Source: Ostreococcus lucimarinus (Eukaryota). From it: a stretch of 64,000 bases of DNA. Below the pieces are notes generated by a model that saw only the letters and a list, made by a program, of their open reading frames with translations, had not been told where the DNA came from and made no database searches. Positions 1 through 64,000 of this stretch are shown here, in pieces. The number at the start of each line of letters is the position of its first letter. Within the stretch, counting starts at the first letter, position 1. The stretch lies in assembly GCA_000092065.1 (NCBI GenBank), contig CP000588.1. One strand, 5' to 3'. A program made the position numbers and the translations under genes.

Positions 1-990
1 AAGGATAGTACTTCATCAAGTACCGGACCAAATATCCTTCCTTCGCTGCGCCCATCCGTTGTGGACATATCTCCGACGATACGATCGTCGATGGCGTCCG
101 ATATGACGTCTTTCCACCCGGGCGTCGGCGTCAACAAAGACGTCAAAACGTCGCCAATCGAAGATACCACGTCTTGTACGCGTCGAATGAAACCGTGCTT
201 CCTTGGATTGGCGTGTGAATCAAAATATTTCAAGCGCACGCCATCCACATCTTGGACATCTTTCGCGCCGACGTCGCTAAAATCAATCGCCTCGAGCGTG
301 TCGCCGCGAAACGTAAATACGCCAAACCGTGCATCCTCGCCATCCAACGCCTCCATCGCGCTTCCGAGCGCCAACTTTACTAGTTCACAATATTCTTCCC
401 CGGCTCCATTTAAATCCACGATCGCCACGATCGCGCGCGCGTTCCTCCGCGACGTACCCGCGGTCGAGGCGTCGTTTCGCACCGCTCGACGACGCCAGTC
501 GTTCGCCTCCAGCGTCTCCGAAGCCTCCTCGGTCTCGACCTCGCTCTTACCGTCCGAAATAGTCTCGACCGCGACATCAAACTCGTACGTTTCCCCCGAT
601 ATCTCCGGCAGCGCCTGAATCGCCGCTAACCCTTTGGAATACCTCGATCCTTTCGCCGCGTCTCGCCACAACGTGTACGTCCCGCACGCGCAGCACCGAA
701 ACCCATTCGCATTCACTCGACAGTGCGCGCTGACGTATCCGTAACAGCTCGAGCACCTCGCGATGCGTTCGGGCGACTTCAGGCGCGCGATTCTTCGACA
801 CACGGCGCGGCGATCGAGCGGGTTGACGACGATTCCCAACGGGATGTGCAACTCGCGCTTGAGCTCGGCGTCGCGAGGGAGCGCGGTGGTGGTCCAACGC
901 ACCACCGCCGGCGTCGCGCGCTTGGACGAAGAGCGCGGTTTATCATCCATGACCGCCGGCGATGCGTTTTCGTCGGCAAACGGGCGCATG
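1..990 (-). CDS. SEC23: Sec23-like COPII coat protein, N-terminal part (runs off the window start). Continuous minus-strand reading frame that is absent from the ORF track because no stop codon falls inside the window. Start is either M at ~990 (MRPF..) or M at ~951 (MDDKPRSS..).
   Basis: My own reverse-complement translation gives ..AVVRWTTTALPRDAELKRELHIPLGIVVNPL..CRRIARLKSPERIARCSSCYGYVSAHCRVNANGFRCCACGTYT.. This matches the Sec23/24 zinc finger (CxxC..CxxC) preceded by the VRFSWN/PL..V.PL motif. It is followed by ..AIVAIVDLNGAGEEYCELVKLALGSAMEALD.., a trunk/vWA-like segment. Codons are GC3-rich. The + strand ORFs 61..618 and 723..1025 are antisense artefacts. Confidence 0.55.
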
Positions 991-1090
991 ACGCGCGGAT
1001 GAGGGCGTTGACTCTTGTGGATTAGAGCGCGCGCATCGAGGCGAGGAGTGGGGCGCATGCTAATTTTCTAATCTGGGTGCTACAAGTTGA

Positions 1091-2434
1091 TCATCGACCT
1101 CGAGAAGGTGCCTCGCGAATTTTCCAATTCACCCCGGCGGCGATTTTCGATTCGAAGAACGCCTCGAGACGATTGGCCGCTTTGAAATACGGAGTGTCGC
1201 GTGAGTTGTATATGCGACAGTTGTTGAACATCAAACGGAAGTCGGCGCAAAACATCTCCAAAGAGACGTAGTAATTCCCCGCCGAGACGCGTTCTTGGAT
1301 GAGTTCCATATCGACGGGATCCTTGACGACGTCGTAGTAGTCTGTGACTTCGAGCGGGTTCACGGGTGCGGCAAACGGCCACGCATCGGAGTGCGCCTGA
1401 ATCACGTTTACGATGGCTCTCATGAATTTATGCAAGTTTGCCTTCGTGGGTATGCCATCGCCGCATCCTGGGTGGACTAAACGGTACTTTGGTAGTCCTG
1501 GGTCCTCCCACTTCGCCTCTTTCAAGCCTTTGATGTGTTTGACGTCGATGGGGATATACTTGCCCTCGGCGCTCGGCTTGAAGTGGTCCTTCAATCCCGG
1601 GTAGACTTTGTGCGCCGTGCTCATCTCTCGTACCTTGGCCTCCACCGCCTTGCGCTGTTCTCGGATCTGATTCACAAAGTCCACGTAGGAGACGTGCCCA
1701 TCTAATTGACACTCCATAATCGTCCCACCGTCGTACTCTTTGATGTACCCGTACCACTTTTCGCGCTCCATCATGATTTCCTTTGTGAATCCTTGCTTTT
1801 GAAAGTACCCCACCGCATTGTTATCCGCGAACGTGATCAGGTGCGTCATATTTTCCTTTTCCTTAGCGTACTCCTTGATGTGATTCATCAACCGCGTACC
1901 GTATCCCTTCACCTGTTCATTTGCGCTCACCGCGCAAAAAGCAATCTCACCCATGCGTTGCTTCGGAAACGGCCTGTACGTGATCCCCCCGATGACGTTC
2001 CCATTCTTCATGCACAGCATCGAGTAATGTCTGGAGTCAAAAACCAACCGCACGATGTACTCCTTGGGCATATTCGGCAGCTGTTTGCTAAAAATGTTCT
2101 TCAGCGCCACGAGCAAGCGCGAATTCGCCTCGCTCCCGTCGTTTTTAATCACCTCCCACTTCAGCTCCCCATCACGCTCTTGCTTACGCAGGTGCGATTC
2201 TCGCGTGGCGTACGCCCCTCTCGACGGCGACACCGGCGACGTCGCCCCCGTCGCGCCCGCAGTCGCGCCCGTCGTCGTCGTTTGTTTATTCGGCGTTCCG
2301 TCCGCCGCCCCCGCGCCGTCCCTCGACCCGTTCGCGCCGCTCTCATCCGCGCGCGCGTGCTTCACGCCGCGCGCGCTTCCCGAGACATCATCCTGATCGC
2401 TCGCGTCCTCACGCGCGCGCGTGCCGCGCTGCAT
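1091..2434 (-). CDS. GCN5: Histone acetyltransferase GCN5 (GNAT catalytic domain plus C-terminal bromodomain)
   Basis: 447 aa. GNAT motif ..QVKGYGTRLMNHIKEYA.. and a C-terminal bromodomain ..PFAAPVNPLEVTDYYDVVKDPVDMELIQERV..FCADFRLMFNNCRIYN. ATG confirmed at 2434..2432. Confidence 0.9.
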   Translation of the reverse strand: MQRGTRAREDASDQDDVSGSARGVKHARADESGANGSRDGAGAADGTPNKQTTTTGATAGATGATSPVSPSRGAYATRESHLRKQERDGELKWEVIKNDGSEANSRLLVALKNIFSKQLPNMPKEYIVRLVFDSRHYSMLCMKNGNVIGGITYRPFPKQRMGEIAFCAVSANEQVKGYGTRLMNHIKEYAKEKENMTHLITFADNNAVGYFQKQGFTKEIMMEREKWYGYIKEYDGGTIMECQLDGHVSYVDFVNQIREQRKAVEAKVREMSTAHKVYPGLKDHFKPSAEGKYIPIDVKHIKGLKEAKWEDPGLPKYRLVHPGCGDGIPTKANLHKFMRAIVNVIQAHSDAWPFAAPVNPLEVTDYYDVVKDPVDMELIQERVSAGNYYVSLEMFCADFRLMFNNCRIYNSRDTPYFKAANRLEAFFESKIAAGVNWKIREAPSRGR

Positions 2435-2877
2435 CGCGCTCGCCGATCGCCGTTCCGCGCGATGTCCCGACGAGCTAATTCAACGCGCTCGCACGCCACC
2501 CGCGAGCGCGTCCGCGCGATCTCCTGCGCGCCGTGCGCTCGAAAAGATTTCTTCCGATCGCTCGAGCGCGCGGGCGCGTTCGACGCGCGCGGGCGCGGGC
2601 GTGTGCGGCCGCCGATCGTCGCGCACTCGCGCACCGTCGATCGAGGCGTTTTAAACGAGCGCCCGCGCGCGCGGACCGCAGAGCGCGACGCGACGGCGCG
2701 ACAGACGCGACGGTGCGGTCGTCGGGTGGAAGAAAACGCGCTCGATCGAACGGACGTCGAACGGGCGCGGGAGAGCCCGCGTGCGCGGCGTGGGGGTGGT
2801 TTGAAAGCGACGGGTGCGGGACGGTCGATCTGCAATCGCGCGCTTAAAGTCTCGCGCGAGCGCGTTCGTGACGGACG

Positions 2878-5800
2878 ATGACGAACGATGAGGATTCCTT
2901 ACGTCGGGCGTCGCACTCGAGCGCGAGTTCGTGGCGGGCGTTGGTGCGTAAAGTGGCCGAACGCGCGCCGGATGGGGACGAAAGCGAAGACGCGCGCACG
3001 GCGACGCTAAGTGACCGGTTGTTGGCGACGCGAGAGGAGACGATTCTGATGGAGGAACACCCTGAATTGAAGCGTCAGAAAAAGCTAGAGGAGACAAACG
3101 ACGCGAGCAAGGTATGGGCGCTGGCACCGGGACAGAGCACGGTGAACGCGACGGCGGCACCTTTTTTAAAGTGGTGCGAGGAACATTTTAGAAACGTGAA
3201 TCGGCGAGATATAGAGGCTTTGGCGCCCATGGACGTGCATTTGATGGAAAGGGATGGCGACTACCTCGTTCCTGGTCTAGGAAGGCATTACATACACGGA
3301 TGGGACGAAGAGGATAAGGAAGAAGAGAAAAAGTTGATGGAGCGCAAACGCTTGGCGGTGCTCAACCGATCAGAGACGCCGTTGAAGAAGAAAAAGACGC
3401 CGAAGAAGACGCCAAAACCGAGATTGGACCCTACAAAGTATCAAATCACTCGTGTGTCGCCACTCGAACGCCCGGATGAAATTGCTGAGTGCTGCGGTGT
3501 TTGTTTCGATGGAGACTCATACGACGACAATCAAATTTTGTTTTGCGACAAGTGCGACATCGCTGTGCACCAGCTTTGCTACGGAATTCGAAAGATTCCT
3601 CAAGGTGATTGGATTTGCCGCTCGTGTAGCAGCCGCGGGGCCGCGAAAACGTGCTTCTTGTGCACCGAAAGAGGAGGTGCGCTCAAACCGACGGTGGACG
3701 GTCGTTGGGCGCATCTTTTTTGCGCGCAGTGGATTCCAGAGCTCTTCATTCAAAACGTCGACTCGATGGAGCCGATTAATGCGGCGCATCTGCTCCCTGA
3801 CCGAACGAACTTGACGTGTGTCATTTGTAGAGAGCATGGGGCTGGTGCTTGCATTCAGTGCGCTTACGGTAATTGTTCGGTACCATTTCATCCAATGTGC
3901 GCTCTGAAAGCCGGCGTTCGCATGGAGGTTCGATCGATGGAAAAATCGCAAGACTGTGATTACTTGTGCTATTGCGATAGGCACGTCAAGGAAATGGAGA
4001 GAAAGGCACAGAGAATAGCGAACGGGGAGAGTTCGACGGCGACGACGCCCGCAAAGACACCTGCGAAGGTTGAAGAGGCGTCCAAGGAGGACACGCCGCC
4101 ACCAACACCAAAAATAGAGGAAGATACCGCGCCAGCGTCGGCTCAAAAAGAGTCGGGAGCGTCACCCATTATTGGACGCGATCAAGCGACAACCATCGAC
4201 CATCCTATGAAGGAGTTGAATGCCAATGAGATTCGAAAACTCGTGCTGAACTTGTTCGACATGTCAGATTTCACCGCCGCGGACGTTGACGGTGTGAAAG
4301 AGGACGATTTCATGTCGTGGCTGAAAGAAGACACCGTCGTGACGCGCGAAAAAGATGACTCGCTGGGGACTCCCGTCAAGATCAAGGTTTCGATCAATCC
4401 GTGCGAAGTTGCGGCTCGCGAATGGCTGGTGCGCAGAGCGAAGATAGAGGTTTTGGCGCCGGTGAATCTTGATTGCGAAACAAAGCAAAACATCAGTGAT
4501 AGCGCCATGGATACGGCGACGGACTCGCCCGATGGGAAAGACGAGATCAACGAGGACACATTTTTGTATCCTCCGAGCGTTCCATATCCCATAGAAACGC
4601 TCGCTGACTACACAAAATTGATTCTTGATACCGTGAAAGTGCCGGCACTGCCGCAGACCGTGGAAGACATCATCCCCGAGCAAACCGGTTCGAACGGCGT
4701 TCCAACGAGCATGCGACCGCCCAAGTGTCAAGTTTGCCTCATTCGTAAACAAGGTGTTTGTGGCACGTCATCAGCACCGCCGAGATGTCATAGAAGGAGA
4801 GAAAATATGGAGAAGCTGCGCGCGGCGCAAATGGCTGAGCTGCAAGCGCAACTTGGTCCGGGCCAGTCTCTTCCCGATCCCGTGGAGGTTGTCAAGAAAG
4901 AGATCGCTCGCATTTCAACTCATACAGAGCTGCTCAAACTTGCACCCGATGATGAAGTCGTTGCTGAAATATTTCGAGCGCAGACTGTACTGGCGAGGAC
5001 GTCTTACATCAACCGAGAGCTCATCCAAAAACTCTTGACCAAGGTGGAGGAGGCATTGCCAGGAGAGGAGAAGATTCGAGAGGAGCAACAAAAGGCGCTC
5101 GAAGAGACAGCGCAATACGAAGAACGCTGGCGCGGAGGGCGATGGCGTATGGAACGCCTTCGAGCGGAAGGCAAAGAAGACGAAGCGCAATTTGATGGAG
5201 GCGAGCTCGCGGGCGCCGACATGTGCGACCCGCTCGTCGAGTCTGGCGCTATGGAGGACGCGCTCTGCTGCGTTTGCGCCGGAGGTGAGAGCGAATACCC
5301 GAACGAAATCGTATTCTGCGAAAGATGCGAGATGTGCGTTCATCAGCAGTGCTATGGTGTCACAAATATTCCCGAAGGTGAGTGGTTATGCTGGCCTTGC
5401 CATGAAACTGAACGCCTGGAGCGCGAAAACGGTTTACCGGGCACTCGTCCGCCTCGATACATGCGGGAAGCTGGCGATGGAGCCATGTATGACCCTCGTG
5501 TGCAATGTTTGCTTTGTCCAGTGAAGCGCGGCGCTTTAAGAACCGTGATCGATCCTCGTTTGCAAACTCCAAAGACTGGGGATACCGCCCCGGCGTCACC
5601 GCCACCTGTGCGCTCGCCGACATCCACGAAGACGGTGCCGGAGGGCAAAGCTAACGCGACAACAGATGACGATGCAGCCGCAAATCCTGAGCCGAGCGAT
5701 CCTATCACTCCGTTGACAAAGACACCAACTCGTGGACGTAACCGTTGGTGTCACGTCGTGTGCGCGCATTGGCAGCAGGGTATGGAAACTGATTTGTACC

Positions 5801-6501
5801 TCGATGGACCCGCGGCAGTGAGTGGCTTGGAAGACGTGCGCACGCAGTTCAAGAATGCCAGGTGCTCGGCTTGTCGACTCGACGACGGTGCGTGCATTCC
5901 TTGCTGCGCGACGGGATGTCACGTGGTCTTCCACCCGTTGTGCGCGCGTCGATGCGGCTGGCACATGCTTCCTTTACAATCTCCAGAGCCGCTCGCGTTT
6001 TGCGCTCGTCACAGCATCGACGAGCGCCGAAATCCGGGATCAACGATGCGATCGAGGTACAGCGCCAACACTAGCGGTGCTCGATTCGGTCAACGTGTCT
6101 CGAGCAAGAAGAAACGTACACCGACCGCAGACGAGATGGAAATGCTCCAACGTGCGCGTGTGGGCTTGGAAACCTTACGCCTGTTGTGCGATCGCGTCGT
6201 CAAGCGCGAAAAGCTCAAGCGATTGGAACTCGAGCAACATCACAAGCTTTGGGTCGCGCAAATTCTCGGTCAAGCCAGCGGCCCGGTCTACGGCATCAAC
6301 GACGACACCCAGGCCCACATCAAAATCCCTGACATCGCGAAGGATCGAAAATTAATCTTCCTCACCGCCGAAGAGGTCGAGAGGCTTCGAGACGACGTCG
6401 AATTCCGTCTCCCCGACGGCGTTCTCCTCGTCCCCGCCGAACCTCTCCGCTCTCCGTTTCGCGACGACGACGACGACGACGACGACGCGAACAAAAATTA
6501 G
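2878..6501 (+). CDS. Large chromatin reader with two PHD–zinc-knuckle–extended-PHD (PZP) modules, similar to BRPF/JADE/AF10. The C-terminus is poly-Asp.
   Basis: 1207 aa. First module: CCGVCFDGDSYDDNQILFCDKCDIAVHQLCYGI..DWICRSC (PHD), then CFLCTERGGALK..WAHLFCAQWIPE..CVICREHGAGACIQCAYGNCSVPFHPMCA (ePHD). Second module: CCVCAGGESEYPNEIVFCERCEMCVHQQCYGV..EWLCWPC, then CLLCPVKRGAL..WCHVVCAHW..CSACRLDDGACIPCCATGCHVVFHPLCA. It is transcribed divergently from GCN5 with a 443-bp spacer. Confidence 0.75.
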   Translation: MTNDEDSLRRASHSSASSWRALVRKVAERAPDGDESEDARTATLSDRLLATREETILMEEHPELKRQKKLEETNDASKVWALAPGQSTVNATAAPFLKWCEEHFRNVNRRDIEALAPMDVHLMERDGDYLVPGLGRHYIHGWDEEDKEEEKKLMERKRLAVLNRSETPLKKKKTPKKTPKPRLDPTKYQITRVSPLERPDEIAECCGVCFDGDSYDDNQILFCDKCDIAVHQLCYGIRKIPQGDWICRSCSSRGAAKTCFLCTERGGALKPTVDGRWAHLFCAQWIPELFIQNVDSMEPINAAHLLPDRTNLTCVICREHGAGACIQCAYGNCSVPFHPMCALKAGVRMEVRSMEKSQDCDYLCYCDRHVKEMERKAQRIANGESSTATTPAKTPAKVEEASKEDTPPPTPKIEEDTAPASAQKESGASPIIGRDQATTIDHPMKELNANEIRKLVLNLFDMSDFTAADVDGVKEDDFMSWLKEDTVVTREKDDSLGTPVKIKVSINPCEVAAREWLVRRAKIEVLAPVNLDCETKQNISDSAMDTATDSPDGKDEINEDTFLYPPSVPYPIETLADYTKLILDTVKVPALPQTVEDIIPEQTGSNGVPTSMRPPKCQVCLIRKQGVCGTSSAPPRCHRRRENMEKLRAAQMAELQAQLGPGQSLPDPVEVVKKEIARISTHTELLKLAPDDEVVAEIFRAQTVLARTSYINRELIQKLLTKVEEALPGEEKIREEQQKALEETAQYEERWRGGRWRMERLRAEGKEDEAQFDGGELAGADMCDPLVESGAMEDALCCVCAGGESEYPNEIVFCERCEMCVHQQCYGVTNIPEGEWLCWPCHETERLERENGLPGTRPPRYMREAGDGAMYDPRVQCLLCPVKRGALRTVIDPRLQTPKTGDTAPASPPPVRSPTSTKTVPEGKANATTDDDAAANPEPSDPITPLTKTPTRGRNRWCHVVCAHWQQGMETDLYLDGPAAVSGLEDVRTQFKNARCSACRLDDGACIPCCATGCHVVFHPLCARRCGWHMLPLQSPEPLAFCARHSIDERRNPGSTMRSRYSANTSGARFGQRVSSKKKRTPTADEMEMLQRARVGLETLRLLCDRVVKREKLKRLELEQHHKLWVAQILGQASGPVYGINDDTQAHIKIPDIAKDRKLIFLTAEEVERLRDDVEFRLPDGVLLVPAEPLRSPFRDDDDDDDDANKN

Positions 6502-6734
6502 CGTTCCACCGCGAGGTGGCACACCAACCATTTCATAGCAATTGTTGTTAGAAAGAAAGCCGGAACAAAGCGACTCGTCGCCGCGCCTCGCCATTTCGTC
6601 TCCGCACCGACGCGATCGACCGATCTATCGAACGACCGATCGCGCGACCGCACACGTCGTCGACGACCTCGCGCGCGCCCGCGAGCCGACGCGACGCGAC
6701 GCGCGTCCTCGACATCGCGCGCGCTCGAGCCTAA

Positions 6735-7889
6735 ATGGGGTGCAAACACTCGAAACACGCCGCGTCGCCGACGCCCGACGGCGACGGCGACGGCGATGCG
6801 CACGAATTCTTTGACGCCCAGGACACGTTGCTCGCGATGCCGAGCTTCATGCGCGCCAAGAGCCTGACTCGATTGAAGAGCGCGAACGATGAGAAGCTCG
6901 CGCGCGGAGGATCGCTCGCGCGATGGAAGAGCGCGTTGGGACCGGTGGAGACGCAGACGACTGGGGACATGGCGAAGTGCGTCGTGCCGGTGTTCGAGGC
7001 GGGGATGGAGACGCTGGCGGACGAGGCTGGAGACGCGTCGTGGAGCGAAAATCTTAGCGGGGAGGGATTTAAACTTCGAGGGAAGACGTACAAGCAGGAT
7101 AAGAAGAAGACGCCGAGCGGTGAACCGTTTTATAACGTAAAGGGGGTGTTGTCGTTTAAGAGCGACGAAAAGGTGGGCGATTGGATTAAAAACTTGTTCG
7201 CGGATGATCTAGGGAAGAAGATCAAGGGCCAAGTGCCGTCGGTGATCATCGTGAATATCATGGTTCCGGACTATAAACCGACGGGGGGGATGTTCGCGAA
7301 GAAGGAAAACGATGGTCCGGGTCACAACGTCGTGCTTTTGTGTAAAATCAGCGACTTCGCGCGGAAAACGTTGGAAGAGACAGAAGATTGGGAAACGCTG
7401 CCGGCTGATTTTAAATTGTTGATTAGATACGTCAAGGGCGATGGAACCGGAAATGTGGACACGCACCCACACGAACTGGCTGTTCGTCAGCAAACGAAGA
7501 TGGTCGTCATGGTTGTCGCAGGAAACGCAGCTTTACCGTGGATTGTTCGACAAGCGGTGAACCACGGTAACGGTAAACCTTTCATGGTGAACCGAACTTC
7601 TTCTTACATCGAGCGATCCGGCGCTTTGGAAATCAACGTCGACGCTCACAACTTCAGTAACGTTGCGCTGAACGGCTTGAGGACCGTGCACACGTCGCTC
7701 GGTAAACTGATCCTCGACGTCGGTGCGACGGTTCAAGGGGAGACCGAATATGAGCTCCCCGAGAGATTGTTGTTTTCGTGCAGGATAAACTACGCCAAGA
7801 TAGAACGCATCGTAGCGCACGTCGATATGCTCGAGGCTTACCCGAAAGACCGCGCCTGGTTGAACGATATCCGCAAAAGACTCGAGTAG
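6735..7889 (+). CDS. DUF1336 (EDR2 C-terminal-like) protein with an N-terminal myristoylation/palmitoylation motif
   Basis: 384 aa beginning MGCKHSKH (MGxxxS with Cys3). ..SWSENLSGEGFKLRGKTYKQDKKKTPSGEPFYNVKGVLSFKSDEKV..PSVIIVNIMVPDY.. matches the plant DUF1336 signature (FKVRGKNYLKDKKK.., VVNLQVP) as I recall it. Confidence 0.6.
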   Translation: MGCKHSKHAASPTPDGDGDGDAHEFFDAQDTLLAMPSFMRAKSLTRLKSANDEKLARGGSLARWKSALGPVETQTTGDMAKCVVPVFEAGMETLADEAGDASWSENLSGEGFKLRGKTYKQDKKKTPSGEPFYNVKGVLSFKSDEKVGDWIKNLFADDLGKKIKGQVPSVIIVNIMVPDYKPTGGMFAKKENDGPGHNVVLLCKISDFARKTLEETEDWETLPADFKLLIRYVKGDGTGNVDTHPHELAVRQQTKMVVMVVAGNAALPWIVRQAVNHGNGKPFMVNRTSSYIERSGALEINVDAHNFSNVALNGLRTVHTSLGKLILDVGATVQGETEYELPERLLFSCRINYAKIERIVAHVDMLEAYPKDRAWLNDIRKRLE

Positions 7890-7942
7890 TGCGTGTAAGT
7901 TTATTTCGTCGTAAATAAATCTGACAATTCGCTACTGTTTGT

Positions 7943-9754
7943 TCAAGCTCCAAAATCGCCCATGGTAGACATGGGTCTGCGGTTCCACGCGTCACCACCT
8001 GCGCCTTCGCCCTCGAGATCGACGTCTCGTTCGAGACGTTGCGGACGCTCGCCACGTTCAATGGCATCCAAGCCCGCTCGCAAGTAATCGCTCTTTTGTT
8101 GTGCATCTTCCAAATAGTCCCATTCGAAAATGGGAATCGGGAACACGGCGAAACCTTCACCTTCGAGCTGCCGCTGTTTCAAGCGAGTTTGTCCGAGCGC
8201 TAATTTACGATCGTTACGCGCAAAGTGCGACGGACCGTCGACTTCAATTACTACTCCAGTAGGCTTTGCGTCCGGGAGTAGTAAATCGCATCTGTACCCA
8301 CTCACGAGAGCCTCTTCCTCGTGCTTTTCACCCATGTACGACAAAATAGCTCCAACATCGCGCTGGAACCACGACACAACGGGTGGCCGGTTCTGCGTGT
8401 TCCACGCTGTATCGGCAGCAGCACCAAGTTCAGTGGGCAAGGGGTCGAAGCCGGCGCGAACGGCGGTGATGGCCGCTTGATGTAACTGGTTGAGCTGACG
8501 CCCCTTCCATGGACCAAAGACGTTAGTGTTGTGATGTTCATCCATTGATGCCGCAGTATTTTCTTTTTCGTGGACCATTTGCGCGTCGTGCTCCCCTCGT
8601 GTAATAATTTCCGCCCAGAGCGTGCGAAAGAATAGACTATCGAGCGCGTCTTCCATGACACAGAAGGACCATGCAAGCGAGGCCAGAATTGTTGCGTTGA
8701 AGCGATGAACCTGAGCTTCTGCGGCTTGTTGCGGTGTCAAATCTTTGTTTCTCGCGGGCGCTCGGGCGACCCAGACATCGATGCCATCGAGAAACCCAGC
8801 GTGCGAGTGTCCAAGGTGCGCGAACGCCCAAGCCACAGTCGTGATTTGGTACGCTTGGAAGCCCTTGAAGCCTGTCATGGCGGCGTGAACGTCGAGTTCG
8901 TGGAAGAAGCGCTCAGATGAATGCCGAGAAATGGCGAGCGACCAGGAAATATCGGCGATCTCATCCGGAGACAGTTTCTTCATCAACTCCGACGCACGAT
9001 TGGCCAATACTTCGAGCTCGGCGCTGTTCGCCCGCTCACCGGCAATGACACCGAGCGCCCAGCAGCACTTGGCGACTTCTTCCGCGGGAAGCGTATCGCT
9101 CTTTGCGCGCGCGGCGGCGACGCACGTTCCAATCATGTGCGCTACTCGCGGATCTCGTCGCAACCCGGCGAGCTCCTCTCGGTCGCACCTACTGTGCTGC
9201 GCCTTCTGAGCGATGAGCTTCAGCATCGATGCCGCCATTTCCGGTGAAATACGTCTCAAACCAGCGTTCTCAAAAATGTGCACCGCATCGTGCGGATACG
9301 TTGCCGTGCGCGCTTGCGCCTTGACGGCTTTCCACTCCTCCTTGGTCATGGAAAACTGCGTCGCGTCTTGCCTCGGATCCATCTCCCACGCCGTGCCGCG
9401 GAGAAGCTCCTCTACGCTAGGTTCCGGCTTAATATAATTTCCCTCTTCGTCCATTTCGTATCCACGAATCGCCGCCGTGCGCGCGCGGTCTTCATCCCTC
9501 CCAGCGCGCGTGTACCTTCGAGCCGTCTGGTTCGCCCCGGGCTGTGCGCCGCGTTCTTTCCGAAATTCAGCCGCCCGCTTGTTCGCCGTCGCACGAGCCT
9601 TTTCCATCCAGTCATTGTAATCTGGATCATCTCCACCCGCGCGCGTTCTCGTCCCCGCGCGTCGCGCTGACCCCTCTCGAGCCCCTCCGGTTCGCTTGAC
9701 CCCGCGGTCCGTCCTCGTCGCCCCTCCCGCTCCGAGCACCCCTCGCGCGATCAT
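7943..9754 (-). CDS. RAP-domain protein with FASTK/OPR-like helical repeats. Likely an organellar RNA-binding factor.
   Basis: 603 aa. C-terminal ..VVIEVDGPSHFARNDRKLALGQTRLKQRQLEGEGFAVFPIPIFEWDYL..KSDYLRAGL fits the RAP consensus (EVDGPsHF..Kr..L...G..v..ipy.eW). Upstream helical repeats resemble FAST-kinase-like repeats. ATG at 9754..9752. Confidence 0.7.
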   Translation of the reverse strand: MIARGVLGAGGATRTDRGVKRTGGAREGSARRAGTRTRAGGDDPDYNDWMEKARATANKRAAEFRKERGAQPGANQTARRYTRAGRDEDRARTAAIRGYEMDEEGNYIKPEPSVEELLRGTAWEMDPRQDATQFSMTKEEWKAVKAQARTATYPHDAVHIFENAGLRRISPEMAASMLKLIAQKAQHSRCDREELAGLRRDPRVAHMIGTCVAAARAKSDTLPAEEVAKCCWALGVIAGERANSAELEVLANRASELMKKLSPDEIADISWSLAISRHSSERFFHELDVHAAMTGFKGFQAYQITTVAWAFAHLGHSHAGFLDGIDVWVARAPARNKDLTPQQAAEAQVHRFNATILASLAWSFCVMEDALDSLFFRTLWAEIITRGEHDAQMVHEKENTAASMDEHHNTNVFGPWKGRQLNQLHQAAITAVRAGFDPLPTELGAAADTAWNTQNRPPVVSWFQRDVGAILSYMGEKHEEEALVSGYRCDLLLPDAKPTGVVIEVDGPSHFARNDRKLALGQTRLKQRQLEGEGFAVFPIPIFEWDYLEDAQQKSDYLRAGLDAIERGERPQRLERDVDLEGEGAGGDAWNRRPMSTMGDFGA

Positions 9755-9755
9755 C

Positions 9756-10390
9756 TCACTTCTTCGCCTTCCCCAGCGTCGCGTTCGTCAAGAAATCAAA
9801 CTTTCTCTTAAACTTCGCCGCCTGTCCCGTGGCCGGTCCTTTGATCACCTTGCCCGTGTACGCCGGGTGGTTGTTCGCGTCGAGCGTCAAAAACAGGTAG
9901 TCCCCGAGTTGTTTCACCGTCGTCGGCACGCGGCGCGTCGACCCGTTCGTCGCCACGACCGTGAGTCTGTGCAGCAGCGGGTGAATTCCTTTGCGAGGCT
10001 GCGTTCGAGGAGCGCGCGGCGCGTTCGCGCGGCGTCAGTCGTCGAGTTTTCAATCAAACCCCAGATTTCGAGTCAAGTTTTCGATCGCCCGCGGGCGCGA
10101 TGCGCGCGCGCTCGAGCGCCGCGCGACGCGCGCGAGGACTCGACGCGCGCGCCGTTCGCGGCGGCGCGATCGAGCGCGAGAACGAGGCGAGCGTCACGCA
10201 CCATGCACGCGCTCAGGAATGGCGACGCGCGGCCGCACACGATGCCGCACGCGGCAGCCGCGCGCGCGCGCGCGCCGGCGCGGTGCGGGCGGCGCGGACC
10301 TGGAGCGGTGCGTCGAGCGCGGGCGCGGGCGAGCGCGGGCGCGGCGTCGACGAGCGTCGTCGAGGGCGTCGTCACGCGCGTGGCGCGCAT
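9756..10390 (-). CDS. rpl31: Organellar ribosomal protein bL31, two exons: exon 2 = 9756..9998 and exon 1 = ~10202..10390, with an intron ~9999..10201 (203 nt). Exon 1 encodes an Ala/Arg-rich presequence ending ..SACM. It may alternatively consist of the ATG alone.
   Basis: Exon 2 translates as PRKGIHPLLHRLTVVATNGSTRRVPTTVKQLGDYLFLTLDANNHPAYTGKVIKGPATGQAAKFKRKFDFLTNATLGKAKK. Compare E. coli bL31 [34 protein letters not shown]. The intron has donor GTGCGTGACGC, a branch cgACTGACGcc about 35 nt before acgCAG. Joined through the intron, the frame stays open. The gene stops 1 nt before the RAP gene ATG. Confidence 0.55.
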
Positions 10391-11720
10391 GGGGAAACGC
10401 TTGACGTTCGTGGACGTGCGCGCGCGCGAACAGCTGCGCACGCGAGACGGCGAGGAGACGTCGACGGTGTTCGTCAAGTGCGCGGCGCAGGTGCCGCCGG
10501 TGATCCGACCGGGCGCGGTGGTGGAGTTTGAATACGAGTGGGAGACGCGACGGGCGAAGAGCGGGACGCGGAGCGGCGCGTACGTGTCGACGACAGAAAT
10601 GCGCGTGGTGGAGCTCGCGCCGGTGACGAGCGTGGCGAATGCGACGAGTGAAATGTTGGAAAAGTTTGCGGGAGTAGGGTTGATCGATACGACGGCGCGA
10701 AGGAGTAAAGGATTTGGGATTTGCAAGGTGCTTCTCGGCGGCGACGTCTGTTCAGATCCAAACTGCGATAAACGGCATGACGTGAACGAAGAAGAGTTGA
10801 GCCAGGCGCGAGAAAGTCGGAAAAGAGCGCGAGAGCGATCTAAGATGGCGATCGAGCGAGAAAGATCGGATAATGACCCGCACGGAGATGCGAATAAGGA
10901 GGCAAAGTGCGTCAGCGATCGGTTATTCGCCGAATGGTGCGTCGAGACGTTCAAGCTGAAGGAACGACGGGAAGTGGTCGTCGCTGATATTGCAGGTGGT
11001 GCAGGGGCGTTATCGTTCGAATTCCATGTGAACCACGGCGTAGGGGTCGTGCTCATAGAGCCGCGATGTGTCGCTTTGACACCTCGGCAACGCGCTACGG
11101 CGAAGAATTTGCGTCGACGCGGAGCGCGAAATGACGCCAATCCAGACGTCGCAGATGCGTGGCTTCGATCAGAAATCTGGGTCAAATGCGCAGATGAGCA
11201 AAACGAGAAGCGGATGCATGAACACGTGCAGCGACTTGTGGCGTACACGGAAATTGCGAGCAGCAAAGACATTAATGTGAGCGCTAGCGCTCCCCCGACC
11301 GACGTCGTAACTTTGCACGAGGCACCATTCGACGAGTTCCCCACAGAACTTCCCCGCACGGTCGTAAAGTCACCTTTTGGAGCTGAAATTGCGCCTTTCA
11401 CGCACATACGCTCGGAGTTTTGGACGACAGATTCTTCTGTTGGAGCGCGCTTGCGCGAGATGCGTCCTTCGCTCCTCGTCGGCATGCACTCTGACCAGGC
11501 CACGGAAGCAATCATCGACGCCGCGCTCGAGCTCGATGTCCCATTCGCTGTCGTACCATGTTGCACGTTTCCGGAGCTGTTTCCTCACCGACGCACCGCG
11601 CTGGGTGGTCCGGTGGCGTCTTACGCCGACTTCATCGAATACCTGCGCGGCAAACATCCATCCATCCGTTCGACGTTCCTACCGTTCAAAGGCAGGAACC
11701 AGGTGTTGTACAAAACTTAG
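10389..11720 (+). CDS. Putative TRM13-like tRNA 2'-O-methyltransferase (CCCH zinc finger plus Rossmann-like methyltransferase). The track ORF begins at 9696, but the Arg-rich upstream part is probably not coding.
   Basis: ..FGICKVLLGGDVCSDPNCDKRHD (C-x8-C-x4-C-x3-H); ..REVVVADIAGGAGALSFEF.. (SAM-binding GxG-like); ..LLVGMHSDQATEAIIDAALELDVPFAVVPCC.. resembling the TRM13 'GKHLCG.ATD' region. Its first ATG, MGKRLTF, overlaps the bL31 ATG on a CATG. Identity is from recalled motifs only. Confidence 0.35.
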   Translation: MGKRLTFVDVRAREQLRTRDGEETSTVFVKCAAQVPPVIRPGAVVEFEYEWETRRAKSGTRSGAYVSTTEMRVVELAPVTSVANATSEMLEKFAGVGLIDTTARRSKGFGICKVLLGGDVCSDPNCDKRHDVNEEELSQARESRKRARERSKMAIERERSDNDPHGDANKEAKCVSDRLFAEWCVETFKLKERREVVVADIAGGAGALSFEFHVNHGVGVVLIEPRCVALTPRQRATAKNLRRRGARNDANPDVADAWLRSEIWVKCADEQNEKRMHEHVQRLVAYTEIASSKDINVSASAPPTDVVTLHEAPFDEFPTELPRTVVKSPFGAEIAPFTHIRSEFWTTDSSVGARLREMRPSLLVGMHSDQATEAIIDAALELDVPFAVVPCCTFPELFPHRRTALGGPVASYADFIEYLRGKHPSIRSTFLPFKGRNQVLYKT

Positions 11721-11831
11721 ATTATCGATAGCCATTAGGTTATTAGTACACTATAGCGATAGCTGTTACGCTCAGCGACTCCACCCGAGAGCTCGCCGCC
11801 GTCTCGTCTTCATAGCGTGGCTCGTCGCGCC

Positions 11832-12248
11832 ATGTCCTCCCCGAGCGTCAAAGTCGAGGACGACGACGCGGGCGCTTCCATCGAAGACGAACAAAGCTTC
11901 TCGCTCGCCGACGCCCTCTCGCGCGCGAACTCTGAGGCCGAAGCGGCGTCGTCGAGCGGCGATGGTGACGGTCCGAAGGATCCCATGGCAAAAGTTAAAG
12001 CCGCACTCGCGTGCCCGTGCGTGGCTGATCTCCGTCAATCTTCGTGTGGAACGAGTTTTGATGAGGCGTTGACGTGCTTTATGCTGGCGAAAGACGAGGA
12101 GAAGGGGAAGAAGTGCGTGGAGGAGTTTGTGTCGCTACACGCGTGCATGGTGAAGAACGCAAACGAGTTTCAGGAGTTTGCAAACGAGTTGTTGGAGCAC
12201 CAAGACGTGCGTGGACCTGCAAAAGCGACGACCAACGCGGGGAAGTGA
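11832..12248 (+). CDS. MIA40: Mia40/CHCHD4 homologue (mitochondrial intermembrane-space oxidoreductase). The track ORF starts on GTG at 11817.
   Basis: ..KAALACPCVADLRQSSCGTSFDEALTCFMLAKDEEKGKKCVEEFVSLHACMVKN..: a CPC redox motif followed by twin Cx9C (C-GTSFDEALT-C and C-VEEFVSLHA-C). This is the diagnostic Mia40 core. Confidence 0.75.
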   Translation: MSSPSVKVEDDDAGASIEDEQSFSLADALSRANSEAEAASSSGDGDGPKDPMAKVKAALACPCVADLRQSSCGTSFDEALTCFMLAKDEEKGKKCVEEFVSLHACMVKNANEFQEFANELLEHQDVRGPAKATTNAGK

Positions 12249-12347
12249 TAGATTATTACTTAGAATGATAATACCATCGCATTAGAATCATAGATCATCG
12301 TTTCGAAGAATAGATGTCGCGTTTACCAGAGGAAACATTGCCGTCGA

Positions 12348-14414
12348 CTAGAGCGCCGCAGCCTTTGCGCGCCAGGCGTTGAAGGCGTCGGAACCCGATG
12401 TGACGGCTTCGCACACAGCAGCCAAATAAATATCAGCCACAGATGCGGTCCTACCGACGAGGTAGCCAGAAGTCGACGCCACGAGAGCCTTTTCCACCTT
12501 AGCGGCTGCGGCTTCTGCACCCGCGCTAGTTGATTCAAGCAACGCTTCGACGCGCGCTTGTTCCGCGACGCCAGCCGGATACAAACCCGCACCGACGCGG
12601 TTGGTCTTGACGAGGTGACGAATGATGGAAATAGGCGACGCCAACACGAGGTTGCCTTGGACGAACACCGGCGTGGCGTTGTCAGTCTCCGTCTTGATTT
12701 CCTCCGGACACATCGCGGCAGATTCAACCTTCACCACGGCACCGCATCGCTTCAAGATTTGTTGAATAGCCTTCGAAGCCGCGCACGGACCGGCGTTGAC
12801 GTATGCCGTCGCTTCGACGCCAGCCGCGGTGGCGGCATCGTTGGACGCAAACAAGTCCGCCGGCGGCGGAGAGACATCCACGAGACGACCCTTCTTGTCG
12901 AGCGTGCGAACGAACGGGATGAACTCGATGCCGTTCATCCACGGTCGCAACGCCGGCGGCACGACGAGACCTTCGGGGGTTTGCCAGTTTTCAATCAAGC
13001 AGCACAAAGTGCGCTCAGTCGCGGTGAGCGTCGAGTTGAGCAAGTGCACGTACGCCTTCTTGTTCTCCGGACCCTTCTTTGGTGCGCCTTCGCGTATTTC
13101 CAGTCGCCGAGATTGGTAATCGGTGCAGTTTGAGCACGAAACCAACTCGCGGAAGGTGCGAGACGACGGAAACCACGCTTCGAGATCATACTTTTTCGCC
13201 GCGGCGTCGTTCAACTCCCCGCTCACAATGTTCACGACTTGGTACGGAATGTTCAACGACTGGTAGAACGCCTCCGAGTTTCCTATGAGACGTTCCATTT
13301 CGTCCCAACTCGCGTTGCCTTCGCCCGAGACGGCGACGAACTGCTCAACCTTTTCGAATTGATGAACGCGGAAAATACCGAGTGTGTCGCGACCGTGAGA
13401 ACCAACCTCCTTACGGAAGCACGTCGAGTATCCGGCGAACCGAATCGGTAATTGGTTCGTATTCAACCAACGCTTACGCAAGTACGAACAGCACGTTTGC
13501 TCGCTCGTGGCGATCAGGTACTTGTCGTCGCCCTCACCCGTCACTTTGTAGAGTTGCTCATCAAAATCTGCGAGTTGCGCGCACTCCGCCATACGGTCCT
13601 TTCGCATGAAGAATGGCGTCGCCAGCGGCGTGTGCCCTCTGCTCGCCAAGAATGCGAGCGCATAGTTGATCACAGCCTGATTCAAGAGCGCCCCTGCGCC
13701 CTTGAGATAGTACCCTCGCCCGCCCGCGACTTCGGTCCCTTGCTCTACGTCGGCAATATCCAACATAGAAATCAAATCCACGTGATTCGGAAGCTTTTCT
13801 TCCATGCGTTTCTCCCCCCACGTGCGCACGATGACGTTATTTTCTTCATCGTTCGATACCGGCACGCTGTCGTGCACGATGTTCCCAATCTTCAACAACG
13901 CCGTCGTCGTCTTCTCCTCCAGCTCCTTTTCCTTCTCCGCCGCCGCCTTTTTCCTCTCGTCAATCTCCTTCACCTTGGCCATCAACGGCGCCGCCTCATC
14001 CTTCTTCCCAGCCTTCATCAACATCGCCACTTCCTTATTCGCCTTATTAAATTCCCCTCCGACTTCATCCAGCGCGTGTCTCGCCTCGCGCCACGCGAGA
14101 TCGAGCGCCAAGACGTCGTCCACGTCCTCCACGCGTCCGAACCTCCGCCGTTCGCTCTCTCGCACCGCCTCCTGCGTCATCGTCGCGCGTCGCGCGCGTC
14201 GTCGTCAGTCACCGTTCGCGCGCGCGCGTCATCGCCCATCCGCGCCACCGTGCGCGCGCTTCGCGTCCAACTTTGCGCGCGCGCCGTCACCCATCGCTCG
14301 ATCGCGTCGTCGTCGACGTCCTCCGGCGTCCTCCGCGACGCGCGCGCGCGACGCGCGCATCGCGCGCACCGGGTCGCCGCCCTTGTCCGGCCTGAGCATG
14401 TTGACGTCCAACAT
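12348..14414 (-). CDS. SARS: Seryl-tRNA synthetase with a C-terminal GST-like extension, two exons: exon 2 = 12348..14171 and exon 1 = 14370..14414, with an intron ~14172..14369 (198 nt).
   Basis: Class II core (..YSTCFRKEVGSHGRDTLGIFRVHQFEKVEQF..). Exon 1, MLDVNMLRPDKGGDP, spliced to exon 2 EAVRESERRRF.. recreates the conserved eukaryotic N-terminus (MLD.N.FR.EKGG(N/D)PE.IRESQ.RRF). The unspliced ORF lacks it. The intron has donor GTGCGCGCG, a branch ggTGACTGACGac, and acgCAG. Confidence 0.85.
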
Positions 14415-14613
14415 CGCGCGTCGTCGCGCGCGCGTTCGCGTGTGCCGCGTCGAGGTTTTCTTTTTTTCGCGCGCGAGAGAAACGATCGCGTTCTCGACTC
14501 CTCGCGCGTCGCGCGTCGCGCGTCGCGCGCGCGAGGGGCGCGCGCGCGATTCAGTGCGTTTAATCCCACGCGCGTGGCGTCGTTACAACCGTCTAAGTCG
14601 CGCGCGTCGACGC

Positions 14614-14769
14614 TCACACCGCGAGAAGTTCGCCAAAGTTTCGCATGAAGACGACGCTCGCGACGAACATCGCGGCGGAGCGGAGCAAGATGGCGTTAGC
14701 CTCGCGAACCGCGGGGTTGGTCGCGTTGAGCTCGCGCTTGATGAAATCGACGACGTCGGAGACGGCCAT
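14614..14769 (-). CDS. TOM5: Small tail-anchored protein, candidate plant-type TOM5 (mitochondrial outer-membrane import receptor subunit)
   Basis: 51 aa: MAVSDVVDFIKRELNATNPAVREANAILLRSAAMFVASVVFMRNFGELLAV. It has strongly GC3-biased codons. The C-terminus LLRSAAMFVASVVFMRNFGELLAV resembles Arabidopsis TOM5 ..LLRALGMFAGGVFLMRSYGDLMGV (recalled from memory). The track lists it only inside a 77-aa ORF. Confidence 0.5.
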   Translation of the reverse strand: MAVSDVVDFIKRELNATNPAVREANAILLRSAAMFVASVVFMRNFGELLAV

Positions 14770-14822
14770 CGCGACGTGCGCGGCGCGGCGATGTGCGGCG
14801 GTGCTCGTCATTGGCGGACGCG

Positions 14823-15296
14823 ATGATGGCGCGGGAAGCGTCCGCAAGCGTCTCGGACGACGACGCGCGCGCGGGAAGACGCGCGAACGCGTCGACGTCG
14901 AGCGAGAGCGAGAGCGAGAGCGAGACGTCGCCGAGAGCGCGCGCGGTGGTGGACGATGGGTGCTTGGATTCCGATGATTTCGAGACGAGCCTGAAAGCGC
15001 TCGAACCGCGCCGACGCAACATCGACGCGACGATACGAGCGCAAGAGCGCGCGTGCGTCGATATCACGCTCGCCGTGGACGCCATGCGGGCGTTCTTGAC
15101 GAACGCGCGCGATGATGAAGAGTCGAGCGAAGGCGCGGAGGAGCGGCGAGACGCGCTCGAGGCGGCGGCGCTGACGAAGAGGATCGTCGCGATCGCGATG
15201 GAAACGAGAGCGATCGTGAATAGGGTGAGGCAAAAGTTGATTGAGGCTGGGTTCGTGGACGTCGAGGCGTTGACGCCTTACGATCCAGAGGCGTAG
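14823..15296 (+). CDS. Hypothetical small acidic/coiled-coil protein between TOM5 and Brr2
   Basis: 157 aa from ATG ATG (the track ORF starts on GTG at 14793). Codons are GC3-rich and an AT-rich stretch follows the stop. No recognisable domain. Confidence 0.3.
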   Translation: MMAREASASVSDDDARAGRRANASTSSESESESETSPRARAVVDDGCLDSDDFETSLKALEPRRRNIDATIRAQERACVDITLAVDAMRAFLTNARDDEESSEGAEERRDALEAAALTKRIVAIAMETRAIVNRVRQKLIEAGFVDVEALTPYDPEA

Positions 15297-15383
15297 GGAT
15301 TAGAATTAGTTGTAACGACGGACGTCGGCGCGCGCGCTTTAGCGCGGTGATTATCGAACGGCGCGTTAAACGGCGACGCGGCG

Positions 15384-18300
15384 ATGGCGACGACTCACGC
15401 GGTCGCACCTCGATTAACGACGTTCCTGCGCGCCGCGCGCGGGTTGGACGACGTCGTGGATGTCGACGCCGAGCGCGCGAGACGGAACGAAACGCTGCGT
15501 ACAACGACGAGGCGCGACGCGACGACGGACGACACGCCGAGCGTGCGGCTGGCGCGACGCGTGCTGCGATGCGAGGACGGTCGCGAGGCGAAGGATGTCG
15601 TCAAGACGTGTCGAGCGTTCGTGAGCGTGGTCGTGCGCATGCTCGGGAGCGACACGATGACGGAGACGGAGTCGGGGGACGCGGCGGCGAGCGCGTGGGA
15701 CGCGGCGAGCGGATTCGTGGAAGTCATCGCGAACGAACGACGAGCTGTGGAATCCGAGCGAGGGTACGTCGCGGATCACGAGACCGCGAGAAAGATTTTT
15801 GAAGTGCGCGAGCGGGAGGTGCGGAAGGACATGATGGAGGCGCTGCGAGGCGCGCTCGGGCCGGTGGAAGCAAACGCGCCTACGGTTCGCGAATTCGAGA
15901 GTCTCGTCGAGGATCTTTTGCGCATGCGGGGCGAATTCGATGAGTTTCACACGCTGCAAAGTACGCTCGATGCAGAGCCGACAACGTCTGGGAGGATCTT
16001 TGGACAGAACATTAAATTCAAGCGCGCCGGAGACGCGCAACCGAGCGATCGAATTCGAGATTTGAAACGCGCGATGAAAACGAATTTGAGCGAGGCGAGC
16101 GAAGCGGAGCGCCTGCGAATCGAATCGGAGAGAATGGCGCACCCCGATGAGCGTATGAGTGGGTTCGGTGAGCCAGAGCACGTAGAGAGCGATGCGACGA
16201 CCCAGCTCACGTGGTTGAAGAGACAGTGCGAAGGTTTTGTTGCAAACAGCGCGCACGCGCTCGATCAGACGTGGGAAGCCGTCGCGGGTACGGTGGGGCG
16301 GGCAATTATGAATGCGTCGAGCTCGGATGACGAGTGCGCCGCTGAACTTTACGAATATCTGGGTGACTACGGGTTCGAGCTCATCGCGGGAGTGGTTGAA
16401 CGCCGCACGGTGCTCACGAGCGCCATCAAAAACCGGGCGCAGTTACTTCGAGATGCGCTAAACGCTCAAAGTGGCGCCGATAGAGCTGGACCATCTATCA
16501 CTCGTGTTGTTACGATTACGAGCACCTTGGATAAACAACTTGAAAAGGCTCGGAGAAAAGAAGAACGCAAAGCTAATCGCAAGCTTGCCTCTGGATCGGG
16601 CGCCAGCATTATGGAATGGCTTCAAGCCGTGGGTGTAGGTTTCGACGCTTTATGTGAAGGTGATTGGGAAAACCAGCAAGCACCTTCGTCATCAAGTAAT
16701 CCAGACGATATTCTTGCCGGTTTGCGAGGTCTTGGACGAGGTATGGATGGTGGGCGCAAAGCGTTGCCGCCAGGGACCACGCGCATCGTTCATCCAGAAG
16801 GGTACGAAGAGATCTCTGTACCGGCGCGAGAGCCAGATCCCGTGGCCGCTGGTGAGCGTTCTGTAGCGATTGAAGAGCTCGATGAGTGGGCGCAGCCCGC
16901 GTTTCAAGGCATCAGAATGCTCAATAGGATCCAAAGCAAGATTTTCCCGCAGGCGTACCACACCAACGAAAACTTACTCGTGTGCGCGCCGACGGGAGCC
17001 GGGAAGACGAACATCGCCATGCTAACCGTCTTACACGAAATCGGTCTTCACATAGATGAGAACGGCGACTACCTTCCAGAGGATTTCAAGATTGTCTACG
17101 TGGCACCCATGAAAGCGCTCGCGGCTGAAGTTACGGATGCATTTAGCAGAAGACTTGCACCTCTTGACATAGTCGTTGCCGAGCTCACGGGCGATACGCA
17201 AATGAGTAAACGCGAGCTCGAGGAGACACAAATGATCGTGACGACACCCGAGAAATGGGATGTCATCACACGAAAAGGCGGAGAAGTTTCTGTGGCGAGT
17301 ACTTTACGTTTACTCATCATTGATGAGGTGCACTTGTTGAATGACGAGCGGGGGCCGGTGATTGAAACGCTCGTCGCCCGTACTCTTCGTCAAGTCGAAC
17401 AAACTCAGAGTATGATACGGATTGTCGGTCTTTCTGCGACGCTGCCGAATCCCGTAGATGTGGCTCGATTCTTAGGCGTCAACAATGACGCCGGTTTGTT
17501 CGTTTTTGATCAGTCGTACCGGCCGATCCCATTGACGCAAAAGTTTATCGGGGTCACAGAGAAAAACTCGATGAAACGGCAAACACTCATGGCGCAGATT
17601 GCGTACAACAAAGCGTGTGAAGCGTTGAGAAATGGCAAACAAGCCATGGTCTTTGTACATAGCCGGAAGGATACAGTCAAGACGGCGAAGCAACTCGCTG
17701 AGTTTGCCGCTGCGCAGGATGGTATGGAACTCTTCTCCAACAACCAACACGAGCGCAAGGCTGAGTTCGCGCAACAAGTGTCACGAAGTCGGAATAACGA
17801 GTTGAAAGATCTGTTTCTCAAAGGACTAGGCTGTCACAACGCAGGTATGCTTAGAGCGGACCGTTCATTGACGGAAAAACTTTTCGCCGCCGGACTCATT
17901 AAAGTTCTAGTGTGTACGGCAACATTGGCGTGGGGTGTGAACTTGCCCGCGCACATCGTCGTCATCAAAGGCACGCAGCTTTACGACCCTCAACGCGGTG
18001 GCTTCAGGAATCTCGGTGTTTTAGATGTGCAACAAATTTTCGGTCGTGCAGGGCGACCAGGTTTTGACACTTCGGGCGAGGGTGTCATCGTCACCGAGCA
18101 CAAAAATTTGGCGCATTACGTGTCCATGCTCACGCATTCGACACCGATTGAATCACAATTTGTGAGCAACTTGGCTGATAATTTGAACGCCGAAGTGACT
18201 CTCGGTACAGTTACGAACGTGCGCGAAGGCGCGCAGTGGTTGGGATACTCTTACCTACACACGCGTATGGAGAAGAACCCACTCGCCTATGGTCTGACGT

Positions 18301-21300
18301 GGGACGACATTCGTCTTGATCCAGGCTTACTAGACCACCGCAGAAAACTCATCAAAGAAGCTGCAAGGGTTTTAGATCGTGCGAAAATGATTCGATTCGA
18401 CGAGCGGAGTGGACAGCTTTATCAAACCGAAGCTGGCCGTACGGCGAGTCACTTTTACATACGAGTCAATTCTATGGAAGTTTTCGATGGTTTGATGCAC
18501 AGACACATGACGCTGCCGGACATCTTTCACATGATTTCCCATTCGAGCGAGTTCGAAAACATAGTTCCCAGAGAAGATGAAATTCCTGAGTTGGAGACAT
18601 TGCGACGCAACCGCCGCGTGGTGCCGATTGACATCAAAGCCTCGCTCACAGACAAAGTAGGCAAAGTCAATTTACTCTTGCAAGTCTACATCTCTCGTGC
18701 GAGCATGCAATCTTTTTCTCTTATTGCCGATAGCATGTACATTTCGCAGAATGCGAGCAGAATTTGTCGCGCACTGTTTGAGTTATGCTTACGACGTGGC
18801 TGGCCGTCGCTCGCGGAACAATTGCTCACGGTGAGTAAATCGTGTGATTTGAGAATATGGCCGCATCAACACGAGCTTCGACAATTTGAAAAGTCGCTCA
18901 AGCCCGAAGTTTTGTTTAAGCTCGAAGAGAAGAAAGCCACTTTGGATCGTTTATGGGATATGAGTGCGAGTGAGATTGGCAGTATGTTGCGACTGAACAC
19001 TCAAATTGGTGGACAAGTCAAGTCGTGCATGCGCGCGATGCCGCATTTGAACATGACGGCTGTCGTGCAGCCCATCACGCGCTCCGTGTTACGAGTCTCT
19101 GTGACACTTACTCCTGAATTCGAATGGAGAGATGCAGTGCATGGTGCTCTTCAACGATGGCTGATCTGGGTCGAAGATCCGGTAAACGAGCACATATATC
19201 ACTCGGAAACTTTCAACTTGAGTAAAAAACAAAGCCGCGACGGGGCGCAATACTTGGCATTCACCATTCCCATTTTTGAGCCAGTGCCGCCGCAATATTT
19301 CTTGCGTGCCATGTCGGAAACCTGGCTCGGATGTGAATCTTTCGTCGAACTAAACTTCCAGCACCTCATCTTACCTGAAGAACATCCACCGCACACAGAA
19401 TTACTCGATCTTGATCCTCTCCCGCGATCAGCTTTGAACAATCCAGTGTATGAGTCGATGTACGAGGGGAAGTTTACGCACTTCAATGCCATTCAAACGC
19501 AAGCGTTTCACACGCTCTATCATACCGATACGAACGTTCTCCTTGGTGCGCCGACAGGCTCCGGTAAGACGATTTCGGCCGAGCTATCGATGATGAAAGT
19601 TTTCCGTGATTCTCCTGGTTCAAAAGTCGTCTACATTGCACCGCTCAAGGCTTTGGTTCGAGAACGCATCAAGGACTGGAGAAAGAATTTGTGCCCGACG
19701 CTCGGCTTGCGCATGGTCGAGCTCACAGGTGATTACACGCCAGATCTTCGAGCGCTTCTTCAGGCCGATATCATCGTTAGTACTCCGGAAAAGTGGGATG
19801 GCATCAGTCGTAACTGGCAAAGTCGCGCGTACGTCACCAAGGTTGCGCTCGTCGTTATTGATGAGATTCACTTGTTGGCGAGCGACAGAGGTCCTATTTT
19901 GGAAGTCATCGTGTCTCGTATGCGATACATCTCTGCGCGAACGGGTTCAAATGTTCGTATCGTTGGTTTGTCAACAGCGTTGGCGAACGCGCGTGATCTC
20001 GGAGATTGGCTCGGCATTGACAAGGAAGGTTTGTTCAACTTTCGACCGTCGGTGCGCCCGGTACCGCTCGAATGTCATATTCAAGGCTTTCCGGGTAAAT
20101 TTTACTGCCCGCGCATGATGACGATGAATAAGCCAACGTACGCGGCTATTCGCACGCATAGTCCTGAAAAGCCGACGCTTGTTTTCGTGTCGAGTCGACG
20201 ACAAACGCGCCTGACAGCGTTGGATTTGATCGCGTACGCTGCCGCGGACGAGCGCCCGGATGGCTTCGTGCACATGAGCGACGACGAGTTAACGATGCAC
20301 TTGAGTAAAGTCAAAGATCCAGCGTTGAAGCACACCTTACAATTTGGCATTGGTCTACACCACGCCGGTTTAACGCCAGAAGACCGAGAGTTATGCGAAG
20401 AGCTTTTCGCACAATGCAAGATACAAGTGTTGGTGACGACGTCAACGCTCGCGTGGGGCGTCAACTTGCCTGCGCACTTGGTCGTAATCAAGGGCACTGA
20501 ATATTTTGACGGCAAAACGAAGCGTTACCAAGACTTTCCCATTACAGATGTTCTTCAAATGATGGGTCGAGCGGGGCGACCGCAGTTCGATAAGTCTGGG
20601 TGCTGCGTCATTCTAGTACACGAGCCTAAAAAGACGTTTTACAAGAAATTTCTCTACGAGCCTTTTCCAGTTGAATCGAGCTTGGCAGAAAACTTATGCG
20701 ACCATTTCAACGCCGAAATCGTGAGTGGCACAATAAAGACTAAGCAGGACGCAGTCGATTACTTGACGTGGACTTACTTTTTCCGTCGCTTGCTCAAAAA
20801 TCCCACTTACTACAACTTGGATACCATTCAAACAGATAACTTGAATGAATACCTCAGCGATTTGGTCGAGAACGCTTTGGAGTTATTGGAGGACGCTCGT
20901 TGCATTGCAATCGATGAAGAAGACGATGGGTTGGAGCCTTTGATGTTAGGACGTGTCGCATCGTATTACTACCTACAGTACCCGTCCGTCGCACTTTTCG
21001 CGTCGAATATCAAGGCGAATAGTTCACTTGAATCATTGCTGGAAACGTTGTGCGGTGTGGCAGAATACGATGAACTACCCGTTCGTCACAACGAAGACAA
21101 GCTCAACACGGAGTTGGCAGAAGTTGTGGCTGATGCCGGTGGTTTCCAAGTCGACATTCGTCTGGCTGAGGACCCGCACGTGAAGACATCTTTGCTTTTC
21201 CAATGCCACTTCTTGCGGCTACCGCTACCTCTGAGTGATTATTACACGGACACAAAGAGCGTCCTCGATCAGGCGATTCGTATTTTACAAGCGATGATTG

Positions 21301-22046
21301 ACGTCACTTCCGATGCTGGTTGGCTACACACCGCACTGAGCACGATGAATTTGATGCAGATGATTATGCAGGGTAGAATGATTACCGATTCTTCGTTGTT
21401 GACGCTTCCGCACATCGAACGCAGACACTTGAGAAACCTTGAGAAACACGGCTTGTCTATTTTACCTCAGTTGATGGATCTATGCTCTTCCAACAAGCAA
21501 CAGGCGCGTCGAGTTCTCTCAGAATGTGGTATCAACGGTCGTAAAATTGATCAAGTCGTCGATTTATGTCTGAGACTTCCGGTGATTGACGCCAAGGCGA
21601 CGACGGAGACGACCAAAGGCATCAATGGTGAGAAGACGGTACACGTAAAGCTTCGACGTATCGGCAAGAAATGCGGTTCGAAGGCACCGACGTCGTATAC
21701 ACCGCGCTTTCCGAAAATAAAAGAAGAAGGTTGGTGGATAGTCGTTGGAGACACCGCGAATGATGAACTGTTGGCGCTGAGACGAATATCGTTTGGTGAT
21801 GCTGCTAACGTCAAGCTGAAATGTCCATCCGGCTCGTCTTCACGCGCACGCCCCGATTTGGTGGTGTTTTTGATGTCTGACTCATACATCGGACTTGATC
21901 AAGAAGTCAAGATTGACTCAAACACGATGGTTGATGAAGATTCGAGCGATGAATTTGCTGAAGACGACGATACATTTTGGGCTTTGCCCCCTGACTCGAC
22001 TGAGCCTTTCTGGCTAGGTGAAGGTGAAAACACGCTACTAACGTGA
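15384..22046 (+). CDS. BRR2: U5 snRNP 200-kDa helicase Brr2 (tandem Ski2-like helicase cassettes with Sec63 units)
   Basis: 2220 aa in one exon. Cassette 1: ..LLVCAPTGAGKTNIAM..DEVHLLNDERGPV..SATLPN..; cassette 2: ..VLLGAPTGSGKTISAEL..IDEIHLLASDRGPI... Sec63 regions follow each cassette. The spliceosomal N-terminal region is present. Confidence 0.95.
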   Translation: MATTHAVAPRLTTFLRAARGLDDVVDVDAERARRNETLRTTTRRDATTDDTPSVRLARRVLRCEDGREAKDVVKTCRAFVSVVVRMLGSDTMTETESGDAAASAWDAASGFVEVIANERRAVESERGYVADHETARKIFEVREREVRKDMMEALRGALGPVEANAPTVREFESLVEDLLRMRGEFDEFHTLQSTLDAEPTTSGRIFGQNIKFKRAGDAQPSDRIRDLKRAMKTNLSEASEAERLRIESERMAHPDERMSGFGEPEHVESDATTQLTWLKRQCEGFVANSAHALDQTWEAVAGTVGRAIMNASSSDDECAAELYEYLGDYGFELIAGVVERRTVLTSAIKNRAQLLRDALNAQSGADRAGPSITRVVTITSTLDKQLEKARRKEERKANRKLASGSGASIMEWLQAVGVGFDALCEGDWENQQAPSSSSNPDDILAGLRGLGRGMDGGRKALPPGTTRIVHPEGYEEISVPAREPDPVAAGERSVAIEELDEWAQPAFQGIRMLNRIQSKIFPQAYHTNENLLVCAPTGAGKTNIAMLTVLHEIGLHIDENGDYLPEDFKIVYVAPMKALAAEVTDAFSRRLAPLDIVVAELTGDTQMSKRELEETQMIVTTPEKWDVITRKGGEVSVASTLRLLIIDEVHLLNDERGPVIETLVARTLRQVEQTQSMIRIVGLSATLPNPVDVARFLGVNNDAGLFVFDQSYRPIPLTQKFIGVTEKNSMKRQTLMAQIAYNKACEALRNGKQAMVFVHSRKDTVKTAKQLAEFAAAQDGMELFSNNQHERKAEFAQQVSRSRNNELKDLFLKGLGCHNAGMLRADRSLTEKLFAAGLIKVLVCTATLAWGVNLPAHIVVIKGTQLYDPQRGGFRNLGVLDVQQIFGRAGRPGFDTSGEGVIVTEHKNLAHYVSMLTHSTPIESQFVSNLADNLNAEVTLGTVTNVREGAQWLGYSYLHTRMEKNPLAYGLTWDDIRLDPGLLDHRRKLIKEAARVLDRAKMIRFDERSGQLYQTEAGRTASHFYIRVNSMEVFDGLMHRHMTLPDIFHMISHSSEFENIVPREDEIPELETLRRNRRVVPIDIKASLTDKVGKVNLLLQVYISRASMQSFSLIADSMYISQNASRICRALFELCLRRGWPSLAEQLLTVSKSCDLRIWPHQHELRQFEKSLKPEVLFKLEEKKATLDRLWDMSASEIGSMLRLNTQIGGQVKSCMRAMPHLNMTAVVQPITRSVLRVSVTLTPEFEWRDAVHGALQRWLIWVEDPVNEHIYHSETFNLSKKQSRDGAQYLAFTIPIFEPVPPQYFLRAMSETWLGCESFVELNFQHLILPEEHPPHTELLDLDPLPRSALNNPVYESMYEGKFTHFNAIQTQAFHTLYHTDTNVLLGAPTGSGKTISAELSMMKVFRDSPGSKVVYIAPLKALVRERIKDWRKNLCPTLGLRMVELTGDYTPDLRALLQADIIVSTPEKWDGISRNWQSRAYVTKVALVVIDEIHLLASDRGPILEVIVSRMRYISARTGSNVRIVGLSTALANARDLGDWLGIDKEGLFNFRPSVRPVPLECHIQGFPGKFYCPRMMTMNKPTYAAIRTHSPEKPTLVFVSSRRQTRLTALDLIAYAAADERPDGFVHMSDDELTMHLSKVKDPALKHTLQFGIGLHHAGLTPEDRELCEELFAQCKIQVLVTTSTLAWGVNLPAHLVVIKGTEYFDGKTKRYQDFPITDVLQMMGRAGRPQFDKSGCCVILVHEPKKTFYKKFLYEPFPVESSLAENLCDHFNAEIVSGTIKTKQDAVDYLTWTYFFRRLLKNPTYYNLDTIQTDNLNEYLSDLVENALELLEDARCIAIDEEDDGLEPLMLGRVASYYYLQYPSVALFASNIKANSSLESLLETLCGVAEYDELPVRHNEDKLNTELAEVVADAGGFQVDIRLAEDPHVKTSLLFQCHFLRLPLPLSDYYTDTKSVLDQAIRILQAMIDVTSDAGWLHTALSTMNLMQMIMQGRMITDSSLLTLPHIERRHLRNLEKHGLSILPQLMDLCSSNKQQARRVLSECGINGRKIDQVVDLCLRLPVIDAKATTETTKGINGEKTVHVKLRRIGKKCGSKAPTSYTPRFPKIKEEGWWIVVGDTANDELLALRRISFGDAANVKLKCPSGSSSRARPDLVVFLMSDSYIGLDQEVKIDSNTMVDEDSSDEFAEDDDTFWALPPDSTEPFWLGEGENTLLT

Positions 22047-22093
22047 ACGCGAAGCGGCTTAGCATTAGAAACCTGTTATTACTCACTTTTAGT

Positions 22094-23740
22094 CTAGTAA
22101 TAGTCCACCAAATCGTGGGCGTCGACGAGATCGTCATTGTCAAATCCTTCTTCGCTCGTCGGTTGTCTGTACTTGAGCACCAAACCGACCATGTCTTTCA
22201 CAGATTTCGGAAGGTCATTGAACACTTTGATGTTTTTCGCTGTCATGTGAGGATGTCTGTACGCTTCACGAGGCGTTGGTTGGTACCAAGTCGACCCAGT
22301 GTCGATGAAAAGACATGCTTCCAGCATCGGCTCCAATGCATATGTGTCGTTGTCGTCGACGAAGAATCGAACGCCCTGGCGCTCGTCGTCGCTGTGCACA
22401 TTTCGATTGTCTGTACGCACTCCGCGTTTGTACTGCATCTCTTGCTCATCGGGCTTCGGCTTGGCTAGAACGATCATAAGTGCCTTGCATGGATCACCAC
22501 TCTCGCGCTCGGTTGCGTCATCGAGACTCCAAGTGCTCTCTGAGATGTCGATTGCCTGCCACGGCTCGTCGCCCTCGCTCTTTGGCCGCTTTCGCCAAAA
22601 CTCGCGAGCGATATCGAATTCCCCGGCGACCTTGACTTGAATACCTTTGGAGGTGATGTTTACCCCAATGTCATCCGATTCAATCCAGAAAGGTAACTCG
22701 AATTCTATGGTGACTTCGTCGTTTGATTCCTTTATTTCATACACCTGCGTCAAACAACGCGCATAATCAGGGTCACCCTCGAAGACTTTTTTCCACTCTT
22801 CACCAATCTTTGCCTTGCGTATTTCAAACATGACGAATCGTTTGTCTTCCGTTTGCATGACCTCGATCGGGTACCTCGTATCCACGGGATTGGCCAAAAC
22901 TCTGTCGACGACGGCGAGCGAATCCTCGGGTTGAATCAAAATCGAGCCCGCATTGAATTCGAAGTGTAATTCTTTATCGGCGTAACCTGTGGGTATGTTC
23001 ACCGCCACGTACACAGAACGCATCGTTTGTGCCCACATGTAATGCTGCGCCAGACGAATGTCGTACTTTTTCTTGTGACGTCCATCTGGGTGATACAACT
23101 CTGCCGCGACTTCCTTGAACGTGCGCGTCGCTTGCAATTCGTGATCCGTCCTATAATTGGGATCTTCGCGCATCGCTCGTTCGGCATCGTCGATTCGTTT
23201 CTTTTCAAGTTCCTTCTCTCCGAGTTCTTTCGCCATCTTTCCATCCACGCGCTGCACGGGCCAATGCAATCCCACCGCGCCCTTCCAGTGCATCTTTCGT
23301 TCGCAAAAGTCGCAAAACAGCGCCGTGCACACGAAGCACTCGCGCGTGCTCGGTCGTCCACACACCTCACACAGCGTCACCAACTGCGTCGCCGCGCACA
23401 CATTTTCCAACCCCAGCCGTTCTATGTCGTCCAGCAGCGCGTCCTCCCCCCCCGGCGCTCGCGGCGTCACTCCTCTGATGAACCTATACTTGTGCTCCTT
23501 CATCAGCGCGTCGTACGTCGACCGCGCCTTGACATCGCTCAAGCACTCGTACGCCTTTCGAACCGCCGCAAAACTCTCCGCGCTCCCGCCTTTATCCGGA
23601 TGACACTCCCGCGCCCGTTTCGCGAACGCTCGCTTGATCTCCGCCGCGCTCGCCGACGCCTCCACCCCTAGCGCGCGATAATGCGCATCGCCCATCAAGT
23701 CATCCACCGACGCCCACGCGCGCGCGGCGTCCACCACCAT
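22094..23740 (-). CDS. J-domain protein with an internal Cys-rich zinc finger and two CS/p23-like beta-sandwich regions. The track ORF extends on TTG to 23887.
   Basis: J domain ..HYRALGVEASASAAEIKRAFAKRARECHPDKGG..AAVRKAYECLSDVKARSTYD; zinc finger CEVCGRPSTRECFVCTALFCDFCERKMHWKG; p23/CS-like segments ..SILIQPEDSLAVVDRV.. and ..IEFELPFWIESDDIGVNITSKGIQVKV... Its stop lies 47 bp from the Brr2 stop. Confidence 0.7.
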   Translation of the reverse strand: MVVDAARAWASVDDLMGDAHYRALGVEASASAAEIKRAFAKRARECHPDKGGSAESFAAVRKAYECLSDVKARSTYDALMKEHKYRFIRGVTPRAPGGEDALLDDIERLGLENVCAATQLVTLCEVCGRPSTRECFVCTALFCDFCERKMHWKGAVGLHWPVQRVDGKMAKELGEKELEKKRIDDAERAMREDPNYRTDHELQATRTFKEVAAELYHPDGRHKKKYDIRLAQHYMWAQTMRSVYVAVNIPTGYADKELHFEFNAGSILIQPEDSLAVVDRVLANPVDTRYPIEVMQTEDKRFVMFEIRKAKIGEEWKKVFEGDPDYARCLTQVYEIKESNDEVTIEFELPFWIESDDIGVNITSKGIQVKVAGEFDIAREFWRKRPKSEGDEPWQAIDISESTWSLDDATERESGDPCKALMIVLAKPKPDEQEMQYKRGVRTDNRNVHSDDERQGVRFFVDDNDTYALEPMLEACLFIDTGSTWYQPTPREAYRHPHMTAKNIKVFNDLPKSVKDMVGLVLKYRQPTSEEGFDNDDLVDAHDLVDYY

Positions 23741-24015
23741 CGCGTCGCGCGCGTCGAATCGGCGCCTCTCCCGTCGAAAAAACCGACGCGTCGGTCCGCG
23801 TCGCGTCGGTCTCTGGCGCGTCGCCGCCCGCGCGGTCGCGCGAAAAGAAAACGAAAACGCACGCGCGATTGACCGTTTTTTTTTCAAAAAACCGTTTCAA
23901 AAATGCGTCAGAGAGTCGTTTGAATGCGCGCGTGCGAATGCGTCGCGCGTCGCGTCGAGTCGAACCGCGCGGACGCGTCGCGCGACCGCACTCGTCGACG
24001 ACGAAGCGTCGAGTC

Positions 24016-24050
<35 letters not shown>
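24016..24050. repeat. (GCGGGC)n hexanucleotide microsatellite immediately 5' of the FAM13-like gene ATG
   Basis: gcgggcgcgggcgcgggcgcgggcgcgggcgcg, about 5.5 units. Confidence 0.8.
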
Positions 24051-24051
<1 letters not shown>

Positions 24052-24617
24052 TGCGGTCGCGCGCGCTGCAGAGCCTGGAGAACGCGCGCGCGGTGCTCGA
24101 ACGCACGAACGAGACGTTGGGCAAGGCGGCGCGCGACCGCGGGAAGGAAAACGACGATGCGGCGCGCGAGGACGACGACGCGGGAGGCGCGATCGCGCTC
24201 GAGGTGGGTCTGAACGCGTTGCGCGTGAACGACGACGCGGACGACGCGAGACGCGCGCGGGGAGGCGCGGAAGGAGAGGAAACGTCGAGCGCGAGCGCGG
24301 AGGCGGCGCTTGACGCGTGCGTCGCGGACGTCGTCGATGACTGGTTGGGTGATCTCGATAGCGTCACCGCGGAGGTCGATCGCGTGAGTGGGTTGTCGCT
24401 GCAAACGCTGTACGCGTCTTTACGAGGAGATGAGGCGCTGGAGAAGTTGCGAGTAGACAAGAGCGCGTTGAAGCGTCGGTTGAGGCGATTCGACGTTCGC
24501 ATCTTGCGCACGACTGGGAGAAAGACGACGAGGGATGACAAGAAGCATTTGCGTCCGTTGTACGTGCGATTGGCGAAGATCAAAGACCTGATCGCCATTC
24601 GCGAGGCGGGAGGATAG
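24051..24617 (+). CDS. Small protein with a FAM13-like C-terminal domain
   Basis: 188 aa. ..LRVDKSALKRRLRRFDVRILRTTGRKTTRDDKKHLRPLYVRLAKIKDLI resembles the conserved FAM13 C-terminal motif (EK..LK..L..FE..F....GR....DR..M...Y..YK.IK). A (GCGGGC)n microsatellite lies just upstream. Confidence 0.45.
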
Positions 24618-24674
24618 CGCAAAGTAGAGGGACGATGAAGTAATATATTTTAGCGATAACAAGAGCGTGCGTAA

Positions 24675-25289
24675 TCATTCGTCGTTGCGCATTCCCGGCA
24701 CTCCATTCTCGAGATCCTCCAACCCGAGCGGTATCATCACCGCGTTTGCGCCAGTTGTATCCATTTTTGGCGTCTTGGGATTCTTCGGCAAATTCTCCCG
24801 AACGACGTCGCCAACGTTCCATTCGCTCAACAACTCTGCCACCGCATCCGTCTGTTCGATGTACTCCTCCTCGCTCAACGGGAAGCTCTTTTGGCCCAAA
24901 AACTTCCACATAATCTGTAAATAAATCTGGAGCTTATTGAAACGATCTCTTCGCTGACAAATTCGCGCGTCGTACAGGCGGCCGTAGCGCTTGAGTACCA
25001 TATTCCGCAACTCTTCCCCAGACATATCCCCGCCCCAGTTCAGCCCGTCCCCGGCGCTCGATCGCGACGACTTCCCGTCCATCTGATCCTCTAGCGCGCG
25101 CAAGAACGCGTCGTCGTCGTCGTCGTCCTCGTCGTTGACACGCGTGGCGTCACCGCTCGACGCACCAGCGCGCGCGATGACGACGACGTCAGCGCATCTC
25201 GACGGGCGTCGCGTCGCCCTGGCGCCGCGCCGCGCGCTAGACGTCGTCGACGCCGGCGTAAAACTTCGTGCGCACGTCGTGGAAAGCAT
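24675..25289 (-). CDS. Hypothetical organelle-targeted protein (poly-Asp linker plus conserved-looking C-terminal region)
   Basis: The track ORF (24675..25364) begins at an ATG that overlaps the Sel1 stop codon (ATGA). A more plausible start is MLSTTCARSFTPASTTSSARRGARATRR.. (transit-peptide-like). The C-terminus ..LRNMVLKRYGRLYDARICQRRDRFNKLQIYLQIMWKFLG.. is unidentified. Confidence 0.3.
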   Translation of the reverse strand: MLSTTCARSFTPASTTSSARRGARATRRPSRCADVVVIARAGASSGDATRVNDEDDDDDDAFLRALEDQMDGKSSRSSAGDGLNWGGDMSGEELRNMVLKRYGRLYDARICQRRDRFNKLQIYLQIMWKFLGQKSFPLSEEEYIEQTDAVAELLSEWNVGDVVRENLPKNPKTPKMDTTGANAVMIPLGLEDLENGVPGMRNDE

Positions 25290-25360
25290 CACTGCGTCCG
25301 CTCGCGCGTCGGAGTGTGGCGGGGTGTCGCTAAGATAGATGTTTAACACAAGTGCGGCGT

Positions 25361-27496
25361 TCATCGACTCGGAAGCATCGCGCGGTACGCGAGAACGCCG
25401 GCTAAAGCTAAGCTGAGTCCAAACAATACGTAGCGCTCGATGACTTCGATCAATCGAAGGATTCGCACGGCCATAAAGCCGCGCACGGTGGAGAAGTTAA
25501 GCTTCGGCGTCGGCAGAGCGCTGAAATGCTCGGCGGGTAAGCCGAGCGAACCAAAGCTCAACGATCGGCTAGCCGCGGCGGCGAAGAGCCAGAATTTGGT
25601 CATTACGATCGCAAAAACGCATGGTGTAGCTTCGTACGAGGTCTCCGAGGCTGCTGCACCCGCAGCAAACAGTTCAAGGCTTCGACTCGCGTTGATTGCG
25701 ACGCCGCGACCGAACAAATGCGCCCAACCAAGATTTACCAACGCCTCTGCGTACGGCTTTTCGCCGAATGCGGCGACCGACAAATGCCCTGTGGCGGCAA
25801 TTTCATAAGTCGAGGCGTTTGGGACGAGTTGATCGTAGTGATCTTTCAGATCAAACGTCAAGTCTGGTCGCACTTTGCGCTCCGACAGCAAGCCCGCTAA
25901 ATCCACTCGAGCCTCGGGGGACGCGTAGCAGTAAATAATCTCGCGAAGCATGCGCGCGGCGAGTTCAAACTTGTTCTCACTCGTGTACGCGTCAGTTTTG
26001 CGCAATAACCACGCCACGTTATTCGCGGCGGATTCACTTCCGAGTGACGACACGAGTGCGTATCGAACGAGAGCGCCCCAAGGATTCTGGTGAAGCAAAA
26101 CTTCTTCGATGGCCTCATTTCGATGCTCAGCCCAGTTGAAGCGTTCCTCGATGAAAATGTGAAAGTATCTCGCGGCTTTCGTCACATTCTTTTCCACGAC
26201 TTCGCCGAGAGCGTAAACCATTCCGAGCTCGTAGGGCGCTCGCCAATGTCCGAGTTCGCTCGCCTTTTCCATGATTTCCAAACCGTACGTCGCATTTGCC
26301 TCAACGCCGTGACCGGCGGTGTACATTTGTGCGAGATTGAAATAACCATCGGGATCTTCCAATTTTGATGCTGCTGTGAAATAAAGCATCGCTTCAGTGT
26401 AGTTTTGCTCACTCGCCAAACCGTTGAATGCGAGAACGCCCAAACCGTTGTACGCCGGCGCGATTTGGCCCTTGGATATTGCGCGCAAGAATTCTTCGCG
26501 CGCGGCGGTGTAATTTTTCTCTGTACCCATACCGTTCATGTACATGAATCCCAGGTTGTAGTGTGCTTCAGGCAGTCCCCCACCGCGTCGACGCGCAGCT
26601 TCCACGAAGTGTTCAAACGCGGCTCTCTCGTTCTGTTCGACGCCTCGCCCACCAACGAGCGCTCGGTATCCCAACTGCGCATGCGCCCCATCATCTCCTC
26701 GCGCTGCTGCATCGATTTCCATGGCCACTTGATCTGCTGCTTTCGCCGCGATACTCTCGGAATACCAGCCGGCGTCTCGATCCCGATCGCGCAACCACTC
26801 GGCGCCGCTCGGTGCTTCGAGCTCGTACGTCGTCGGGCCTCTCCCTAAACCAGTCGTCGCCACATCGCGCAACATCGACAACGCTCGCTCCTCGTCTTTT
26901 TCCACGCCATCGAATCCTTTCCATAACCTAAATCCAAGCGCAGTGCGCGCCCAATCGTCCCCCATGAGCGCAGCTCGCTGCAGAGCCGACTGGTACCACG
27001 TCTCGCTTCCAGTCTCCGTCAACCTCTCAAACGCGCCGTAGTCATCCTCACCGCTCGCTGTCTCCCCCACGAACGCGTCCTCGTCGACCAGTCCCACTTT
27101 ACCGAGCGCGCTGAGCGCGTAAAGCGCCTCGCGCGCGGCAATCCATCGATCTCGTTCGTCTGCGCCTTCGATATCATCCTCCGCGAGCGCCTGCTCGACG
27201 GTGCCCGATCCCACAGTCAACGCTTTCTCGCGCAACTCACGCAACGTCGGCGCGTGTCGAGCCTGATTCGCGAGTTTCACGAAAGCATCTTTAACCAACG
27301 GTGCGGTGTGCGTCGGTTGCGCGATGAGTTGCTCGAGCGCGCGCGCGTGGTCGTCTAAAATCGCCGAAGATTCCGAGTGCTGCACTTCGTCATCGTCGCC
27401 GGCACGCGCGCTCGCGACGAGTGCGGCGACGATCACGACGACGTGGTGCCACGGCGTTTTCTTGCGCACGCGCGCGCGCGCGATCGCTCGCCGCAT
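25361..27496 (-). CDS. HRD3: SEL1L/Hrd3-type Sel1-repeat protein (ERAD adaptor-like) with a signal peptide and a C-terminal TM anchor
   Basis: 711 aa. N-terminal ..HHVVVIVAALVASARA; many Sel1 repeats (..AHYNLGFMYMNGMGTEKNYTAAREEF.., ..YNGLGVLAFNGLASEQNYTEAMLYF.., ..YFNLAQMYTAGHGVEANATYGLEIMEKA..); C-terminal TM ..YVLFGLSLALAGVLAY. Confidence 0.7.
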   Translation of the reverse strand: MRRAIARARVRKKTPWHHVVVIVAALVASARAGDDDEVQHSESSAILDDHARALEQLIAQPTHTAPLVKDAFVKLANQARHAPTLRELREKALTVGSGTVEQALAEDDIEGADERDRWIAAREALYALSALGKVGLVDEDAFVGETASGEDDYGAFERLTETGSETWYQSALQRAALMGDDWARTALGFRLWKGFDGVEKDEERALSMLRDVATTGLGRGPTTYELEAPSGAEWLRDRDRDAGWYSESIAAKAADQVAMEIDAAARGDDGAHAQLGYRALVGGRGVEQNERAAFEHFVEAARRRGGGLPEAHYNLGFMYMNGMGTEKNYTAAREEFLRAISKGQIAPAYNGLGVLAFNGLASEQNYTEAMLYFTAASKLEDPDGYFNLAQMYTAGHGVEANATYGLEIMEKASELGHWRAPYELGMVYALGEVVEKNVTKAARYFHIFIEERFNWAEHRNEAIEEVLLHQNPWGALVRYALVSSLGSESAANNVAWLLRKTDAYTSENKFELAARMLREIIYCYASPEARVDLAGLLSERKVRPDLTFDLKDHYDQLVPNASTYEIAATGHLSVAAFGEKPYAEALVNLGWAHLFGRGVAINASRSLELFAAGAAASETSYEATPCVFAIVMTKFWLFAAAASRSLSFGSLGLPAEHFSALPTPKLNFSTVRGFMAVRILRLIEVIERYVLFGLSLALAGVLAYRAMLPSR

Positions 27497-27691
27497 CGCG
27501 CACGTGTGCGCGTGTCGCTTTGCGGCTCGCCCGTGGATGTTCGCGCGGGATATCGTGGCGTGTCGCTTGAAGCAACTTGCTTTGTTTATTCGTGCAATGT
27601 GCGTAATTACAACGAGCGCGTGGTTGCGGGCTATACCGTTTTGCTTTTGTTTGCTTGCGTTGACGTCGTTCGCGTCTGCGAGACGGCGCGC

Positions 27692-29515
27692 TTATTCTTC
27701 TTCCTCGCGTTTTTCTTCCTCGGCTTCGACATCCGCTTCCGGTTGCTCGATCTCGGGCTCCGCCGTAGCCTCGACTTCGTCTTCCTGCTCTTCAGCTTCT
27801 TCCACTTCTTGGTCGCCTTCTGCCTCCGGAACAGACATCTCGGCGAGCGTCGGGAGTTCGATGGTCATCGGAGATTCGTCCTCTTCCTCTTCGACGTCCA
27901 TCACAGCGGACGAAGCCGCTCGACCAACTGTGGCAACTGCAGGAGTGAAAACCTTTGAAGCATCCGCAAACAACTCCCCGGGAGATTCATAGCTCGTCAG
28001 CTTGTTGTAGAGCGACCAAAAGAGACCTAAGAAACCAATGAAGGCCAAAGTCTTTTCCCATTCGACCGCTGCGTACGCCAATGCGACGAAACCAACCGCG
28101 ACGGCGCCTTTCTGCACCGGAGTCGACGTCTTGTAACCGGACGAGACGGTAGCCCTCACGGTACCCACTCGCGTTTGAACAAACTGCGAGCCCGATCGCG
28201 CCAACTCGGCCGTCTCTTCGCTCGCCTTATCGAGGATGTTCTTGTCATACGACGGGTTACGACGAATTTTTAAGCCAGTCGATCTCCACGCGTCAAAGTT
28301 ACCTTCCACCGTGAAGCACTTGCGTCCACCCATCGCGGTCACAACCTTTGCGAGCGCCGCCGCATCCGGACCCATAAAGTAGATTTGTGCACCACGTTTG
28401 GTGAGCTTCAGCACGCGCTCGCCGGCGATTTGCAACTCAACCTCACGCGGGTTCGCAGTGACTCGTCGAGTGAGAGCGTCCAATTCCTCCACGGGAACCG
28501 CGGCACCCTTGTCGCGCGCACCCTTTCTTAAATCCGGAACCCCGTCCACTTTGCGATCTTCGAACGAGCGAGTATCGATGAGGAATGCTCGTTTGTTCTT
28601 TTCGAGCTCGTCGTTGATAAACGCCGGCCGTCTCGTGCCGGCGTAGCCGCGAGCCTTGTTCACCGCCCCGCCGGCGAGCGTCGGCACGAAGAGCGCAAAG
28701 ACGCCGAGCGCAATGGCGACATCGGTGTCTTCCTTGGCCAAGTCTACAAGCTTGGCAAACTCGTCGGGCAGCACGCCCTTGAAGGCACTAAACGCACCCT
28801 GAATGCTATCGTTCACGCTCGTCGTCACGCCAGACTGAAGCGCGTTTGCCGCGTCCGTCGCGCCCTTGAGCTGCACATCGAGCGAGGCTTTACCCGCGCT
28901 CAGCGCGTCGGTCGCGCCCTTGAGCTGCACATCGAGCGAGGCTTTACCCGCATTCATCGCGCTCGTCGCACCCTTGAGCTGCCCGTCGAGCGAGGCTTTA
29001 CCCGCGTTCATCGCGTTCGTGGCGCCACTGAAATCAATCTCCGGCACCTCAACCTGCGCGTCGAATTTCGGCAGCTCTGGCGTCTTAAACGCCCCCACGT
29101 CCACGCTCGGCGCTTCGAACTTCGGCGCTTCGGGAAGTTTAAATTCACCCATCTTCGCCTTAAAGTCCGGAATCTCAACGTTTTCCATCCCCTCCGGCGC
29201 CTTGAACGCGCTCGCGAAGTCCCCGCTCTTGAGCTTATCCATCCCGCCCGCCACGACGTCCCCGAGGTCCTCCGCCGCGTCCCCCACGACGTCCATCGCG
29301 CGCGTCGCCGCCGCGTTCGTCCCGTCCGCGACGTCCACGACGTCCGCGATCGTCTCGCCCGCGTCGCCCGTCGCCCGCGTTCGCGTCGTCCGCGCGCCGC
29401 GCGCCGTCGTCGTCGCGCGCGCGCGTCCGATCGCGCGTCCGCGGTCCGCGCTCGCGCGTCCACACCGCGTCGCGCGTCCCGTTCGCGCGGTCGCCGCGGA
29501 CGCCATCGCGCGCAT
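27692..29515 (-). CDS. Plastid-targeted rhodanese-domain membrane protein with 18-aa tandem repeats and an acidic tail (TROL/CaS-like class)
   Basis: 607 aa. Ala/Arg/Thr-rich transit peptide; 18-aa repeats GATNAMNAGKASLDGQLK / GATSAMNAGKASLDVQLK / GATDALSAGKASLDVQLK; rhodanese-like ..ELDALTRRVTANPRE..GAQIYFMGPDAAALAKVVTAMGGRKCFTVEGNFDAWRSTG..; TM ..AVAVGFVALAYAAVEW..FIGFLGLFWSLY; Glu-rich C-terminus. Confidence 0.55.
   Translation of the reverse strand: MRAMASAATARTGRATRCGRASADRGRAIGRARATTTARGARTTRTRATGDAGETIADVVDVADGTNAAATRAMDVVGDAAEDLGDVVAGGMDKLKSGDFASAFKAPEGMENVEIPDFKAKMGEFKLPEAPKFEAPSVDVGAFKTPELPKFDAQVEVPEIDFSGATNAMNAGKASLDGQLKGATSAMNAGKASLDVQLKGATDALSAGKASLDVQLKGATDAANALQSGVTTSVNDSIQGAFSAFKGVLPDEFAKLVDLAKEDTDVAIALGVFALFVPTLAGGAVNKARGYAGTRRPAFINDELEKNKRAFLIDTRSFEDRKVDGVPDLRKGARDKGAAVPVEELDALTRRVTANPREVELQIAGERVLKLTKRGAQIYFMGPDAAALAKVVTAMGGRKCFTVEGNFDAWRSTGLKIRRNPSYDKNILDKASEETAELARSGSQFVQTRVGTVRATVSSGYKTSTPVQKGAVAVGFVALAYAAVEWEKTLAFIGFLGLFWSLYNKLTSYESPGELFADASKVFTPAVATVGRAASSAVMDVEEEEDESPMTIELPTLAEMSVPEAEGDQEVEEAEEQEDEVEATAEPEIEQPEADVEAEEEKREEEE
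28845..29010. repeat. 54-bp tandem repeat (about 3.3 units) inside the coding sequence. It encodes the 18-aa GAT(N/S/D)A(M/L)(N/S)AGKASLD(G/V)QLK repeats.
   Basis: The unit gcccttgagctgcacatcgagcgaggctttacccgc(g/a)(c/t)tca(g/t)cgcg(t/c)(c/t)cgt(c/g)g recurs with a 54-nt period (cccttgag at 28864, 28917 and 28971). Confidence 0.8.
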
Positions 29516-29612
29516 TGTCGCCGTCGCCGTCGTCGCGCCCGCGACTCGCGCGCGTTCGTCGCGCGCGCGTGTGCGATCGGTCGACGTCGACCGGCGGACG
29601 GATGGACCGTTC

Positions 29613-29631
29613 CTAAACCCTAAACCCTACG
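29613..29631. promoter_or_regulatory. Telomere-repeat-like (CCCTAAA)2.5 'telo-box' (AAACCCTAA) in the 255-bp bidirectional spacer between the rhodanese gene (-) and the membrane-protein gene (+)
   Basis: tcCTAAACCCTAAACCCTAcg. This is the Arabidopsis-type telomere unit TTTAGGG on the other strand and is identical to the plant telo-box cis-element. Confidence 0.5.
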
Positions 29632-29769
29632 TAACTATGTAAGGTCCGTGTTAGACGGCACGACCGACGCGCGCGAGACCGCCGACGCACCGCCGACGCA
29701 CCGCGACGCGACGCGAAGGCGCGCGACGGCGCGAGACCGCGGCGCGCGCCGCGCGGCGCGCGCTCGCGA

Positions 29770-31655
29770 ATGCGCGGCGACGGCGCGACGCGCGCGCGCG
29801 CGACGAGACGAAGGGAAAGAAAAAGGGCGAGGCGCGGCGACGCGAACGGCTTTTTGGGACGAACGCGCGCGCGCGCGGCGCTGGGCGTCGCGCTGGGCGT
29901 CGCGCTCGCGACGCGCGCGGAGGGGAAGAGACGCGATGATGCCGAGGCGCGCGCGAGCGGGCTGCGAGGTGCGGAGGATCGACGCGAGGCGAGGCGAGGC
30001 GGACGATGGGCGCGGACGCGGGCGAGGCGACGACGGAGGCGCGAACGCGAGGAGGGACGGATCGAACGCGCGCGCGGTCGAGCGCGGACTGACGATGAGG
30101 TTTCGCGCGCGGTGTAGATGGAACGGTGCCGACGTCGGTGTACGTCGACGGACCGACGATGGCGATCGAAGGGACGGCGAACGCGCCGAGCGGAGCGGCG
30201 GTGCGGGGACACGCGAGGTGGGACGCGAGGCGGTTGTTTCATGAAGTCGCGGTGAGCGTGCGAGACGTGAACGGGGGATTGAGCGCGTCGCGGTGCGAGT
30301 TGTTTCACGCGTGGACGGTGCCGGTGTTCAACACGACGACGAATGTGACGACGATTGAGTGGAAGAGCGCGCCGGCGACGACGAGACGCGAGCGAGACGA
30401 AGAGAGCGACGCGAGAGCGACGAAGAGAGCGACGACGGTGGTCATCGTCGGACCGTATGAAAAAGGGTATCTGATCACGCCAAAGTGTCGGGGCGTGGGG
30501 AAAGGAGGGACGATCAAGTACGCGGTGTCGGCGACGAGTTCATTTCAGCCGAAACTCGCGGCGCGTCTCGTGGCGGGCGTCGCATTGTTGCTCGTTGCCC
30601 CGGTCGTGGCGAGTTCAGTGACGTGCTTTTACACAGTTGCCATGACACTGTCGACGTTGGCTTTAGTGCTGATCGTAATACATAGATTTTCGCGAGCGAT
30701 ACCCGGGGGTCGGATGGTGAAGCGCACCACCGCGTTTGCGGCGTTTGCGACGTATCACTTTGTGCCTGACGAACAATGGCAAAACATCATGGATATGTAC
30801 TGGAAAATGTCAACAAAACCGATCATGTTGGTGCTAAATTTGATCAAAAGACGTTACGCCAACGCTAGCTTAGAAAGTATCATCGTTGAAGATCCCTGGG
30901 CGCTGTACAGCGCACTGACCGGTTTCGGATTGCTCGTCCTCGGCGCCGGCGTCGGTCGTTGGCTCGTGCAATCCTTCGTCTTGGACGCCGTCACCGGCGG
31001 TGTCGCGGGATCAGTGCGCTCAACTGTGACGATGGTCATTCGCATCGTCGGTTGTGGTTTGATTCAGTTTAGCTCGCGTGATGTACCGTGCGCGACAGCC
31101 ATGGTCGCGTGCGCCGCGACGTATGGCTTGTACGCGCCCGTCGTGCGCGCTTCCGATCGCATCGTCGATGCTGCCGGTCGTTTAGTGCGCCGCGGAGGCG
31201 CAAGTGCTTTGCACGAAGATCATGAGCATCAACTGAGCGATTCAGACTCGGAAGAGCGCGAAGACCAGCTTTTCTCGCTCGGTCTTCGCCGCCGCTCTCG
31301 GCGCCCGCTTCCTCCGACGCTCGATCCCGATCCTCGAACGCCGCCGAGACGCTTGGACGCGCGCACTTTGCGTTCGCCGACCGTCCAACGTCGTTCGTTC
31401 TTCCCCGGGATGTTTTCATGGAGCAACAAGAGCGCGTCCTCGAACGAATTTGTCACCGAAACCGGCGAGGACGATCGGCGTCCTCCCGTCGGCTCCGCCG
31501 CCGCCGCCTTCGGCCGCTTCCTCTCCGCCGACGAGCACGAGCACGCCGGACGCATTAAAACCGACGACGCGTTAGAACAATTAGCCCGCTCGCCCGAGTT
31601 TGCGACCTGGCTCGCGAAGAACGCCCACAGAGTGCGCGTGACTCGCGAGCTCTAG
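29770..31655 (+). CDS. Multi-pass membrane protein with a signal peptide (possibly NEMP/TMEM194-like), two exons: exon 1 = 29770..29968, intron ~29969..30117 (149 nt), exon 2 = 30118..31655.
   Basis: Exon 1, MRGDGATRA..FLGRTRARAALGVALGVALATRAEGKRRDDAEARASGLR, ends in phase 1. Donor GTGCGGAGG; branch GGACTGACGatgagg; then gtttcgcgcgcggtgTAG. The splice joins in frame to GTVPTSVYVDGPTMAIEG.. (the track ORF 30126..31655 starts on GTG). At least 6 hydrophobic segments (..LVAGVALLLVAPVVASSVTCFYTVAMTLSTLALVLIVIH..). Confidence 0.45.
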
Positions 31656-31755
31656 ACGCGCCGACTCGCGACTTCAATGAGACGCACACCCCTCAGCGCC
31701 GCGGACCGAAGAGCGAGCGACGCGACGACCGCGACGCACTTCGCGACGCCCGGCC

Positions 31756-33309
31756 ATGGCGAGAGGCGCGAAAGGAACGACCGCGATCGAGGACCGCGCG
31801 CGCGCGCTCGCGCGCGCCTCCATCGCGCGCGCGGACGCGTTATTCGGCGCCGACCGCGCGCTCGATCGTCCCGGCGGCGGTGCGAAAGATGGCGACGCCG
31901 GTGGCGCGCACGCCGCGCGCGTGCGATTAGGGGTGAAGATTGCGGATGAATACGCGTCCGTGCGCGCGTGGTCGCGGGAGAACGAGCGAGGAGGCGGACA
32001 GAAGGGCGCGACGGGCGGCGAGAGCGGGGCGAGGGACAATTCTTCGGGGGCGAGGGAACGCTTCGACGGCGAGGATGACGCGCGCGAGCGAGTGAAGGAG
32101 GAGAAGAAGCGGAAAAAGGCGCCGAGCGATATAGCGTCGATGATTGACGCGCTGGACGATGAGGATGAGCGCGATGGTGGGTCGCAGGCCGGACCGTCGA
32201 AGGCGTTGGCGGCGTTCCGGGGCGAAGACGCTAAAGCCAACCTGCCGGTGTCCATCTTCGGTAGACACGCAAACGCGGCGACTGGGGCGAATATCGCGAA
32301 GAGATTGGCGAGCGAATGGCCGGAGCCGGAGTGGCGAGCGCCGTGGAAGCTTTATCGTGTGATTTCGGGACACCAAGGGTGGGTGAGATCGTGCGCCGTC
32401 GACCCGGGGAACGAGTGGTTCGTCACGGGCAGCGCAGATCGCACCATCAAGGTTTGGGACTTGGCGAGTGGCAGCTTGAAGCTCACTTTGACCGGTCACA
32501 TCGAACAAGTCACCGGTATCGTGGTGAGCCAGAGGCATCCGTACATGTTCTCGTGCGGTTTGGATAAAAAAGTCAAGTGCTGGGACTTGGAGTACAACAA
32601 GGTGATTCGTAACTATCACGGGCACCTTTCGGGAGTGTATTCGATCGCGATGCACCCGACTTTAGATCTGTTGATGACGGGCGGTCGAGACAGTGTGTGC
32701 AGAGTTTGGGACATGCGCACAAAGAGACAAGTGTACTGCCTCACTGGACACGAGAACACCGTTGGATCCATATTAGCGCAAGACGAGAATCCGCAGCTCG
32801 TCACCGGTTCGTACGACAGCACGGTTCGCTTGTGGGACTTGGCGACTGGTAAAACGATACATACACTGACTCATCACAAGAAGGGCGTGCGTGCTATGGC
32901 GATGCACAAGAAGGAATTCGCATTCGTTTCCGCTTCAGCTGACAACATTAAAAAATTTTCGTGCCACGGTGACTTCATGCACAACATGTTGAGCAAACAG
33001 AATTCCATCGTGAACACGCTGTCTATGAACGACGATGATGTTGTCTTTAGCGGTGGTGATAACGGTAGCATGTGTTTTTGGGACTACAAGTCTGGGCATT
33101 GCTTCCAACAAGAAAAGGCGTTGGTGCAACCCGGTTCGTTGGAAGCCGAATGCGGGATCTACGCCTCCACTTTTGACGTCACCGGTTCGCGCTTGATCAC
33201 GTGCGAGGCCGACAAAACGATCAAGATGTGGAAGGAGGACACCGAGGCTACGCCTGAGAGTGCGCCGATTCTTCCCTTTGCCCCACCCAAGAATATTCGG
33301 CGAAGTTGA
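31756..33309 (+). CDS. PRL1: PRL1/PLRG1/Prp46 WD40 spliceosomal (NTC-associated) protein
   Basis: 517 aa. ..[116 protein letters not shown].. matches the PRL1 family almost motif for motif. Confidence 0.9.
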
Positions 33310-33340
33310 TTAGTAGTAGCGATATTAATACAAGTCGTTC

Positions 33341-34357
33341 TCAAAGTTCGTCTTTCACCGCCTTCTTCTTCTCCAGGCTTTCTTTGTGCTGCTTGAACAT
33401 TTGCTTCGTGTCGTAGTCGGCGCGCATCAGATTTGCCAAGGCTTCCACGTCGATACCCCGCTTGTTCTTGATGAAGATGTCCGCGCCGTTCGACATCAGT
33501 CCCCACGCCGCGTGGATGTGATCGCCGCGAATCGCCTTGTGGAGCGGCGTTTCACCGTCCGCGTCTTGCGCGTTCACGTCCGCACCGGCATCGATCAACA
33601 CCTTCACCATTTCGAAGGAGGATTTATGCGCCGCCTCGTGCAGCGGCGTTGTCAAGTTGCCCGTGCTCCGGCGCGCGTTTGGATCTACGGCTTCCGCCTC
33701 GAGTAACGTCTGCATGTAAGGAATGCAATACTTCTTCCACCCTCGCGCCGCGATGTGAATCGGTTGGTACCCTTGATCCGTTTCCTCGATCGGATCCGCC
33801 CCGTGTTCCAACAGCGCGTGCAAAATCGGCACGCTTCCTCGCTGTCCGCACGACCCCGCGTTGAAGTGAATCGCCTTGCCTCCGTACAGTTTCGCGTTGG
33901 TATCCGCCCCGAGTTCGATCACCGTCCGCACGTACGTATCGTTCCCGACCAATATCGCGTGTTTCAGCGCCGTCAACCCACTTCGGTGCAACGGCGCGTT
34001 TATGTCGTGATGATCCGGAAATTTTTCAAATTGATTTCGCAGCTCCTCGTGATCCATGCGATGGCCCACGTGCAGCAGGTTCGCCGGCTTCTCTTCCTCG
34101 GGTTCCGGTTCGGCTTCGCGCGCGTTCGGGTCCGGGACGACGTCGTGTTCGGCGTCGGCTTCGCGACCGCCGAGTCCGTACGTGCGTTGCAGTTCACTGT
34201 ACAGCGAGCTTCGTCCGAATCCGCCCGCATCGACCCGTCGCGCGTGACGCAGCAGCGTCAGCGCGGCGATGACGACGATGACGACGACGCGCGATGGCGC
34301 GAACGCGACGCGCGCGCGACGAAGGCGCGCGTCGCGCGACGACTCGCGGCGCGGCAT
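33341..34357 (-). CDS. Ankyrin-repeat protein with an N-terminal signal anchor
   Basis: 338 aa. ..VVVIVVIAALTLL.. TM. Ankyrin repeats ..NAPLHRSGLTALKHAILVGNDTYVRTVIELGADTNA.., ..TPLHEAAHKSSFEMVKVLIDAGADVNAQDADGETPLHKAIRGDHIHAAWGLMSNGADI... Its stop is 31 bp from the PRL1 stop. Confidence 0.75.
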   Translation of the reverse strand: MPRRESSRDARLRRARVAFAPSRVVVIVVIAALTLLRHARRVDAGGFGRSSLYSELQRTYGLGGREADAEHDVVPDPNAREAEPEPEEEKPANLLHVGHRMDHEELRNQFEKFPDHHDINAPLHRSGLTALKHAILVGNDTYVRTVIELGADTNAKLYGGKAIHFNAGSCGQRGSVPILHALLEHGADPIEETDQGYQPIHIAARGWKKYCIPYMQTLLEAEAVDPNARRSTGNLTTPLHEAAHKSSFEMVKVLIDAGADVNAQDADGETPLHKAIRGDHIHAAWGLMSNGADIFIKNKRGIDVEALANLMRADYDTKQMFKQHKESLEKKKAVKDEL

Positions 34358-34663
34358 CGGTCGCGGTTCGCGATTTTCCTCGCGATCCGAGCGATCGAGG
34401 ATTCGCGGCGCGCGCGCGAAGGGTCGCGAACGAGGCGACGCGACGTGCCGACACGCGATCGCTGGGTGTTCAGTTGTCTTTTTTTTTTTTGGCTCGACGA
34501 AGGAAGGCGCGAACGAGACGCCGTTACAATCTGAGCTAACGCGTGCGTGCGGTGCGCGTCGCGGTGAGTTTACCGCGTGACGACGAACGCGCGCGCGAAC
34601 GAGTGATGGGAAGAATCGCGCCGCGGCGAGGGCGCGGAGACGCGGCGAGAGCCGCGAAGGCGA

Positions 34664-35356
34664 CTACGCCGCGGCGGGCTCGCGAGAGACAAACTTTCGC
34701 AGCGCCACGCGACCGCACTTTTTATATTCGTCCACGAGATCGTGGCACGCGGTGACGTTCGCGGCGTTGGCGCCGTAACACGCGCGAACGCTCGCGGCCT
34801 CGACGGCGCACGGCGGCTCGCGCGCGCCGTTGAATGGATCGCGCTCGAGCGCGTCGAGCTCCTCGACGAATCGACGCGTTCGAGCGATTTCTCCCTCCTC
34901 TCGCTTGAGCAATAAATCTCCCACGCGCTCGCTCGCGCGAAGCGCGCCGTCTACATCTGGGTGTCTGCGTCTCACCGCCTCGTCCGCGATCGCCTCGCGA
35001 TGATTCCCCGGCGCGACGCGCGCCGTCGACAACAGGTCCGCCGGCGCGAAGAGCCCGCGCGCCGCCGTCCCCGGTTTCGCCCCGATCCCGCTCGTCGACG
35101 CGCCTCCCCGTTCGCCTCCGCTCGCCGCTCGCGCGTCCCGCTCATTTTCACCGACGTCTTCCCCGCTCGCCCGTCTTCGCGCCCTCTCGAGCTCGCGAAC
35201 CAAGCGCGCCGTAATCTATTCGCCTCGCCGCCGCGCGTCGTCAGTCGTCGCGCCGCGTTCGAACCTCCATCGCGTTCGAGCCTCCGCTCGCGCGTCGCCG
35301 TCCGTTCGGCCGCGCGCGGACGACGACGACGGCACCGTTCGCGTCGTCGGACGCGT

Positions 35357-35411
<55 letters not shown>

Positions 35412-35512
35412 CTTCGCATCGCGCGTCGTCGCGTCGTCTCGCGCACCCGTATCCGCGCCTGCGCGCCCGATCGAGCGTCGTTCGCCCGCGCCGCGCTCTT
35501 CGACGCGCCCAT
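34664..35512 (-). CDS. N-myristoylated coiled-coil CHCH protein (MICOS Mic19/CHCHD3-like), two exons: exon 2 = 34664..35215, intron ~35216..35446 (about 230 nt, containing a (GTC)n microsatellite), exon 1 = ~35447..35512.
   Basis: The track ORF (34664..35203) starts on TTG and has no Met at all. An in-frame acceptor gcgaaTAG|ATT sits 25 nt after a branch cgACTGACGacg. Upstream exon 1, ATG GGC GCG TCG AAG AGC.. (MGASKSAARANDARSGAQARIR), ends at a GTGCGCGAG donor. Exon 2 has a coiled coil and a C-terminal twin Cx9C (C-AVEAASVRA-C .. C-HDLVDEYKK-C). Confidence 0.5.
35343..35411. repeat. (GTC)n trinucleotide microsatellite, about 15–22 units. It lies inside the proposed 5' intron of the Mic19-like gene.
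   Basis: Uninterrupted gtcgtcgtc.. run. Both strands give long artefactual ORFs here (poly-Asp on the minus strand, poly-Arg/Ser on the plus strand). Confidence 0.85.
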
Positions 35513-35577
35513 GGCCGTCGCGTCGCCGTCTCGCGCCGTCGCGCGCGCGCGCCGCGGTGGCGCCGCGCGCCCGAGAT

Positions 35578-35637
35578 CGAGACTGTGCGTCACACACGGA
35601 CTGAGAATGAAACGAGACTGCGTATCACACACGGACG
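35578..35637. repeat. Two copies of a ~23-nt direct repeat (gagactg(tg)cgt(c/a)(a/t)cacacacggac) separated by 14 nt in the Mic19-like/HA-protein divergent spacer
   Basis: gagactgtgcgtcacacacggac ... gagactgcgtatcacacacggac. Confidence 0.6.
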
Positions 35638-35746
35638 ACGGGATAAGGTCGGACGGTCGTCGCGCGCGCGCGCGCACACGGCGCCGCGGCCTCGGCGCCG
35701 AGCACGGCGCGAGCGATGACGAACGAACGCGCGCGAACGTGAGGAC

Positions 35747-37744
35747 ATGGTGGCGACGGCGCGGGCGACGGCGCGGGCGATAAGGACGCGCGATGGCACG
35801 CGATGGCACGCGAGGGGACGCGCGCGGAGGCGCGCGGACGCGCGACGCGGGACGCGCGCGAGAGGGACGTCGCGCGAGGACGCGGACGTGGACGTGAGCG
35901 GAGACGCGAGCGCGCGCGCGGAGGCGAGGGAAGACGACGAAGCGATTCGAGAGGAACGGCTGACGCCCGAGGATGAACTCTTGGCGAAGATTGAGGCGAG
36001 ACGAGAGGCGATGTTTCGAAGGAGCGAACGGACGAGGGCGACGAACGCTGGGCGCGATGAAGACGGAGTGGATTCGACGATCGATCGGGAGGAGACGCGA
36101 CGGGAGGACGAGCGGGAGGCGACGACGTCTGGGCGAAGACGAGACGAGTCGCCGTCGCGTCGGCGGCGAGTCGCGTCGGCGGCGGAGGATCCGTCGGCGG
36201 TGAGATCGAATGAGAAGCGAATCGAGGGCGATAGCGTCGGTGGTAGAGCTCGTCGAGAGGACACAGAGTTAGTCTGGGTGCTCGAACGTCCGGGTGAGGG
36301 CTGGGGAGAGCAGATTTTGCCAACCATCAAAGCGGAGCGCCGCGCGGTGGAGCGCCCGGCGCCGAGAAGGGCGCTGAGCTCTAGCGAGGAGTTTTTGATA
36401 CGCGAGATCGGCTTGAGTTCGGACGAAGTCGTGGCGGCTTTGAGTGCGGCCGCGGCGTGGCGCACGACGAAGAAGGGCCGAGCGTTGGTAGATAAGCGAC
36501 GCATGCGCCTCGTTCAGCAAAACGTCCTCCCGTGCGCGCAGACGATGTTCAATTTCGGCGCGTCGAAAGAGGATATGGCGCAGATTGTGCGAGATTATCC
36601 CATCGTCTTATCCCTCGACACTTCAACGGCATGGAATATGGATTTTGTGGAGTACGTCGTTCGGCAGAAAACCGAAAGCGGGGGCACGAAGGGTCGCATT
36701 CGAACGAAGGCGTACACAGGACGTCGCCCTACTGTCAAATCCATCTACAGACCCGAAAGAGTTTCCGATCACATGACTGAGTGGATCAGTCAGCAGCGTA
36801 GCGATCGTGACGAAGGTTTACTCAATCAAGAGCAGTTGTACTTACTCGACGCTATCGGATTCGACGCTGATAGATACGTCACGCAAGACATGTTGTTGAA
36901 ACGAAAAGGTAGAAAGGTTTGGGAGAAGTGGTTCGAAGAGCTCATCACTTTTCAGCAGCGCACCGGGCTGACGAATCCACCTTACGAAGAGGGTGTGACC
37001 ACAGGTCTCGGCGCTTGGCTGGAAGAGCAGCGGGAGTTGTACCGCATCGGCGAATTAGTCGATAAGCGAGAGGAGCGCTTGCGCGCGCAGGGCATCGCTT
37101 TTGACTCGCTCGAAGCGCTCGAGGAAGTCAAGAGGTTGAACTCGTTCGTTCGCGATACGACCATCGAACCTGTCGAGAACATACTTGCAAACACGCAGTT
37201 CACGCAGCTTGCTTTAGAACTCCGAGCTTTCCTCAACGAGAATGGGGAATACGCGGAGCCCAACGTCAATTCACCGCTCGGCGTGTGGGTCATCAAGACG
37301 CGCGCCAAAGTGCGAGACGGCACGATTCGCGACGAAGACATGCAGGCTTTAGAGCAACTCAACCTCGATATGGTCTACATCCCGGAAAGTTGGGTTGCGA
37401 TGTTAAACGTTTACGCGGACATGCGTGCGAGGCGCTCGAATTCCCTCGGCGTGGACATCATGAGAGTGAAAGCTTGGCAACGCGAACAGCTCGACCTCAT
37501 GAGGCGCAACGATGGCTCACTCACGCAGGCGCAGGTCAATCGTCTGCGCCACGTAGCCGCGATCGACAACATCGCTGGCTTCGCGTCAAACGCAGTACGC
37601 AGCGCGCGCGAAGAGCGTGCGAGAGAGTTTGCCGAGTTTGAGGCGCGCGTCGCCGCACGCAAGGCACGCTTGGAAGCGCTCGAAAAAGTCAAGCTGTCCA
37701 TTGACGAAGAACAAGACGAAGAACACGAAACGGACAATACTTAG
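35747..37744 (+). CDS. Organelle-targeted protein with an mTERF-like region and tandem helicase-associated (HA) domains
   Basis: 665 aa. Arg-rich presequence; ..LIREIGLSSDEVVAALSAAAAW..IVRDYPIVLSLDTSTAWNMDFVEYV.. (mTERF-like); HA-domain units ..KVWEKWFEELITFQQRTGLTNPPYEEGVTTGLGAWLEEQRELYRIGELVDKREERLRAQGIAFD.. and ..NSPLGVWVIKTRAKVRDGTIRDEDMQALEQLNLDM... Confidence 0.45.
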   Translation: MVATARATARAIRTRDGTRWHARGRARRRADARRGTRARGTSREDADVDVSGDASARAEAREDDEAIREERLTPEDELLAKIEARREAMFRRSERTRATNAGRDEDGVDSTIDREETRREDEREATTSGRRRDESPSRRRRVASAAEDPSAVRSNEKRIEGDSVGGRARREDTELVWVLERPGEGWGEQILPTIKAERRAVERPAPRRALSSSEEFLIREIGLSSDEVVAALSAAAAWRTTKKGRALVDKRRMRLVQQNVLPCAQTMFNFGASKEDMAQIVRDYPIVLSLDTSTAWNMDFVEYVVRQKTESGGTKGRIRTKAYTGRRPTVKSIYRPERVSDHMTEWISQQRSDRDEGLLNQEQLYLLDAIGFDADRYVTQDMLLKRKGRKVWEKWFEELITFQQRTGLTNPPYEEGVTTGLGAWLEEQRELYRIGELVDKREERLRAQGIAFDSLEALEEVKRLNSFVRDTTIEPVENILANTQFTQLALELRAFLNENGEYAEPNVNSPLGVWVIKTRAKVRDGTIRDEDMQALEQLNLDMVYIPESWVAMLNVYADMRARRSNSLGVDIMRVKAWQREQLDLMRRNDGSLTQAQVNRLRHVAAIDNIAGFASNAVRSAREERAREFAEFEARVAARKARLEALEKVKLSIDEEQDEEHETDNT

Positions 37745-37805
37745 AATAGATGCAAAAGTTTGTAAAACGCTCGCGATACATCATACAAATTCTGTTTAGT
37801 CGACT

Positions 37806-38753
37806 TTATACGGCCTGCACGTTCCACGACGTGTTCGTGTTGCGCCTCCCACTCATAGCATTGTACTTCGCAAAGCTCGGATGTTCCTCTAACGCGCCGC
37901 TCTTGAGAAGCGTGTACAGCTTATACGTCTCTGCCAGCGTAAACGCACCCACAAAAACTGGCATAACCCGAACGAGCCAGAATCCATAAGCTATCACTCC
38001 CAAACTCATCACGGTGGAGAGGCAAATGATGGTCGTCGCCGTCGTAGTCAAAGACACAGAGCACATGGCCAAGAGCGCCATCAGCATGCGGCAGCCATCT
38101 AATGGATACGCCGGGATGCACACGTTGAATAAGAACAAGAAAATGTTCAGCCAACATCCTTCGTACGCGAGTGCTCCCACAAAATTATCTCGAGGCCACT
38201 CGCTGATGTCCGTGCTCCCAGTGGCCAACGCAAAACTCGCCACCCATCCGGCGAGCATCGGCGCGTGCGTCAATGGACCCGCGAACGAGACAAAAAAGTC
38301 TCCCTTGGCGTCCGTCGCGTCGACGTTCACGTATGCTAGTCCCCCGAGCGGCCAGAGCAAAATATGACTCACCTGTCCTCCTACCGCGCGCGCCGCCGCG
38401 CAATGTCCGAGCTCGTGCACCAGCACCGTGAAGAAGAGCAACACGCTAGCGAACGCCTGCAGCGCGAAAAGGAAGAAACTCGCCGAAAACGCGGCGAGCA
38501 CCAGCGTGAACACGATGTAGGTGTATAAAAGCGGACTCACGTGCACGTCGATGCCCATGATGGTGAACAGCTTGGGTGAGCGCGAGTACCACGGCTCGTT
38601 CGTTTCCGCATCGTCGGCACGCGGGGTGAAGACGGGATTGCCGATCGCGGGAAACGGTTCTGCGCTCTGGCTCGGCGCGCTCGGGGCGTCGGAGCGCTGG
38701 AATGGGTTCATTGGAACGACATCATCCGTGGCGCGCGCGCCGCCGGAGGACAT
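37806..38753 (-). CDS. Site-2 protease-type intramembrane zinc metalloprotease (peptidase M50). The track ORF extends on TTG to 38801.
   Basis: HExxH in a TM helix (..LVHELGHCAAARAVGG..), a later LDG motif (..NVCIPAYPLDGCRML..), and multiple TM segments. Confidence 0.8.
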   Translation of the reverse strand: MSSGGARATDDVVPMNPFQRSDAPSAPSQSAEPFPAIGNPVFTPRADDAETNEPWYSRSPKLFTIMGIDVHVSPLLYTYIVFTLVLAAFSASFFLFALQAFASVLLFFTVLVHELGHCAAARAVGGQVSHILLWPLGGLAYVNVDATDAKGDFFVSFAGPLTHAPMLAGWVASFALATGSTDISEWPRDNFVGALAYEGCWLNIFLFLFNVCIPAYPLDGCRMLMALLAMCSVSLTTTATTIICLSTVMSLGVIAYGFWLVRVMPVFVGAFTLAETYKLYTLLKSGALEEHPSFAKYNAMSGRRNTNTSWNVQAV

Positions 38754-38897
38754 CGCGAGAGCGTGGCGCGACGGTGAGTGGGCCGATTGCGCCAACTCCA
38801 ACTGTTCACTTTTGAAACTGCAAACGACGCGACGAAGAGGCTGAAAGAACAGGGACGCTCGTTACAAGAATACAGCGAACGTATCGACTAGTTAGAT

Positions 38898-40030
38898 TTA
38901 ATACGGGCACGCCTTCGGAAGCTTGGTCTTGGCATTGCGGCCGCTCATGTCAAACTTCTTGTTCGCGCTTCCACCCATGACCATGAGGTCGCCTTGGTAC
39001 TTGCGCAAGGCGCGCTGCGCTCGACGGTGCACCAAGGAAATTTGGGTTGGCAACGTCGGGTAGTCTCTGCGAGTGATTCCACCGCCACTACCACGACAAA
39101 CGCCGTCGCTTGAAACTTGCATGCCGGCGTGTCGAGCGTTGGCGCGAACAGAATCGCGACTGTCGCTCGGACGGTGATTTTGCTTGTAGTATCGTCGAAA
39201 CTCTCGCGGACCGATGCGCTTTGCCTTTCCATCGGCGCCGATAATGATGAGTTCGTAGCCGTTGTCGGCCAGACGCACTGGACCATTCGTGAGTTCTTCC
39301 ATGGAAAATGCCGGGGCGTCATCGTCCATATCTTCATCGCTACTCTCCGCCTCTTGCGCGGCGCGTTCGATGTTCGCCAGCGCCTCTTGCGTTTCATCTT
39401 CGTCCATTTCTTCCCATTCACCATCGTACTCGTCCACGTCGTCGTCGTCGTCATCCTCTTCGCCTCGTCGTCGCGAGATTTCATCCAACAACGCCTCCGG
39501 AACCTCTTCTCCCCGCGCGATGTACGCGTCCACCTTGGCCAGCGTCTCCTTGTGCGCCTCGGCCCACTTCTCGAATCGCTGCGCCCGCAACACGCTTCTC
39601 GGAAGCTCATCCTTGCGCTTCAGATGCGATTTTCCCGCCTTAGCCGTCCCTCCTTCTGACCTCTTCTTACTCGCCGCCTCCTGCGCCGCCGCTTGCGTCA
39701 TCACGCGGTCGAACAAGTCCTTCCCGACCACCGGCAAACCGGCGACGCCGCGCTTCAAGTTGTACCGATGCCAATCCGATTTGTAATGCAGCTTCAGCGC
39801 ATCCATGGTATCGAACACCACGCCCTAACGTCGCGCGAACAAACGTGCATCACAGTCGTCAGTCACCGCGCGCGTCGACGGCGACCACCGCGCGTCTCTC
39901 GTCGTTCGACCCGTCGTCGTCGCGCGACCATCGCGCGAGGGCACGCGTTTCGTCTTTCCCTCGTCATCGCCGCCTCGTTTCGACGCACCGGCGCGGTGTG
40001 ACACGTCAACCCAGCCCCGGTATCACTCAT
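38898..40030 (-). CDS. REI1/ZNF622-like cytoplasmic pre-60S factor lacking the canonical zinc-finger cysteines, two exons: exon 2 = 38898..39824, intron ~39825..39988 (164 nt), exon 1 = ~39989..40030 (MSDTGAGLTCHTAP).
   Basis: Exon 2: ..DALKLHYKSDWHRYNLKRGVAGLP.. (Rei1 first-finger helix) and a C-terminal ..YELIIIGADGKAKRIGPREFRRYYKQNHRP.. (Rei1 ..ELHLPTGIKVGHRSLQRYYKQDLKP..). The track ORF starts on GTG right after an in-frame TAG. The intron has donor GTGCGTCG, a branch cggTGACTGACGac, and gacgTTAG. The middle C2H2 pair of yeast Rei1 is absent. Confidence 0.5.
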
Positions 40031-40283
40031 CTCGCGCTTCGCTGGCGCTCGCTCGCCTCGATCGCGCTCGGCGCGACGCGAAGTGTCGCCAAATCCCCGC
40101 CGCCGCCGCCGCGAGCGATGGACGCGCTCGAGAGACGTCTTTCGACGCCGCACATCGCGACGACGGGGCGCATCGCGCGCGCGAAGGCGAAGGCGAACGA
40201 AACGCGAACGAAACGCGACGACGCGACGACGCGACGACGCGTGACACGCGAGACGGCAGGCGGACGCGCGACGACACGCCGTC

Positions 40284-42437
40284 ATGGCGAAGAAACAGCG
40301 CGGCGGCGGCGGTCGCGCCGGTGGAGGCTCGAACGCCTCCGGAAGCGCGCAGAAGGAGAAACCTAAACACTCCATGAGCGTCACGAATCGCACGAACAAC
40401 ATGAACCCGCACGAGCGCAGCGCGGCGACGGTGCGGCGTTTGGCCATGTACAAGCAAAAGGCGGTGCGAGATAAAAAGGGGAAAATTTTAAAGCAAGACT
40501 TGCAGAGTAAGGCTTTGCCGTCGACGCGAATCGTGCCCGATCGACGATGGTTCGGGAACACGCGGGTGATTGGGCAGAAACAGTTGGAGGAGTTTCGAGA
40601 GGAGATGGCGACGAAGAGCCGAGACGGATACACGGTGCTCATTAAACAAAAGAAGCTGCCGCTGTCGTTGCTCAAGGATGAGGAGCGAGGACGAGCCCGT
40701 CGAGTGAATTTATTGAGTCAGAGCACGTTTGCGGAAACGTTCGGGGCGAATAAGAGACGGAAAAAGCCTAAACTGGCGATGGATAATCTCGAAGCCATGC
40801 TTAGCACGGCGTCAAAGATGGGGGAAGTTTATCAAGAAGGCGTGGAAACTGGCGCGATTATGGATAGGGACTTGATGCGCGCTGATGACGGTGTGCGAGT
40901 GGAAGCTAAGCAGAGCATGTTTGAAAAGGGACAATCCAAGCGTATTTGGGGTGAGTTGTATAAGGTTGTCGATTCTTCGGACGTCATCATTCAAGTTTTG
41001 GATGTTCGCGATCCCATGGGGACGAGGTGCTACCATCTCGAGCAACACTTAAAAAAGGACGCGATGAAGCGACATAAGCACATGATTCTGCTGTTGAACA
41101 AAGTTGATTTGGTCCCCGCGTGGGTCACAAAGCGTTGGTTACACACGTTGTCGCGTGAGTTCCCCACGATTGCGTTTCATGCGTCAGTGAGTAATCCGTT
41201 TGGTAAAGGAGCCGTGTTGTCTCTCCTTCGTCAGTTTAGCCGTCTTCGAATGGACAAGCAAAACATCTCTGTGGGTTTTGTGGGGTATCCCAACGTCGGG
41301 AAGTCGTCAGTGATTAACGCACTGCGTTCTAAACGCGTGTGCCTGACTGCGCCTATTCCGGGTGAAACCAAGGTTTGGCAGTATGTCAACCTCACGAAGA
41401 GAATTTTCTTGATTGATTGCCCAGGCGTCGTGTACCAGGACACTGAAGACACCGACACGGATGCCGTACTCAAGGGTGTAGTTCGTATATCCAATCTCGA
41501 AGATGCGCAAGAGCATATTCCTGATGTGATCGCTCGAGTCAAAGCTGAGTATTTGCGACGAGCATACAAGACGCCAAGTTGGACCGATCCTGACGACTTT
41601 CTGCGTCAAGTTGCTCGTATGAGTGGTAAATTACTCAAGGGTGGCGAAGAGGACGTAAACGCCGTCGCAAAATCTATTTTGCACGATTGGCAACGTGGTC
41701 GCATTCCGTGGTTCACGCCGCCACCTTCTCTTCCTGATGGACCGTCTCAAACGACCGTAAACGTGTTAGAAACTGCGTCCTCTGCGGAAAAAGACGCCGC
41801 GCAAGGCTTTGCTTCGGCGGCGGCAGAAGTGACGATGAAGCAAGTCCATCGGCGGATGCCACAGGCGCATGGTTTATTTGACGAAGAAGATAGACACGAT
41901 CAAGAGTACGCGACGGAGGATGAAGATGAACCAGAATCTGAGGACGACGGTGAAGGAGACGACGACGACGAGGACGACGGCAAGGCGAACAAGTCTAAGC
42001 GCAAGCGCGAAGAAGTATCCGACGAGGACGAACGACAGGATGAAGACGAACATGGCGAACTATCTGAAAGCGAAGACGTCGATCTTAACGATGAACGCGT
42101 CGGCGATGGTGTTGACGCGGAAACTCTCAAGAAGTTTGCGTCCGACGAAGACGAAGACGAAGACGACGAAGACGACAAGGGGAACGACAGCGATAGCGAC
42201 AGCGACGGTTACGGCCCGGGAGGTTTATCATTCGATCAGGTACTCGCTGAAATGAAAGGTGAGGTCAAAGAGAAGCCATCTGGTGTCAGTGGTAAATCCA
42301 CGGCGAAGAAATCGCGCGATAACAAGCGCAAGAGCGCCGACGCCTTTGGCGCCTCATCCTCGGGCAAAGAAGAGCGCACGGTGAGTTTCGTCCCCTCGAA
42401 GAAAAAGTCTGCCGCTCGCAAACCCGTTCGGAAGTAG
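40284..42437 (+). CDS. NOG2: Nucleolar GTPase NOG2/NGP1/GNL2 (circularly permuted GTPase; pre-60S biogenesis) with a long acidic C-terminal extension
   Basis: 717 aa. Permuted G-motifs ..MILLLNKVDLVPAW.. (G4) before ..VGFVGYPNVGKSSVINAL.. (G1) and ..LIDCPGVV.. (G3). N-terminal ..KHSMSVTNRTNNMNPHER..; Asp/Glu-rich tail. Confidence 0.9.
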   Translation: MAKKQRGGGGRAGGGSNASGSAQKEKPKHSMSVTNRTNNMNPHERSAATVRRLAMYKQKAVRDKKGKILKQDLQSKALPSTRIVPDRRWFGNTRVIGQKQLEEFREEMATKSRDGYTVLIKQKKLPLSLLKDEERGRARRVNLLSQSTFAETFGANKRRKKPKLAMDNLEAMLSTASKMGEVYQEGVETGAIMDRDLMRADDGVRVEAKQSMFEKGQSKRIWGELYKVVDSSDVIIQVLDVRDPMGTRCYHLEQHLKKDAMKRHKHMILLLNKVDLVPAWVTKRWLHTLSREFPTIAFHASVSNPFGKGAVLSLLRQFSRLRMDKQNISVGFVGYPNVGKSSVINALRSKRVCLTAPIPGETKVWQYVNLTKRIFLIDCPGVVYQDTEDTDTDAVLKGVVRISNLEDAQEHIPDVIARVKAEYLRRAYKTPSWTDPDDFLRQVARMSGKLLKGGEEDVNAVAKSILHDWQRGRIPWFTPPPSLPDGPSQTTVNVLETASSAEKDAAQGFASAAAEVTMKQVHRRMPQAHGLFDEEDRHDQEYATEDEDEPESEDDGEGDDDDEDDGKANKSKRKREEVSDEDERQDEDEHGELSESEDVDLNDERVGDGVDAETLKKFASDEDEDEDDEDDKGNDSDSDSDGYGPGGLSFDQVLAEMKGEVKEKPSGVSGKSTAKKSRDNKRKSADAFGASSSGKEERTVSFVPSKKKSAARKPVRK

Positions 42438-42704
42438 TGCACACTTTGTTGTAAACTCATTCAACTGTAGACTTATTCAACCGCCTTTTTTAGCTCACGA
42501 ACGCGAGCTCCAAAAGGATTCGTTCCTGCACCACGCGTCGTCCAGGCTAAATTTGGCCGATAACGCTCGTTTTGTCTTCCCGTCTCCCACCGAAAACGCC
42601 AAAACGGCTGCGTCACAATAAGGACGCGCGGTCGACGCCGTGAGCGAGCGAGCGCGTCTCGGGACGCGTTAATAGTGCCACGCCCGTCGAACACTTACCG
42701 CCTC

Positions 42705-43787
42705 ATGTCCACAGCACTCGCCGCGCTCGCAACGACGGCGATGGCGACGACGACCGCGTGGGCGACCGCCGAGGACACTGCGAGAAAAGATCTTGACGAC
42801 GCGGCGAAACGCTGCGACGACGACGCTCACCGCTGGAGAAAGTATGGACACAAGAAGATCGGAAAGCGAGATAAAACGTCGAACGACCTCAGCGAGCGAT
42901 CGTATTACCGATGCTCGTTCGAAGGATGCCCAGCGCGAAAGCGCGTCGGGTGGTGTCCAGAGACAGGACACACGCGCGTGTGGTATGAATTCGAGCACAC
43001 GTGCGGGCAAGTGATGCGCGGACCGTGTTCGCAGTGCGGTACGAAAGAGTCACCGCAGTGGCGCCGCGGGACTTGCGCGAAACCGGTGCTTTGTAACGCG
43101 TGTGGGGTGCGTTACAGGAAGACGCAAGCGGTGCGTGACGAGACAGACGAAATGAACGCACAAGGTCCGGTTAAGAAGCGCCCTATGGTCACGGATCCTG
43201 CGAATAACGACGTTGGTGAGAAGAGAGCGAATGTTGTTACCAGTAATGGACAGGTTGCGCGTATAAAGAGAGGAAGGTCGAAAAAGTCAGTGCCCAAAGA
43301 GCTTTTATCAGCCGCCAAGCGGGTCGTGGAGCTCAGTCGAGCGCCGGAGGGAAATTCGCTGTTTCAGCACGTTTTGATTCCACGCGCGCCGCGGACGAGC
43401 GCCACAGTCGCGACAAAGCCATTGATACCCGCACCAAAGCCGTTGACTGTACCGGAAGGCGTTAGAAACATCCGGTTGTTCGCTCGCGTGCAAACTGAAA
43501 ACGGCAACAAGACGGTGCTGAAGCCAGTGCGCGTGATGGTTTCATCGCAAGTCGAAGTCGAGAAGCTCCGCACCCAACTTACCATCAGAGATGCGAGCTT
43601 GAAGGCCGAACGAGCTCGTGCGCAAGCACTCGAGGCGAAAGTCAATTTTTTGCGCGCTCAGTTAGAGTGCAAAGCTCTTCGCGCGCGCCTGCGCGAAACG
43701 GCAGTCAGCAAGGCACCGGAAGAACGGCCGAGATCGTCGCCATCGATGAACGAGCAGGCGCGCGAGAAATTGGAAGTAGATTTGTAG
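42705..43787 (+). CDS. WRKY plus GATA zinc-finger fusion transcription factor with a C-terminal coiled coil
   Basis: WRKY domain: ..HRWRKYGHKKIGKRDKTSNDLSERSYYRCSFEGCPARKRVGWCPETGHTRVWYEFEHTC (WRKYGxK heptad plus Cx5C..HxC). Plant-type GATA finger with an 18-residue loop: CSQCGTKESPQWRRGTCAKPVLCNACGVRYRK. Coiled coil ..EVEKLRTQLTIRDASLKAERARAQALEAKVNFLRAQLE... The track ORF starts on GTG at 42675. Confidence 0.7.
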   Translation: MSTALAALATTAMATTTAWATAEDTARKDLDDAAKRCDDDAHRWRKYGHKKIGKRDKTSNDLSERSYYRCSFEGCPARKRVGWCPETGHTRVWYEFEHTCGQVMRGPCSQCGTKESPQWRRGTCAKPVLCNACGVRYRKTQAVRDETDEMNAQGPVKKRPMVTDPANNDVGEKRANVVTSNGQVARIKRGRSKKSVPKELLSAAKRVVELSRAPEGNSLFQHVLIPRAPRTSATVATKPLIPAPKPLTVPEGVRNIRLFARVQTENGNKTVLKPVRVMVSSQVEVEKLRTQLTIRDASLKAERARAQALEAKVNFLRAQLECKALRARLRETAVSKAPEERPRSSPSMNEQAREKLEVDL

Positions 43788-43848
43788 AGTAAACATAAAG
43801 CGCGTAAGTGTCTAAAATAATACCAACAACATTCTAATGGCGAATCAC

Positions 43849-44748
43849 CTAGCGAGGCTGTTGCATCTCCGCGGCGTCGCCGATGAGTGGAAGCTTGATT
43901 TCCTTCCCAGCGGTTGAACCGACGGCGCCGACGGTGCAGCAGATGTACGTGAACAAAAACACACTGTTGAAAAAGATGATTTCCGCTTGTAGTCCAGCTC
44001 CTCCGGTCGGTCCCGAGCCATCGATCCCTTGAAACGTTCGCGTCAAGAGGTCCGGCACGATTAACAAAATATCCAACAGCACCGCTTGTTGCGCATTGAA
44101 TCGCACAAAACGCTTCATGTTTTGATTTTGCACGACGCCCAAGTAAGTGGCGAAAAACACCGCAATCTGCAAAAACCCGAGGTTGAACCAAAGCGAAATC
44201 AGGGGACTGAGCGGCAGCAGCGCGAGACTGAACGCGGGAAACTGAAGCAACAAAAACTTGCTATACTTCAAGCTATCCAACAGCGGCAACATGTAAACCA
44301 ACGCCGCGATCGCGCGTTCGCTGTAATCATACTCCTCCTCCGGTGCGTTCTTATTCTGTCCTCGTCCTTGTCCCATCATTCCCGCCTTCTCTCGCGCGAT
44401 CCTCGCCTGGGCTTTCGCCAAATCCGCCGCCACTCTCGCGCCGTCCGCCTTGGCCTCCGCGTCCAGCGCCCTCGGCGGCGCCGCCGCCGGTTCCTCCCTC
44501 TCCGGCACCGCCCCGAAGTCCCCGAGCAATTTATCCAGGTTACTGATCGTCTCGTCTTCGTCTCCAGACGCGCGCATCACCGCGTCGCGCCGCGCGCGCG
44601 CGCCCACCACCGCGTCGAGCGCGCGATGAAGATGACGCTCGCGCCGCGTCGCGCGCGCCGAAACGCGTCGCGCGTCGCGCGTCGCCGTCGTCGTCGCGCG
44701 TCGCGGTGCGGCGCACGCACCGCGCGCGCACTGCGATGACGCGATCAT
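43849..44748 (-). CDS. TIC20: Tic20 family chloroplast inner-envelope translocon protein with a transit peptide. The track ORF extends on TTG to 44868.
   Basis: ..ERAIAALVYMLPLLDSLKYSKFLLLQFP..ATYLGVVQNQNMKRFVRFNAQQAVLLDILLIVPDLL..IFFNSVFLFTYICCTVGAVGSTAGKEIKLPLIGDAAEMQ matches Tic20 (..ylLPl.dgl...r.....P.........Y..VVrn...srFvRFnamQailLDill..P.l.....kvP.lP.igdaAe). Confidence 0.75.
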   Translation of the reverse strand: MIASSQCARGACAAPRRATTTATRDARRVSARATRRERHLHRALDAVVGARARRDAVMRASGDEDETISNLDKLLGDFGAVPEREEPAAAPPRALDAEAKADGARVAADLAKAQARIAREKAGMMGQGRGQNKNAPEEEYDYSERAIAALVYMLPLLDSLKYSKFLLLQFPAFSLALLPLSPLISLWFNLGFLQIAVFFATYLGVVQNQNMKRFVRFNAQQAVLLDILLIVPDLLTRTFQGIDGSGPTGGAGLQAEIIFFNSVFLFTYICCTVGAVGSTAGKEIKLPLIGDAAEMQQPR

Positions 44749-44882
44749 CGCCACCGAGCGTCGAGGAGTGCGGCGACGGCGACGCGCGCGCGCGAGTCCC
44801 ACTCGCGAAACGCGTGACGTCGATCGAGCGTGATTTTTTAGAGCCGCGCGACGTCGCGCGAACAACAATCGTAAAGTCGAAA

Positions 44883-45486
44883 TTACATGCCCTGAGACGC
44901 CAAGTAGTCGCCGAACTGCTCGACGTGCGCGCTGACTTGTCTCGTCTCCAAGTTATCGCCGTGAATGCCGATCACGAACGCCGTTTTGGTCTTTTTGATC
45001 ACGACGCCGTGCTGCGCGCCGCGCTTGCCGCGCACGACGCCGTAGTCGTCGCCGCCGTTGAGAAAGACGTAGCGCGAGCCACCGATGGTGATGCCCTCGC
45101 TCGCGCGCTCGATGGGATCAGCGAATAACGCCATCAACGCCCGCGCTTCATCGGCGTTGAAACCTGGGAATTGCGCGCTTTGTCCCCAGACGTTTCCCGC
45201 GTGGTCCGCGATGCAGCACGCGCTCAGCGCCGCGGCGTCGCCGTCGGGGACGGCGATCACGCTCAGCGACTCGATCATGGCCTGCGATCGACGATATGAT
45301 CATCGCGCCCGTCATCGTCAGTCCCCGCGCGCGTCTTCGCGTCCGTCCGCGTCGTCATCATCGAGTCTCTTCCCACGCCGACGAGACGTTTCGTTCGTTC
45401 GTTCGTTCGTTCGTTCGTTCGTTCGTTCGTTCGTTCGCGCCGTCGCCGTCGTCGTCTCGTCTCGCACGCACGTCCCAGCCCGACAT
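44883..45486 (-). CDS. PFN: Profilin, two exons: exon 2 = 44883..45281, intron ~45282..45471 (190 nt, containing a (TTCG)n microsatellite), exon 1 = ~45472..45486 (MSGWD).
   Basis: Exon 2: A-MIESLSVIAVPDGDAAALSACCIADHAGNVWGQSAQFPGFNADE..RYVFLNGGDDYGVVRGKRGAQHGVVIKKTKTAFVIGIHGDNLETRQVSAHVEQFGDYLASQGM (profilin fold). The canonical N-terminal MSW..YVDEHL is restored only by splicing exon 1 (MSGWD|AMIESL). Donor GTGCGTGCGAG; branch ggGGACTGACGatgacgg; tcgCAG acceptor 3 nt before the track ATG. Confidence 0.8.
45388..45437. repeat. (TTCG)n tetranucleotide microsatellite, about 12 units, inside the profilin 5' intron
   Basis: gtttcgttcgttcgttcg... perfect run. Confidence 0.85.
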
Positions 45487-45718
45487 CGTCGTCGTCGTCG
45501 TCCGCGCGCGCGTCTCGCGCTCGATCGCCCCCCCGCGTCGCTCGCGCCGCGCTCTGCGTCGTCGGAGCGACGCGACGGCGACGCGACGCGACGCGACGAC
45601 GGCCTGACGGCGCAACACCTGTTGCGAGATCTGGGTGTCCGCGGGACACCCAGACGCGCGCGGACGACGCGGTGAACGAGGAAAACGCGAACGAAAGACC
45701 GCTCGCGCGCGGACGCCG

Positions 45719-46633
45719 ATGTCGAACCACCCGAGCGTGGCGTGGAGCGCCGCGCGCGTGGCGCTGGGCGTGCTGTTTTGGGAGGGACAATTTCAGATCT
45801 CGAAACAATGCTTTGCGAAGAGATTGCCGGAGACGAGCGAGAAGGAACGGACGTATAAACGCGCGGTGAGCTCGTACATCGTGTCGTTCGTGCACGCGTT
45901 TTTCTTGACGTGGGCGGGGTGGAGGATCGTGTTTAAACTGCGACTGGGGAGCGTGGCGGAACGACTGTCGCTGTACGCCAACGCGGACGCGTCCTTCGTG
46001 GGATTCGTCGAGGTCGTGACGATCGCGTTTTTTAGTTACGTGGTGTATGATTTGTTACACGTGATTGAACAGTACCCAGATTTGGGAGGCGTGGATATCT
46101 TGGCGCATCACTTGGGGTTTTTCACCGCGTCGCTGTTGGCGTACGCGTACGGGGCGTATCCTTTCATGTTGGGGTGGTTGTGCACGTGCGAGACGTCGAC
46201 GCCCATACTCAACACGCGGTTTTTCATCAAGTCGTGGCGAGAGATGGAGTACACGCTACCGAATATCGATGCCTTGGCGAAATTTTTCGGGATGAAGACA
46301 CGAGGCGTGGTGGCTGGCAACTGGCTCGAGTATTACGTGAGCGTGGCGTTTTTGTGGGTCTTTGTTGCCGTACGCGTGGTGGGTTACGGTGGCGCCTTGA
46401 TCGCGTTGACGTTTGATTTGAAGTCAGTGGAGGATAATTACATCCCGTACCCCGTGCGGGCGACGCTGTACGCACTCACGTGCTGTGGATTTGTACTCAA
46501 CGCCGTCTGGACGTACAAGATTTACGGGATGGTCAAGCACTTTCGCCGAAAGACGTTGAAGCAGCGCGACGCGTGCGAAGAGCCGATCAGCGACAGCGAA
46601 GAGGAAGATCCCTCGGTCCAAAAGCGAAGTTAG
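45719..46633 (+). CDS. TLC (TRAM/LAG1/CLN8) domain membrane protein, TLCD4/TMEM56-like. The track ORF extends on GTG to 45635.
   Basis: 304 aa from MSNHPSVAW. TM helices with ..DILAHHLGFFTASLLAYAYGAYPFMLGWLCTCETSTPILNTRFF.. (the HH-containing Lag1p-like motif characteristic of TLC domains). Confidence 0.55.
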   Translation: MSNHPSVAWSAARVALGVLFWEGQFQISKQCFAKRLPETSEKERTYKRAVSSYIVSFVHAFFLTWAGWRIVFKLRLGSVAERLSLYANADASFVGFVEVVTIAFFSYVVYDLLHVIEQYPDLGGVDILAHHLGFFTASLLAYAYGAYPFMLGWLCTCETSTPILNTRFFIKSWREMEYTLPNIDALAKFFGMKTRGVVAGNWLEYYVSVAFLWVFVAVRVVGYGGALIALTFDLKSVEDNYIPYPVRATLYALTCCGFVLNAVWTYKIYGMVKHFRRKTLKQRDACEEPISDSEEEDPSVQKRS

Positions 46634-46728
46634 TATTTTAGCGTGTTTGGGTTGGCGATGATGTAAACCGTAGTTTGTTGTGCATATATGAAGAATTCTT
46701 GTTTAAGTGACTACAACCTGTGCGCCGC

Positions 46729-48108
46729 TTAGCGGCGCATGAAACCGCCGCCGCCTCTGCGTTCGCTGCCTCGGTTCCACGGGAGTCTCGACTCTCTCGG
46801 CGGCGCGGGTGCATCGTCTTGTTGTCGCGAGCGGCCTCCAACTGCAGCTTGTTCGCGGAATTTACCACCCGGTCCAGCTGGTTGGAAACCCGTCGCGACG
46901 ATGGTCACCGCGATTTCACCCGTGTGCTTCTCGTCGACGACAGAACCGAAGATGACGTTCGCTGACGGGTCCGCAAGCGAGGTGACGACTTCGGAAACGG
47001 TGTTGACCTCCATGAGCGTCATGTCCGGACCACCGGTGATGTTAAACACGATACCAGTCGCTCGGTCAATGGAGTGCTCAACGAGAGGAGCGCTCATGGC
47101 GGCTCTCGCGGCCTCCTCGGCGCGGCCCTTACCGCTCGCCACGCCGACACCGAGCATGGCGGTACCGCTGTCCTTCATTACCGCGCGAACATCGGCGAAA
47201 TCGACGTTGACGAGACCTGGAATCGTGATAATGTCAGAAATACCTTGCACACCTTGACGCAAGACGTCGTCGGCGAGCAAAAACGCCTCCTGAAGAGCAG
47301 TGCCTTCCTCCACGACATCGAGCAAGCGATCGTTCGGAATAACGATCAAAGTGTCAACATTCGCTCTAAGCGCTTCGATGGCTTCGGTGGCTTGTTGAAT
47401 TCGTCGTCTTCCTTCGAACGAGAAGGGGTACGTCACGACGCCGACGGTCAAGATGCCCTTCTCGCGCGACATCTTCGCAACCACCGGCGCGGACCCACTC
47501 CCGGTTCCGCCGCCCATGCCCGCGGTAATGAACACGAGATCGGCGCCCAATACTGCCCGTTCGAGCTCCTGTCGGCTTTCAGTCGCCGCGATCTCCCCGA
47601 GCTCAGGGTTACCGCCCGCGCCCAAGCCTCGCGTCACCTGCTCGCCGATTTGGCACTTGTTCGGCGCGAGCGAGTTCACCAGCGCCTGAGAATCCGTGTT
47701 GACCGCCCAGAATTCCACGCCCTACCGCGTCGAAACATCACACCGCCGTCAGTCATTCGCGTCCGCGCGCCGTTCGTCGAGCGCGTCGTCGCGCGCGCGT
47801 CCTCGACCCGCGGCTTCGTCGTCGCGTTTGAATCGCGCGCGCCAGACGCGGCGCCAGCTCGCGCGTCCCACCTGTAATCCGCTGCTGATCATGCGATTCA
47901 CCGCGTTCCCGCCCCCCCCGCCGCATCCGATCACCTTGATCACCGCCGCGCTCGCCCTCGCGTCCACCGCGCGTCGTCGCGCGCGCGTCGTTCCTCCCAC
48001 GCGTCGCGTCCGCGTCGCCATCGGCGTTCGCCCGAACGCCGCGAGCTCGTTCGTCTTCGCGCGCGCGCGCGCGCCGAGCGCGCCGTGCGCGCGCGTCATC
48101 GCCGCCAT
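46729..48108 (-). CDS. FTSZ: Plastid-division FtsZ with a transit peptide, two exons: exon 2 = 46729..47721, intron ~47722..47871 (150 nt), exon 1 = ~47872..48108.
   Basis: Exon 1 ..[17 protein letters not shown]..(transit peptide)..[25 protein letters not shown] | exon 2 [45 protein letters not shown]... The splice lands inside the universally conserved NRMI.SGLQ|GVEF(W/Y)A(I/V)NTD segment. Donor GTGGGACG; branch aaTGACTGACGgcgg; gcgGTAG. Track ORFs 46729..47718 and 47749..48684 are the two halves in different frames. Confidence 0.9.
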
Positions 48109-48216
48109 CGCGAGCGTCGATATCGGATGCTCGACCGGTCGTGCGCGCGCGTGTGACGGCGCGGGCGCGAGTCGCGCGCGACGGATCGTCGTCCCAGCGC
48201 GATTTCGAACGAAACA

Positions 48217-49711
48217 ATGATTTTGGCGGGAACCCGCGGACCGGGGCGGGGCGACACCGCGGCGACACCGCGGCGCGCGCGAGCGAGCGCGATGGTGCAC
48301 GCGAGCGGGACGAGCGACGTGGACGTGCGTGAACGAACGAACGCGCGGGCGACCGCGCGCGCGCGCGAGGAGCGCGAGCGCGAGCGCGACGCCGCGACGA
48401 CGACGGGGGCGGGAGACTGACGGGAACGGGAACGGGAACGCGCGCAGAGCTCGCAATTGCGAGTGAAGATGACGGGACGACCGCTGCCGAGATGCGCGGA
48501 CGAAGAACTCGGGTTCGGGACGGTGCGCGCGCGATGCGAGGCGACGCGCGCGCGCGTTGGGCTTTGATTCGGGACGCGGCTTTGGTTTGTGCTTTGGTCG
48601 GGGCGACGCGAGGAGGCAAAAGGGGACGCGATGACCGATGACTGACGACGCGCGCGGGGACGATGTGAACGAACAGGTCATCACCGATCACATGTTGAAG
48701 ATTGAGTGGAACGTCGAGCGCGGTTGGAACCATCCGATGATTCTCCCGAGCGGACCGGTGGGGTTGCACCCGTTCGCGCACGTGTTTCATTACGCCGTGG
48801 AGTGCTACGAGGGCATGAAGGCGTACGTAGACAATAATGGATCGGTGCGATTGTTTAGGCCAGAGATGAACATGCAGAGATTTCGCGTCTCCGCGAAGCG
48901 AATGTCTCTCCCGGATTTCGACGGAGAGCAACTGCTAAAATGTATCGAAACGTTGGTTGACATAGACAAGGACTGGATTCCGAAGCAGAGAGGGTACTCT
49001 ATGTACCTGCGACCGGTGATTTTCTCCACTACGCCTTGGTTGGGCTTGACGCAGTGCGCGGAGGCGATGATTCTCGTGTTGTGCTGTCCCGTGGGGCCGT
49101 ATTTCAAGTCTGGATTCGTGCCGATTAAGTTGAGCGTCGACTCAAAGTACATTCGAGCGTGGCCTGGGGGCACCGGTAACGTCAAATCAGGCGGTAATTA
49201 CGGTCCTACGGTAATTTCTCAGGCCGCCGCGACCGCGAATGGGGCTTCTCAGTCGCTGTTCGTGTATGATAAGCACGAATACGTGACCGAGGCAGGGACG
49301 ATGAACATTTTCTTCCTCATTCGCAACGAGCAAGGGGTGAAACAACTCATCACGCCTTCGTTAAAAGATGGTACAATCTTGCCTGGAGTCACGAGGCAAA
49401 GCGTGATTGAGCTTAGCCAACAATGGAACGAATGTGAGACTGTAGAAAAGATGATTCCTTTCGCCGAGATCAAGGCGGCGTTTGAGAGAGGCGACGTGTT
49501 GGAAATCTTTGGCACCGGCACCGCCGCGGTGATCCAACCAATCAATGGTATCGTGTACGAAGGCAAGGAGTACAAACCGGTCGTTCCATTTGATGATTCG
49601 ATGCTTCAGGTTCGGCTCACGAATTTCCTCATCGGTGTGCAGTACGGAGACATCGATCACCCGTGGTCGCACGTCGTCCCACCCTCGACGACTTGGTCCA
49701 AACCCATGTGA
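48217..49711 (+). CDS. BCAT: Branched-chain amino-acid aminotransferase (PLP fold type IV) with a presequence, three exons: 48217..48324, 48448..48522 and 48677..49711, with introns ~48325..48447 (123 nt) and ~48523..48676 (154 nt).
   Basis: Exon 3 begins VITDHMLKIEWNVERGWNHPMILPSG.. and exon 2 ends ..CADEELGFGT, recreating the conserved ..L.FG..fTDHML..EW junction (human ..LVFGKTFTDHMLMVEW). Both donors are GTGCG(T/C). Branches are gaGACTGACGgg and gaTGACTGACGac; acceptors are CAG. The track ATG at 48638 lies inside intron 2 (atg act gac gac = the branch motif). Confidence 0.8.
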
Positions 49712-49957
49712 TGTGCGAGGCGGACACACAGTCGTTAAACAAGTCCCTTAAGTCTATTCTTCCACACATAGTTTTTAGCGCTCGACGGCTATTCTGTCGC
49801 GAGTATCTAATGTAAATCGCGTTGTTTCAAACTCTTTCACTAGCCAAGGCCAGAAAGGCCAAGTGACGGTCGACAACTCTTTTCTCTAGCGCCACACTCG
49901 TCAAACACCGCGCGTGCGAGACGCGGCGCGCGCGACGCGACGCAAAGCTCGATCAAA

Positions 49958-50923
49958 ATGAGCTCGAACGTAACAATTTCATCTCCTCGAGCGCTCGCGG
50001 CGCGTTCGTCCGCGCACGCGCGCGGCGTCAGCGCGAAACGCGTCGCGGGGGACCGTTATTCGTGCCACGGTCGGACGCGAGGTCGAGTGCGCGCGAAGCC
50101 GACGATCGCGCGATGTGCGCGCTCGACCGACGATACAACTCGCGCAATAACGTGTGTTTCTTCGTTCATGAGCGCTCGCGACGGTCAAAACGCGCTGAAC
50201 ATGTCGACACGTGCGCGATCGATCATCGCTCGAGCGTCGAGCGACTTTGGGAGCGCAAACGCTGGGACGCCGCCTCCGCCAAAGGCGACGAATCCGATCG
50301 ATACATTCGTCGGTGGATTGAAAGATAGATTGGAGATGGACTCGAACTTTTTCTTCAAACTCGGGGCGGAGATCTCGATCGATTTCGTCATAACGTTGCT
50401 CGTAAACTTGGCGGTTCGAGGAAACCCTTCATACTGGACTCTGTCGGCGACTCTCATGGTGTTGTGCCAACTCATCACGGCGGCGATCAACGATACGTTG
50501 ATTGTTTACTTTTTGGCGCCGACTAAGGCGAGCGTGGGGAAGAAACCTGAGATTGCGAACGTGTTCGCGAAGGGTGACTACTCGCTTGCGCAGCGCGCGA
50601 TGTGCTACTTGAACAAGGGGAAATTTTACGGTATACTAGGCTCACTATCTTGCGTCCTATCCATGTTTCTGGCGTTGGCGTTGGCGGGCAACGCCGCAGG
50701 ATTCACACAAGAGGTATTGTTCCGTTCTCTTGCGTGTGGAGCATTGCATATGGGGATCAGCTCTAATACAAGATATCAGCTCGTGAACGGCGTCGAACGT
50801 TTGGCGTACGACGTCGCACCCACGAACGTCGCCAAACTAATCTCTGTGTCGGTACGAATGGGGAATAACTTTCTAGGTGCGAGACTTTGGATGATGGTGG
50901 CCGTACTCACCGGTCTTCAGTAG
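49958..50923 (+). CDS. Plastid envelope membrane protein, RETICULATA-related (DUF3411)-like
   Basis: 321 aa. Ser/Arg/Ala-rich transit peptide, then ..FFFKLGAEISIDFVITLLVNLAVRG.. and a C-terminus ..RMGNNFLGARLWMMVAVLTGLQ resembling the RER/DUF3411 family as I recall it. Confidence 0.4.
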   Translation: MSSNVTISSPRALAARSSAHARGVSAKRVAGDRYSCHGRTRGRVRAKPTIARCARSTDDTTRAITCVSSFMSARDGQNALNMSTRARSIIARASSDFGSANAGTPPPPKATNPIDTFVGGLKDRLEMDSNFFFKLGAEISIDFVITLLVNLAVRGNPSYWTLSATLMVLCQLITAAINDTLIVYFLAPTKASVGKKPEIANVFAKGDYSLAQRAMCYLNKGKFYGILGSLSCVLSMFLALALAGNAAGFTQEVLFRSLACGALHMGISSNTRYQLVNGVERLAYDVAPTNVAKLISVSVRMGNNFLGARLWMMVAVLTGLQ

Positions 50924-50992
50924 TTAGATTGCCATGTATTACTAACAATCTTCGGTCGTTTGTGCTATGGCCAGACACCCTTCTTTCCATCG

Positions 50993-52390
50993 CTAATCGA
51001 ATAGAGCGAACGCGTCTGAGTCGTCCTTCGACCCTTTCGCACGGTTGTGGCTGTGCTTGTTCACGAACTCTGTCAACGTGAGCAACGCAGAATTTAGAAT
51101 TGCGCGCTCGGAGTTTATCAACTGAATTGCCAACTCAACACGCGGAGGCGAGACGCCGCCATCTATGTTTGTTTGCGAACGATACAAGCTCAAGCGCCGT
51201 TCAATCGCGAGCGAAATAACATCCGCAACCTCCGGCGTGAGCGTTGACGGGTTGTTTCCACGTATTTTCATTGTGTTGATTGCCGTAGAGACTGTTTCTA
51301 TGGCGTGTAGTGCGTCCGCATGCCGATTTGTGTGCCTAATTTTCTGAAACGCGTCCTCGCTCGCGACCAAGGTCCAGACCACCGCACAGAGCTCTTCACT
51401 AATAGCTTGCGATTTTGAAATCGAAAACGACGCATCTGGGGCACACACTTGCGTCCGTTCGAGCCATTCGAATCGTTTTGTCAGCTGTGTCCCAGAACAC
51501 ACGCCTGCTAACGCCGCTTCGGTGCGAATGTTCGTAGTCGTCAGTCGCACTTCGTCCGCTGGATTGTCGTTTTGAGTGAATCCATAACTATTGAGTAGCT
51601 TCGCGTTCCCATGAAATCCATACGTGTTAAAAATCTCATCTCCACGGCGGACGCCTTGCTCGTTCGTCACCTTCACGCACAATGCCTCACCACCAGTCTC
51701 TGAACGCACGACGGCATCGCCATCGCCCACGTTGACGTGATGGTTGCCGGTGAGATGGTTAAACGCATCGGCAATCGGCACCAACCCAACGCCCGCGTTC
51801 GGGCTTAAAGTGAACGCGCGACTACTCACTACAGTACGCGCTTCGATAAATTGCTCGAACGAACACTCTACGCCGTGCTCCTTAAATACTGGCGCGACGA
51901 CGCGTTCCCACTCGTTCTTTGCAGCCGCCGCCTCGTCCCTGAGAGAAGTTTCGACTTCCGTGCCCGCGAGATAGCTCCGCTCGCCATCGTTCCACGCGCA
52001 CACGACGTTAGCTTCACACCTCGGTAACACTCTATCGTACGCGAAGTACCGCGACTTCAACCCGAGAGAACGCTCCACGCAAAGCGCCGCCGTCAACCCG
52101 CACAACCAACTCGCCTCTGTCTTCGTCTTCACTAAAGCCTCCTCCACGCTCGCCGCCACGTCCGCGCGCGAACACGTCTTCAGCGTCAAGCACGCTTCGA
52201 ATGGGATCACCGCCAAAATAGCGCCGCGCTCGAGCGCGCGCTTGGCCGTCACGCCGCGGTCCTTGTTCGCCTTTTGCACGGCAAAAGTGAATTCAACGTC
52301 ATCCTCGCGCACTTCGATCGCGTTCGCTCGACACCATCGCAAAAAAGCGTCGAACGCGTCATCGTTCGCCTCGTCACCGTTCTCTTTCAT
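50993..52390 (-). CDS. SET-domain protein lysine methyltransferase of the Rubisco-LSMT/SETD6 class
   Basis: 465 aa. ..GLVPIADAFNHLTGNHHVNVGDGDAVVRSETGGEALCVKVTNEQGVRRGDEIFNTYGFHGNAKLLNSYGF.. (SET core with the (A/I)D.(F/L)NH signature of LSMT-type enzymes) followed by a substrate-binding-like C-terminal region. Confidence 0.6.
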   Translation of the reverse strand: MKENGDEANDDAFDAFLRWCRANAIEVREDDVEFTFAVQKANKDRGVTAKRALERGAILAVIPFEACLTLKTCSRADVAASVEEALVKTKTEASWLCGLTAALCVERSLGLKSRYFAYDRVLPRCEANVVCAWNDGERSYLAGTEVETSLRDEAAAAKNEWERVVAPVFKEHGVECSFEQFIEARTVVSSRAFTLSPNAGVGLVPIADAFNHLTGNHHVNVGDGDAVVRSETGGEALCVKVTNEQGVRRGDEIFNTYGFHGNAKLLNSYGFTQNDNPADEVRLTTTNIRTEAALAGVCSGTQLTKRFEWLERTQVCAPDASFSISKSQAISEELCAVVWTLVASEDAFQKIRHTNRHADALHAIETVSTAINTMKIRGNNPSTLTPEVADVISLAIERRLSLYRSQTNIDGGVSPPRVELAIQLINSERAILNSALLTLTEFVNKHSHNRAKGSKDDSDAFALFD

Positions 52391-52480
52391 CTCGCGACGC
52401 GCGCGCGAGTGGCGTGCGAAAGCGCGTCAGGCCAAAAGTGTGTTGATACAAGTCTCTACGGCGTCTCGAGCGCGCGTCCG

Positions 52481-53114
52481 TCACGCCTTCCACAGTGATT
52501 TCACCGTTCGCGTGATCCCGTCGCCCTGCGTGTTCAATTTAAACAATCCCACCGCCGTCGCCGCCGTCAGCGCGAGCGTCGCCGCTCTCGTCGGTCCTCG
52601 CGCCCCCTTCGGCACGTAATCGCTGATGATCTGCGTCCCGTCGCCCGCGCGCCGCTCGTCAGTCAATCGTTCCCCATCGCATCGCGCGCGTCGTCGATGC
52701 GCCGAGTCCCGCGCGCGTCCCGCGCGCGCGGTGCCCGCGTGCGATCCCGTCCGCGCGATGGCGTCCGATTTCGCATCGATCACGCACGAAATTCATCGCA
52801 ATGTGCGAGTGCACCGGCATCGCCGCGCCGAGCGCGACGTCGATCGCGAGCTGTCCCTCGGGCATCGCCGCCGCCGCTGGCGCGAGCGCGGCGAGCGCGA
52901 TCGAGCTCGCGTGATAGATCTTCATCATCCCGCGCCCGCGATCGGCGTTCAGGACGCCCGACATCGCGCGCGGCGTCCACGCGCGAGGCGATGTGACGCG
53001 CGCGGTCCCGACCGGACGGACGTCGGGCCGTCGAGCCGGCGGGACAGACGCGCGATTTTCAAAAACGCGCGTCACACGCGAGCGACGACGACGGCGACGA
53101 CGACGGGCGAACAT
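52481..53114 (-). CDS. SDH4: Succinate dehydrogenase membrane-anchor subunit SDHD/SDH4 (CybS), two exons: exon 2 = 52481..52630, intron ~52631..52787 (157 nt), exon 1 = ~52788..53114 (or starting at a later Met, 52964 or 52928).
   Basis: Spliced product ..[47 protein letters not shown]|[49 protein letters not shown]. Compare human SDHD ..[53 protein letters not shown]. Donor GTGCGTGATCG; branch gaTTGACTGACGagcgg; acgCAG. An Arg-rich candidate presequence, [14 protein letters not shown].., would start on the CATG shared with the FEN1 ATG. Confidence 0.5.
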
Positions 53115-54282
53115 GGGAATCAAGGGCCTGACGGCGCTGATGCGAGACAACGCCCCCGGGGCGATCAAGGAGCAAAAGTTCGAGTCCTACCTCGACCGGC
53201 GCGTCGCGATCGACGCGTCGATGCACATTTATCAATTCATGATGGTGGTGGGGAGACAGGGCGAACAACAGCTGACGAATGAGGCGGGAGAGGTGACGTC
53301 GCACTTGCAGGGGATGTTGAATCGAACGTGCCGAATGCTCGAGGCGGGAATAAAGCCGATTTACGTGTTCGATGGGAAGCCGCCGGTGATGAAGGGAGGA
53401 GAGCTGGCGAAGCGCAAGGACAAGCGAGAAGAGGCGGAGGCGGCGTTGAAGGCGGCGAGAGAGGCGGGAAATCAAGAAGAGGTGGAGAAACTGTCCAAAA
53501 GAACGGTGCGAGTGAGCAAGCAACACAGTCAAGAGGTGATGAAACTCGCGTCGTTGCTCGGAGTGCCCGTGTTCGAGGCGCCGTGCGAAGCCGAGGCGTC
53601 GTGCGCGGCGATGTGCAAGGCGGGACTGGTGTGGGCGGTGGCGACGGAGGATATGGATACACTCACGTTCGCCGCGCCGCGGTTGGCAAGAAATTTGATG
53701 GCACCCAAGTCTCAGGACAAGCCGGTGCTGGAGTTTGACTACGACAAAGTTCTAGCCGGTCTCGGGCTCACGCCCGAGCAATTCATCGACATGTGCATCT
53801 TGTGCGGGTGCGACTATTGCGACACCATTCGCGGGATCGGTCCGAAGACGGCGTTGAAGCTTATCAAAGAACACGGTTCCATCGAAAAGATTCTCGAAGA
53901 GATCGACACTGAGAAGTATCCTCCGCCTCAGGATTGGGATTTTGCCGGCGCTCGTGAGTTGTTCAAAAATCCCGAAGTCATGGACACGACGGGCATCGCA
54001 TTGAGTTGGAAGGCGCCAAACGAGGAAGGATTGATTGACTTTTTGGTCAAGGAAAAGCAATTTAACGAGGAACGCGTGCGCGCCGTGTGCGCCAAAGTCA
54101 AGAAGGCGCGCCAAGGTAAAGCGTCGCAAAACCGCCTCGAGAGCTTCTTCGGCCCGCCGACCATAATCTCCAGTACCATCGGCAAGCGCAAGGTTGAAGA
54201 AAAGAAGGGTAAAAACGGCAAGGCTGGTCTCGCGAACAAAAAGTCTAAAGGCGTCAGTGGCTTCAGACGATCGAAGAACTGA
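53113..54282 (+). CDS. FEN1: Flap endonuclease 1. The true start is MGIKGL; the track ORF extends upstream to 52993.
   Basis: [42 protein letters not shown]..: XPG-N, helical arch and XPG-I (..[30 protein letters not shown]..). Lys-rich C-terminus. No conserved PIP-box QxxLxxFF was seen. Confidence 0.9.
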
Positions 54283-54304
54283 TAGCTATCGAATAGAACA
54301 CTGT

Positions 54305-55018
54305 ATGTTGTCATGTCACACCACTTCAAACACGCTTTGGACGCGACCTCCACAACTCGCCATGCCGACGCTAGTGAATACCCGCGCCGTCGTGACATCT
54401 GAGCACGTGTCCACGTCTACGCCGCGCGCGCGTGGCGCCGCATCACGCGTTACTGTCGCACACGCGTCGTCGTTCAGCCGCAACGTGTGTGCATCTTCTC
54501 TCGCCTTGCTCGTGAATTTCACCCAAGCAAACGTAGCGTTCGCGGCACCAGCTGCGCCGTCATATAGCGGTGTGGACCCGAGCAAGAGCTCCTTCATCCA
54601 AGGATTGGTCGATAAGAGCGAGAAGGACAAGGCGAAGAACGATCAAGCGCGACTCGATAACTTTTACAGACGAGAGTATCGGATAAACCGAATCGTCGGT
54701 GGCGAAGTTCTGAAGGAGCCGTGCGATCCCCGGGATCCAGAATTTGGTTATGAGTGTAGGCCAATGCTCCCACGATTGCCGCAGGATCGAGGTGGGTTCG
54801 ATGAGCCCTTAGAGAGAGAGAAGACTGGATACGGGAAAGTACTCGGGACGCGAGATGTCGACAGAGCCGCAGACGCTCTCGTCGCTGCGGCGGTGGACGA
54901 GACGCTCGAACGAGCGATCGAGACTATCGATGGCGAATCAGACGCGAATGGTGACGCGGTAGCCCGCTTTGACTCGGATACTGAATTCTCGCCGAGCGTT
55001 CAGGGCTTGTCCGAATAG
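54305..55018 (+). CDS. Thylakoid-lumen-targeted small protein, PsaN-like (tentative)
   Basis: Bipartite presequence (S/T/R-rich, then a hydrophobic stretch ..SSLALLVNFTQANVAFA with an AxA site). The mature part ..SFIQGLVDKSEKDKAKNDQARLDNFYRREYRINRIVGGEVLKEPCDPRDPEFGYEC.. resembles PsaN ..VIDEYLERSKTNKELNDKKRL..F.R.F...FGSCKFPENFTGC.. The track ORF (54194..) overlaps the FEN1 end; the first in-frame ATG after the FEN1 stop is taken here. Confidence 0.3.
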   Translation: MLSCHTTSNTLWTRPPQLAMPTLVNTRAVVTSEHVSTSTPRARGAASRVTVAHASSFSRNVCASSLALLVNFTQANVAFAAPAAPSYSGVDPSKSSFIQGLVDKSEKDKAKNDQARLDNFYRREYRINRIVGGEVLKEPCDPRDPEFGYECRPMLPRLPQDRGGFDEPLEREKTGYGKVLGTRDVDRAADALVAAAVDETLERAIETIDGESDANGDAVARFDSDTEFSPSVQGLSE

Positions 55019-55155
55019 TTTTATGAATTTATATTGACGCCGCTGGCTTAGAGTTTTAATACAAGGATTGGAATATAGTTACAGCAATCGCAAACTAATG
55101 CAAGTCATTTCGCTCGCTCGCGCGCCCGCCAAAGTGTGCGCTTTCGCATTGTCTA

Positions 55156-56208
55156 TCAATACGTGATGGGCCCTTGAAGGCTACCGGTGGCGAACTGTCG
55201 CACGATGGGCTCGTCCGTCGTATCAAATTCCTCCACCGTTCCTTCCCACGCAACCTTGCCTTGGTGTAAGAAAACGATTCTGTCGACCGATCGACGAATC
55301 GTACTATGCTGGTGCGTGACGACGATGTAGCTCGACACCCCACCGTTCACTTCACAATGCTCATCCGGTTTGCAGTGCAATGATCGCATCAAGTCCTCCA
55401 CTACCGTGCTCGCCACCGGGTCCAATCCAGCGGTCGGTTCGTCGTACATCACCACCTCCTCGATTGGGTCATCATCGCTCTCACGCTCTTCTTTGATAAT
55501 CGCGCGGGCCAACGCCGCGCGCTTCTTCATCCCTCCCGAAAGCTGCGCCGGGTACTTGTCCTCGCACCCCGGCAATCCAACCGCCGCTAGACTCTTTTTC
55601 ACTGCTCGCTCAACCTTCGCCTTGGGCAAGTCGCTGTGCTCGTATAACTTAAATCCAACATTTTCACCCACCGTCAAAGAATCGAACAGCGCCGAGGACT
55701 GAAACACCATTCCGACGTGCAACTCTGGATGCGCCTCGTCGCTCGCCAACCCTTTCCTGCGTTTGCCTCGGATGTACACTTCGCCCTCGTCCGGTATCAA
55801 TAGCCCAGCCATGATGCGCAGCACGGTGGATTTCCCAGTCCCACTCGGTCCGATGATCCCGACCGCCTCGCCTCGTCGAACCTTAAAGCTCGCTCCGTCC
55901 AGGACTACTTTCTCGCCGAACGCCTTCTTCACCCCTCGGAGCTCGATTAACACTTCAGACGACGATTCGTTCGACGTGCCGTTTCGTCGCGCGACCGCGG
56001 GCGCTTTTTCGCCCGCGTCTGCGTCGACATCATCGTCGTTCGTCTCTTCAGCGTTTGCCGCCGATCCGCCGTCCACGACCGCGCGCGCGACGCTTCTTCG
56101 TCCTCGTCCGTGCGCAATCGCTCCACCTCGCGCGCGACGAGAACCGCTCGTCGACGCGCGATGGCACGCGGGGGAGCGCGCGGGACGAGCGTAAGACGCG
56201 GAAGTCAT
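55156..56208 (-). CDS. TGD3: Plastid ABC-transporter ATPase of the MlaF/TGD3 type (lipid-trafficking ABC system) with a transit peptide. The track ORF extends on GTG to 56265.
   Basis: Walker A ..GIIGPSGTGKSTVLRIMAGLL..; signature ..LSGGMKKRAALARAI..; Walker B ..VVMYDEPTAGLD..; C-terminal ..EFDTTDEPIVRQFATGSLQGPI as in MlaF (..RVRQFLDGIADGP..). Confidence 0.7.
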   Translation of the reverse strand: MTSASYARPARSPACHRASTSGSRRARGGAIAHGRGRRSVARAVVDGGSAANAEETNDDDVDADAGEKAPAVARRNGTSNESSSEVLIELRGVKKAFGEKVVLDGASFKVRRGEAVGIIGPSGTGKSTVLRIMAGLLIPDEGEVYIRGKRRKGLASDEAHPELHVGMVFQSSALFDSLTVGENVGFKLYEHSDLPKAKVERAVKKSLAAVGLPGCEDKYPAQLSGGMKKRAALARAIIKEERESDDDPIEEVVMYDEPTAGLDPVASTVVEDLMRSLHCKPDEHCEVNGGVSSYIVVTHQHSTIRRSVDRIVFLHQGKVAWEGTVEEFDTTDEPIVRQFATGSLQGPITY

Positions 56209-56499
56209 CGCTATGCGACTCCGCGTGCGCGCGGTAGTGGGAACAAACGCCACTCGCACGAACACGCCGTCGACTTACGCCGCAGTGTGGCGATCGGGCG
56301 GTCGGTCTCTTGGGTCTCTTGATAGATAACGCGTTTACCAAGTGCGGACGCTAGTGCGAGAAACGAAAGGCGAGGTTGCCGCTGGTAACACTTAAGGTGA
56401 TAATATGATACTAAAACGACGTCAAAGTGGCTCACTGGTCCATGACGCATTCGCCTTGCGACGGCGCGGATGGAAACTGAGCTTTTCTCTTGGACGCCG

Positions 56500-57834
56500 T
56501 CACGCGGCGGGAAAGGCGCCGCGGCGTTCTTCGTCTTGTCTACTCGAAGTGGACGCGTCGTTGGAGGTTTGAGACTTGTTCTGTGACGCAATTGGTGGAA
56601 TGATTGCGTCGTTGTAACGATGATACAGCACGTTTGCCACCGCACGATCGATGTAATTGGAGTCTTTGTCGACGCTCCCGGAGGACGCGAGTTCATTTTC
56701 AGCGACTTCGGAAGACCGCATGAGCCGGAGCAAACTTTCTCTGAAATTCGTACGAGTGGCGTCCGGAAGATTGCGGACAATCATCTCAAGCTGCGCGAGC
56801 ACTGCTCTGTCTTCAGTCGCAATCAAATCGCTCGTCGTGGATGGCATTTGCGAGTTCGATGCACCGCCCGGTACGCGCAGCAATGTCCCGGTAGAGCCCG
56901 ACATTGAACCAGAGTGCGATCCAGATGTACCCTTGGAGACTTGGCTATAATGTTGGGTACGATAAGACCTCGCGGCGGATGGTAGAACGCCCCTCGCTAA
57001 TTCTTCCTCTTGACGTGCCGAAGCTTTTCTACCGACTGTCATCGCATTCTGCGTTGGCACAGATTTCAATAGTGCTCCATGCTCTTGCTGCTTCAGCGCA
57101 TCAGTTGCACCTACTGACGCATATCCTAAGCCTTGCGATTCCCCCGGTACAGACGTATTCGTAAACGGATCTAATCCGCGGGCGTACAAACTTGCGCCGT
57201 CAAAGCCGTCAAACAATTCGTGTTCCACTGTCCTCGCCGTCGCCCCGCCAAGCAGATCTCCAGCATGTGCGAGCGATTGAAACGAAAATGACGACATTTT
57301 TGGAGGTGCGAATGGATTCAACACGCTCAAATCAGGATCGAGAATGCCCTCAGAACTTGGTGTGGCAAGTTCCACCATGATGGTTTGAGTGTGCACGCCT
57401 AAAAAGGCGTCGAGTTCCATCTTGGATTCAATCGCACTCGAGACGCTCGTGTGGTTCGACAGTTTCGCTCGCTTATTCGGTGAAGATGGTGAAGACGTTG
57501 CCGCCCGGCGCCGAGAATCGCTCGCCTTCTCGCTTGCCATGAATTGCTTCTTCGTCGCCTCAGCGCTCTTCGTCTGAGCCCCTTTCGCCAACGCCGCTCC
57601 ACCGGCCTTTGTGCTCGTCGTCTTCTCTGTTTTTAAAGTTTTCACCTCCCTTTTCTCCGCGTTCTTACCCCCATCTCGACTCGTCGACACTTCACCGTTC
57701 GTCGTCGCTCTCTCGCACGCCCCCTCGCCTTTGACCGCCAGCGAGGCAGAGTCCCCGCCGCCCGCGCTCGACGTCCAACGCATCCCGCGCCTTCGCGCAC
57801 CGCTCGTCGATGGCACACGCGCATCTCTCACCAT
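56500..57834 (-). CDS. Hypothetical Ser/Thr/Ala-rich, low-complexity protein
   Basis: 444 aa with ATG at 57834..57832. A C-terminal region ..LAQLEMIVRNLPDATRTNFRESLLRLMRSSE.. looks structured. No domain recognised. Confidence 0.3.
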   Translation of the reverse strand: MVRDARVPSTSGARRRGMRWTSSAGGGDSASLAVKGEGACERATTNGEVSTSRDGGKNAEKREVKTLKTEKTTSTKAGGAALAKGAQTKSAEATKKQFMASEKASDSRRRAATSSPSSPNKRAKLSNHTSVSSAIESKMELDAFLGVHTQTIMVELATPSSEGILDPDLSVLNPFAPPKMSSFSFQSLAHAGDLLGGATARTVEHELFDGFDGASLYARGLDPFTNTSVPGESQGLGYASVGATDALKQQEHGALLKSVPTQNAMTVGRKASARQEEELARGVLPSAARSYRTQHYSQVSKGTSGSHSGSMSGSTGTLLRVPGGASNSQMPSTTSDLIATEDRAVLAQLEMIVRNLPDATRTNFRESLLRLMRSSEVAENELASSGSVDKDSNYIDRAVANVLYHRYNDAIIPPIASQNKSQTSNDASTSSRQDEERRGAFPAA

Positions 57835-58296
57835 CGCGCCCCTCCTTGGACGCGTTCACCGAGTCCACGACGCGCGCGCGAGTAAACTAACTCGCCGACG
57901 CCGATCCTCCCGCGTCGACAGAATTCGCGCGATGACGCCCTCTATCGCTCGTCTCGACGTCCAACGCTGGGTTCGTTCGCGCGCGCGTTCGACGACGACG
58001 CGCGATCGCGACCGCGCGCGATCGTCGGCGGCGGCGGCGCGCGACGAGGCCGCGCGCGTCGATGACTGGGCTGGGCACGCGTGTTTGTTGGGCATCGGAC
58101 TGCTTTCCATACGATTTGGCGCCGAATGTCCGAACATCGCCCACGAAAAAGTCGAGATATTTTCAGCGGCGTTTCAGAACGCGTCGACGCGCGGTGGGCG
58201 ATCGGGCGACGGACGTCGACGCGACGATTGATCGGACGATTTTTTACCCAACCCTGACGCGATCCCCCCACCGCGCGTCGCTACGCGTCGTTGACG

Positions 58297-58851
58297 ATGC
58301 GGTGGAAGCGCGGCGCGCTCGAGGCGAGGCGCCGCGGCCGCGCGAACGCGAGCGCGCTGAGCGTGCTGTGGTTCATCGCGATCAAAGGCGGGGAGAGCGA
58401 AAGGAGCGAAAGCAGAGTTCACGCATTAGATTTGAGTGATGTCGCATCGCGCGTGCGGTGGCGGGACGACGTCGCGATGGTGGACGTGTTGTCGTACGTC
58501 GCGTCGCGTCGCGACGAGCGCCGCGAGTGGGCGAGTCGCGCCGTCGAGCGCGTCGAGCGCGAGATGACCGCGGTGAGCGCAAACGCGCTCACGACGAAGT
58601 TTGCGTTCGCGATCGTCAACTCCACGCACGGCACGCGAGGCGTGCGCGCGTTCGAAGACTTTTTCTTCTCCGGCGGTCGCGTTCTCGACGATGACTATGC
58701 CGTCTTCGTCGCCGCGCACCGTCAACCGTCGGACGTTCGTGCGTCCGCGCGCGTCGATTGTCCTCCCAGCGATGATAGCATATTTTGCGTCGATCGCATC
58801 GCTTTCGCCCTTCGCGACGTCCTCGATCGCGTCCGCGAGAGGAGCTCGTAG
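58297..58851 (+). CDS. Hypothetical protein (weak; possibly spurious)
   Basis: The track ORF 58291..58851 starts on TTG; ATG at 58297. ..FAFAIVNSTHGTRGVRAFEDFFF..VFVAAHRQPSDV.. No confident family assignment. Confidence 0.2.
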   Translation: MRWKRGALEARRRGRANASALSVLWFIAIKGGESERSESRVHALDLSDVASRVRWRDDVAMVDVLSYVASRRDERREWASRAVERVEREMTAVSANALTTKFAFAIVNSTHGTRGVRAFEDFFFSGGRVLDDDYAVFVAAHRQPSDVRASARVDCPPSDDSIFCVDRIAFALRDVLDRVRERSS

Positions 58852-58908
58852 TCGGTCTCGCGTCCCCGGCGCGCCCGAGGTCCACTCGAGGGGGGCTGTG
58901 TCGGTGAT

Positions 58909-60018
58909 TTGATTATCCACGTTATCCACTCGCGTCGACCCGCACTTTTCGACCGTCGCGCGCGTCTTCGTGCGCGAACGTTTGATTTCCTAACAGAGCC
59001 GTCCTCGCGCATGTCTTGCGCTCGAACGATCGCGCCGCACGCGCGCGTCGCCGCGCACGCGCGTCGACACACGACGAGTGGGAAATCGACGATGTCCCGC
59101 TCCGCCGTCGTCCCGCGCGCGAAGGCGAACCGCTTGCAAGAGAAGAGCGCGCAGGAGTTGGTCGACGCCACGGAAACGTTCATCTTTGACTGCGACGGTG
59201 TCATCTGGAAGGGTGACTCGCTGATCGAAGGCGTCCCGGAGACGCTCGAACTGCTGCGCTCAATGGGCAAGCGATTGATCTTCGTGACGAACAACTCCAC
59301 CAAGTCTAGAGCCGGGTACACGAAGAAGTTCGAGTCGCTGGGATTGAAAGTGAACGCCGAGGAAATCTTTTCTTCGTCCTTCGCCGCGGCGGCGTATTTG
59401 GAATCGATCGATTTCAAGAAGAAGGCGTATGTCGTCGGAGAGACGGGCATCTTGGAGGAACTCGACGGCGTCGGCATCAAGCACATTGGTGGTGAATCGG
59501 ACGCTGGCAAGCAAGTCACGCTGGCGAGTGGTGAGTTGATGCACCACGACGAGGATGTCGGGGCGGTTATCGTTGGTTTTGATCGCAACATCAACTACTA
59601 CAAGATCCAGTACGCGACGCTTTGCATCCGCGAGAACCCGGGTTGCATGTTCATCGCGACAAACACCGACGCTGTGACGCACTTGACCGACGCCCAAGAG
59701 TGGGCTGGTAACGGTTCCATGGTCGGTGCCATCAAGGGTAGCACGAAGAGAGAACCGATCGTCGTCGGCAAGCCCGCGGCGTTCATGTTGGATTACATTG
59801 CCAACAAGTTCCAGATTCGCAAGGATCAAATCACCATGGTCGGCGATCGCCTCGACACCGATATCCTCTTCGGTAACGACGGTGGCTTGAATACTATGCT
59901 CGTGTTATCCGGCGTGACCACGAAAGACATGCTTTGCAGCGACGACAACACCATTGCGCCGACTTACTACACCGATAAATTGGCTGATTTATTGTGCGTC
60001 GGCAAGGTCGCAGCTTAA
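58909..60018 (+). CDS. PGLP: Phosphoglycolate phosphatase / PNPPase-type HAD-IIA hydrolase. The mature start is probably at MSCARTIAP.. (~59011) or MSRSAVVP.. (~59092) with a transit peptide.
   Basis: ..ETFIFDCDGVIWKGDSLIEGVPETLELLRSMGKRLIFVTNNSTKSRAGYTKKFESLGL.. (HAD motif I DxDG plus the IIA cap); ..MVGDRLDTDILFGNDGGLNTMLVLSGV.. (motif IV). Confidence 0.8.
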   Translation: MIIHVIHSRRPALFDRRARLRARTFDFLTEPSSRMSCARTIAPHARVAAHARRHTTSGKSTMSRSAVVPRAKANRLQEKSAQELVDATETFIFDCDGVIWKGDSLIEGVPETLELLRSMGKRLIFVTNNSTKSRAGYTKKFESLGLKVNAEEIFSSSFAAAAYLESIDFKKKAYVVGETGILEELDGVGIKHIGGESDAGKQVTLASGELMHHDEDVGAVIVGFDRNINYYKIQYATLCIRENPGCMFIATNTDAVTHLTDAQEWAGNGSMVGAIKGSTKREPIVVGKPAAFMLDYIANKFQIRKDQITMVGDRLDTDILFGNDGGLNTMLVLSGVTTKDMLCSDDNTIAPTYYTDKLADLLCVGKVAA

Positions 60019-60098
60019 ACGCGTTGTTATATACCTCTACCGGTCCTTGCTACGTTTTATGATCTAATGACAATGAATTGTTTTCTAAGTGTTCTTCT

Positions 60099-61004
60099 CT
60101 ATCGTGCTCTGTCGTAATCTCTACTGTCTCGTCGTCGCACGCGTCTCTCGCTCGGGCTACGGCTGCGGCTACGGCGACGGCCACGGTCCGAGCTCGAATT
60201 ATGCGCAGACCTTTCACGTTGTTTCGTCTCACGTTCGCTCCCTCGCCCACTTAAACACTTATAGTCTACTTTTTCCACCGCGTGAAATGCCGTGATTGTC
60301 TCAGCGATGGCTTCTAAATTCTCCTTTGTCACGCCGTCGACTAGGCAAAACCACGGCGGCGACGACGGTAAAGCCTTGCCCAATTCCTTCGCAGCTAAAT
60401 ATATGCATCCACACGCGATGACATCCGGCTTGTATTGCACGCAAAGCGCCGTCATTGCGCTGTCGTTGCACAGCACCCACGCCCGTTTCACCAAATCGTC
60501 GTCCAATTCTAAGTGTGTACCCAGTGTGTACGCGAACGGGTGCGGCGGCGTTACGTGCGCAAAGAACCCAAACTCTCGCAGCATCACCATCTCCATGTTC
60601 TTAGCGTCTGATTTGTACTCTTCATACTCTGGTGTATTGATCGCCATCACAACTCGCGGTTTGTTCTCGTGTCTCTGCGCCGCCCTACGCGTGGCATTCA
60701 GCACGTCTCGCAGCTTGCGATCTTTTTCCTCCAGCTTGCACGCTAAGGCGATGGAAGCCGTCGCGACGAGCTTGACATCGTAATCAGTGAGAGATTTTTT
60801 CGTGTAGAATCGATGTAACAGCGTCTGAGCCGTGATGACCACGCTCAGAGGCGAGCGCAAGAGCAAACACGCCGAACGAATGAGTGAGGCGCCGTAAATT
60901 CTTTGCACAAACTCGGTTTCCTCATCGACGTCCTTCGACCTCGATGGCGTGTTCTTAACGTCGACGACGTAGAAGTTATCGACCGCAGTCGATGTGTGAA
61001 TCAT
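60099..61004 (-). CDS. CCNL: Cyclin L (cyclin box plus C-terminal RS domain). The track ORF extends on TTG to 61112, immediately abutting the upstream gene's stop.
   Basis: ..TPSRSKDVDEETEFVQRIYGASLIRSACLLLRSPLSVVITAQTLLHRFYTKKSLTDYDVKLVATASIALACKLEE.. matches the cyclin L1/L2 N-terminal box. C-terminal ..RSRSRSPSERRVRRRDSRDYDRAR (RS/RD). Confidence 0.75.
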   Translation of the reverse strand: MIHTSTAVDNFYVVDVKNTPSRSKDVDEETEFVQRIYGASLIRSACLLLRSPLSVVITAQTLLHRFYTKKSLTDYDVKLVATASIALACKLEEKDRKLRDVLNATRRAAQRHENKPRVVMAINTPEYEEYKSDAKNMEMVMLREFGFFAHVTPPHPFAYTLGTHLELDDDLVKRAWVLCNDSAMTALCVQYKPDVIACGCIYLAAKELGKALPSSPPWFCLVDGVTKENLEAIAETITAFHAVEKVDYKCLSGRGSERETKQRERSAHNSSSDRGRRRSRSRSPSERRVRRRDSRDYDRAR

Positions 61005-61115
61005 TATCGTCCGCACTCGCCCGCACACGACGAGCTGGGGAGTGGCGGTTCCTTCAAGCGCCGCGCACTTCAGTTTCAACGAGTGTTGACATTTTACAAA
61101 GATGTCGAGCAATGG

Positions 61116-62261
61116 CTAGTCTAAGCTGACTTCTAGAAGGCCTGCCTGACGTTCGCTGAATCGCCAGTGGTGTTCCTGTAAGAAGGTTTCAACTGCAACG
61201 GGAAGCCGAGAAGGCGTTCTCGACCCGACGGTGTGATGCCCAGTCCCCACTAAAATTTGCGCATGCGAACATCCACTACCGCGGAGCCTAGACAATTCGC
61301 GGCGTAGAAGGGACAATGCTTCTGCAACGTGTAGACCGTGCAAATCGATCACGCCGTCGCTACCGCCACCTCTGCTATGATAAATGTTGTGTGCGGCCTG
61401 CGCATGGGCCTGAGACATCTTTGCCGCAGCCTCGCGGCCTTGACGAGATAACTCTTTAGCCAAAGCTTTGTTACCGCTCAAGTACGCATTCGTAGCTTGC
61501 TCGTAGCATACATTTCGCACTCTGGCGTAGTCGCGCGCCTCGTCTCGATTTGCGGCGTAAAGCTGCGACACCGCGGCTCCCGTTTCTACCCACTCAATCT
61601 TCGTCTTTGTACCATCCCGTACGCCTCGCTCAATCTTACCACTCGCCGAAACCGATGCCGTCTCCGTTTTTGTCGCTCGTGTGTTCCAATTCACCGACGC
61701 AGACGCTTTATTGACGTTCGACATTCCACCCGAAAGGAATATTTTCTTTGGCAGTGGTTCTGGCGCTCGAGGCGCGGACGTGGACGTCCCGCCGCCACCG
61801 CCTCCAAGCGATGGAAACGCCTCTGCGTCGTCCACGTCCGGAGCGGGTATATCGGGTATCTCATCGTCCATCAACAGCTCCATGGCGAGCTCGACATCGC
61901 CCCCAGTATTCATCAACGCCTCCTCCAAACACGCCCAGTCCATGTTTGGGAACATGTCTCCCAAAAAGGTGAGAGAGTCATCGAAATCGCTCGGCGACGG
62001 CTCTTCGCCTGCGAGAGCGGCGTAAGGCTCGATCGGCCTTTCTCCACCGCTCGAAGCGAAAGCACTCTCGTCCGCGGCATCGACGGCGTTCTCGTCGTCC
62101 TCCTCGTCCTCGCTCACCAGGCCGAGCGCACCGAACTCGTCGACGACTTTTTCCAAACGAACTGGAGGCGTCGCTGGACGTCCGCGCGGCTTGAACACGA
62201 ACGCCGACGCCGACGGATTCAGCGCCGACGCGCTCGTTTCTGGGCCGTCGTTCCCGGACAT
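61116..62261 (-). CDS. CUE-like plus Smr domain protein (Cue2/N4BP2-type Smr endonuclease family)
   Basis: ..DWACLEEALMNTGGDVELAMELLMDD (CUE/UBA-like); DUF1771-like ..YEQATNAYLSGNKALAKELSRQGREAAAKMSQAHAQAAHNIY..; Smr ..GVIDLHGLHVAEALSLLRRELSRLRGSGCSHAQILVGTGHHTVGSRTPSRLPVAVETFLQEH... Confidence 0.65.
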   Translation of the reverse strand: MSGNDGPETSASALNPSASAFVFKPRGRPATPPVRLEKVVDEFGALGLVSEDEEDDENAVDAADESAFASSGGERPIEPYAALAGEEPSPSDFDDSLTFLGDMFPNMDWACLEEALMNTGGDVELAMELLMDDEIPDIPAPDVDDAEAFPSLGGGGGGTSTSAPRAPEPLPKKIFLSGGMSNVNKASASVNWNTRATKTETASVSASGKIERGVRDGTKTKIEWVETGAAVSQLYAANRDEARDYARVRNVCYEQATNAYLSGNKALAKELSRQGREAAAKMSQAHAQAAHNIYHSRGGGSDGVIDLHGLHVAEALSLLRRELSRLRGSGCSHAQILVGTGHHTVGSRTPSRLPVAVETFLQEHHWRFSERQAGLLEVSLD

Positions 62262-62382
62262 CGCGCGAAGCAGTGGCGGCTAATGGCTGATTGAGTTTGG
62301 TTTCGTTCGAGTTTGACTCGGTGTCGAGCCAAAGGTTGATATGAATGACAATCACAAACTAATACGCGCTACACATAAAATC

Positions 62383-63333
62383 TCACAGTTCAGTCGCTTG
62401 ATGCACGGTGAACGAACCGACGGCGAGCAAGATGGTGCCTATGAAGAGAGTCAGCCACTCGCGCGAGAAATATTTCAACACGCGCACGCCGAGAGCGACT
62501 CCGACCAATCCGCACGGCAAAATCAAAAGCACGAGCCCGGGGTCGGGCTTTTTTCCACGAGCAGTGGTGCTGACGATCGCTGCGATACCTAAGAATACGC
62601 TCTGAATCGCACTCATCGATAACATCACCTTGCGGTTCACCTTGCCTTTCCACAGTACTACAATCGGCAGGAAGCTTATCGGGCCGCCGGTTCCGGTGAG
62701 CACGCTGAGCATCCCCACGACGACACCGATGCTGAACAACAACCACATCTCGCGAGTCGTAGGTTCTAACCAGTACTCATCGCTTTTGCTCTCGCTCTCG
62801 TTCGCGTCGACCGCGTCCGCGCCGTCCATCTCGAGCGCCGCGTCTCCGTCGTCTCCGTCGTCTCCGCCGTCTTCCACCGTCACCACCGTCTCCCCCTCTC
62901 CCGCGCGTGACCGCGCCGCGCGCGAGCGCAATCGCCGCGCGCTGTCTGCGACGTCTTTCCCTCCCGCCACCAGCGCGACGAGACCTATGACGTACGTCAG
63001 CGCCTCTCTCGGGACGACGTCCAGGAGCGCGCCCCCGGCGACGCTCGCGCCGCACGCCCCTCCCGCCGCGGCGACGCCTCCCAGCCGCGTCGGAAACCGA
63101 TCGCGCGGCACTATTTTTCTCAGCATCCACACCCTGAGCGCCATCGTCGGCGTGAACGCGACGAACAGGGACACGATCCCGACCTCGGGCGTGCACGCCC
63201 TCGCGAGCAGGAGCGCGGGCAAGATGACGACGCCTCCCAGACCGACCGCGCCGACGAGCAGCGCGCCCGCGACGCACGCCGCGACGACGACGGCGACTTG
63301 TCCGAGCGTCAGCGCGCGCACGACGGTGTTCAT
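62383..63333 (-). CDS. TauE/SafE (DUF81) family membrane permease-like protein. The track ORF extends on GTG to 63399.
   Basis: Polytopic; ..MNTVVRALTLGQVAVVVAACVAGALLVGAVGLGGVVILPALLLA.. and ..GMLSVLTGTGGPISFLPIVVLWKGKVNRKVMLSMSAIQSVFLGIAAIV.. typical of TauE/SafE. A central acidic loop is present. Confidence 0.5.
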   Translation of the reverse strand: MNTVVRALTLGQVAVVVAACVAGALLVGAVGLGGVVILPALLLARACTPEVGIVSLFVAFTPTMALRVWMLRKIVPRDRFPTRLGGVAAAGGACGASVAGGALLDVVPREALTYVIGLVALVAGGKDVADSARRLRSRAARSRAGEGETVVTVEDGGDDGDDGDAALEMDGADAVDANESESKSDEYWLEPTTREMWLLFSIGVVVGMLSVLTGTGGPISFLPIVVLWKGKVNRKVMLSMSAIQSVFLGIAAIVSTTARGKKPDPGLVLLILPCGLVGVALGVRVLKYFSREWLTLFIGTILLAVGSFTVHQATEL

Positions 63334-63555
63334 CGCGTCGCCGGGCGCGCCGCGGGGACGTCGAGCGACGCGACCGTCGAGCGACGGCGCGTCCGTCACC
63401 GCGCGCGGGCGTCGCGTAACGAACGCGCGGGCGCGCCGAACCCCGGGCCGGGCCGGGCGGTCGGCGCGCGCGTCGGCGCGTCGTCTTTTTCGCGCGCGGG
63501 CGTCTCCGTGATCTCGTCTCGATGGCTTCGCGGGACGCGCTATACGAGGGCCGAT

Positions 63556-63592
63556 CGATCGCGCGCGGCGATCGATCGATCGATCGATCGCG
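63556..63592. repeat. (CGAT)n palindromic microsatellite in the divergent spacer at the window end
   Basis: ggcgatcgatcgatcgatcgatcgcg, embedded in a larger imperfect palindrome (ccgatcgatcgcgcgcggcgatcgatcg..). Confidence 0.75.
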
Positions 63593-63666
63593 CGGTCGGT
63601 CGCCGCGCGCGGTTGACCGACCGACGCGCGCGGTGGGCCGCGAGAGCGCGACGCGACGTCGCGCGA

Positions 63667-64000
63667 TGACGGCGGACGACCGAGGGTGGTGCGCGTACCC
63701 GAGCGAAGCGAAACGCGATCCCGCGAGCACGCTCGATCTGCCGCGCGGCGAGGACGACGGGAACGCCGCGTCGAGGGCGTCGAGAGTCGCGATGACGCGA
63801 GTCAAGGTGCCGAGCGCGTGCTGCGAGTTCGACGAGGACGCGACGGATGGGGGCGAAGCGGACGAGGATGGGTTGATCGAGGTGGACGTGACGATCGACG
63901 TCGATCGGGGGATGATCGAAGGCGTGCGCGAGTCGACGAGCACGAGGACGAGGACGGTGGGGGAGGAGGAGACGGCGGATTACGCGGAGAGCGACGAGGA
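63667..64000 (+). CDS. Possible 5' end of an acidic protein gene running off the window end
   Basis: ATG at ~63667. Open frame to the window edge (MTADDRGWCAYPSEAKRDPASTLDLPRGEDDG..EEETADYAESDE). Absent from the track because there is no stop. Codons are GC3-rich. Confidence 0.2.

Follow-up and report, generated by a model that had tools for sequence, protein, structure and literature searches.

Ten introns in nine genes are documented in the window (the whole 64-kb stretch of Ostreococcus lucimarinus CCE9901 nuclear DNA that was analysed), against the at least 11 introns in 10 genes counted in a preliminary description of the same DNA. The introns and the exons that they separate are as follows, each with its donor, branch box and 3' end.

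9999-10201, minus strand: phase-0 intron of bL31, 203 nt, immediately following the ATG, GTGCGT..GACTGACG..CGCAG; exon 1 at 10202-10220 (16-nt 5' UTR plus ATG), exon 2 CDS at 9756-9998
14172-14369, minus strand: phase-0 intron of SerRS (seryl-tRNA synthetase), 198 nt, following codon 15, GTGCGC..TGACTGACG..CGCAG; exon 1 CDS at 14370-14414, exon 2 at 12348-14171
29969-30117, plus strand: intron of a NEMP-family membrane protein, 149 nt, phase 1, GTGCGG..GACTGACG..GTAG; exon 1 at about 29770-29968 (predicted start codon), exon 2 at 30118-31655
35216-35446, minus strand: phase-0 intron of a CHCH (Mic19-like) protein, 231 nt, following codon 22, GTGCGC..GACTGACG..ATAG; exon 1 CDS at 35447-35512 (MGASKS..), exon 2 at 34664-35215
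39825-39988, minus strand: phase-0 intron of a REI1/ZNF622-like gene, 164 nt, following codon 14, GTGCGT..TGACTGACG..TTAG; exon 1 CDS at 39989-40030, exon 2 at 38898-39824
45282-45471, minus strand: phase-0 intron of profilin, 190 nt, following codon 5, GTGCGT..GACTGACG..CGCAG; exon 1 CDS at 45472-45486, exon 2 at 44883-45281
47722-47871, minus strand: intron of plastid FtsZ, 150 nt, phase 0, after codon 79, GTGGGA..TGACTGACG..GTAG; exon 1 CDS at 47872-48108, exon 2 at 46729-47721
48325-48447, plus strand: first BCAT intron (intron 1), 123 nt, in phase 0, following codon 11, GTGCGT..GACTGACG..CGCAG; exon 1 CDS at 48292-48324, exon 2 at 48448-48522, exon 3 at 48677-49711
48523-48676, plus strand: second BCAT intron (intron 2), 154 nt, in phase 0, following codon 36 of the 380-aa product, GTGCGC..TGACTGACG..ACAG
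52631-52787, minus strand: phase-0 intron of SDHD (CybS), 157 nt, following codon 59, GTGCGT..TGACTGACG..CGCAG; exon 1 CDS at 52788-52964, exon 2 at 52481-52630

The shared architecture described earlier for these introns was borne out. All ten intervals start with GT and end with AG on the strand given, carry the exact branch octamer GACTGACG (five of them in the form TGACTGACG) and place the branch A 25-36 nt before the intron 3' end. The donors are GTGCGT (five), GTGCGC (three), GTGCGG (one) and GTGGGA (one), with GTGCG at the start of nine and a G following four of the five GTGCGT donors. The acceptors are invariably YAG, six CAG and four TAG, preceded by a purine at -4 in nine introns and by C at -5 in five. 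The introns measure 123-231 nt, have a GC content of 0.62-0.77 with T-poor, G-rich bodies, and lie in phase 0 in nine of ten cases. The only sequence common to the ten is the set of splice signals, i.e., a GTGCG(T/C/G) donor, GACTGACG and YAG, often as CGCAG. Introns of the U12 type (minor spliceosome) carry an (A/G)TATCCTT donor and a TCCTTAAC branch near the 3' end, and on direct reading none of the ten donors and branch regions resembled these motifs.

The introns sit 3, 45, 199, 66, 42, 15, 237, 33, 108 and 177 nt into their coding sequences (in the order of their coordinates), as the claim of 5'-proximal introns implied; the mean relative position is 0.119, a value as low as which was reached in none of 200,000 uniform simulations. 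The octamer GACTGACG occurs 11 times on both strands of the window, each time preceded by a GTG[CG]G donor at a distance of 60-300 nt and followed by a YAG at 12-34 nt, and these 11 full signatures compare with 0.76 +/- 0.81 (maximum 4) in 200 dinucleotide-preserving shuffles. Ten of them are the introns listed above. The eleventh is a decoy outside the intron set:

51505-51709, minus strand: GTGCGT..GACTGACG..TTAG inside the SET-domain ORF 50993-52390

As an intron this segment was rejected, being contiguous in cDNA contig L003. Six other clades conserve the 465-aa SET-domain ORF collinearly, and none of the candidate lengths (173-205 nt) is a multiple of 3. A single unspliced signature fits the roughly one chance hit expected from the shuffles.

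The census covers introns with a GACTGACG-type box and surveys weaker branch boxes in part; about 13% of the class of introns outside chromosome 2 has been reported to be devoid of ACTGAC (Irimia & Roy 2008, PMC2483917). In twenty other ORFs of the window the Pfam architecture is intact or the frame runs through without interruption. With about nine intron-bearing genes among roughly 35, the share in the window is near the 16-20% given for the O. lucimarinus genome (Lanier 2008).

Evidence from transcripts is available for half of the set. Public cDNA contigs crossing the intervals, the check proposed in the preliminary description, revealed exact excision of the introns of bL31, FtsZ and SDHD and of both BCAT introns. 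The bL31 intron is removed in RNA, as contig L002 begins with a SMART template-switch oligo and then reads ATTCCTGAGCGCGTGCATG|CCTCGC across the junction. The FtsZ intron is spliced out in contigs L003 and L004, the SDHD intron is exactly excised in L003, and both BCAT introns are removed in three independent contigs (L085-L087). The 12-kb contig L003 retains both BCAT introns; BCAT lies there on the opposite strand, and the retained introns probably represent antisense or FtsZ 5'-UTR reads. The predicted introns of SerRS, NEMP, the Mic19-like gene, REI1 and profilin are based on GenBank models, Pfam continuity or conservation across clades.

The spliced proteins agree with this picture. Those of bL31 (81 aa, ABO97639), REI1 (322 aa, ABO97649), profilin (137 aa, ABO97651) and SDHD (108 aa, ABO97654) are identical to their GenBank models, and spliced FtsZ (409 aa) and doubly spliced BCAT (380 aa) have exact matches in the protein collection; for the 622-aa spliced SerRS model an exact match was absent from that collection. 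Only after splicing does a Pfam domain span the junction or begin at profile position 1-2 in bL31 (Ribosomal_L31, positions 2-64 of 65), SerRS (Seryl_tRNA_N, 1-108 of 108, from residue 1), profilin (Profilin, 2-127 of 127), FtsZ (Tubulin, 2-189 of 190, crossing the junction) and SDHD (CybS, likewise crossing it). The Pfam match of the NEMP-family protein falls in exon 2. The profilin intron also harbours a (GAAC)12 microsatellite.

All of the junction peptides that had been restored by eye were reproduced, and several start codons of the ORF track proved false, as had been proposed. The BCAT 'start' at 48638 is the ATG of gATGACTGACG, the branch box of intron 2, and the BCAT start lies at 48292 (MVHASGTSDVD). 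The TTG and GTG starts of the Mic19-like and REI1 genes are both located in exon 2, and the ATG of the SerRS ORF at 14180 falls in the intron tail. The start of SDHD is most likely at 52964, as suggested by the 108-aa GenBank model and by Bathycoccus, rather than at 53114 as in the earlier coordinates. The view that whole genes are hidden holds in so far as a bacterial ORF finder was applied to a eukaryotic chromosome, which is why they look hidden; GenBank already contains spliced bL31, REI1, profilin and SDHD, as well as BCAT intron 2 (ABO97435).

The comparison across lineages covers all introns but that of SerRS, bL31 being compared with a single, 95%-identical relative (L092), in which its intron is also present. 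The same junction is occupied in other Ostreococcus clades, in which FtsZ is 84-90% identical, for FtsZ, SDHD, both BCAT introns, REI1, profilin, NEMP and the Mic19-like gene, and in Bathycoccus too for FtsZ, REI1 and BCAT intron 2. The FtsZ position is filled in all Ostreococcus clades and in Bathycoccus and is empty in Micromonas locus L084. Every Ostreococcus clade examined has the REI1 junction LTCHTAP|GV(V/I)F, as do three Bathycoccus loci. Six Ostreococcus loci and a Bathycoccus-like locus (L070) have the BCAT intron 2 junction LGFGT|VITDHM, which is absent in L084. Profilin has its junction in seven Ostreococcus loci, while Bathycoccus has no intron there (MSWQEMIENL is contiguous). The SDHD junction is shared by six Ostreococcus loci; Bathycoccus lacks it, and the intron of L084 lies at another site. 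In the other clade represented by L088, the NEMP junction ..LR|DGTVPTSVYVDGPTM is kept with GTGCGC..GGACTGACG..CGCAG, and the Mic19-like gene reads MGARAS..KIR|GTGCGA...GAGACTGACG..CGCAG|ITAHLV. This conservation of exon 1 favours the donor given in the preliminary description over that of GenBank model ABO97647, which shares the acceptor but has an 'ME' exon of two codons.

Orthologous intron bodies align at about the level of shuffled sequences in 18 of 21 comparisons. In Bathycoccus the FtsZ, REI1 and BCAT intron 2 donors are GTAAGT, GTACGT and GTGAGT, followed by T-rich tails. BCAT intron 1, present in L011, L022, L027, L030 and L033, is precisely missing in the L016 clade, a loss of the kind that yields a 5' bias. 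Most of the ten introns are old: their positions were kept and their signals retained, while their interiors drifted to randomness.

The ten segments are best explained, with a probability of about 0.93, as ordinary U2-type spliceosomal introns of O. lucimarinus, of the 'canonical' class found outside the atypical half of chromosome 2. According to the literature, intron-poor genomes may have converged on rigid signals of this kind, the few introns left in them matching the optimum of the spliceosome closely with no compensating change of U1 snRNA. The position at gene starts may be the usual result of preferential loss of 3' introns via reverse-transcribed mRNA, and promoter-proximal introns may also bring some benefit for expression. 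GYGCGY donors have been described across the Mamiellales together with a standard U1 snRNA (Roy & Bowser 2022), and the 5' bias in intron-poor unicellular eukaryotes, with its reverse-transcriptase explanation, has been reviewed (PMC3488318).

The signals, the spacing and the acceptor preference are already published for this species, and the 5' bias is textbook knowledge for intron-poor unicellular eukaryotes. The introns of O. lucimarinus outside chromosome 2 were reported to have a GTGCGTG donor, GACTGACG, a CGCAG acceptor and a branch point-AG distance of 20-35 nt (Irimia & Roy 2008, PLoS Genet 4:e1000148, PMC2483917), and among 319 EST-confirmed introns of this class ACTGAC was found in 87% and GACTGACG in 66.5% (Irimia & Roy 2008, PMC2483917). 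They are called 'canonical Ostreococcus introns' in Verhelst 2013. These introns share with ours the donor, branch box, acceptor, branch point-AG spacing, length of 100-200 nt and a genome with few introns outside chromosome 2. Nothing of substance differs from the account of 2008; the window adds positions per gene, phase, body composition and conservation across clades, the last of which was only hinted at there for O. tauri. The biological gain is thus very little, and the practical value lies in annotation.

Of the two alternatives offered in the preliminary description, a rigid yeast-like consensus is correct and agrees with published work. As in Saccharomyces cerevisiae and other hemiascomycetes, the genome is intron-poor, the donor and branch boxes are near-invariant, the introns are concentrated at the 5' end, often right after the ATG, and no long polypyrimidine tract is needed. 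The boxes themselves differ (GTATGT/TACTAAC in yeast and GTGCGT/GACTGACG here), as does the composition, AT-rich in yeast and 62-77% GC here; the likeness is one of convergence, because the lineages are unrelated. The atypical introns in the low-GC half of chromosome 2 of Ostreococcus belong to the same genome and presumably, from the literature, use the same spliceosome, but they are 40-65 nt long and dense, their GTRNGT donors are weak and a clear branch box is missing, in contrast to the 123-231 nt and maximal signals seen here. The length and signal strength of these introns place the window in the 'normal' part of the genome.

The other alternative, a family of mobile introns, takes two forms. 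In the first, the class would descend from an ancient burst of introners in the common ancestor of Ostreococcus or of the Bathycoccaceae, only the selected splice signals being still alike. An old family would now be invisible, given that orthologous bodies lose their similarity between Ostreococcus clades; GACTGACG is common to an introner family of Micromonas commoda, and the introns of SDHD, profilin and BCAT (intron 1) occur in Ostreococcus and are missing at the site in Bathycoccus and/or Micromonas. Absence from a sister genus is, however, explained equally well by loss, one case of which (BCAT intron 1) was observed. Moreover, the introns of FtsZ, REI1 and BCAT (intron 2) are older than the Ostreococcus-Bathycoccus split, and their different donors and tails in Bathycoccus argue that the signals changed in place and were not brought by an element. 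Many unrelated intron-poor lineages have converged on such signals without introners (Irimia & Roy 2008, PMC2483917), and we regard an ancient burst as very unlikely. A bolder version, in which introners long ago invaded the 5' ends of genes in an ancestor of the Mamiellales and the GACTGACG/GTGCG class is their eroded residue, kin to ABC-IE/IE-C of M. commoda, is likewise a long shot. Were it true, the uniform signals would go back to a founder element and would not have evolved in place; for SDHD, profilin and BCAT intron 1 it would leave no trace, because the bodies lose all similarity between Ostreococcus clades.

In the second form, the introns would have been copied recently from an introner-like mobile element of the kind known from Micromonas pusilla CCMP1545, with one or a few sources inserted into many genes along with their own splice signals. 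The signals are indeed strikingly uniform, a short family of M. commoda RCC299 (IE-C = ABC-IE) has an identical GACTGACG box (Verhelst 2013; van Baren 2016), and (GAAC)n is restricted within the window to two unrelated introns. The bodies nevertheless fail to resemble each other. Local alignment of ten bodies all against all (45 pairs), a test confined to the ten introns of one 64-kb window, gave a mean score of 19.4, compared with 18.7 +/- 0.58 in dinucleotide shuffles, and the top pair scored 31 against 32.6 +/- 2.9. The bodies shared no 5-mers beyond expectation, and sensitive blastn of the introns against the window returned only GC-rich low-complexity matches. Target-site duplications and terminal inverted repeats are reportedly the mark of DNA-transposon-type introners; no in-register duplications were found at the junctions, and no inverted repeats beyond CGCG low complexity at the intron termini. 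The near-identical 3' ends of unrelated introns noted earlier lie within chance in both instances: the FtsZ/NEMP tail score is matched by some pair in 35% of shuffled sets, and for the SerRS/REI1 14-mer, once the column preferences near the branch box are allowed for, 0.2 matches are expected in 45 pairs.

The comparison with the known Micromonas introners (D-IE of M. pusilla CCMP1545, ABC-IE/IE-C of M. commoda RCC299) points the same way. They belong to the same order and are functional spliceosomal introns with branch points, the IE-C box being GACTGACG (Verhelst 2013), but they are highly identical along the element, count hundreds to thousands of copies and are lineage-specific. Here the bodies are alike in composition only, the lengths spread about 2-fold (123-231 nt), and eight of ten introns occupy an identical codon across Ostreococcus clades, three of them in Bathycoccus also. 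In the cited literature, introner elements are described for Micromonas alone and the Ostreococcus introns are regarded as canonical. Recent copying is thus extremely improbable, and an introner-like mobile family is not supported for these ten introns by their sequences.

That the segments are no introns at all, but GC-rich spacers or sequencing or annotation artefacts within native unspliced proteins, can practically be dismissed: prokaryotic gene callers did deposit hundreds of unspliced copies in metagenome catalogues (329-aa FtsZ, 357-aa BCAT) and L003 retains the BCAT introns, but five introns are exactly excised in cDNA, a result that refutes this reading for bL31, FtsZ, SDHD and BCAT, conserved domains are truncated unless the segments are removed, Mic19-like exon 2 has no Met, and the BCAT 'start' belongs to a branch box.

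For ordinary canonical introns, the consequences concern gene models. Truncated Ostreococcus proteins with false starts are present in marine metagenomes, including, besides the FtsZ and BCAT forms just mentioned, a 66-aa L31 and a 61-aa SDHD. A scan for GTGCG..GACTGACG..YAG recovers the true N-termini at the cost of about one false match per 64 kb. For strain CCE9901, two of the GenBank models could apparently be improved, namely BCAT in its start and in intron 1, which was left out of ABO97435, and the Mic19-like protein in exon 1.

The ten introns listed below, which lie in nine genes, are spliced according to three lines of evidence: gaps in public cDNA contigs (five introns), exact protein matches and the completeness of Pfam profiles. 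On the strand given, GT opens and AG closes each of the ten intervals, and excision at these sites restores conserved proteins.

Introns of the window, with their offsets in the coding sequence (CDS), and one unspliced intron signature
9999-10201 (-), bL31 intron, CDS offset 3 nt
14172-14369 (-), SerRS intron, CDS offset 45 nt
29969-30117 (+), NEMP intron, CDS offset 199 nt
35216-35446 (-), Mic19-like intron, CDS offset 66 nt
39825-39988 (-), REI1 intron, CDS offset 42 nt
45282-45471 (-), profilin intron, CDS offset 15 nt
47722-47871 (-), FtsZ intron, CDS offset 237 nt
48325-48447 (+), BCAT intron 1, CDS offset 33 nt
48523-48676 (+), BCAT intron 2, CDS offset 108 nt
52631-52787 (-), SDHD intron, CDS offset 177 nt
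51505-51709 (-), unspliced intron signature (decoy)

The cDNA contigs cover the introns of four genes, bL31, FtsZ, SDHD and BCAT. The bL31 intron is removed in contig L002, where an adaptor, which we take to be the SMART template-switch oligo, is followed by ATTCCTGAGCGCGTGCATG joined directly to CCTCGC. According to this contig (L002 1-41), transcription begins 16 nt ahead of the ATG; exon 1 (10202-10220 (-)) therefore measures 19 nt, made up of a 16-nt 5' UTR and the ATG, and the 5' splice site is reached 19 nt after the cap. The FtsZ intron is missing from contigs L003 and L004, the SDHD intron from L003, and both BCAT introns from L085-L087, which represent three different sequencing runs. 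Contig L003 keeps both BCAT introns; BCAT is opposite in strand to the FtsZ and SDHD transcripts that dominate this contig, and L004, on the FtsZ strand, reaches 48406, a point within BCAT intron 1 that lies some 300 nt upstream of the FtsZ ATG. We read the retention in L003 as head-to-head transcript overlap and not as evidence against splicing. The 5' transcript ends of the divergent FtsZ and BCAT genes overlap in L004 (window 47872-48406, including BCAT exon 1). The bL31 ATG also overlaps an in-frame ATG on the opposite strand (CATGCAC), which belongs to the long ORF 9696-11720 (+); its product has no Pfam match and, from its DIAGGAG motif, may be methyltransferase-like.

For bL31, REI1, profilin and SDHD, splicing by hand gave proteins that do not differ from the GenBank models. 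The protein collection has exact entries, originating from transcript-type contigs, for the 409-aa FtsZ and the 380-aa BCAT, and GenBank ABO97435 annotates BCAT intron 2. Exact protein look-up of the 622-aa SerRS, 205-aa Mic19-like and 578-aa NEMP models returned no match and no transcript-derived entry. Pfam profiles of five proteins are complete only after splicing: Seryl_tRNA_N in SerRS (profile 1-108 of 108, from residue 1), Profilin in profilin (2-127 of 127), Tubulin in FtsZ (2-189 of 190, across the junction), CybS in SDHD (match spanning the junction) and Ribosomal_L31 in bL31 (2-64 of 65). By Pfam, the gene previously called a membrane protein encodes a NEMP-family protein.

Of the two readings offered in the preliminary description, a rigid yeast-like splice consensus turned out to be right and matches the published O. 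lucimarinus signals. The donors are GTGCGT (five introns), GTGCGC (three), GTGCGG and GTGGGA (one each); the exact octamer GACTGACG occurs in all ten introns and TGACTGACG in five, 25-36 nt separate the branch A from the intron 3' end, and the acceptors are CAG (six) or TAG (four), with a purine at -4 in nine introns and C at -5 in five. The sense-strand composition of the intron bodies is G 0.42, C 0.30, A 0.20 and T 0.08, and none of the ten contains a polypyrimidine tract. Irimia & Roy 2008 (PMC2483917) examined 319 O. lucimarinus introns that are confirmed by ESTs and lie outside chromosome 2. Of these, 87% have ACTGAC and 66.5% the extended GACTGACG; the donor is an atypical GTGCGTG (4.8 bits), the acceptor is preferentially CGCAG, and branch and AG are ~20-35 nt apart, in contrast to the intron-dense half of chromosome 2, where the signals are weak. 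Verhelst et al. 2013 likewise speak of the extended branch point of 'canonical Ostreococcus introns'. The observation proved accurate and well outside chance expectation, yet it re-discovers a described genome feature and is already known.

By itself, the ACTGACG heptamer shows no significant excess in the window (17 vs 11.7 +/- 3.6); introns are told apart solely by the octamer together with its donor and acceptor. The 11 octamers of the window are all preceded at 60-300 nt by a GTG[CG]G donor and followed at 12-34 nt by YAG, as compared with 0.76 +/- 0.81 such full signatures (maximum 4) in dinucleotide shuffles; the listed introns account for ten of them. The eleventh was also the sole extra full signature when overlooked mid-gene introns were sought in the window, and it corresponds to the one false positive predicted by chance. 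Located within the SET-domain ORF 50993-52390, whose 465-aa product is collinear in six other clades, this decoy has a GTGCGT donor, GACTGACG and TTAG at proper spacing; it is uninterrupted in cDNA contig L003 and, unlike the real introns, is not GC-rich. The earlier count of 11 introns in ten genes is therefore reduced to ten documented introns in nine genes, and the decoy represents a natural signature that the spliceosome must ignore. Loose (CTGAC with any GTG[CG]G donor) and one-mismatch signature scans each gave many candidates, which were rejected as lying inside continuous conserved ORFs; neither scan bridged a broken reading frame except by the ten known introns.

Based on established splicing knowledge, ACUGAC would act as a branch site of the CURAY type and pair with the GUAGUA region of U2, the A-U of yeast being replaced by a G.U pair. 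GYGCGY donors occur across Mamiellales with a standard U1 pairing region, that is, no compensatory snRNA change (Roy & Bowser 2022, bioRxiv 10.1101/2022.06.08.495308), and, going by the literature, signal rigidity probably reflects convergent tightening in intron-poor genomes. The introns lie at a mean relative CDS position of 0.119, a value as low being reached in 0 of 200,000 uniform simulations, and nine of the ten are in phase 0. Crowding of introns in the 5' part of genes is known from intron-poor unicellular eukaryotes and has been explained by reverse-transcriptase-mediated intron loss from the 3' side (review PMC3488318). The 5' position in this window probably likewise results from biased intron loss, of which the disappearance of BCAT intron 1 from one clade is a direct example.

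For the window (58.5% GC), ORFs, Pfam matches and the GC content of codon positions served to rebuild the gene map. In eukaryotic nuclear DNA, a bacterial-code ORF list is expected to miss spliced genes. Ten window-derived proteins match exactly in the database, within the GenBank range ABO97638-ABO97654 (O. lucimarinus CCE9901); scans for tRNA genes and Rfam families found none in the window, which accordingly offers no snRNA gene. Among 20 further ORFs scanned against Pfam, those with matches have intact domain architectures, and for ambiguous or unmatched ORFs the GC content per codon position indicates real, unbroken frames. Intron-bearing genes thus number about nine of about 35, in a census that could have missed introns with weak branch boxes, in agreement with the 16-20% quoted for the genome (Lanier 2008, PMC2367439). 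One ORF, 42675-43787 (+), combines a WRKY domain (residues 49-110) with a GATA zinc finger (118-150), an unusual pairing of DNA-binding domains.

FtsZ exon 2, used to scan contigs of marine metagenomes, yielded 80 syntenic loci in FtsZ identity tiers of 100%, 90%, 89%, 87%, 84%, 82% and 72%. Bathycoccus prasinos makes up the 82% tier (46% GC), with an SDHD protein that matches GenBank exactly; the 72% locus (L084, 67% GC) clusters at >=90% with a Micromonas pusilla transcript, and the remaining tiers are Ostreococcus clades. An exact look-up of spliced profilin from six other clades gave no match. The FtsZ intron is present at the same codon in all Ostreococcus clades and in Bathycoccus and is absent from the Micromonas locus, and the REI1 intron is shared by all Ostreococcus clades and Bathycoccus. 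BCAT intron 2 is found in six Ostreococcus loci and one Bathycoccus-like locus (L070) and is absent from the Micromonas locus. The SDHD and profilin introns occur in all Ostreococcus clades and are absent from Bathycoccus, the Micromonas SDHD gene having an intron elsewhere. BCAT intron 1 is present in five Ostreococcus loci and precisely gone from locus L016 (~9065-9235 (-)), where the frame runs on through DVD/SGRLRVK, a clean case of exact intron loss. Locus L088, from another Ostreococcus clade, has the NEMP and Mic19-like introns at the same junctions with the same signals, the bL31 intron is present in the sole relative compared (95% identical), and the SerRS comparison covers only a locus of the same species (L090, 99.7% identity).

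Across clades the donors are GT(G/A)CG, once GCGCGT, and the branch is (G)ACTGAC or close; the apparent GC donor of the orthologous FtsZ intron at L019 (~2600-2885, ..GGCTTGCAG/GCGCGTGTGAG) agrees with the GYGCGY of Mamiellales. The interiors of orthologous introns score like shuffles in 18 of 21 comparisons. The signals are the sole sequence shared among the introns, with orthologs conserved and interiors in neutral decay. Bathycoccus versions of the same introns have GTAAGT, GTACGT or GTGAGT donors and T-rich tails, and therefore the signals changed in place. The introns conserved in this way are old and vertically inherited, not recent insertions. The one mobile origin left, an unlikely one, would be an ancient introner burst, with copies since decayed, for the Ostreococcus-only introns; nothing specific speaks in its favour, and against it stand three introns older than the genus, with different signals in Bathycoccus.

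The second early reading, an introner-like mobile family, is not supported, given intron bodies that resemble shuffles, lack of target-site duplications and terminal repeats, and conserved positions. In the introner literature covered, such elements were described from Micromonas only, with Ostreococcus as comparison, and the short introner family of Micromonas RCC299 has the same extended branch point (Verhelst et al. 2013). With signals removed, local alignment of the ten intron bodies scored 19.4 on average vs 18.7 +/- 0.58 for dinucleotide shuffles (best pair 31 vs 32.6 +/- 2.9), no 5-mer was found in more introns than expected, allowing for ~1000 tests, and the ten introns showed neither in-register target-site duplications nor terminal inverted repeats. 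Branch-to-acceptor tails were slightly more alike than shuffles (mean 7.2 vs 6.6, p ~0.01), as the published CGCAG preference predicts. The reported near-identity of the FtsZ and NEMP 3' ends (score 10) is matched by some pair in 35% of shuffled sets, and for the 14-mer shared by SerRS and REI1 0.2 identities are expected in 45 pairs, given the column preferences CG-N-N-GACTGACG-A-Y. Sensitive blastn of introns against the window gave only low-complexity GC-rich matches and was set aside in favour of the shuffle-controlled alignments. In the window, (GAAC)n occurs solely within introns, on the sense strand, with 12 units in profilin (45404-45447 (-)) and three in BCAT intron 1 (48331-48342 (+)); GAAC/CGAA-like runs also lie near the donors of orthologous introns (L033 for profilin, L011 and L022 for BCAT intron 1). 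Either a microsatellite that has persisted or a weak intronic element could account for them.

Two start codons were corrected. The BCAT start is 48292 (MVHASGTSDVD) according to cDNA contigs and four other clades; GenBank ABO97435 (362 aa) begins in exon 2, and L085-L087 and the four clades give an 11-codon exon 1, intron 48325-48447 and 380 aa, which replaced a 405-aa model with a wrong start codon and no exact entry. As suspected, the BCAT 'ATG' at 48638 is false, being that of gATGACTGACG, the intron 2 branch box; likewise, the SerRS ATG at 14180 lies within the intron tail, and the Mic19-like TTG and REI1 GTG are in exon 2. The SDHD start is 52964, as in the 108-aa GenBank model and in Bathycoccus, which has no upstream Met; both led to rejection of 53114. 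For the Mic19-like CHCH gene (35216-35512 (-)), exon 1 of GenBank ABO97647 consists of the two codons 'ME', spliced from a donor near 35270 to an unchanged acceptor; the intron would then be tiny and atypical. The 22-codon exon that begins with MGASKS, with its GTGCGC donor at 35446, is kept in L088 as MGARAS..KIR/GTGCGA and, from its residues, reads as a myristoylation-like N-terminus. Homologs of the spliced protein were ORF-style genomic calls reading into the intron, uninformative on exon 1, and orthologous DNA was used instead. SerRS (12348-14414 (-)) ends in a C-terminal extension of ~140 aa whose similarity to GST_C_3 is weak and misses the Pfam cut-off (E = 0.0015), and some metagenome callers label a SerRS fragment glutathione S-transferase. 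Prokaryotic gene callers have deposited exon-2-only ORFs on hundreds of metagenome contigs (329-aa FtsZ, 357-aa BCAT, as well as 66-aa L31, 61-aa SDHD and 131-aa profilin), and protein catalogues consequently hold systematically N-terminally truncated picoalgal proteins.

Follow-up and report, generated by a model that had tools for sequence, protein, structure and literature searches.

Does a single gene of the picoalga Ostreococcus lucimarinus really join a WRKY domain and a GATA-type zinc finger in one polypeptide, and if so, what would such a protein do, and how did it come to lie where it lies? The question is raised by a stretch of 64,000 nucleotides (assembly GCA_000092065.1, contig CP000588.1), hereafter the window, in which the initial annotation had noticed, from the letters alone, one protein with both fingers and a C-terminal coiled coil. 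Both domains are indeed encoded by one uninterrupted open reading frame, and the 360-residue product scores for both above the curated Pfam cut-offs in hmmscan, with 54.7 bits for WRKY (PF03106; cut-off 21, E=1.1e-14, model positions 1-58 of 59) and 44.6 bits for GATA (PF00320; cut-off 26.8, E=1.1e-11, model positions 1-33 of 36), over the residues given in Table 1. From the last WRKY zinc ligand to the first GATA cysteine there are only seven residues, and no stop codon lies between the fingers.

The reading frame extends from 42675 to 43787 on the plus strand, and gene callers are split about its start (42675-42818 being the ambiguous region): prokaryote-style callers begin at a GTG at 42675, which gives 370 residues, while the ATG at 42705 gives 360. 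As the closest relative, P0002 (88% identical), has the same ATG, the shorter version was taken as the coding sequence. The Ala/Thr-rich N-terminus (MSTALAALATTAMATTTAWATA) shows no conservation outside the O. lucimarinus complex. The surrounding genes of the window are ordinary nuclear genes, encoding the NGP1 GTPase, TIC20, profilin, FtsZ, a Brr2 helicase and a PHD-finger protein. The Brr2/SNRNP200-type spliceosomal helicase (two DEAD plus Sec63 units) is encoded by an uninterrupted 2,220-codon frame at 15384-22046, the 3' half of which coincides with the lowest GC content of the window (0.49 at 18-22 kb). The highest GC content (0.696) is found at 34001-36000, overlapping open reading frames on both strands just upstream of an HA-domain gene.

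Table 1. Features of the WRKY-GATA gene, its synteny anchors in the window, and the corresponding intervals at three loci that lack the gene.
Feature	Sequence	Position	Strand	Basis or remark
Upstream synteny anchor, NGP1/nucleostemin-type nucleolar GTPase	window	40284..42437	+	context
WRKY-GATA protein, complete intron-less CDS	window	42705..43787	+	360 aa plus stop
WRKY domain, residues 39-100	window	42819..43004	+	Pfam; AF2; Foldseek; identical to 'Ol3'
Spacer GQVMRGP, seven residues between zinc fingers	window	43005..43025	+	read from sequence
GATA-type zinc finger, residues 108-140	window	43026..43124	+	Pfam; PDB sequence matches; dN/dS; absent in syntenic orthologues
Basic motif GPVKKRP, residues 154-160	window	43164..43184	+	in all family members (alignment)
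Beta-hairpin module, residues 253-280 (RNIRLFARV...LKPVRVMVSS)	window	43461..43544	+	AF2 strands; conserved
Long amphipathic helix, residues 282-335, putative coiled-coil dimerisation element	window	43548..43709	+	AF2; heptads; family-wide conservation
Downstream synteny anchor, TIC20	window	43849..44748	-	context
NGP1-TIC20 gap, 126 bp	L018	6856-6981		early-branching Ostreococcus-level lineage; equivalent to window 42438-43848
NGP1-TIC20 gap, 78 bp	L019	7269-7346		Mamiellales, 41% GC; equivalent to window 42438-43848
NGP1-TIC20 gap, 305 bp	L020	7317-7621		Mamiellales, groups with Micromonas-like NGP1 sequences; equivalent to window 42438-43848

The N-terminal half carries the heptapeptide WRKYGHK (residues 44-50, at 42834-42854), a Q-to-H variant of WRKYGQK that may shift the WRKY half-site, and the zinc ligands C70-X4-C75-X22-H98-X-C100, which were read from the translation and fit the pattern C-X4-5-C-X22-23-H-X-H/C. 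The initial annotation had spaced the first ligand pair as C-X5-C, a minor error, as it is C-X4-C. AlphaFold2 (AF2), run on the full length with 9 sequences and on residues 30-160 with 8 sequences, predicts for this domain an antiparallel sheet of four strands (44-51, 64-70, 78-83 and 90-95) with a pLDDT of about 70-80. The best Foldseek matches of the N-terminal model in the PDB are the crystal structures of AtWRKY33, AtWRKY1 and AtWRKY2, with target-normalised TM-scores (TMt) of 0.54-0.64, and by sequence this half matches AtWRKY33 (6j4g) and AtWRKY1 (2ayd). Group III of the flowering-plant WRKY proteins is defined by the spacing C-X7-C-X23-H-X-C; membership in this group was weighed for the CCHC ligands and rejected, as the spacing here is C-X4-C-X22-H-X-C and not C-X7-C. 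From end to end, the domain has the same sequence as 'Ol3 alga', the third O. lucimarinus WRKY in the supplementary sequences of Rinerson et al. 2015 (PMC4350883). This identifies the source of the window as O. lucimarinus or an indistinguishable relative, and the gene is therefore already public as Ol3 and not new to databases.

The GATA finger follows directly, as had been noted, and is of the plant type: C108-X2-C111-X18-C130-X2-C133, with W119 and L129-CNACG-134, fits C-X2-C-X17-20-C-X2-C, and its loop of 18 residues is that of plant fingers, whereas the solved animal fingers have C-X17-C. By sequence it matches the fingers of GATA1 (3vd6), GATA3 (4hc7) and AtGATA18 (HAN; 8j48) in the PDB over the full length. 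Non-canonical residues are SP for TP and GT-C for GP, and the basic tail behind the finger (RYRKTQAVR) is short and passes into an acidic stretch. Both AF2 runs, which had shallow alignments, left the finger at a low pLDDT of about 50-60, and structural confirmation by Foldseek is therefore limited to the WRKY half. There is no solved protein that contains both domains, and each half finds its PDB matches separately by sequence.

Where could such a finger come from? No specific donor gene was found, and nearest to it is a class of free-standing chlorophyte GATA factors without a WRKY domain (GGPC.HCG..ESPQWRRGP.AKP.LCNACGTRYRRT, also (V/M)LCNACGTRYRRT; e.g. P0113, P0008 from a Tetraselmis transcriptome, and P0009), to which it is identical at 24-25 of 34 positions. 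The unusual ESPQWRRG and KPVLCNACG, as well as the GP ahead of the first cysteine, are common to both, while the finger of the window differs by CSQC, GTC and VRYRK. As this GP is typical of these closest free-standing chlorophyte fingers, its presence is a hint at the capture of an entire GATA module. The finger-bearing segment is also bracketed by GP codons, GGACCG at 43020-43025 and GGTCCG at 43164-43169, just before VKKRP, and the GATA-less relative P0005 has a single GGACCG before VKKRP at the corresponding place. Judged from the letters, these codons are possibly the microhomology footprint of an insertion or of a deletion, and they fit either equally well.

Behind the fingers follows GPVKKRP, which is probably a nuclear localisation signal, and a C-terminal module of beta-hairpin and helix that is kept in every family member. 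AF2 predicts the hairpin strands (253-263 and 270-280) and the helix of 54 residues all with a pLDDT above 90, and L258, F259, A260, G267, L272, P274 and V275 of the hairpin are invariant in the family alignment. In the helix, V,L,L,A,V,L,A,V all fall on the same core position in a single heptad register, with hydrophobic residues at 12 of 17 a/d positions, so that the C-terminal coiled coil of the initial annotation holds as a prediction. An identity as bZIP was rejected, since no Pfam bZIP was found at E up to 1 and since, according to the AF2 model, a beta-hairpin and not a basic region precedes the helix.

How widely is this architecture distributed? The fused form was found in frame in three diverged lineages of the O. 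lucimarinus complex, namely in the window, in P0002 (367 aa; 46.0 bits for GATA) and in L017, which represents the P0003 lineage and reads through both fingers in frame on one contig (44.3 bits for WRKY and 43.3 bits for GATA). P0002 and L017 also keep the WRKYGHK variant. The JGI gene call of P0003 missed the whole N-terminal half, and both fingers are supplied by L017:1-381; the finger of L017 has TSYW for SPQW, CNACW for CNACG and GTP for GTC and still reaches 43 bits for GATA. In the neighbouring TIC20 gene, dS is 0.17 and 0.34 to the two fused relatives and 1.3 or more, i.e. saturated, to every GATA-less lineage, which marks the fusion-bearing lineages as a single, tight species complex. 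In an exhaustive phmmer scan of 1.84 billion representative proteins, the WRKY heptapeptide and the GATA cysteine pattern are combined, within the 150 best matches, by close relatives of this protein alone; fusions with weaker scores may lie below that limit.

The search among relatives also had a second outcome, as four other Ostreococcus lineages (P0004/5/6, P0041, P0038 and P0047) have the gene without the GATA finger. Their proteins score in Pfam for WRKY only, and have the same WRKY type, GPVKKRP, and the hairpin with the coiled coil. In all four, the gene occupies the same slot between the NGP1 GTPase gene and the convergently oriented TIC20 gene: the order HA, M50, unknown, NGP1, WRKY, TIC20, profilin, TLC, FtsZ is common to the window, P0005 and P0041, and on their shorter contigs P0038 and P0047 have the same NGP1, TIC20 and profilin neighbors. 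P0038 is identical to Ot3 of O. tauri (Rinerson) at 61 of 63 positions, and P0041 is about 85% identical to Or3; as Or3 presumably stems from Ostreococcus sp. RCC809, P0041 is probably RCC809-like. The segment from HTC to KKRP in the GATA-less proteins comprises 14-30 residues of variable sequence and contains no remnant of a finger.

A third state exists at three further loci, L018, L019 and L020, where no WRKY gene lies between NGP1 and TIC20 and tblastn detected no trace of the protein (Table 1). At L019, TIC20 is separated from profilin by an additional gene (8541-9677) for a lysine/glutamate-rich, coiled-coil-like protein of 378 residues, which no Pfam family matches and which has no counterpart in the Ostreococcus loci. 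In a neighbor-joining tree of six genes (1,812 sites), the WRKY-bearing lineages form one clade with L018 outside in 99% of bootstraps. A profile search with the C-terminal module returned three fragments only, two resembling the P0041 lineage and one being the C-terminus of P0047, and no members from outside. The simplest history is thus that the WRKY/coiled-coil gene arose at this site within Ostreococcus, and the WRKY family, found here only in Ostreococcus, is likely to be young and fast-evolving. Across the Ostreococcus clades, the WRKY factor is 34-44% identical and NGP1 79-87%, and the factor therefore evolves far faster. Against the P0003 lineage, dN of the WRKY-GATA protein is 0.20 (dN/dS 0.32), compared to 0.023 (dN/dS about 0.07) for TIC20.

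Was the GATA finger gained by a GATA-less ancestor, or was it lost from a fused one? A gain is slightly favored. The opposite history, in which the fusion is ancestral to the gene family, a single deletion removed the finger from the shared ancestor of the GATA-less lineages and the window shows the original state, is somewhat less probable but has to be taken seriously. L008 and L013, the GATA-less lineages sampled for the six-gene tree, cluster there in 64% of bootstraps, and with this grouping one gain and one loss are equally parsimonious. The outgroups have no such gene at all and therefore cannot polarise the change, and the flanking GGACCG and GGTCCG codons could mediate a microhomology deletion. 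When a third GATA-less lineage (L015) is included in an NGP1 plus TIC20 tree, however, a clade of all GATA-less lineages is recovered in only 23% of bootstraps, which favors the gain, and their linkers differ in length and sequence without any finger remnant, which is more easily reconciled with an insert into a variable linker than with one clean deletion. In its complete stepwise form, the gain would mean that the WRKY/coiled-coil gene was new in Ostreococcus, and that the ancestor of the oceanic O. lucimarinus complex alone later captured a complete GATA finger, which turned the protein into a factor of bipartite specificity that rewired a regulon. This whole chain of events can be put forward only tentatively, and we regard it as possible rather than likely.

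What would the fused protein do? Taken as a whole, the data are best explained by a sequence-specific nuclear transcription factor that acts as a dimer and reads composite sites, and we consider this explanation likely. The common architecture of the family consists of a CCHC-type WRKY finger, the basic KKRP motif, a disordered linker, the beta-hairpin and the predicted coiled coil, and only in the O. lucimarinus complex does the short linker, directly behind the WRKY finger, contain a complete GATA finger. The basic KKRP and KRGRSKK patches could direct nuclear import, and the C-terminal hairpin and coiled coil may bring about dimerisation. As judged from the family memberships, the WRKY finger would bind W-boxes (TTGACY) and the GATA finger WGATAR. 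Because the tether comprises only seven residues, the WRKY beta-sheet and the GATA finger of each protomer would contact adjacent DNA, and the target would be a composite element, W-box-like plus GATA-like, and not one of the two motifs by itself. Orthologues without the finger would recognize just the WRKY site, and the regulon may have been changed or sharpened in the fused form. Within the 64-kb window, no pair of W-box and WGATAR within 12 bp was observed, with 0.9 expected from 200 dinucleotide shuffles of the window, a sample too small to give this comparison more than almost no power; the 267-bp region upstream of the gene itself contains no W-box and one GATA.

Alternatively, the GATA finger could be a structural zinc module or a module for protein interaction that does not read DNA, in which case the specificity would come from the WRKY domain alone. 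A model for this is the N-finger of GATA-1 with FOG, and the non-canonical residues of the finger, the short basic tail with the acidic residues behind it, the further drift in the P0003 lineage (TSYW, CNACW) and the low confidence of the AF2 model would all agree with it. Nevertheless, we regard this as rather improbable: the deviating SPQWRRG and KPVLCNACG are common to a large class of chlorophyte GATA factors, with the identity of 24-25 of 34 positions mentioned above, Pfam recognizes the finger well above threshold in all three lineages, and it aligns over its full length with the DNA-binding fingers of GATA1, GATA3 and AtGATA18.

Could the GATA segment be a recent insertion that is selectively neutral and already decaying? 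Its narrow phyletic range and the loss of some canonical residues in the P0003 lineage might suggest so, but none of the three fused lineages, which are up to about 0.5 apart in dS, has lost the reading frame, W119, LCNAC or any of the four GATA cysteines, and the HMM scores of 43-46 bits are undiminished. Pairwise comparisons of these lineages give the finger dN/dS values of 0.11, 0.33 and 0.31, which are ratios from small counts and are no higher than in the WRKY domain (0.16-0.25) or the C-terminal module (0.18-0.42). As far as such small counts go, the finger is under purifying selection and shows no sign of decay, and a neutral insertion is accordingly very improbable. An artefact, with the fingers on two genes or two transcripts or joined by a chimeric assembly, has no finding in its favor and is effectively refuted at the DNA level, since only seven codons without a stop separate them, the same frame recurs in two diverged relatives, and the orthologues can be aligned over their whole length through the junction. 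The identical protein also occurs in 503 indexed blocks of a public contig collection, of which the contigs read are independent marine metagenome assemblies, including Tara Oceans, so that an identical ORF recovered so often is no assembly artefact.

The locus offers three states of one chromosomal slot among closely related picoalgae: no gene, WRKY with coiled coil, and WRKY-GATA with coiled coil. Fusions of different DNA-binding domains are one route to new regulatory specificities, but the states before and after can seldom be compared cleanly. O. tauri serves as an experimental model and is genetically tractable. A comparison of the binding sites or targets of Ol3 and Ot3 could show the effect of a second finger placed seven residues away, and if the proposed history is true, the locus would be a stepwise, dated natural experiment in transcription-factor innovation among sibling species. 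The fused form is that of the lineage present in many marine metagenome assemblies, Tara Oceans included, and the GATA-less form is found in an O. tauri-like lineage. The practical reach is limited, as one gene in one species complex is concerned.

How does the fusion relate to known systems? Green unicellular algae have one to three WRKY genes (PMC4350883), in agreement with the initial remark that they are few, and the single-domain (non-Group-I) algal genes have no flowering-plant counterparts (Rinerson et al., PMC4350883). For Ol3, Ot3 and Or3, only the WRKY domain sequences were analyzed in that study, in the text of which the word 'GATA' does not occur (Rinerson et al. 2015, PMC4350883). 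The Ot3-like P0038 and the Or3-like P0041 are the positional orthologues of Ol3, with the same WRKY type and the same C-terminal module, but the GATA finger is present in Ol3 and absent from the Ot3- and Or3-like proteins. In the searchable literature, 'WRKY-GATA' and its variants appear in no paper, a survey of microalgal transcription factors does not mention the fusion, and 'WRKYGHK' occurs for land plants only. The GATA partner, the chlorophyte host and the tandem arrangement with seven residues are thus undescribed there, which bears out the earlier impression that the architecture had not been characterized.

The closest known analogues are the chimeric WRKY proteins of flowering plants, in which the partners are, among others, ZF_SBP, B3, NAC, kinase or TIR/NBS-LRR domains (Mohanta et al. 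2016, PMC5112548; Rinerson 2015). GATA is not among the 16 chimeric forms of Mohanta et al., who included O. lucimarinus in their data and stated that chimeric WRKY proteins occur in flowering plants only (PMC5112548), and this published confinement is corrected by the fusion described here. Like those chimeras, the protein of the window combines a WRKY domain with a second domain in one polypeptide, is lineage-restricted and apparently recent, and has a type of partner, namely a DNA-binding domain, that is sometimes found there as well. Unlike in those chimeras, the partner is GATA, the host is a chlorophyte, and the two fingers are only seven residues apart. The combination of WRKY with another DNA-binding domain is therefore not unprecedented, and what is new is only the partner and the lineage.
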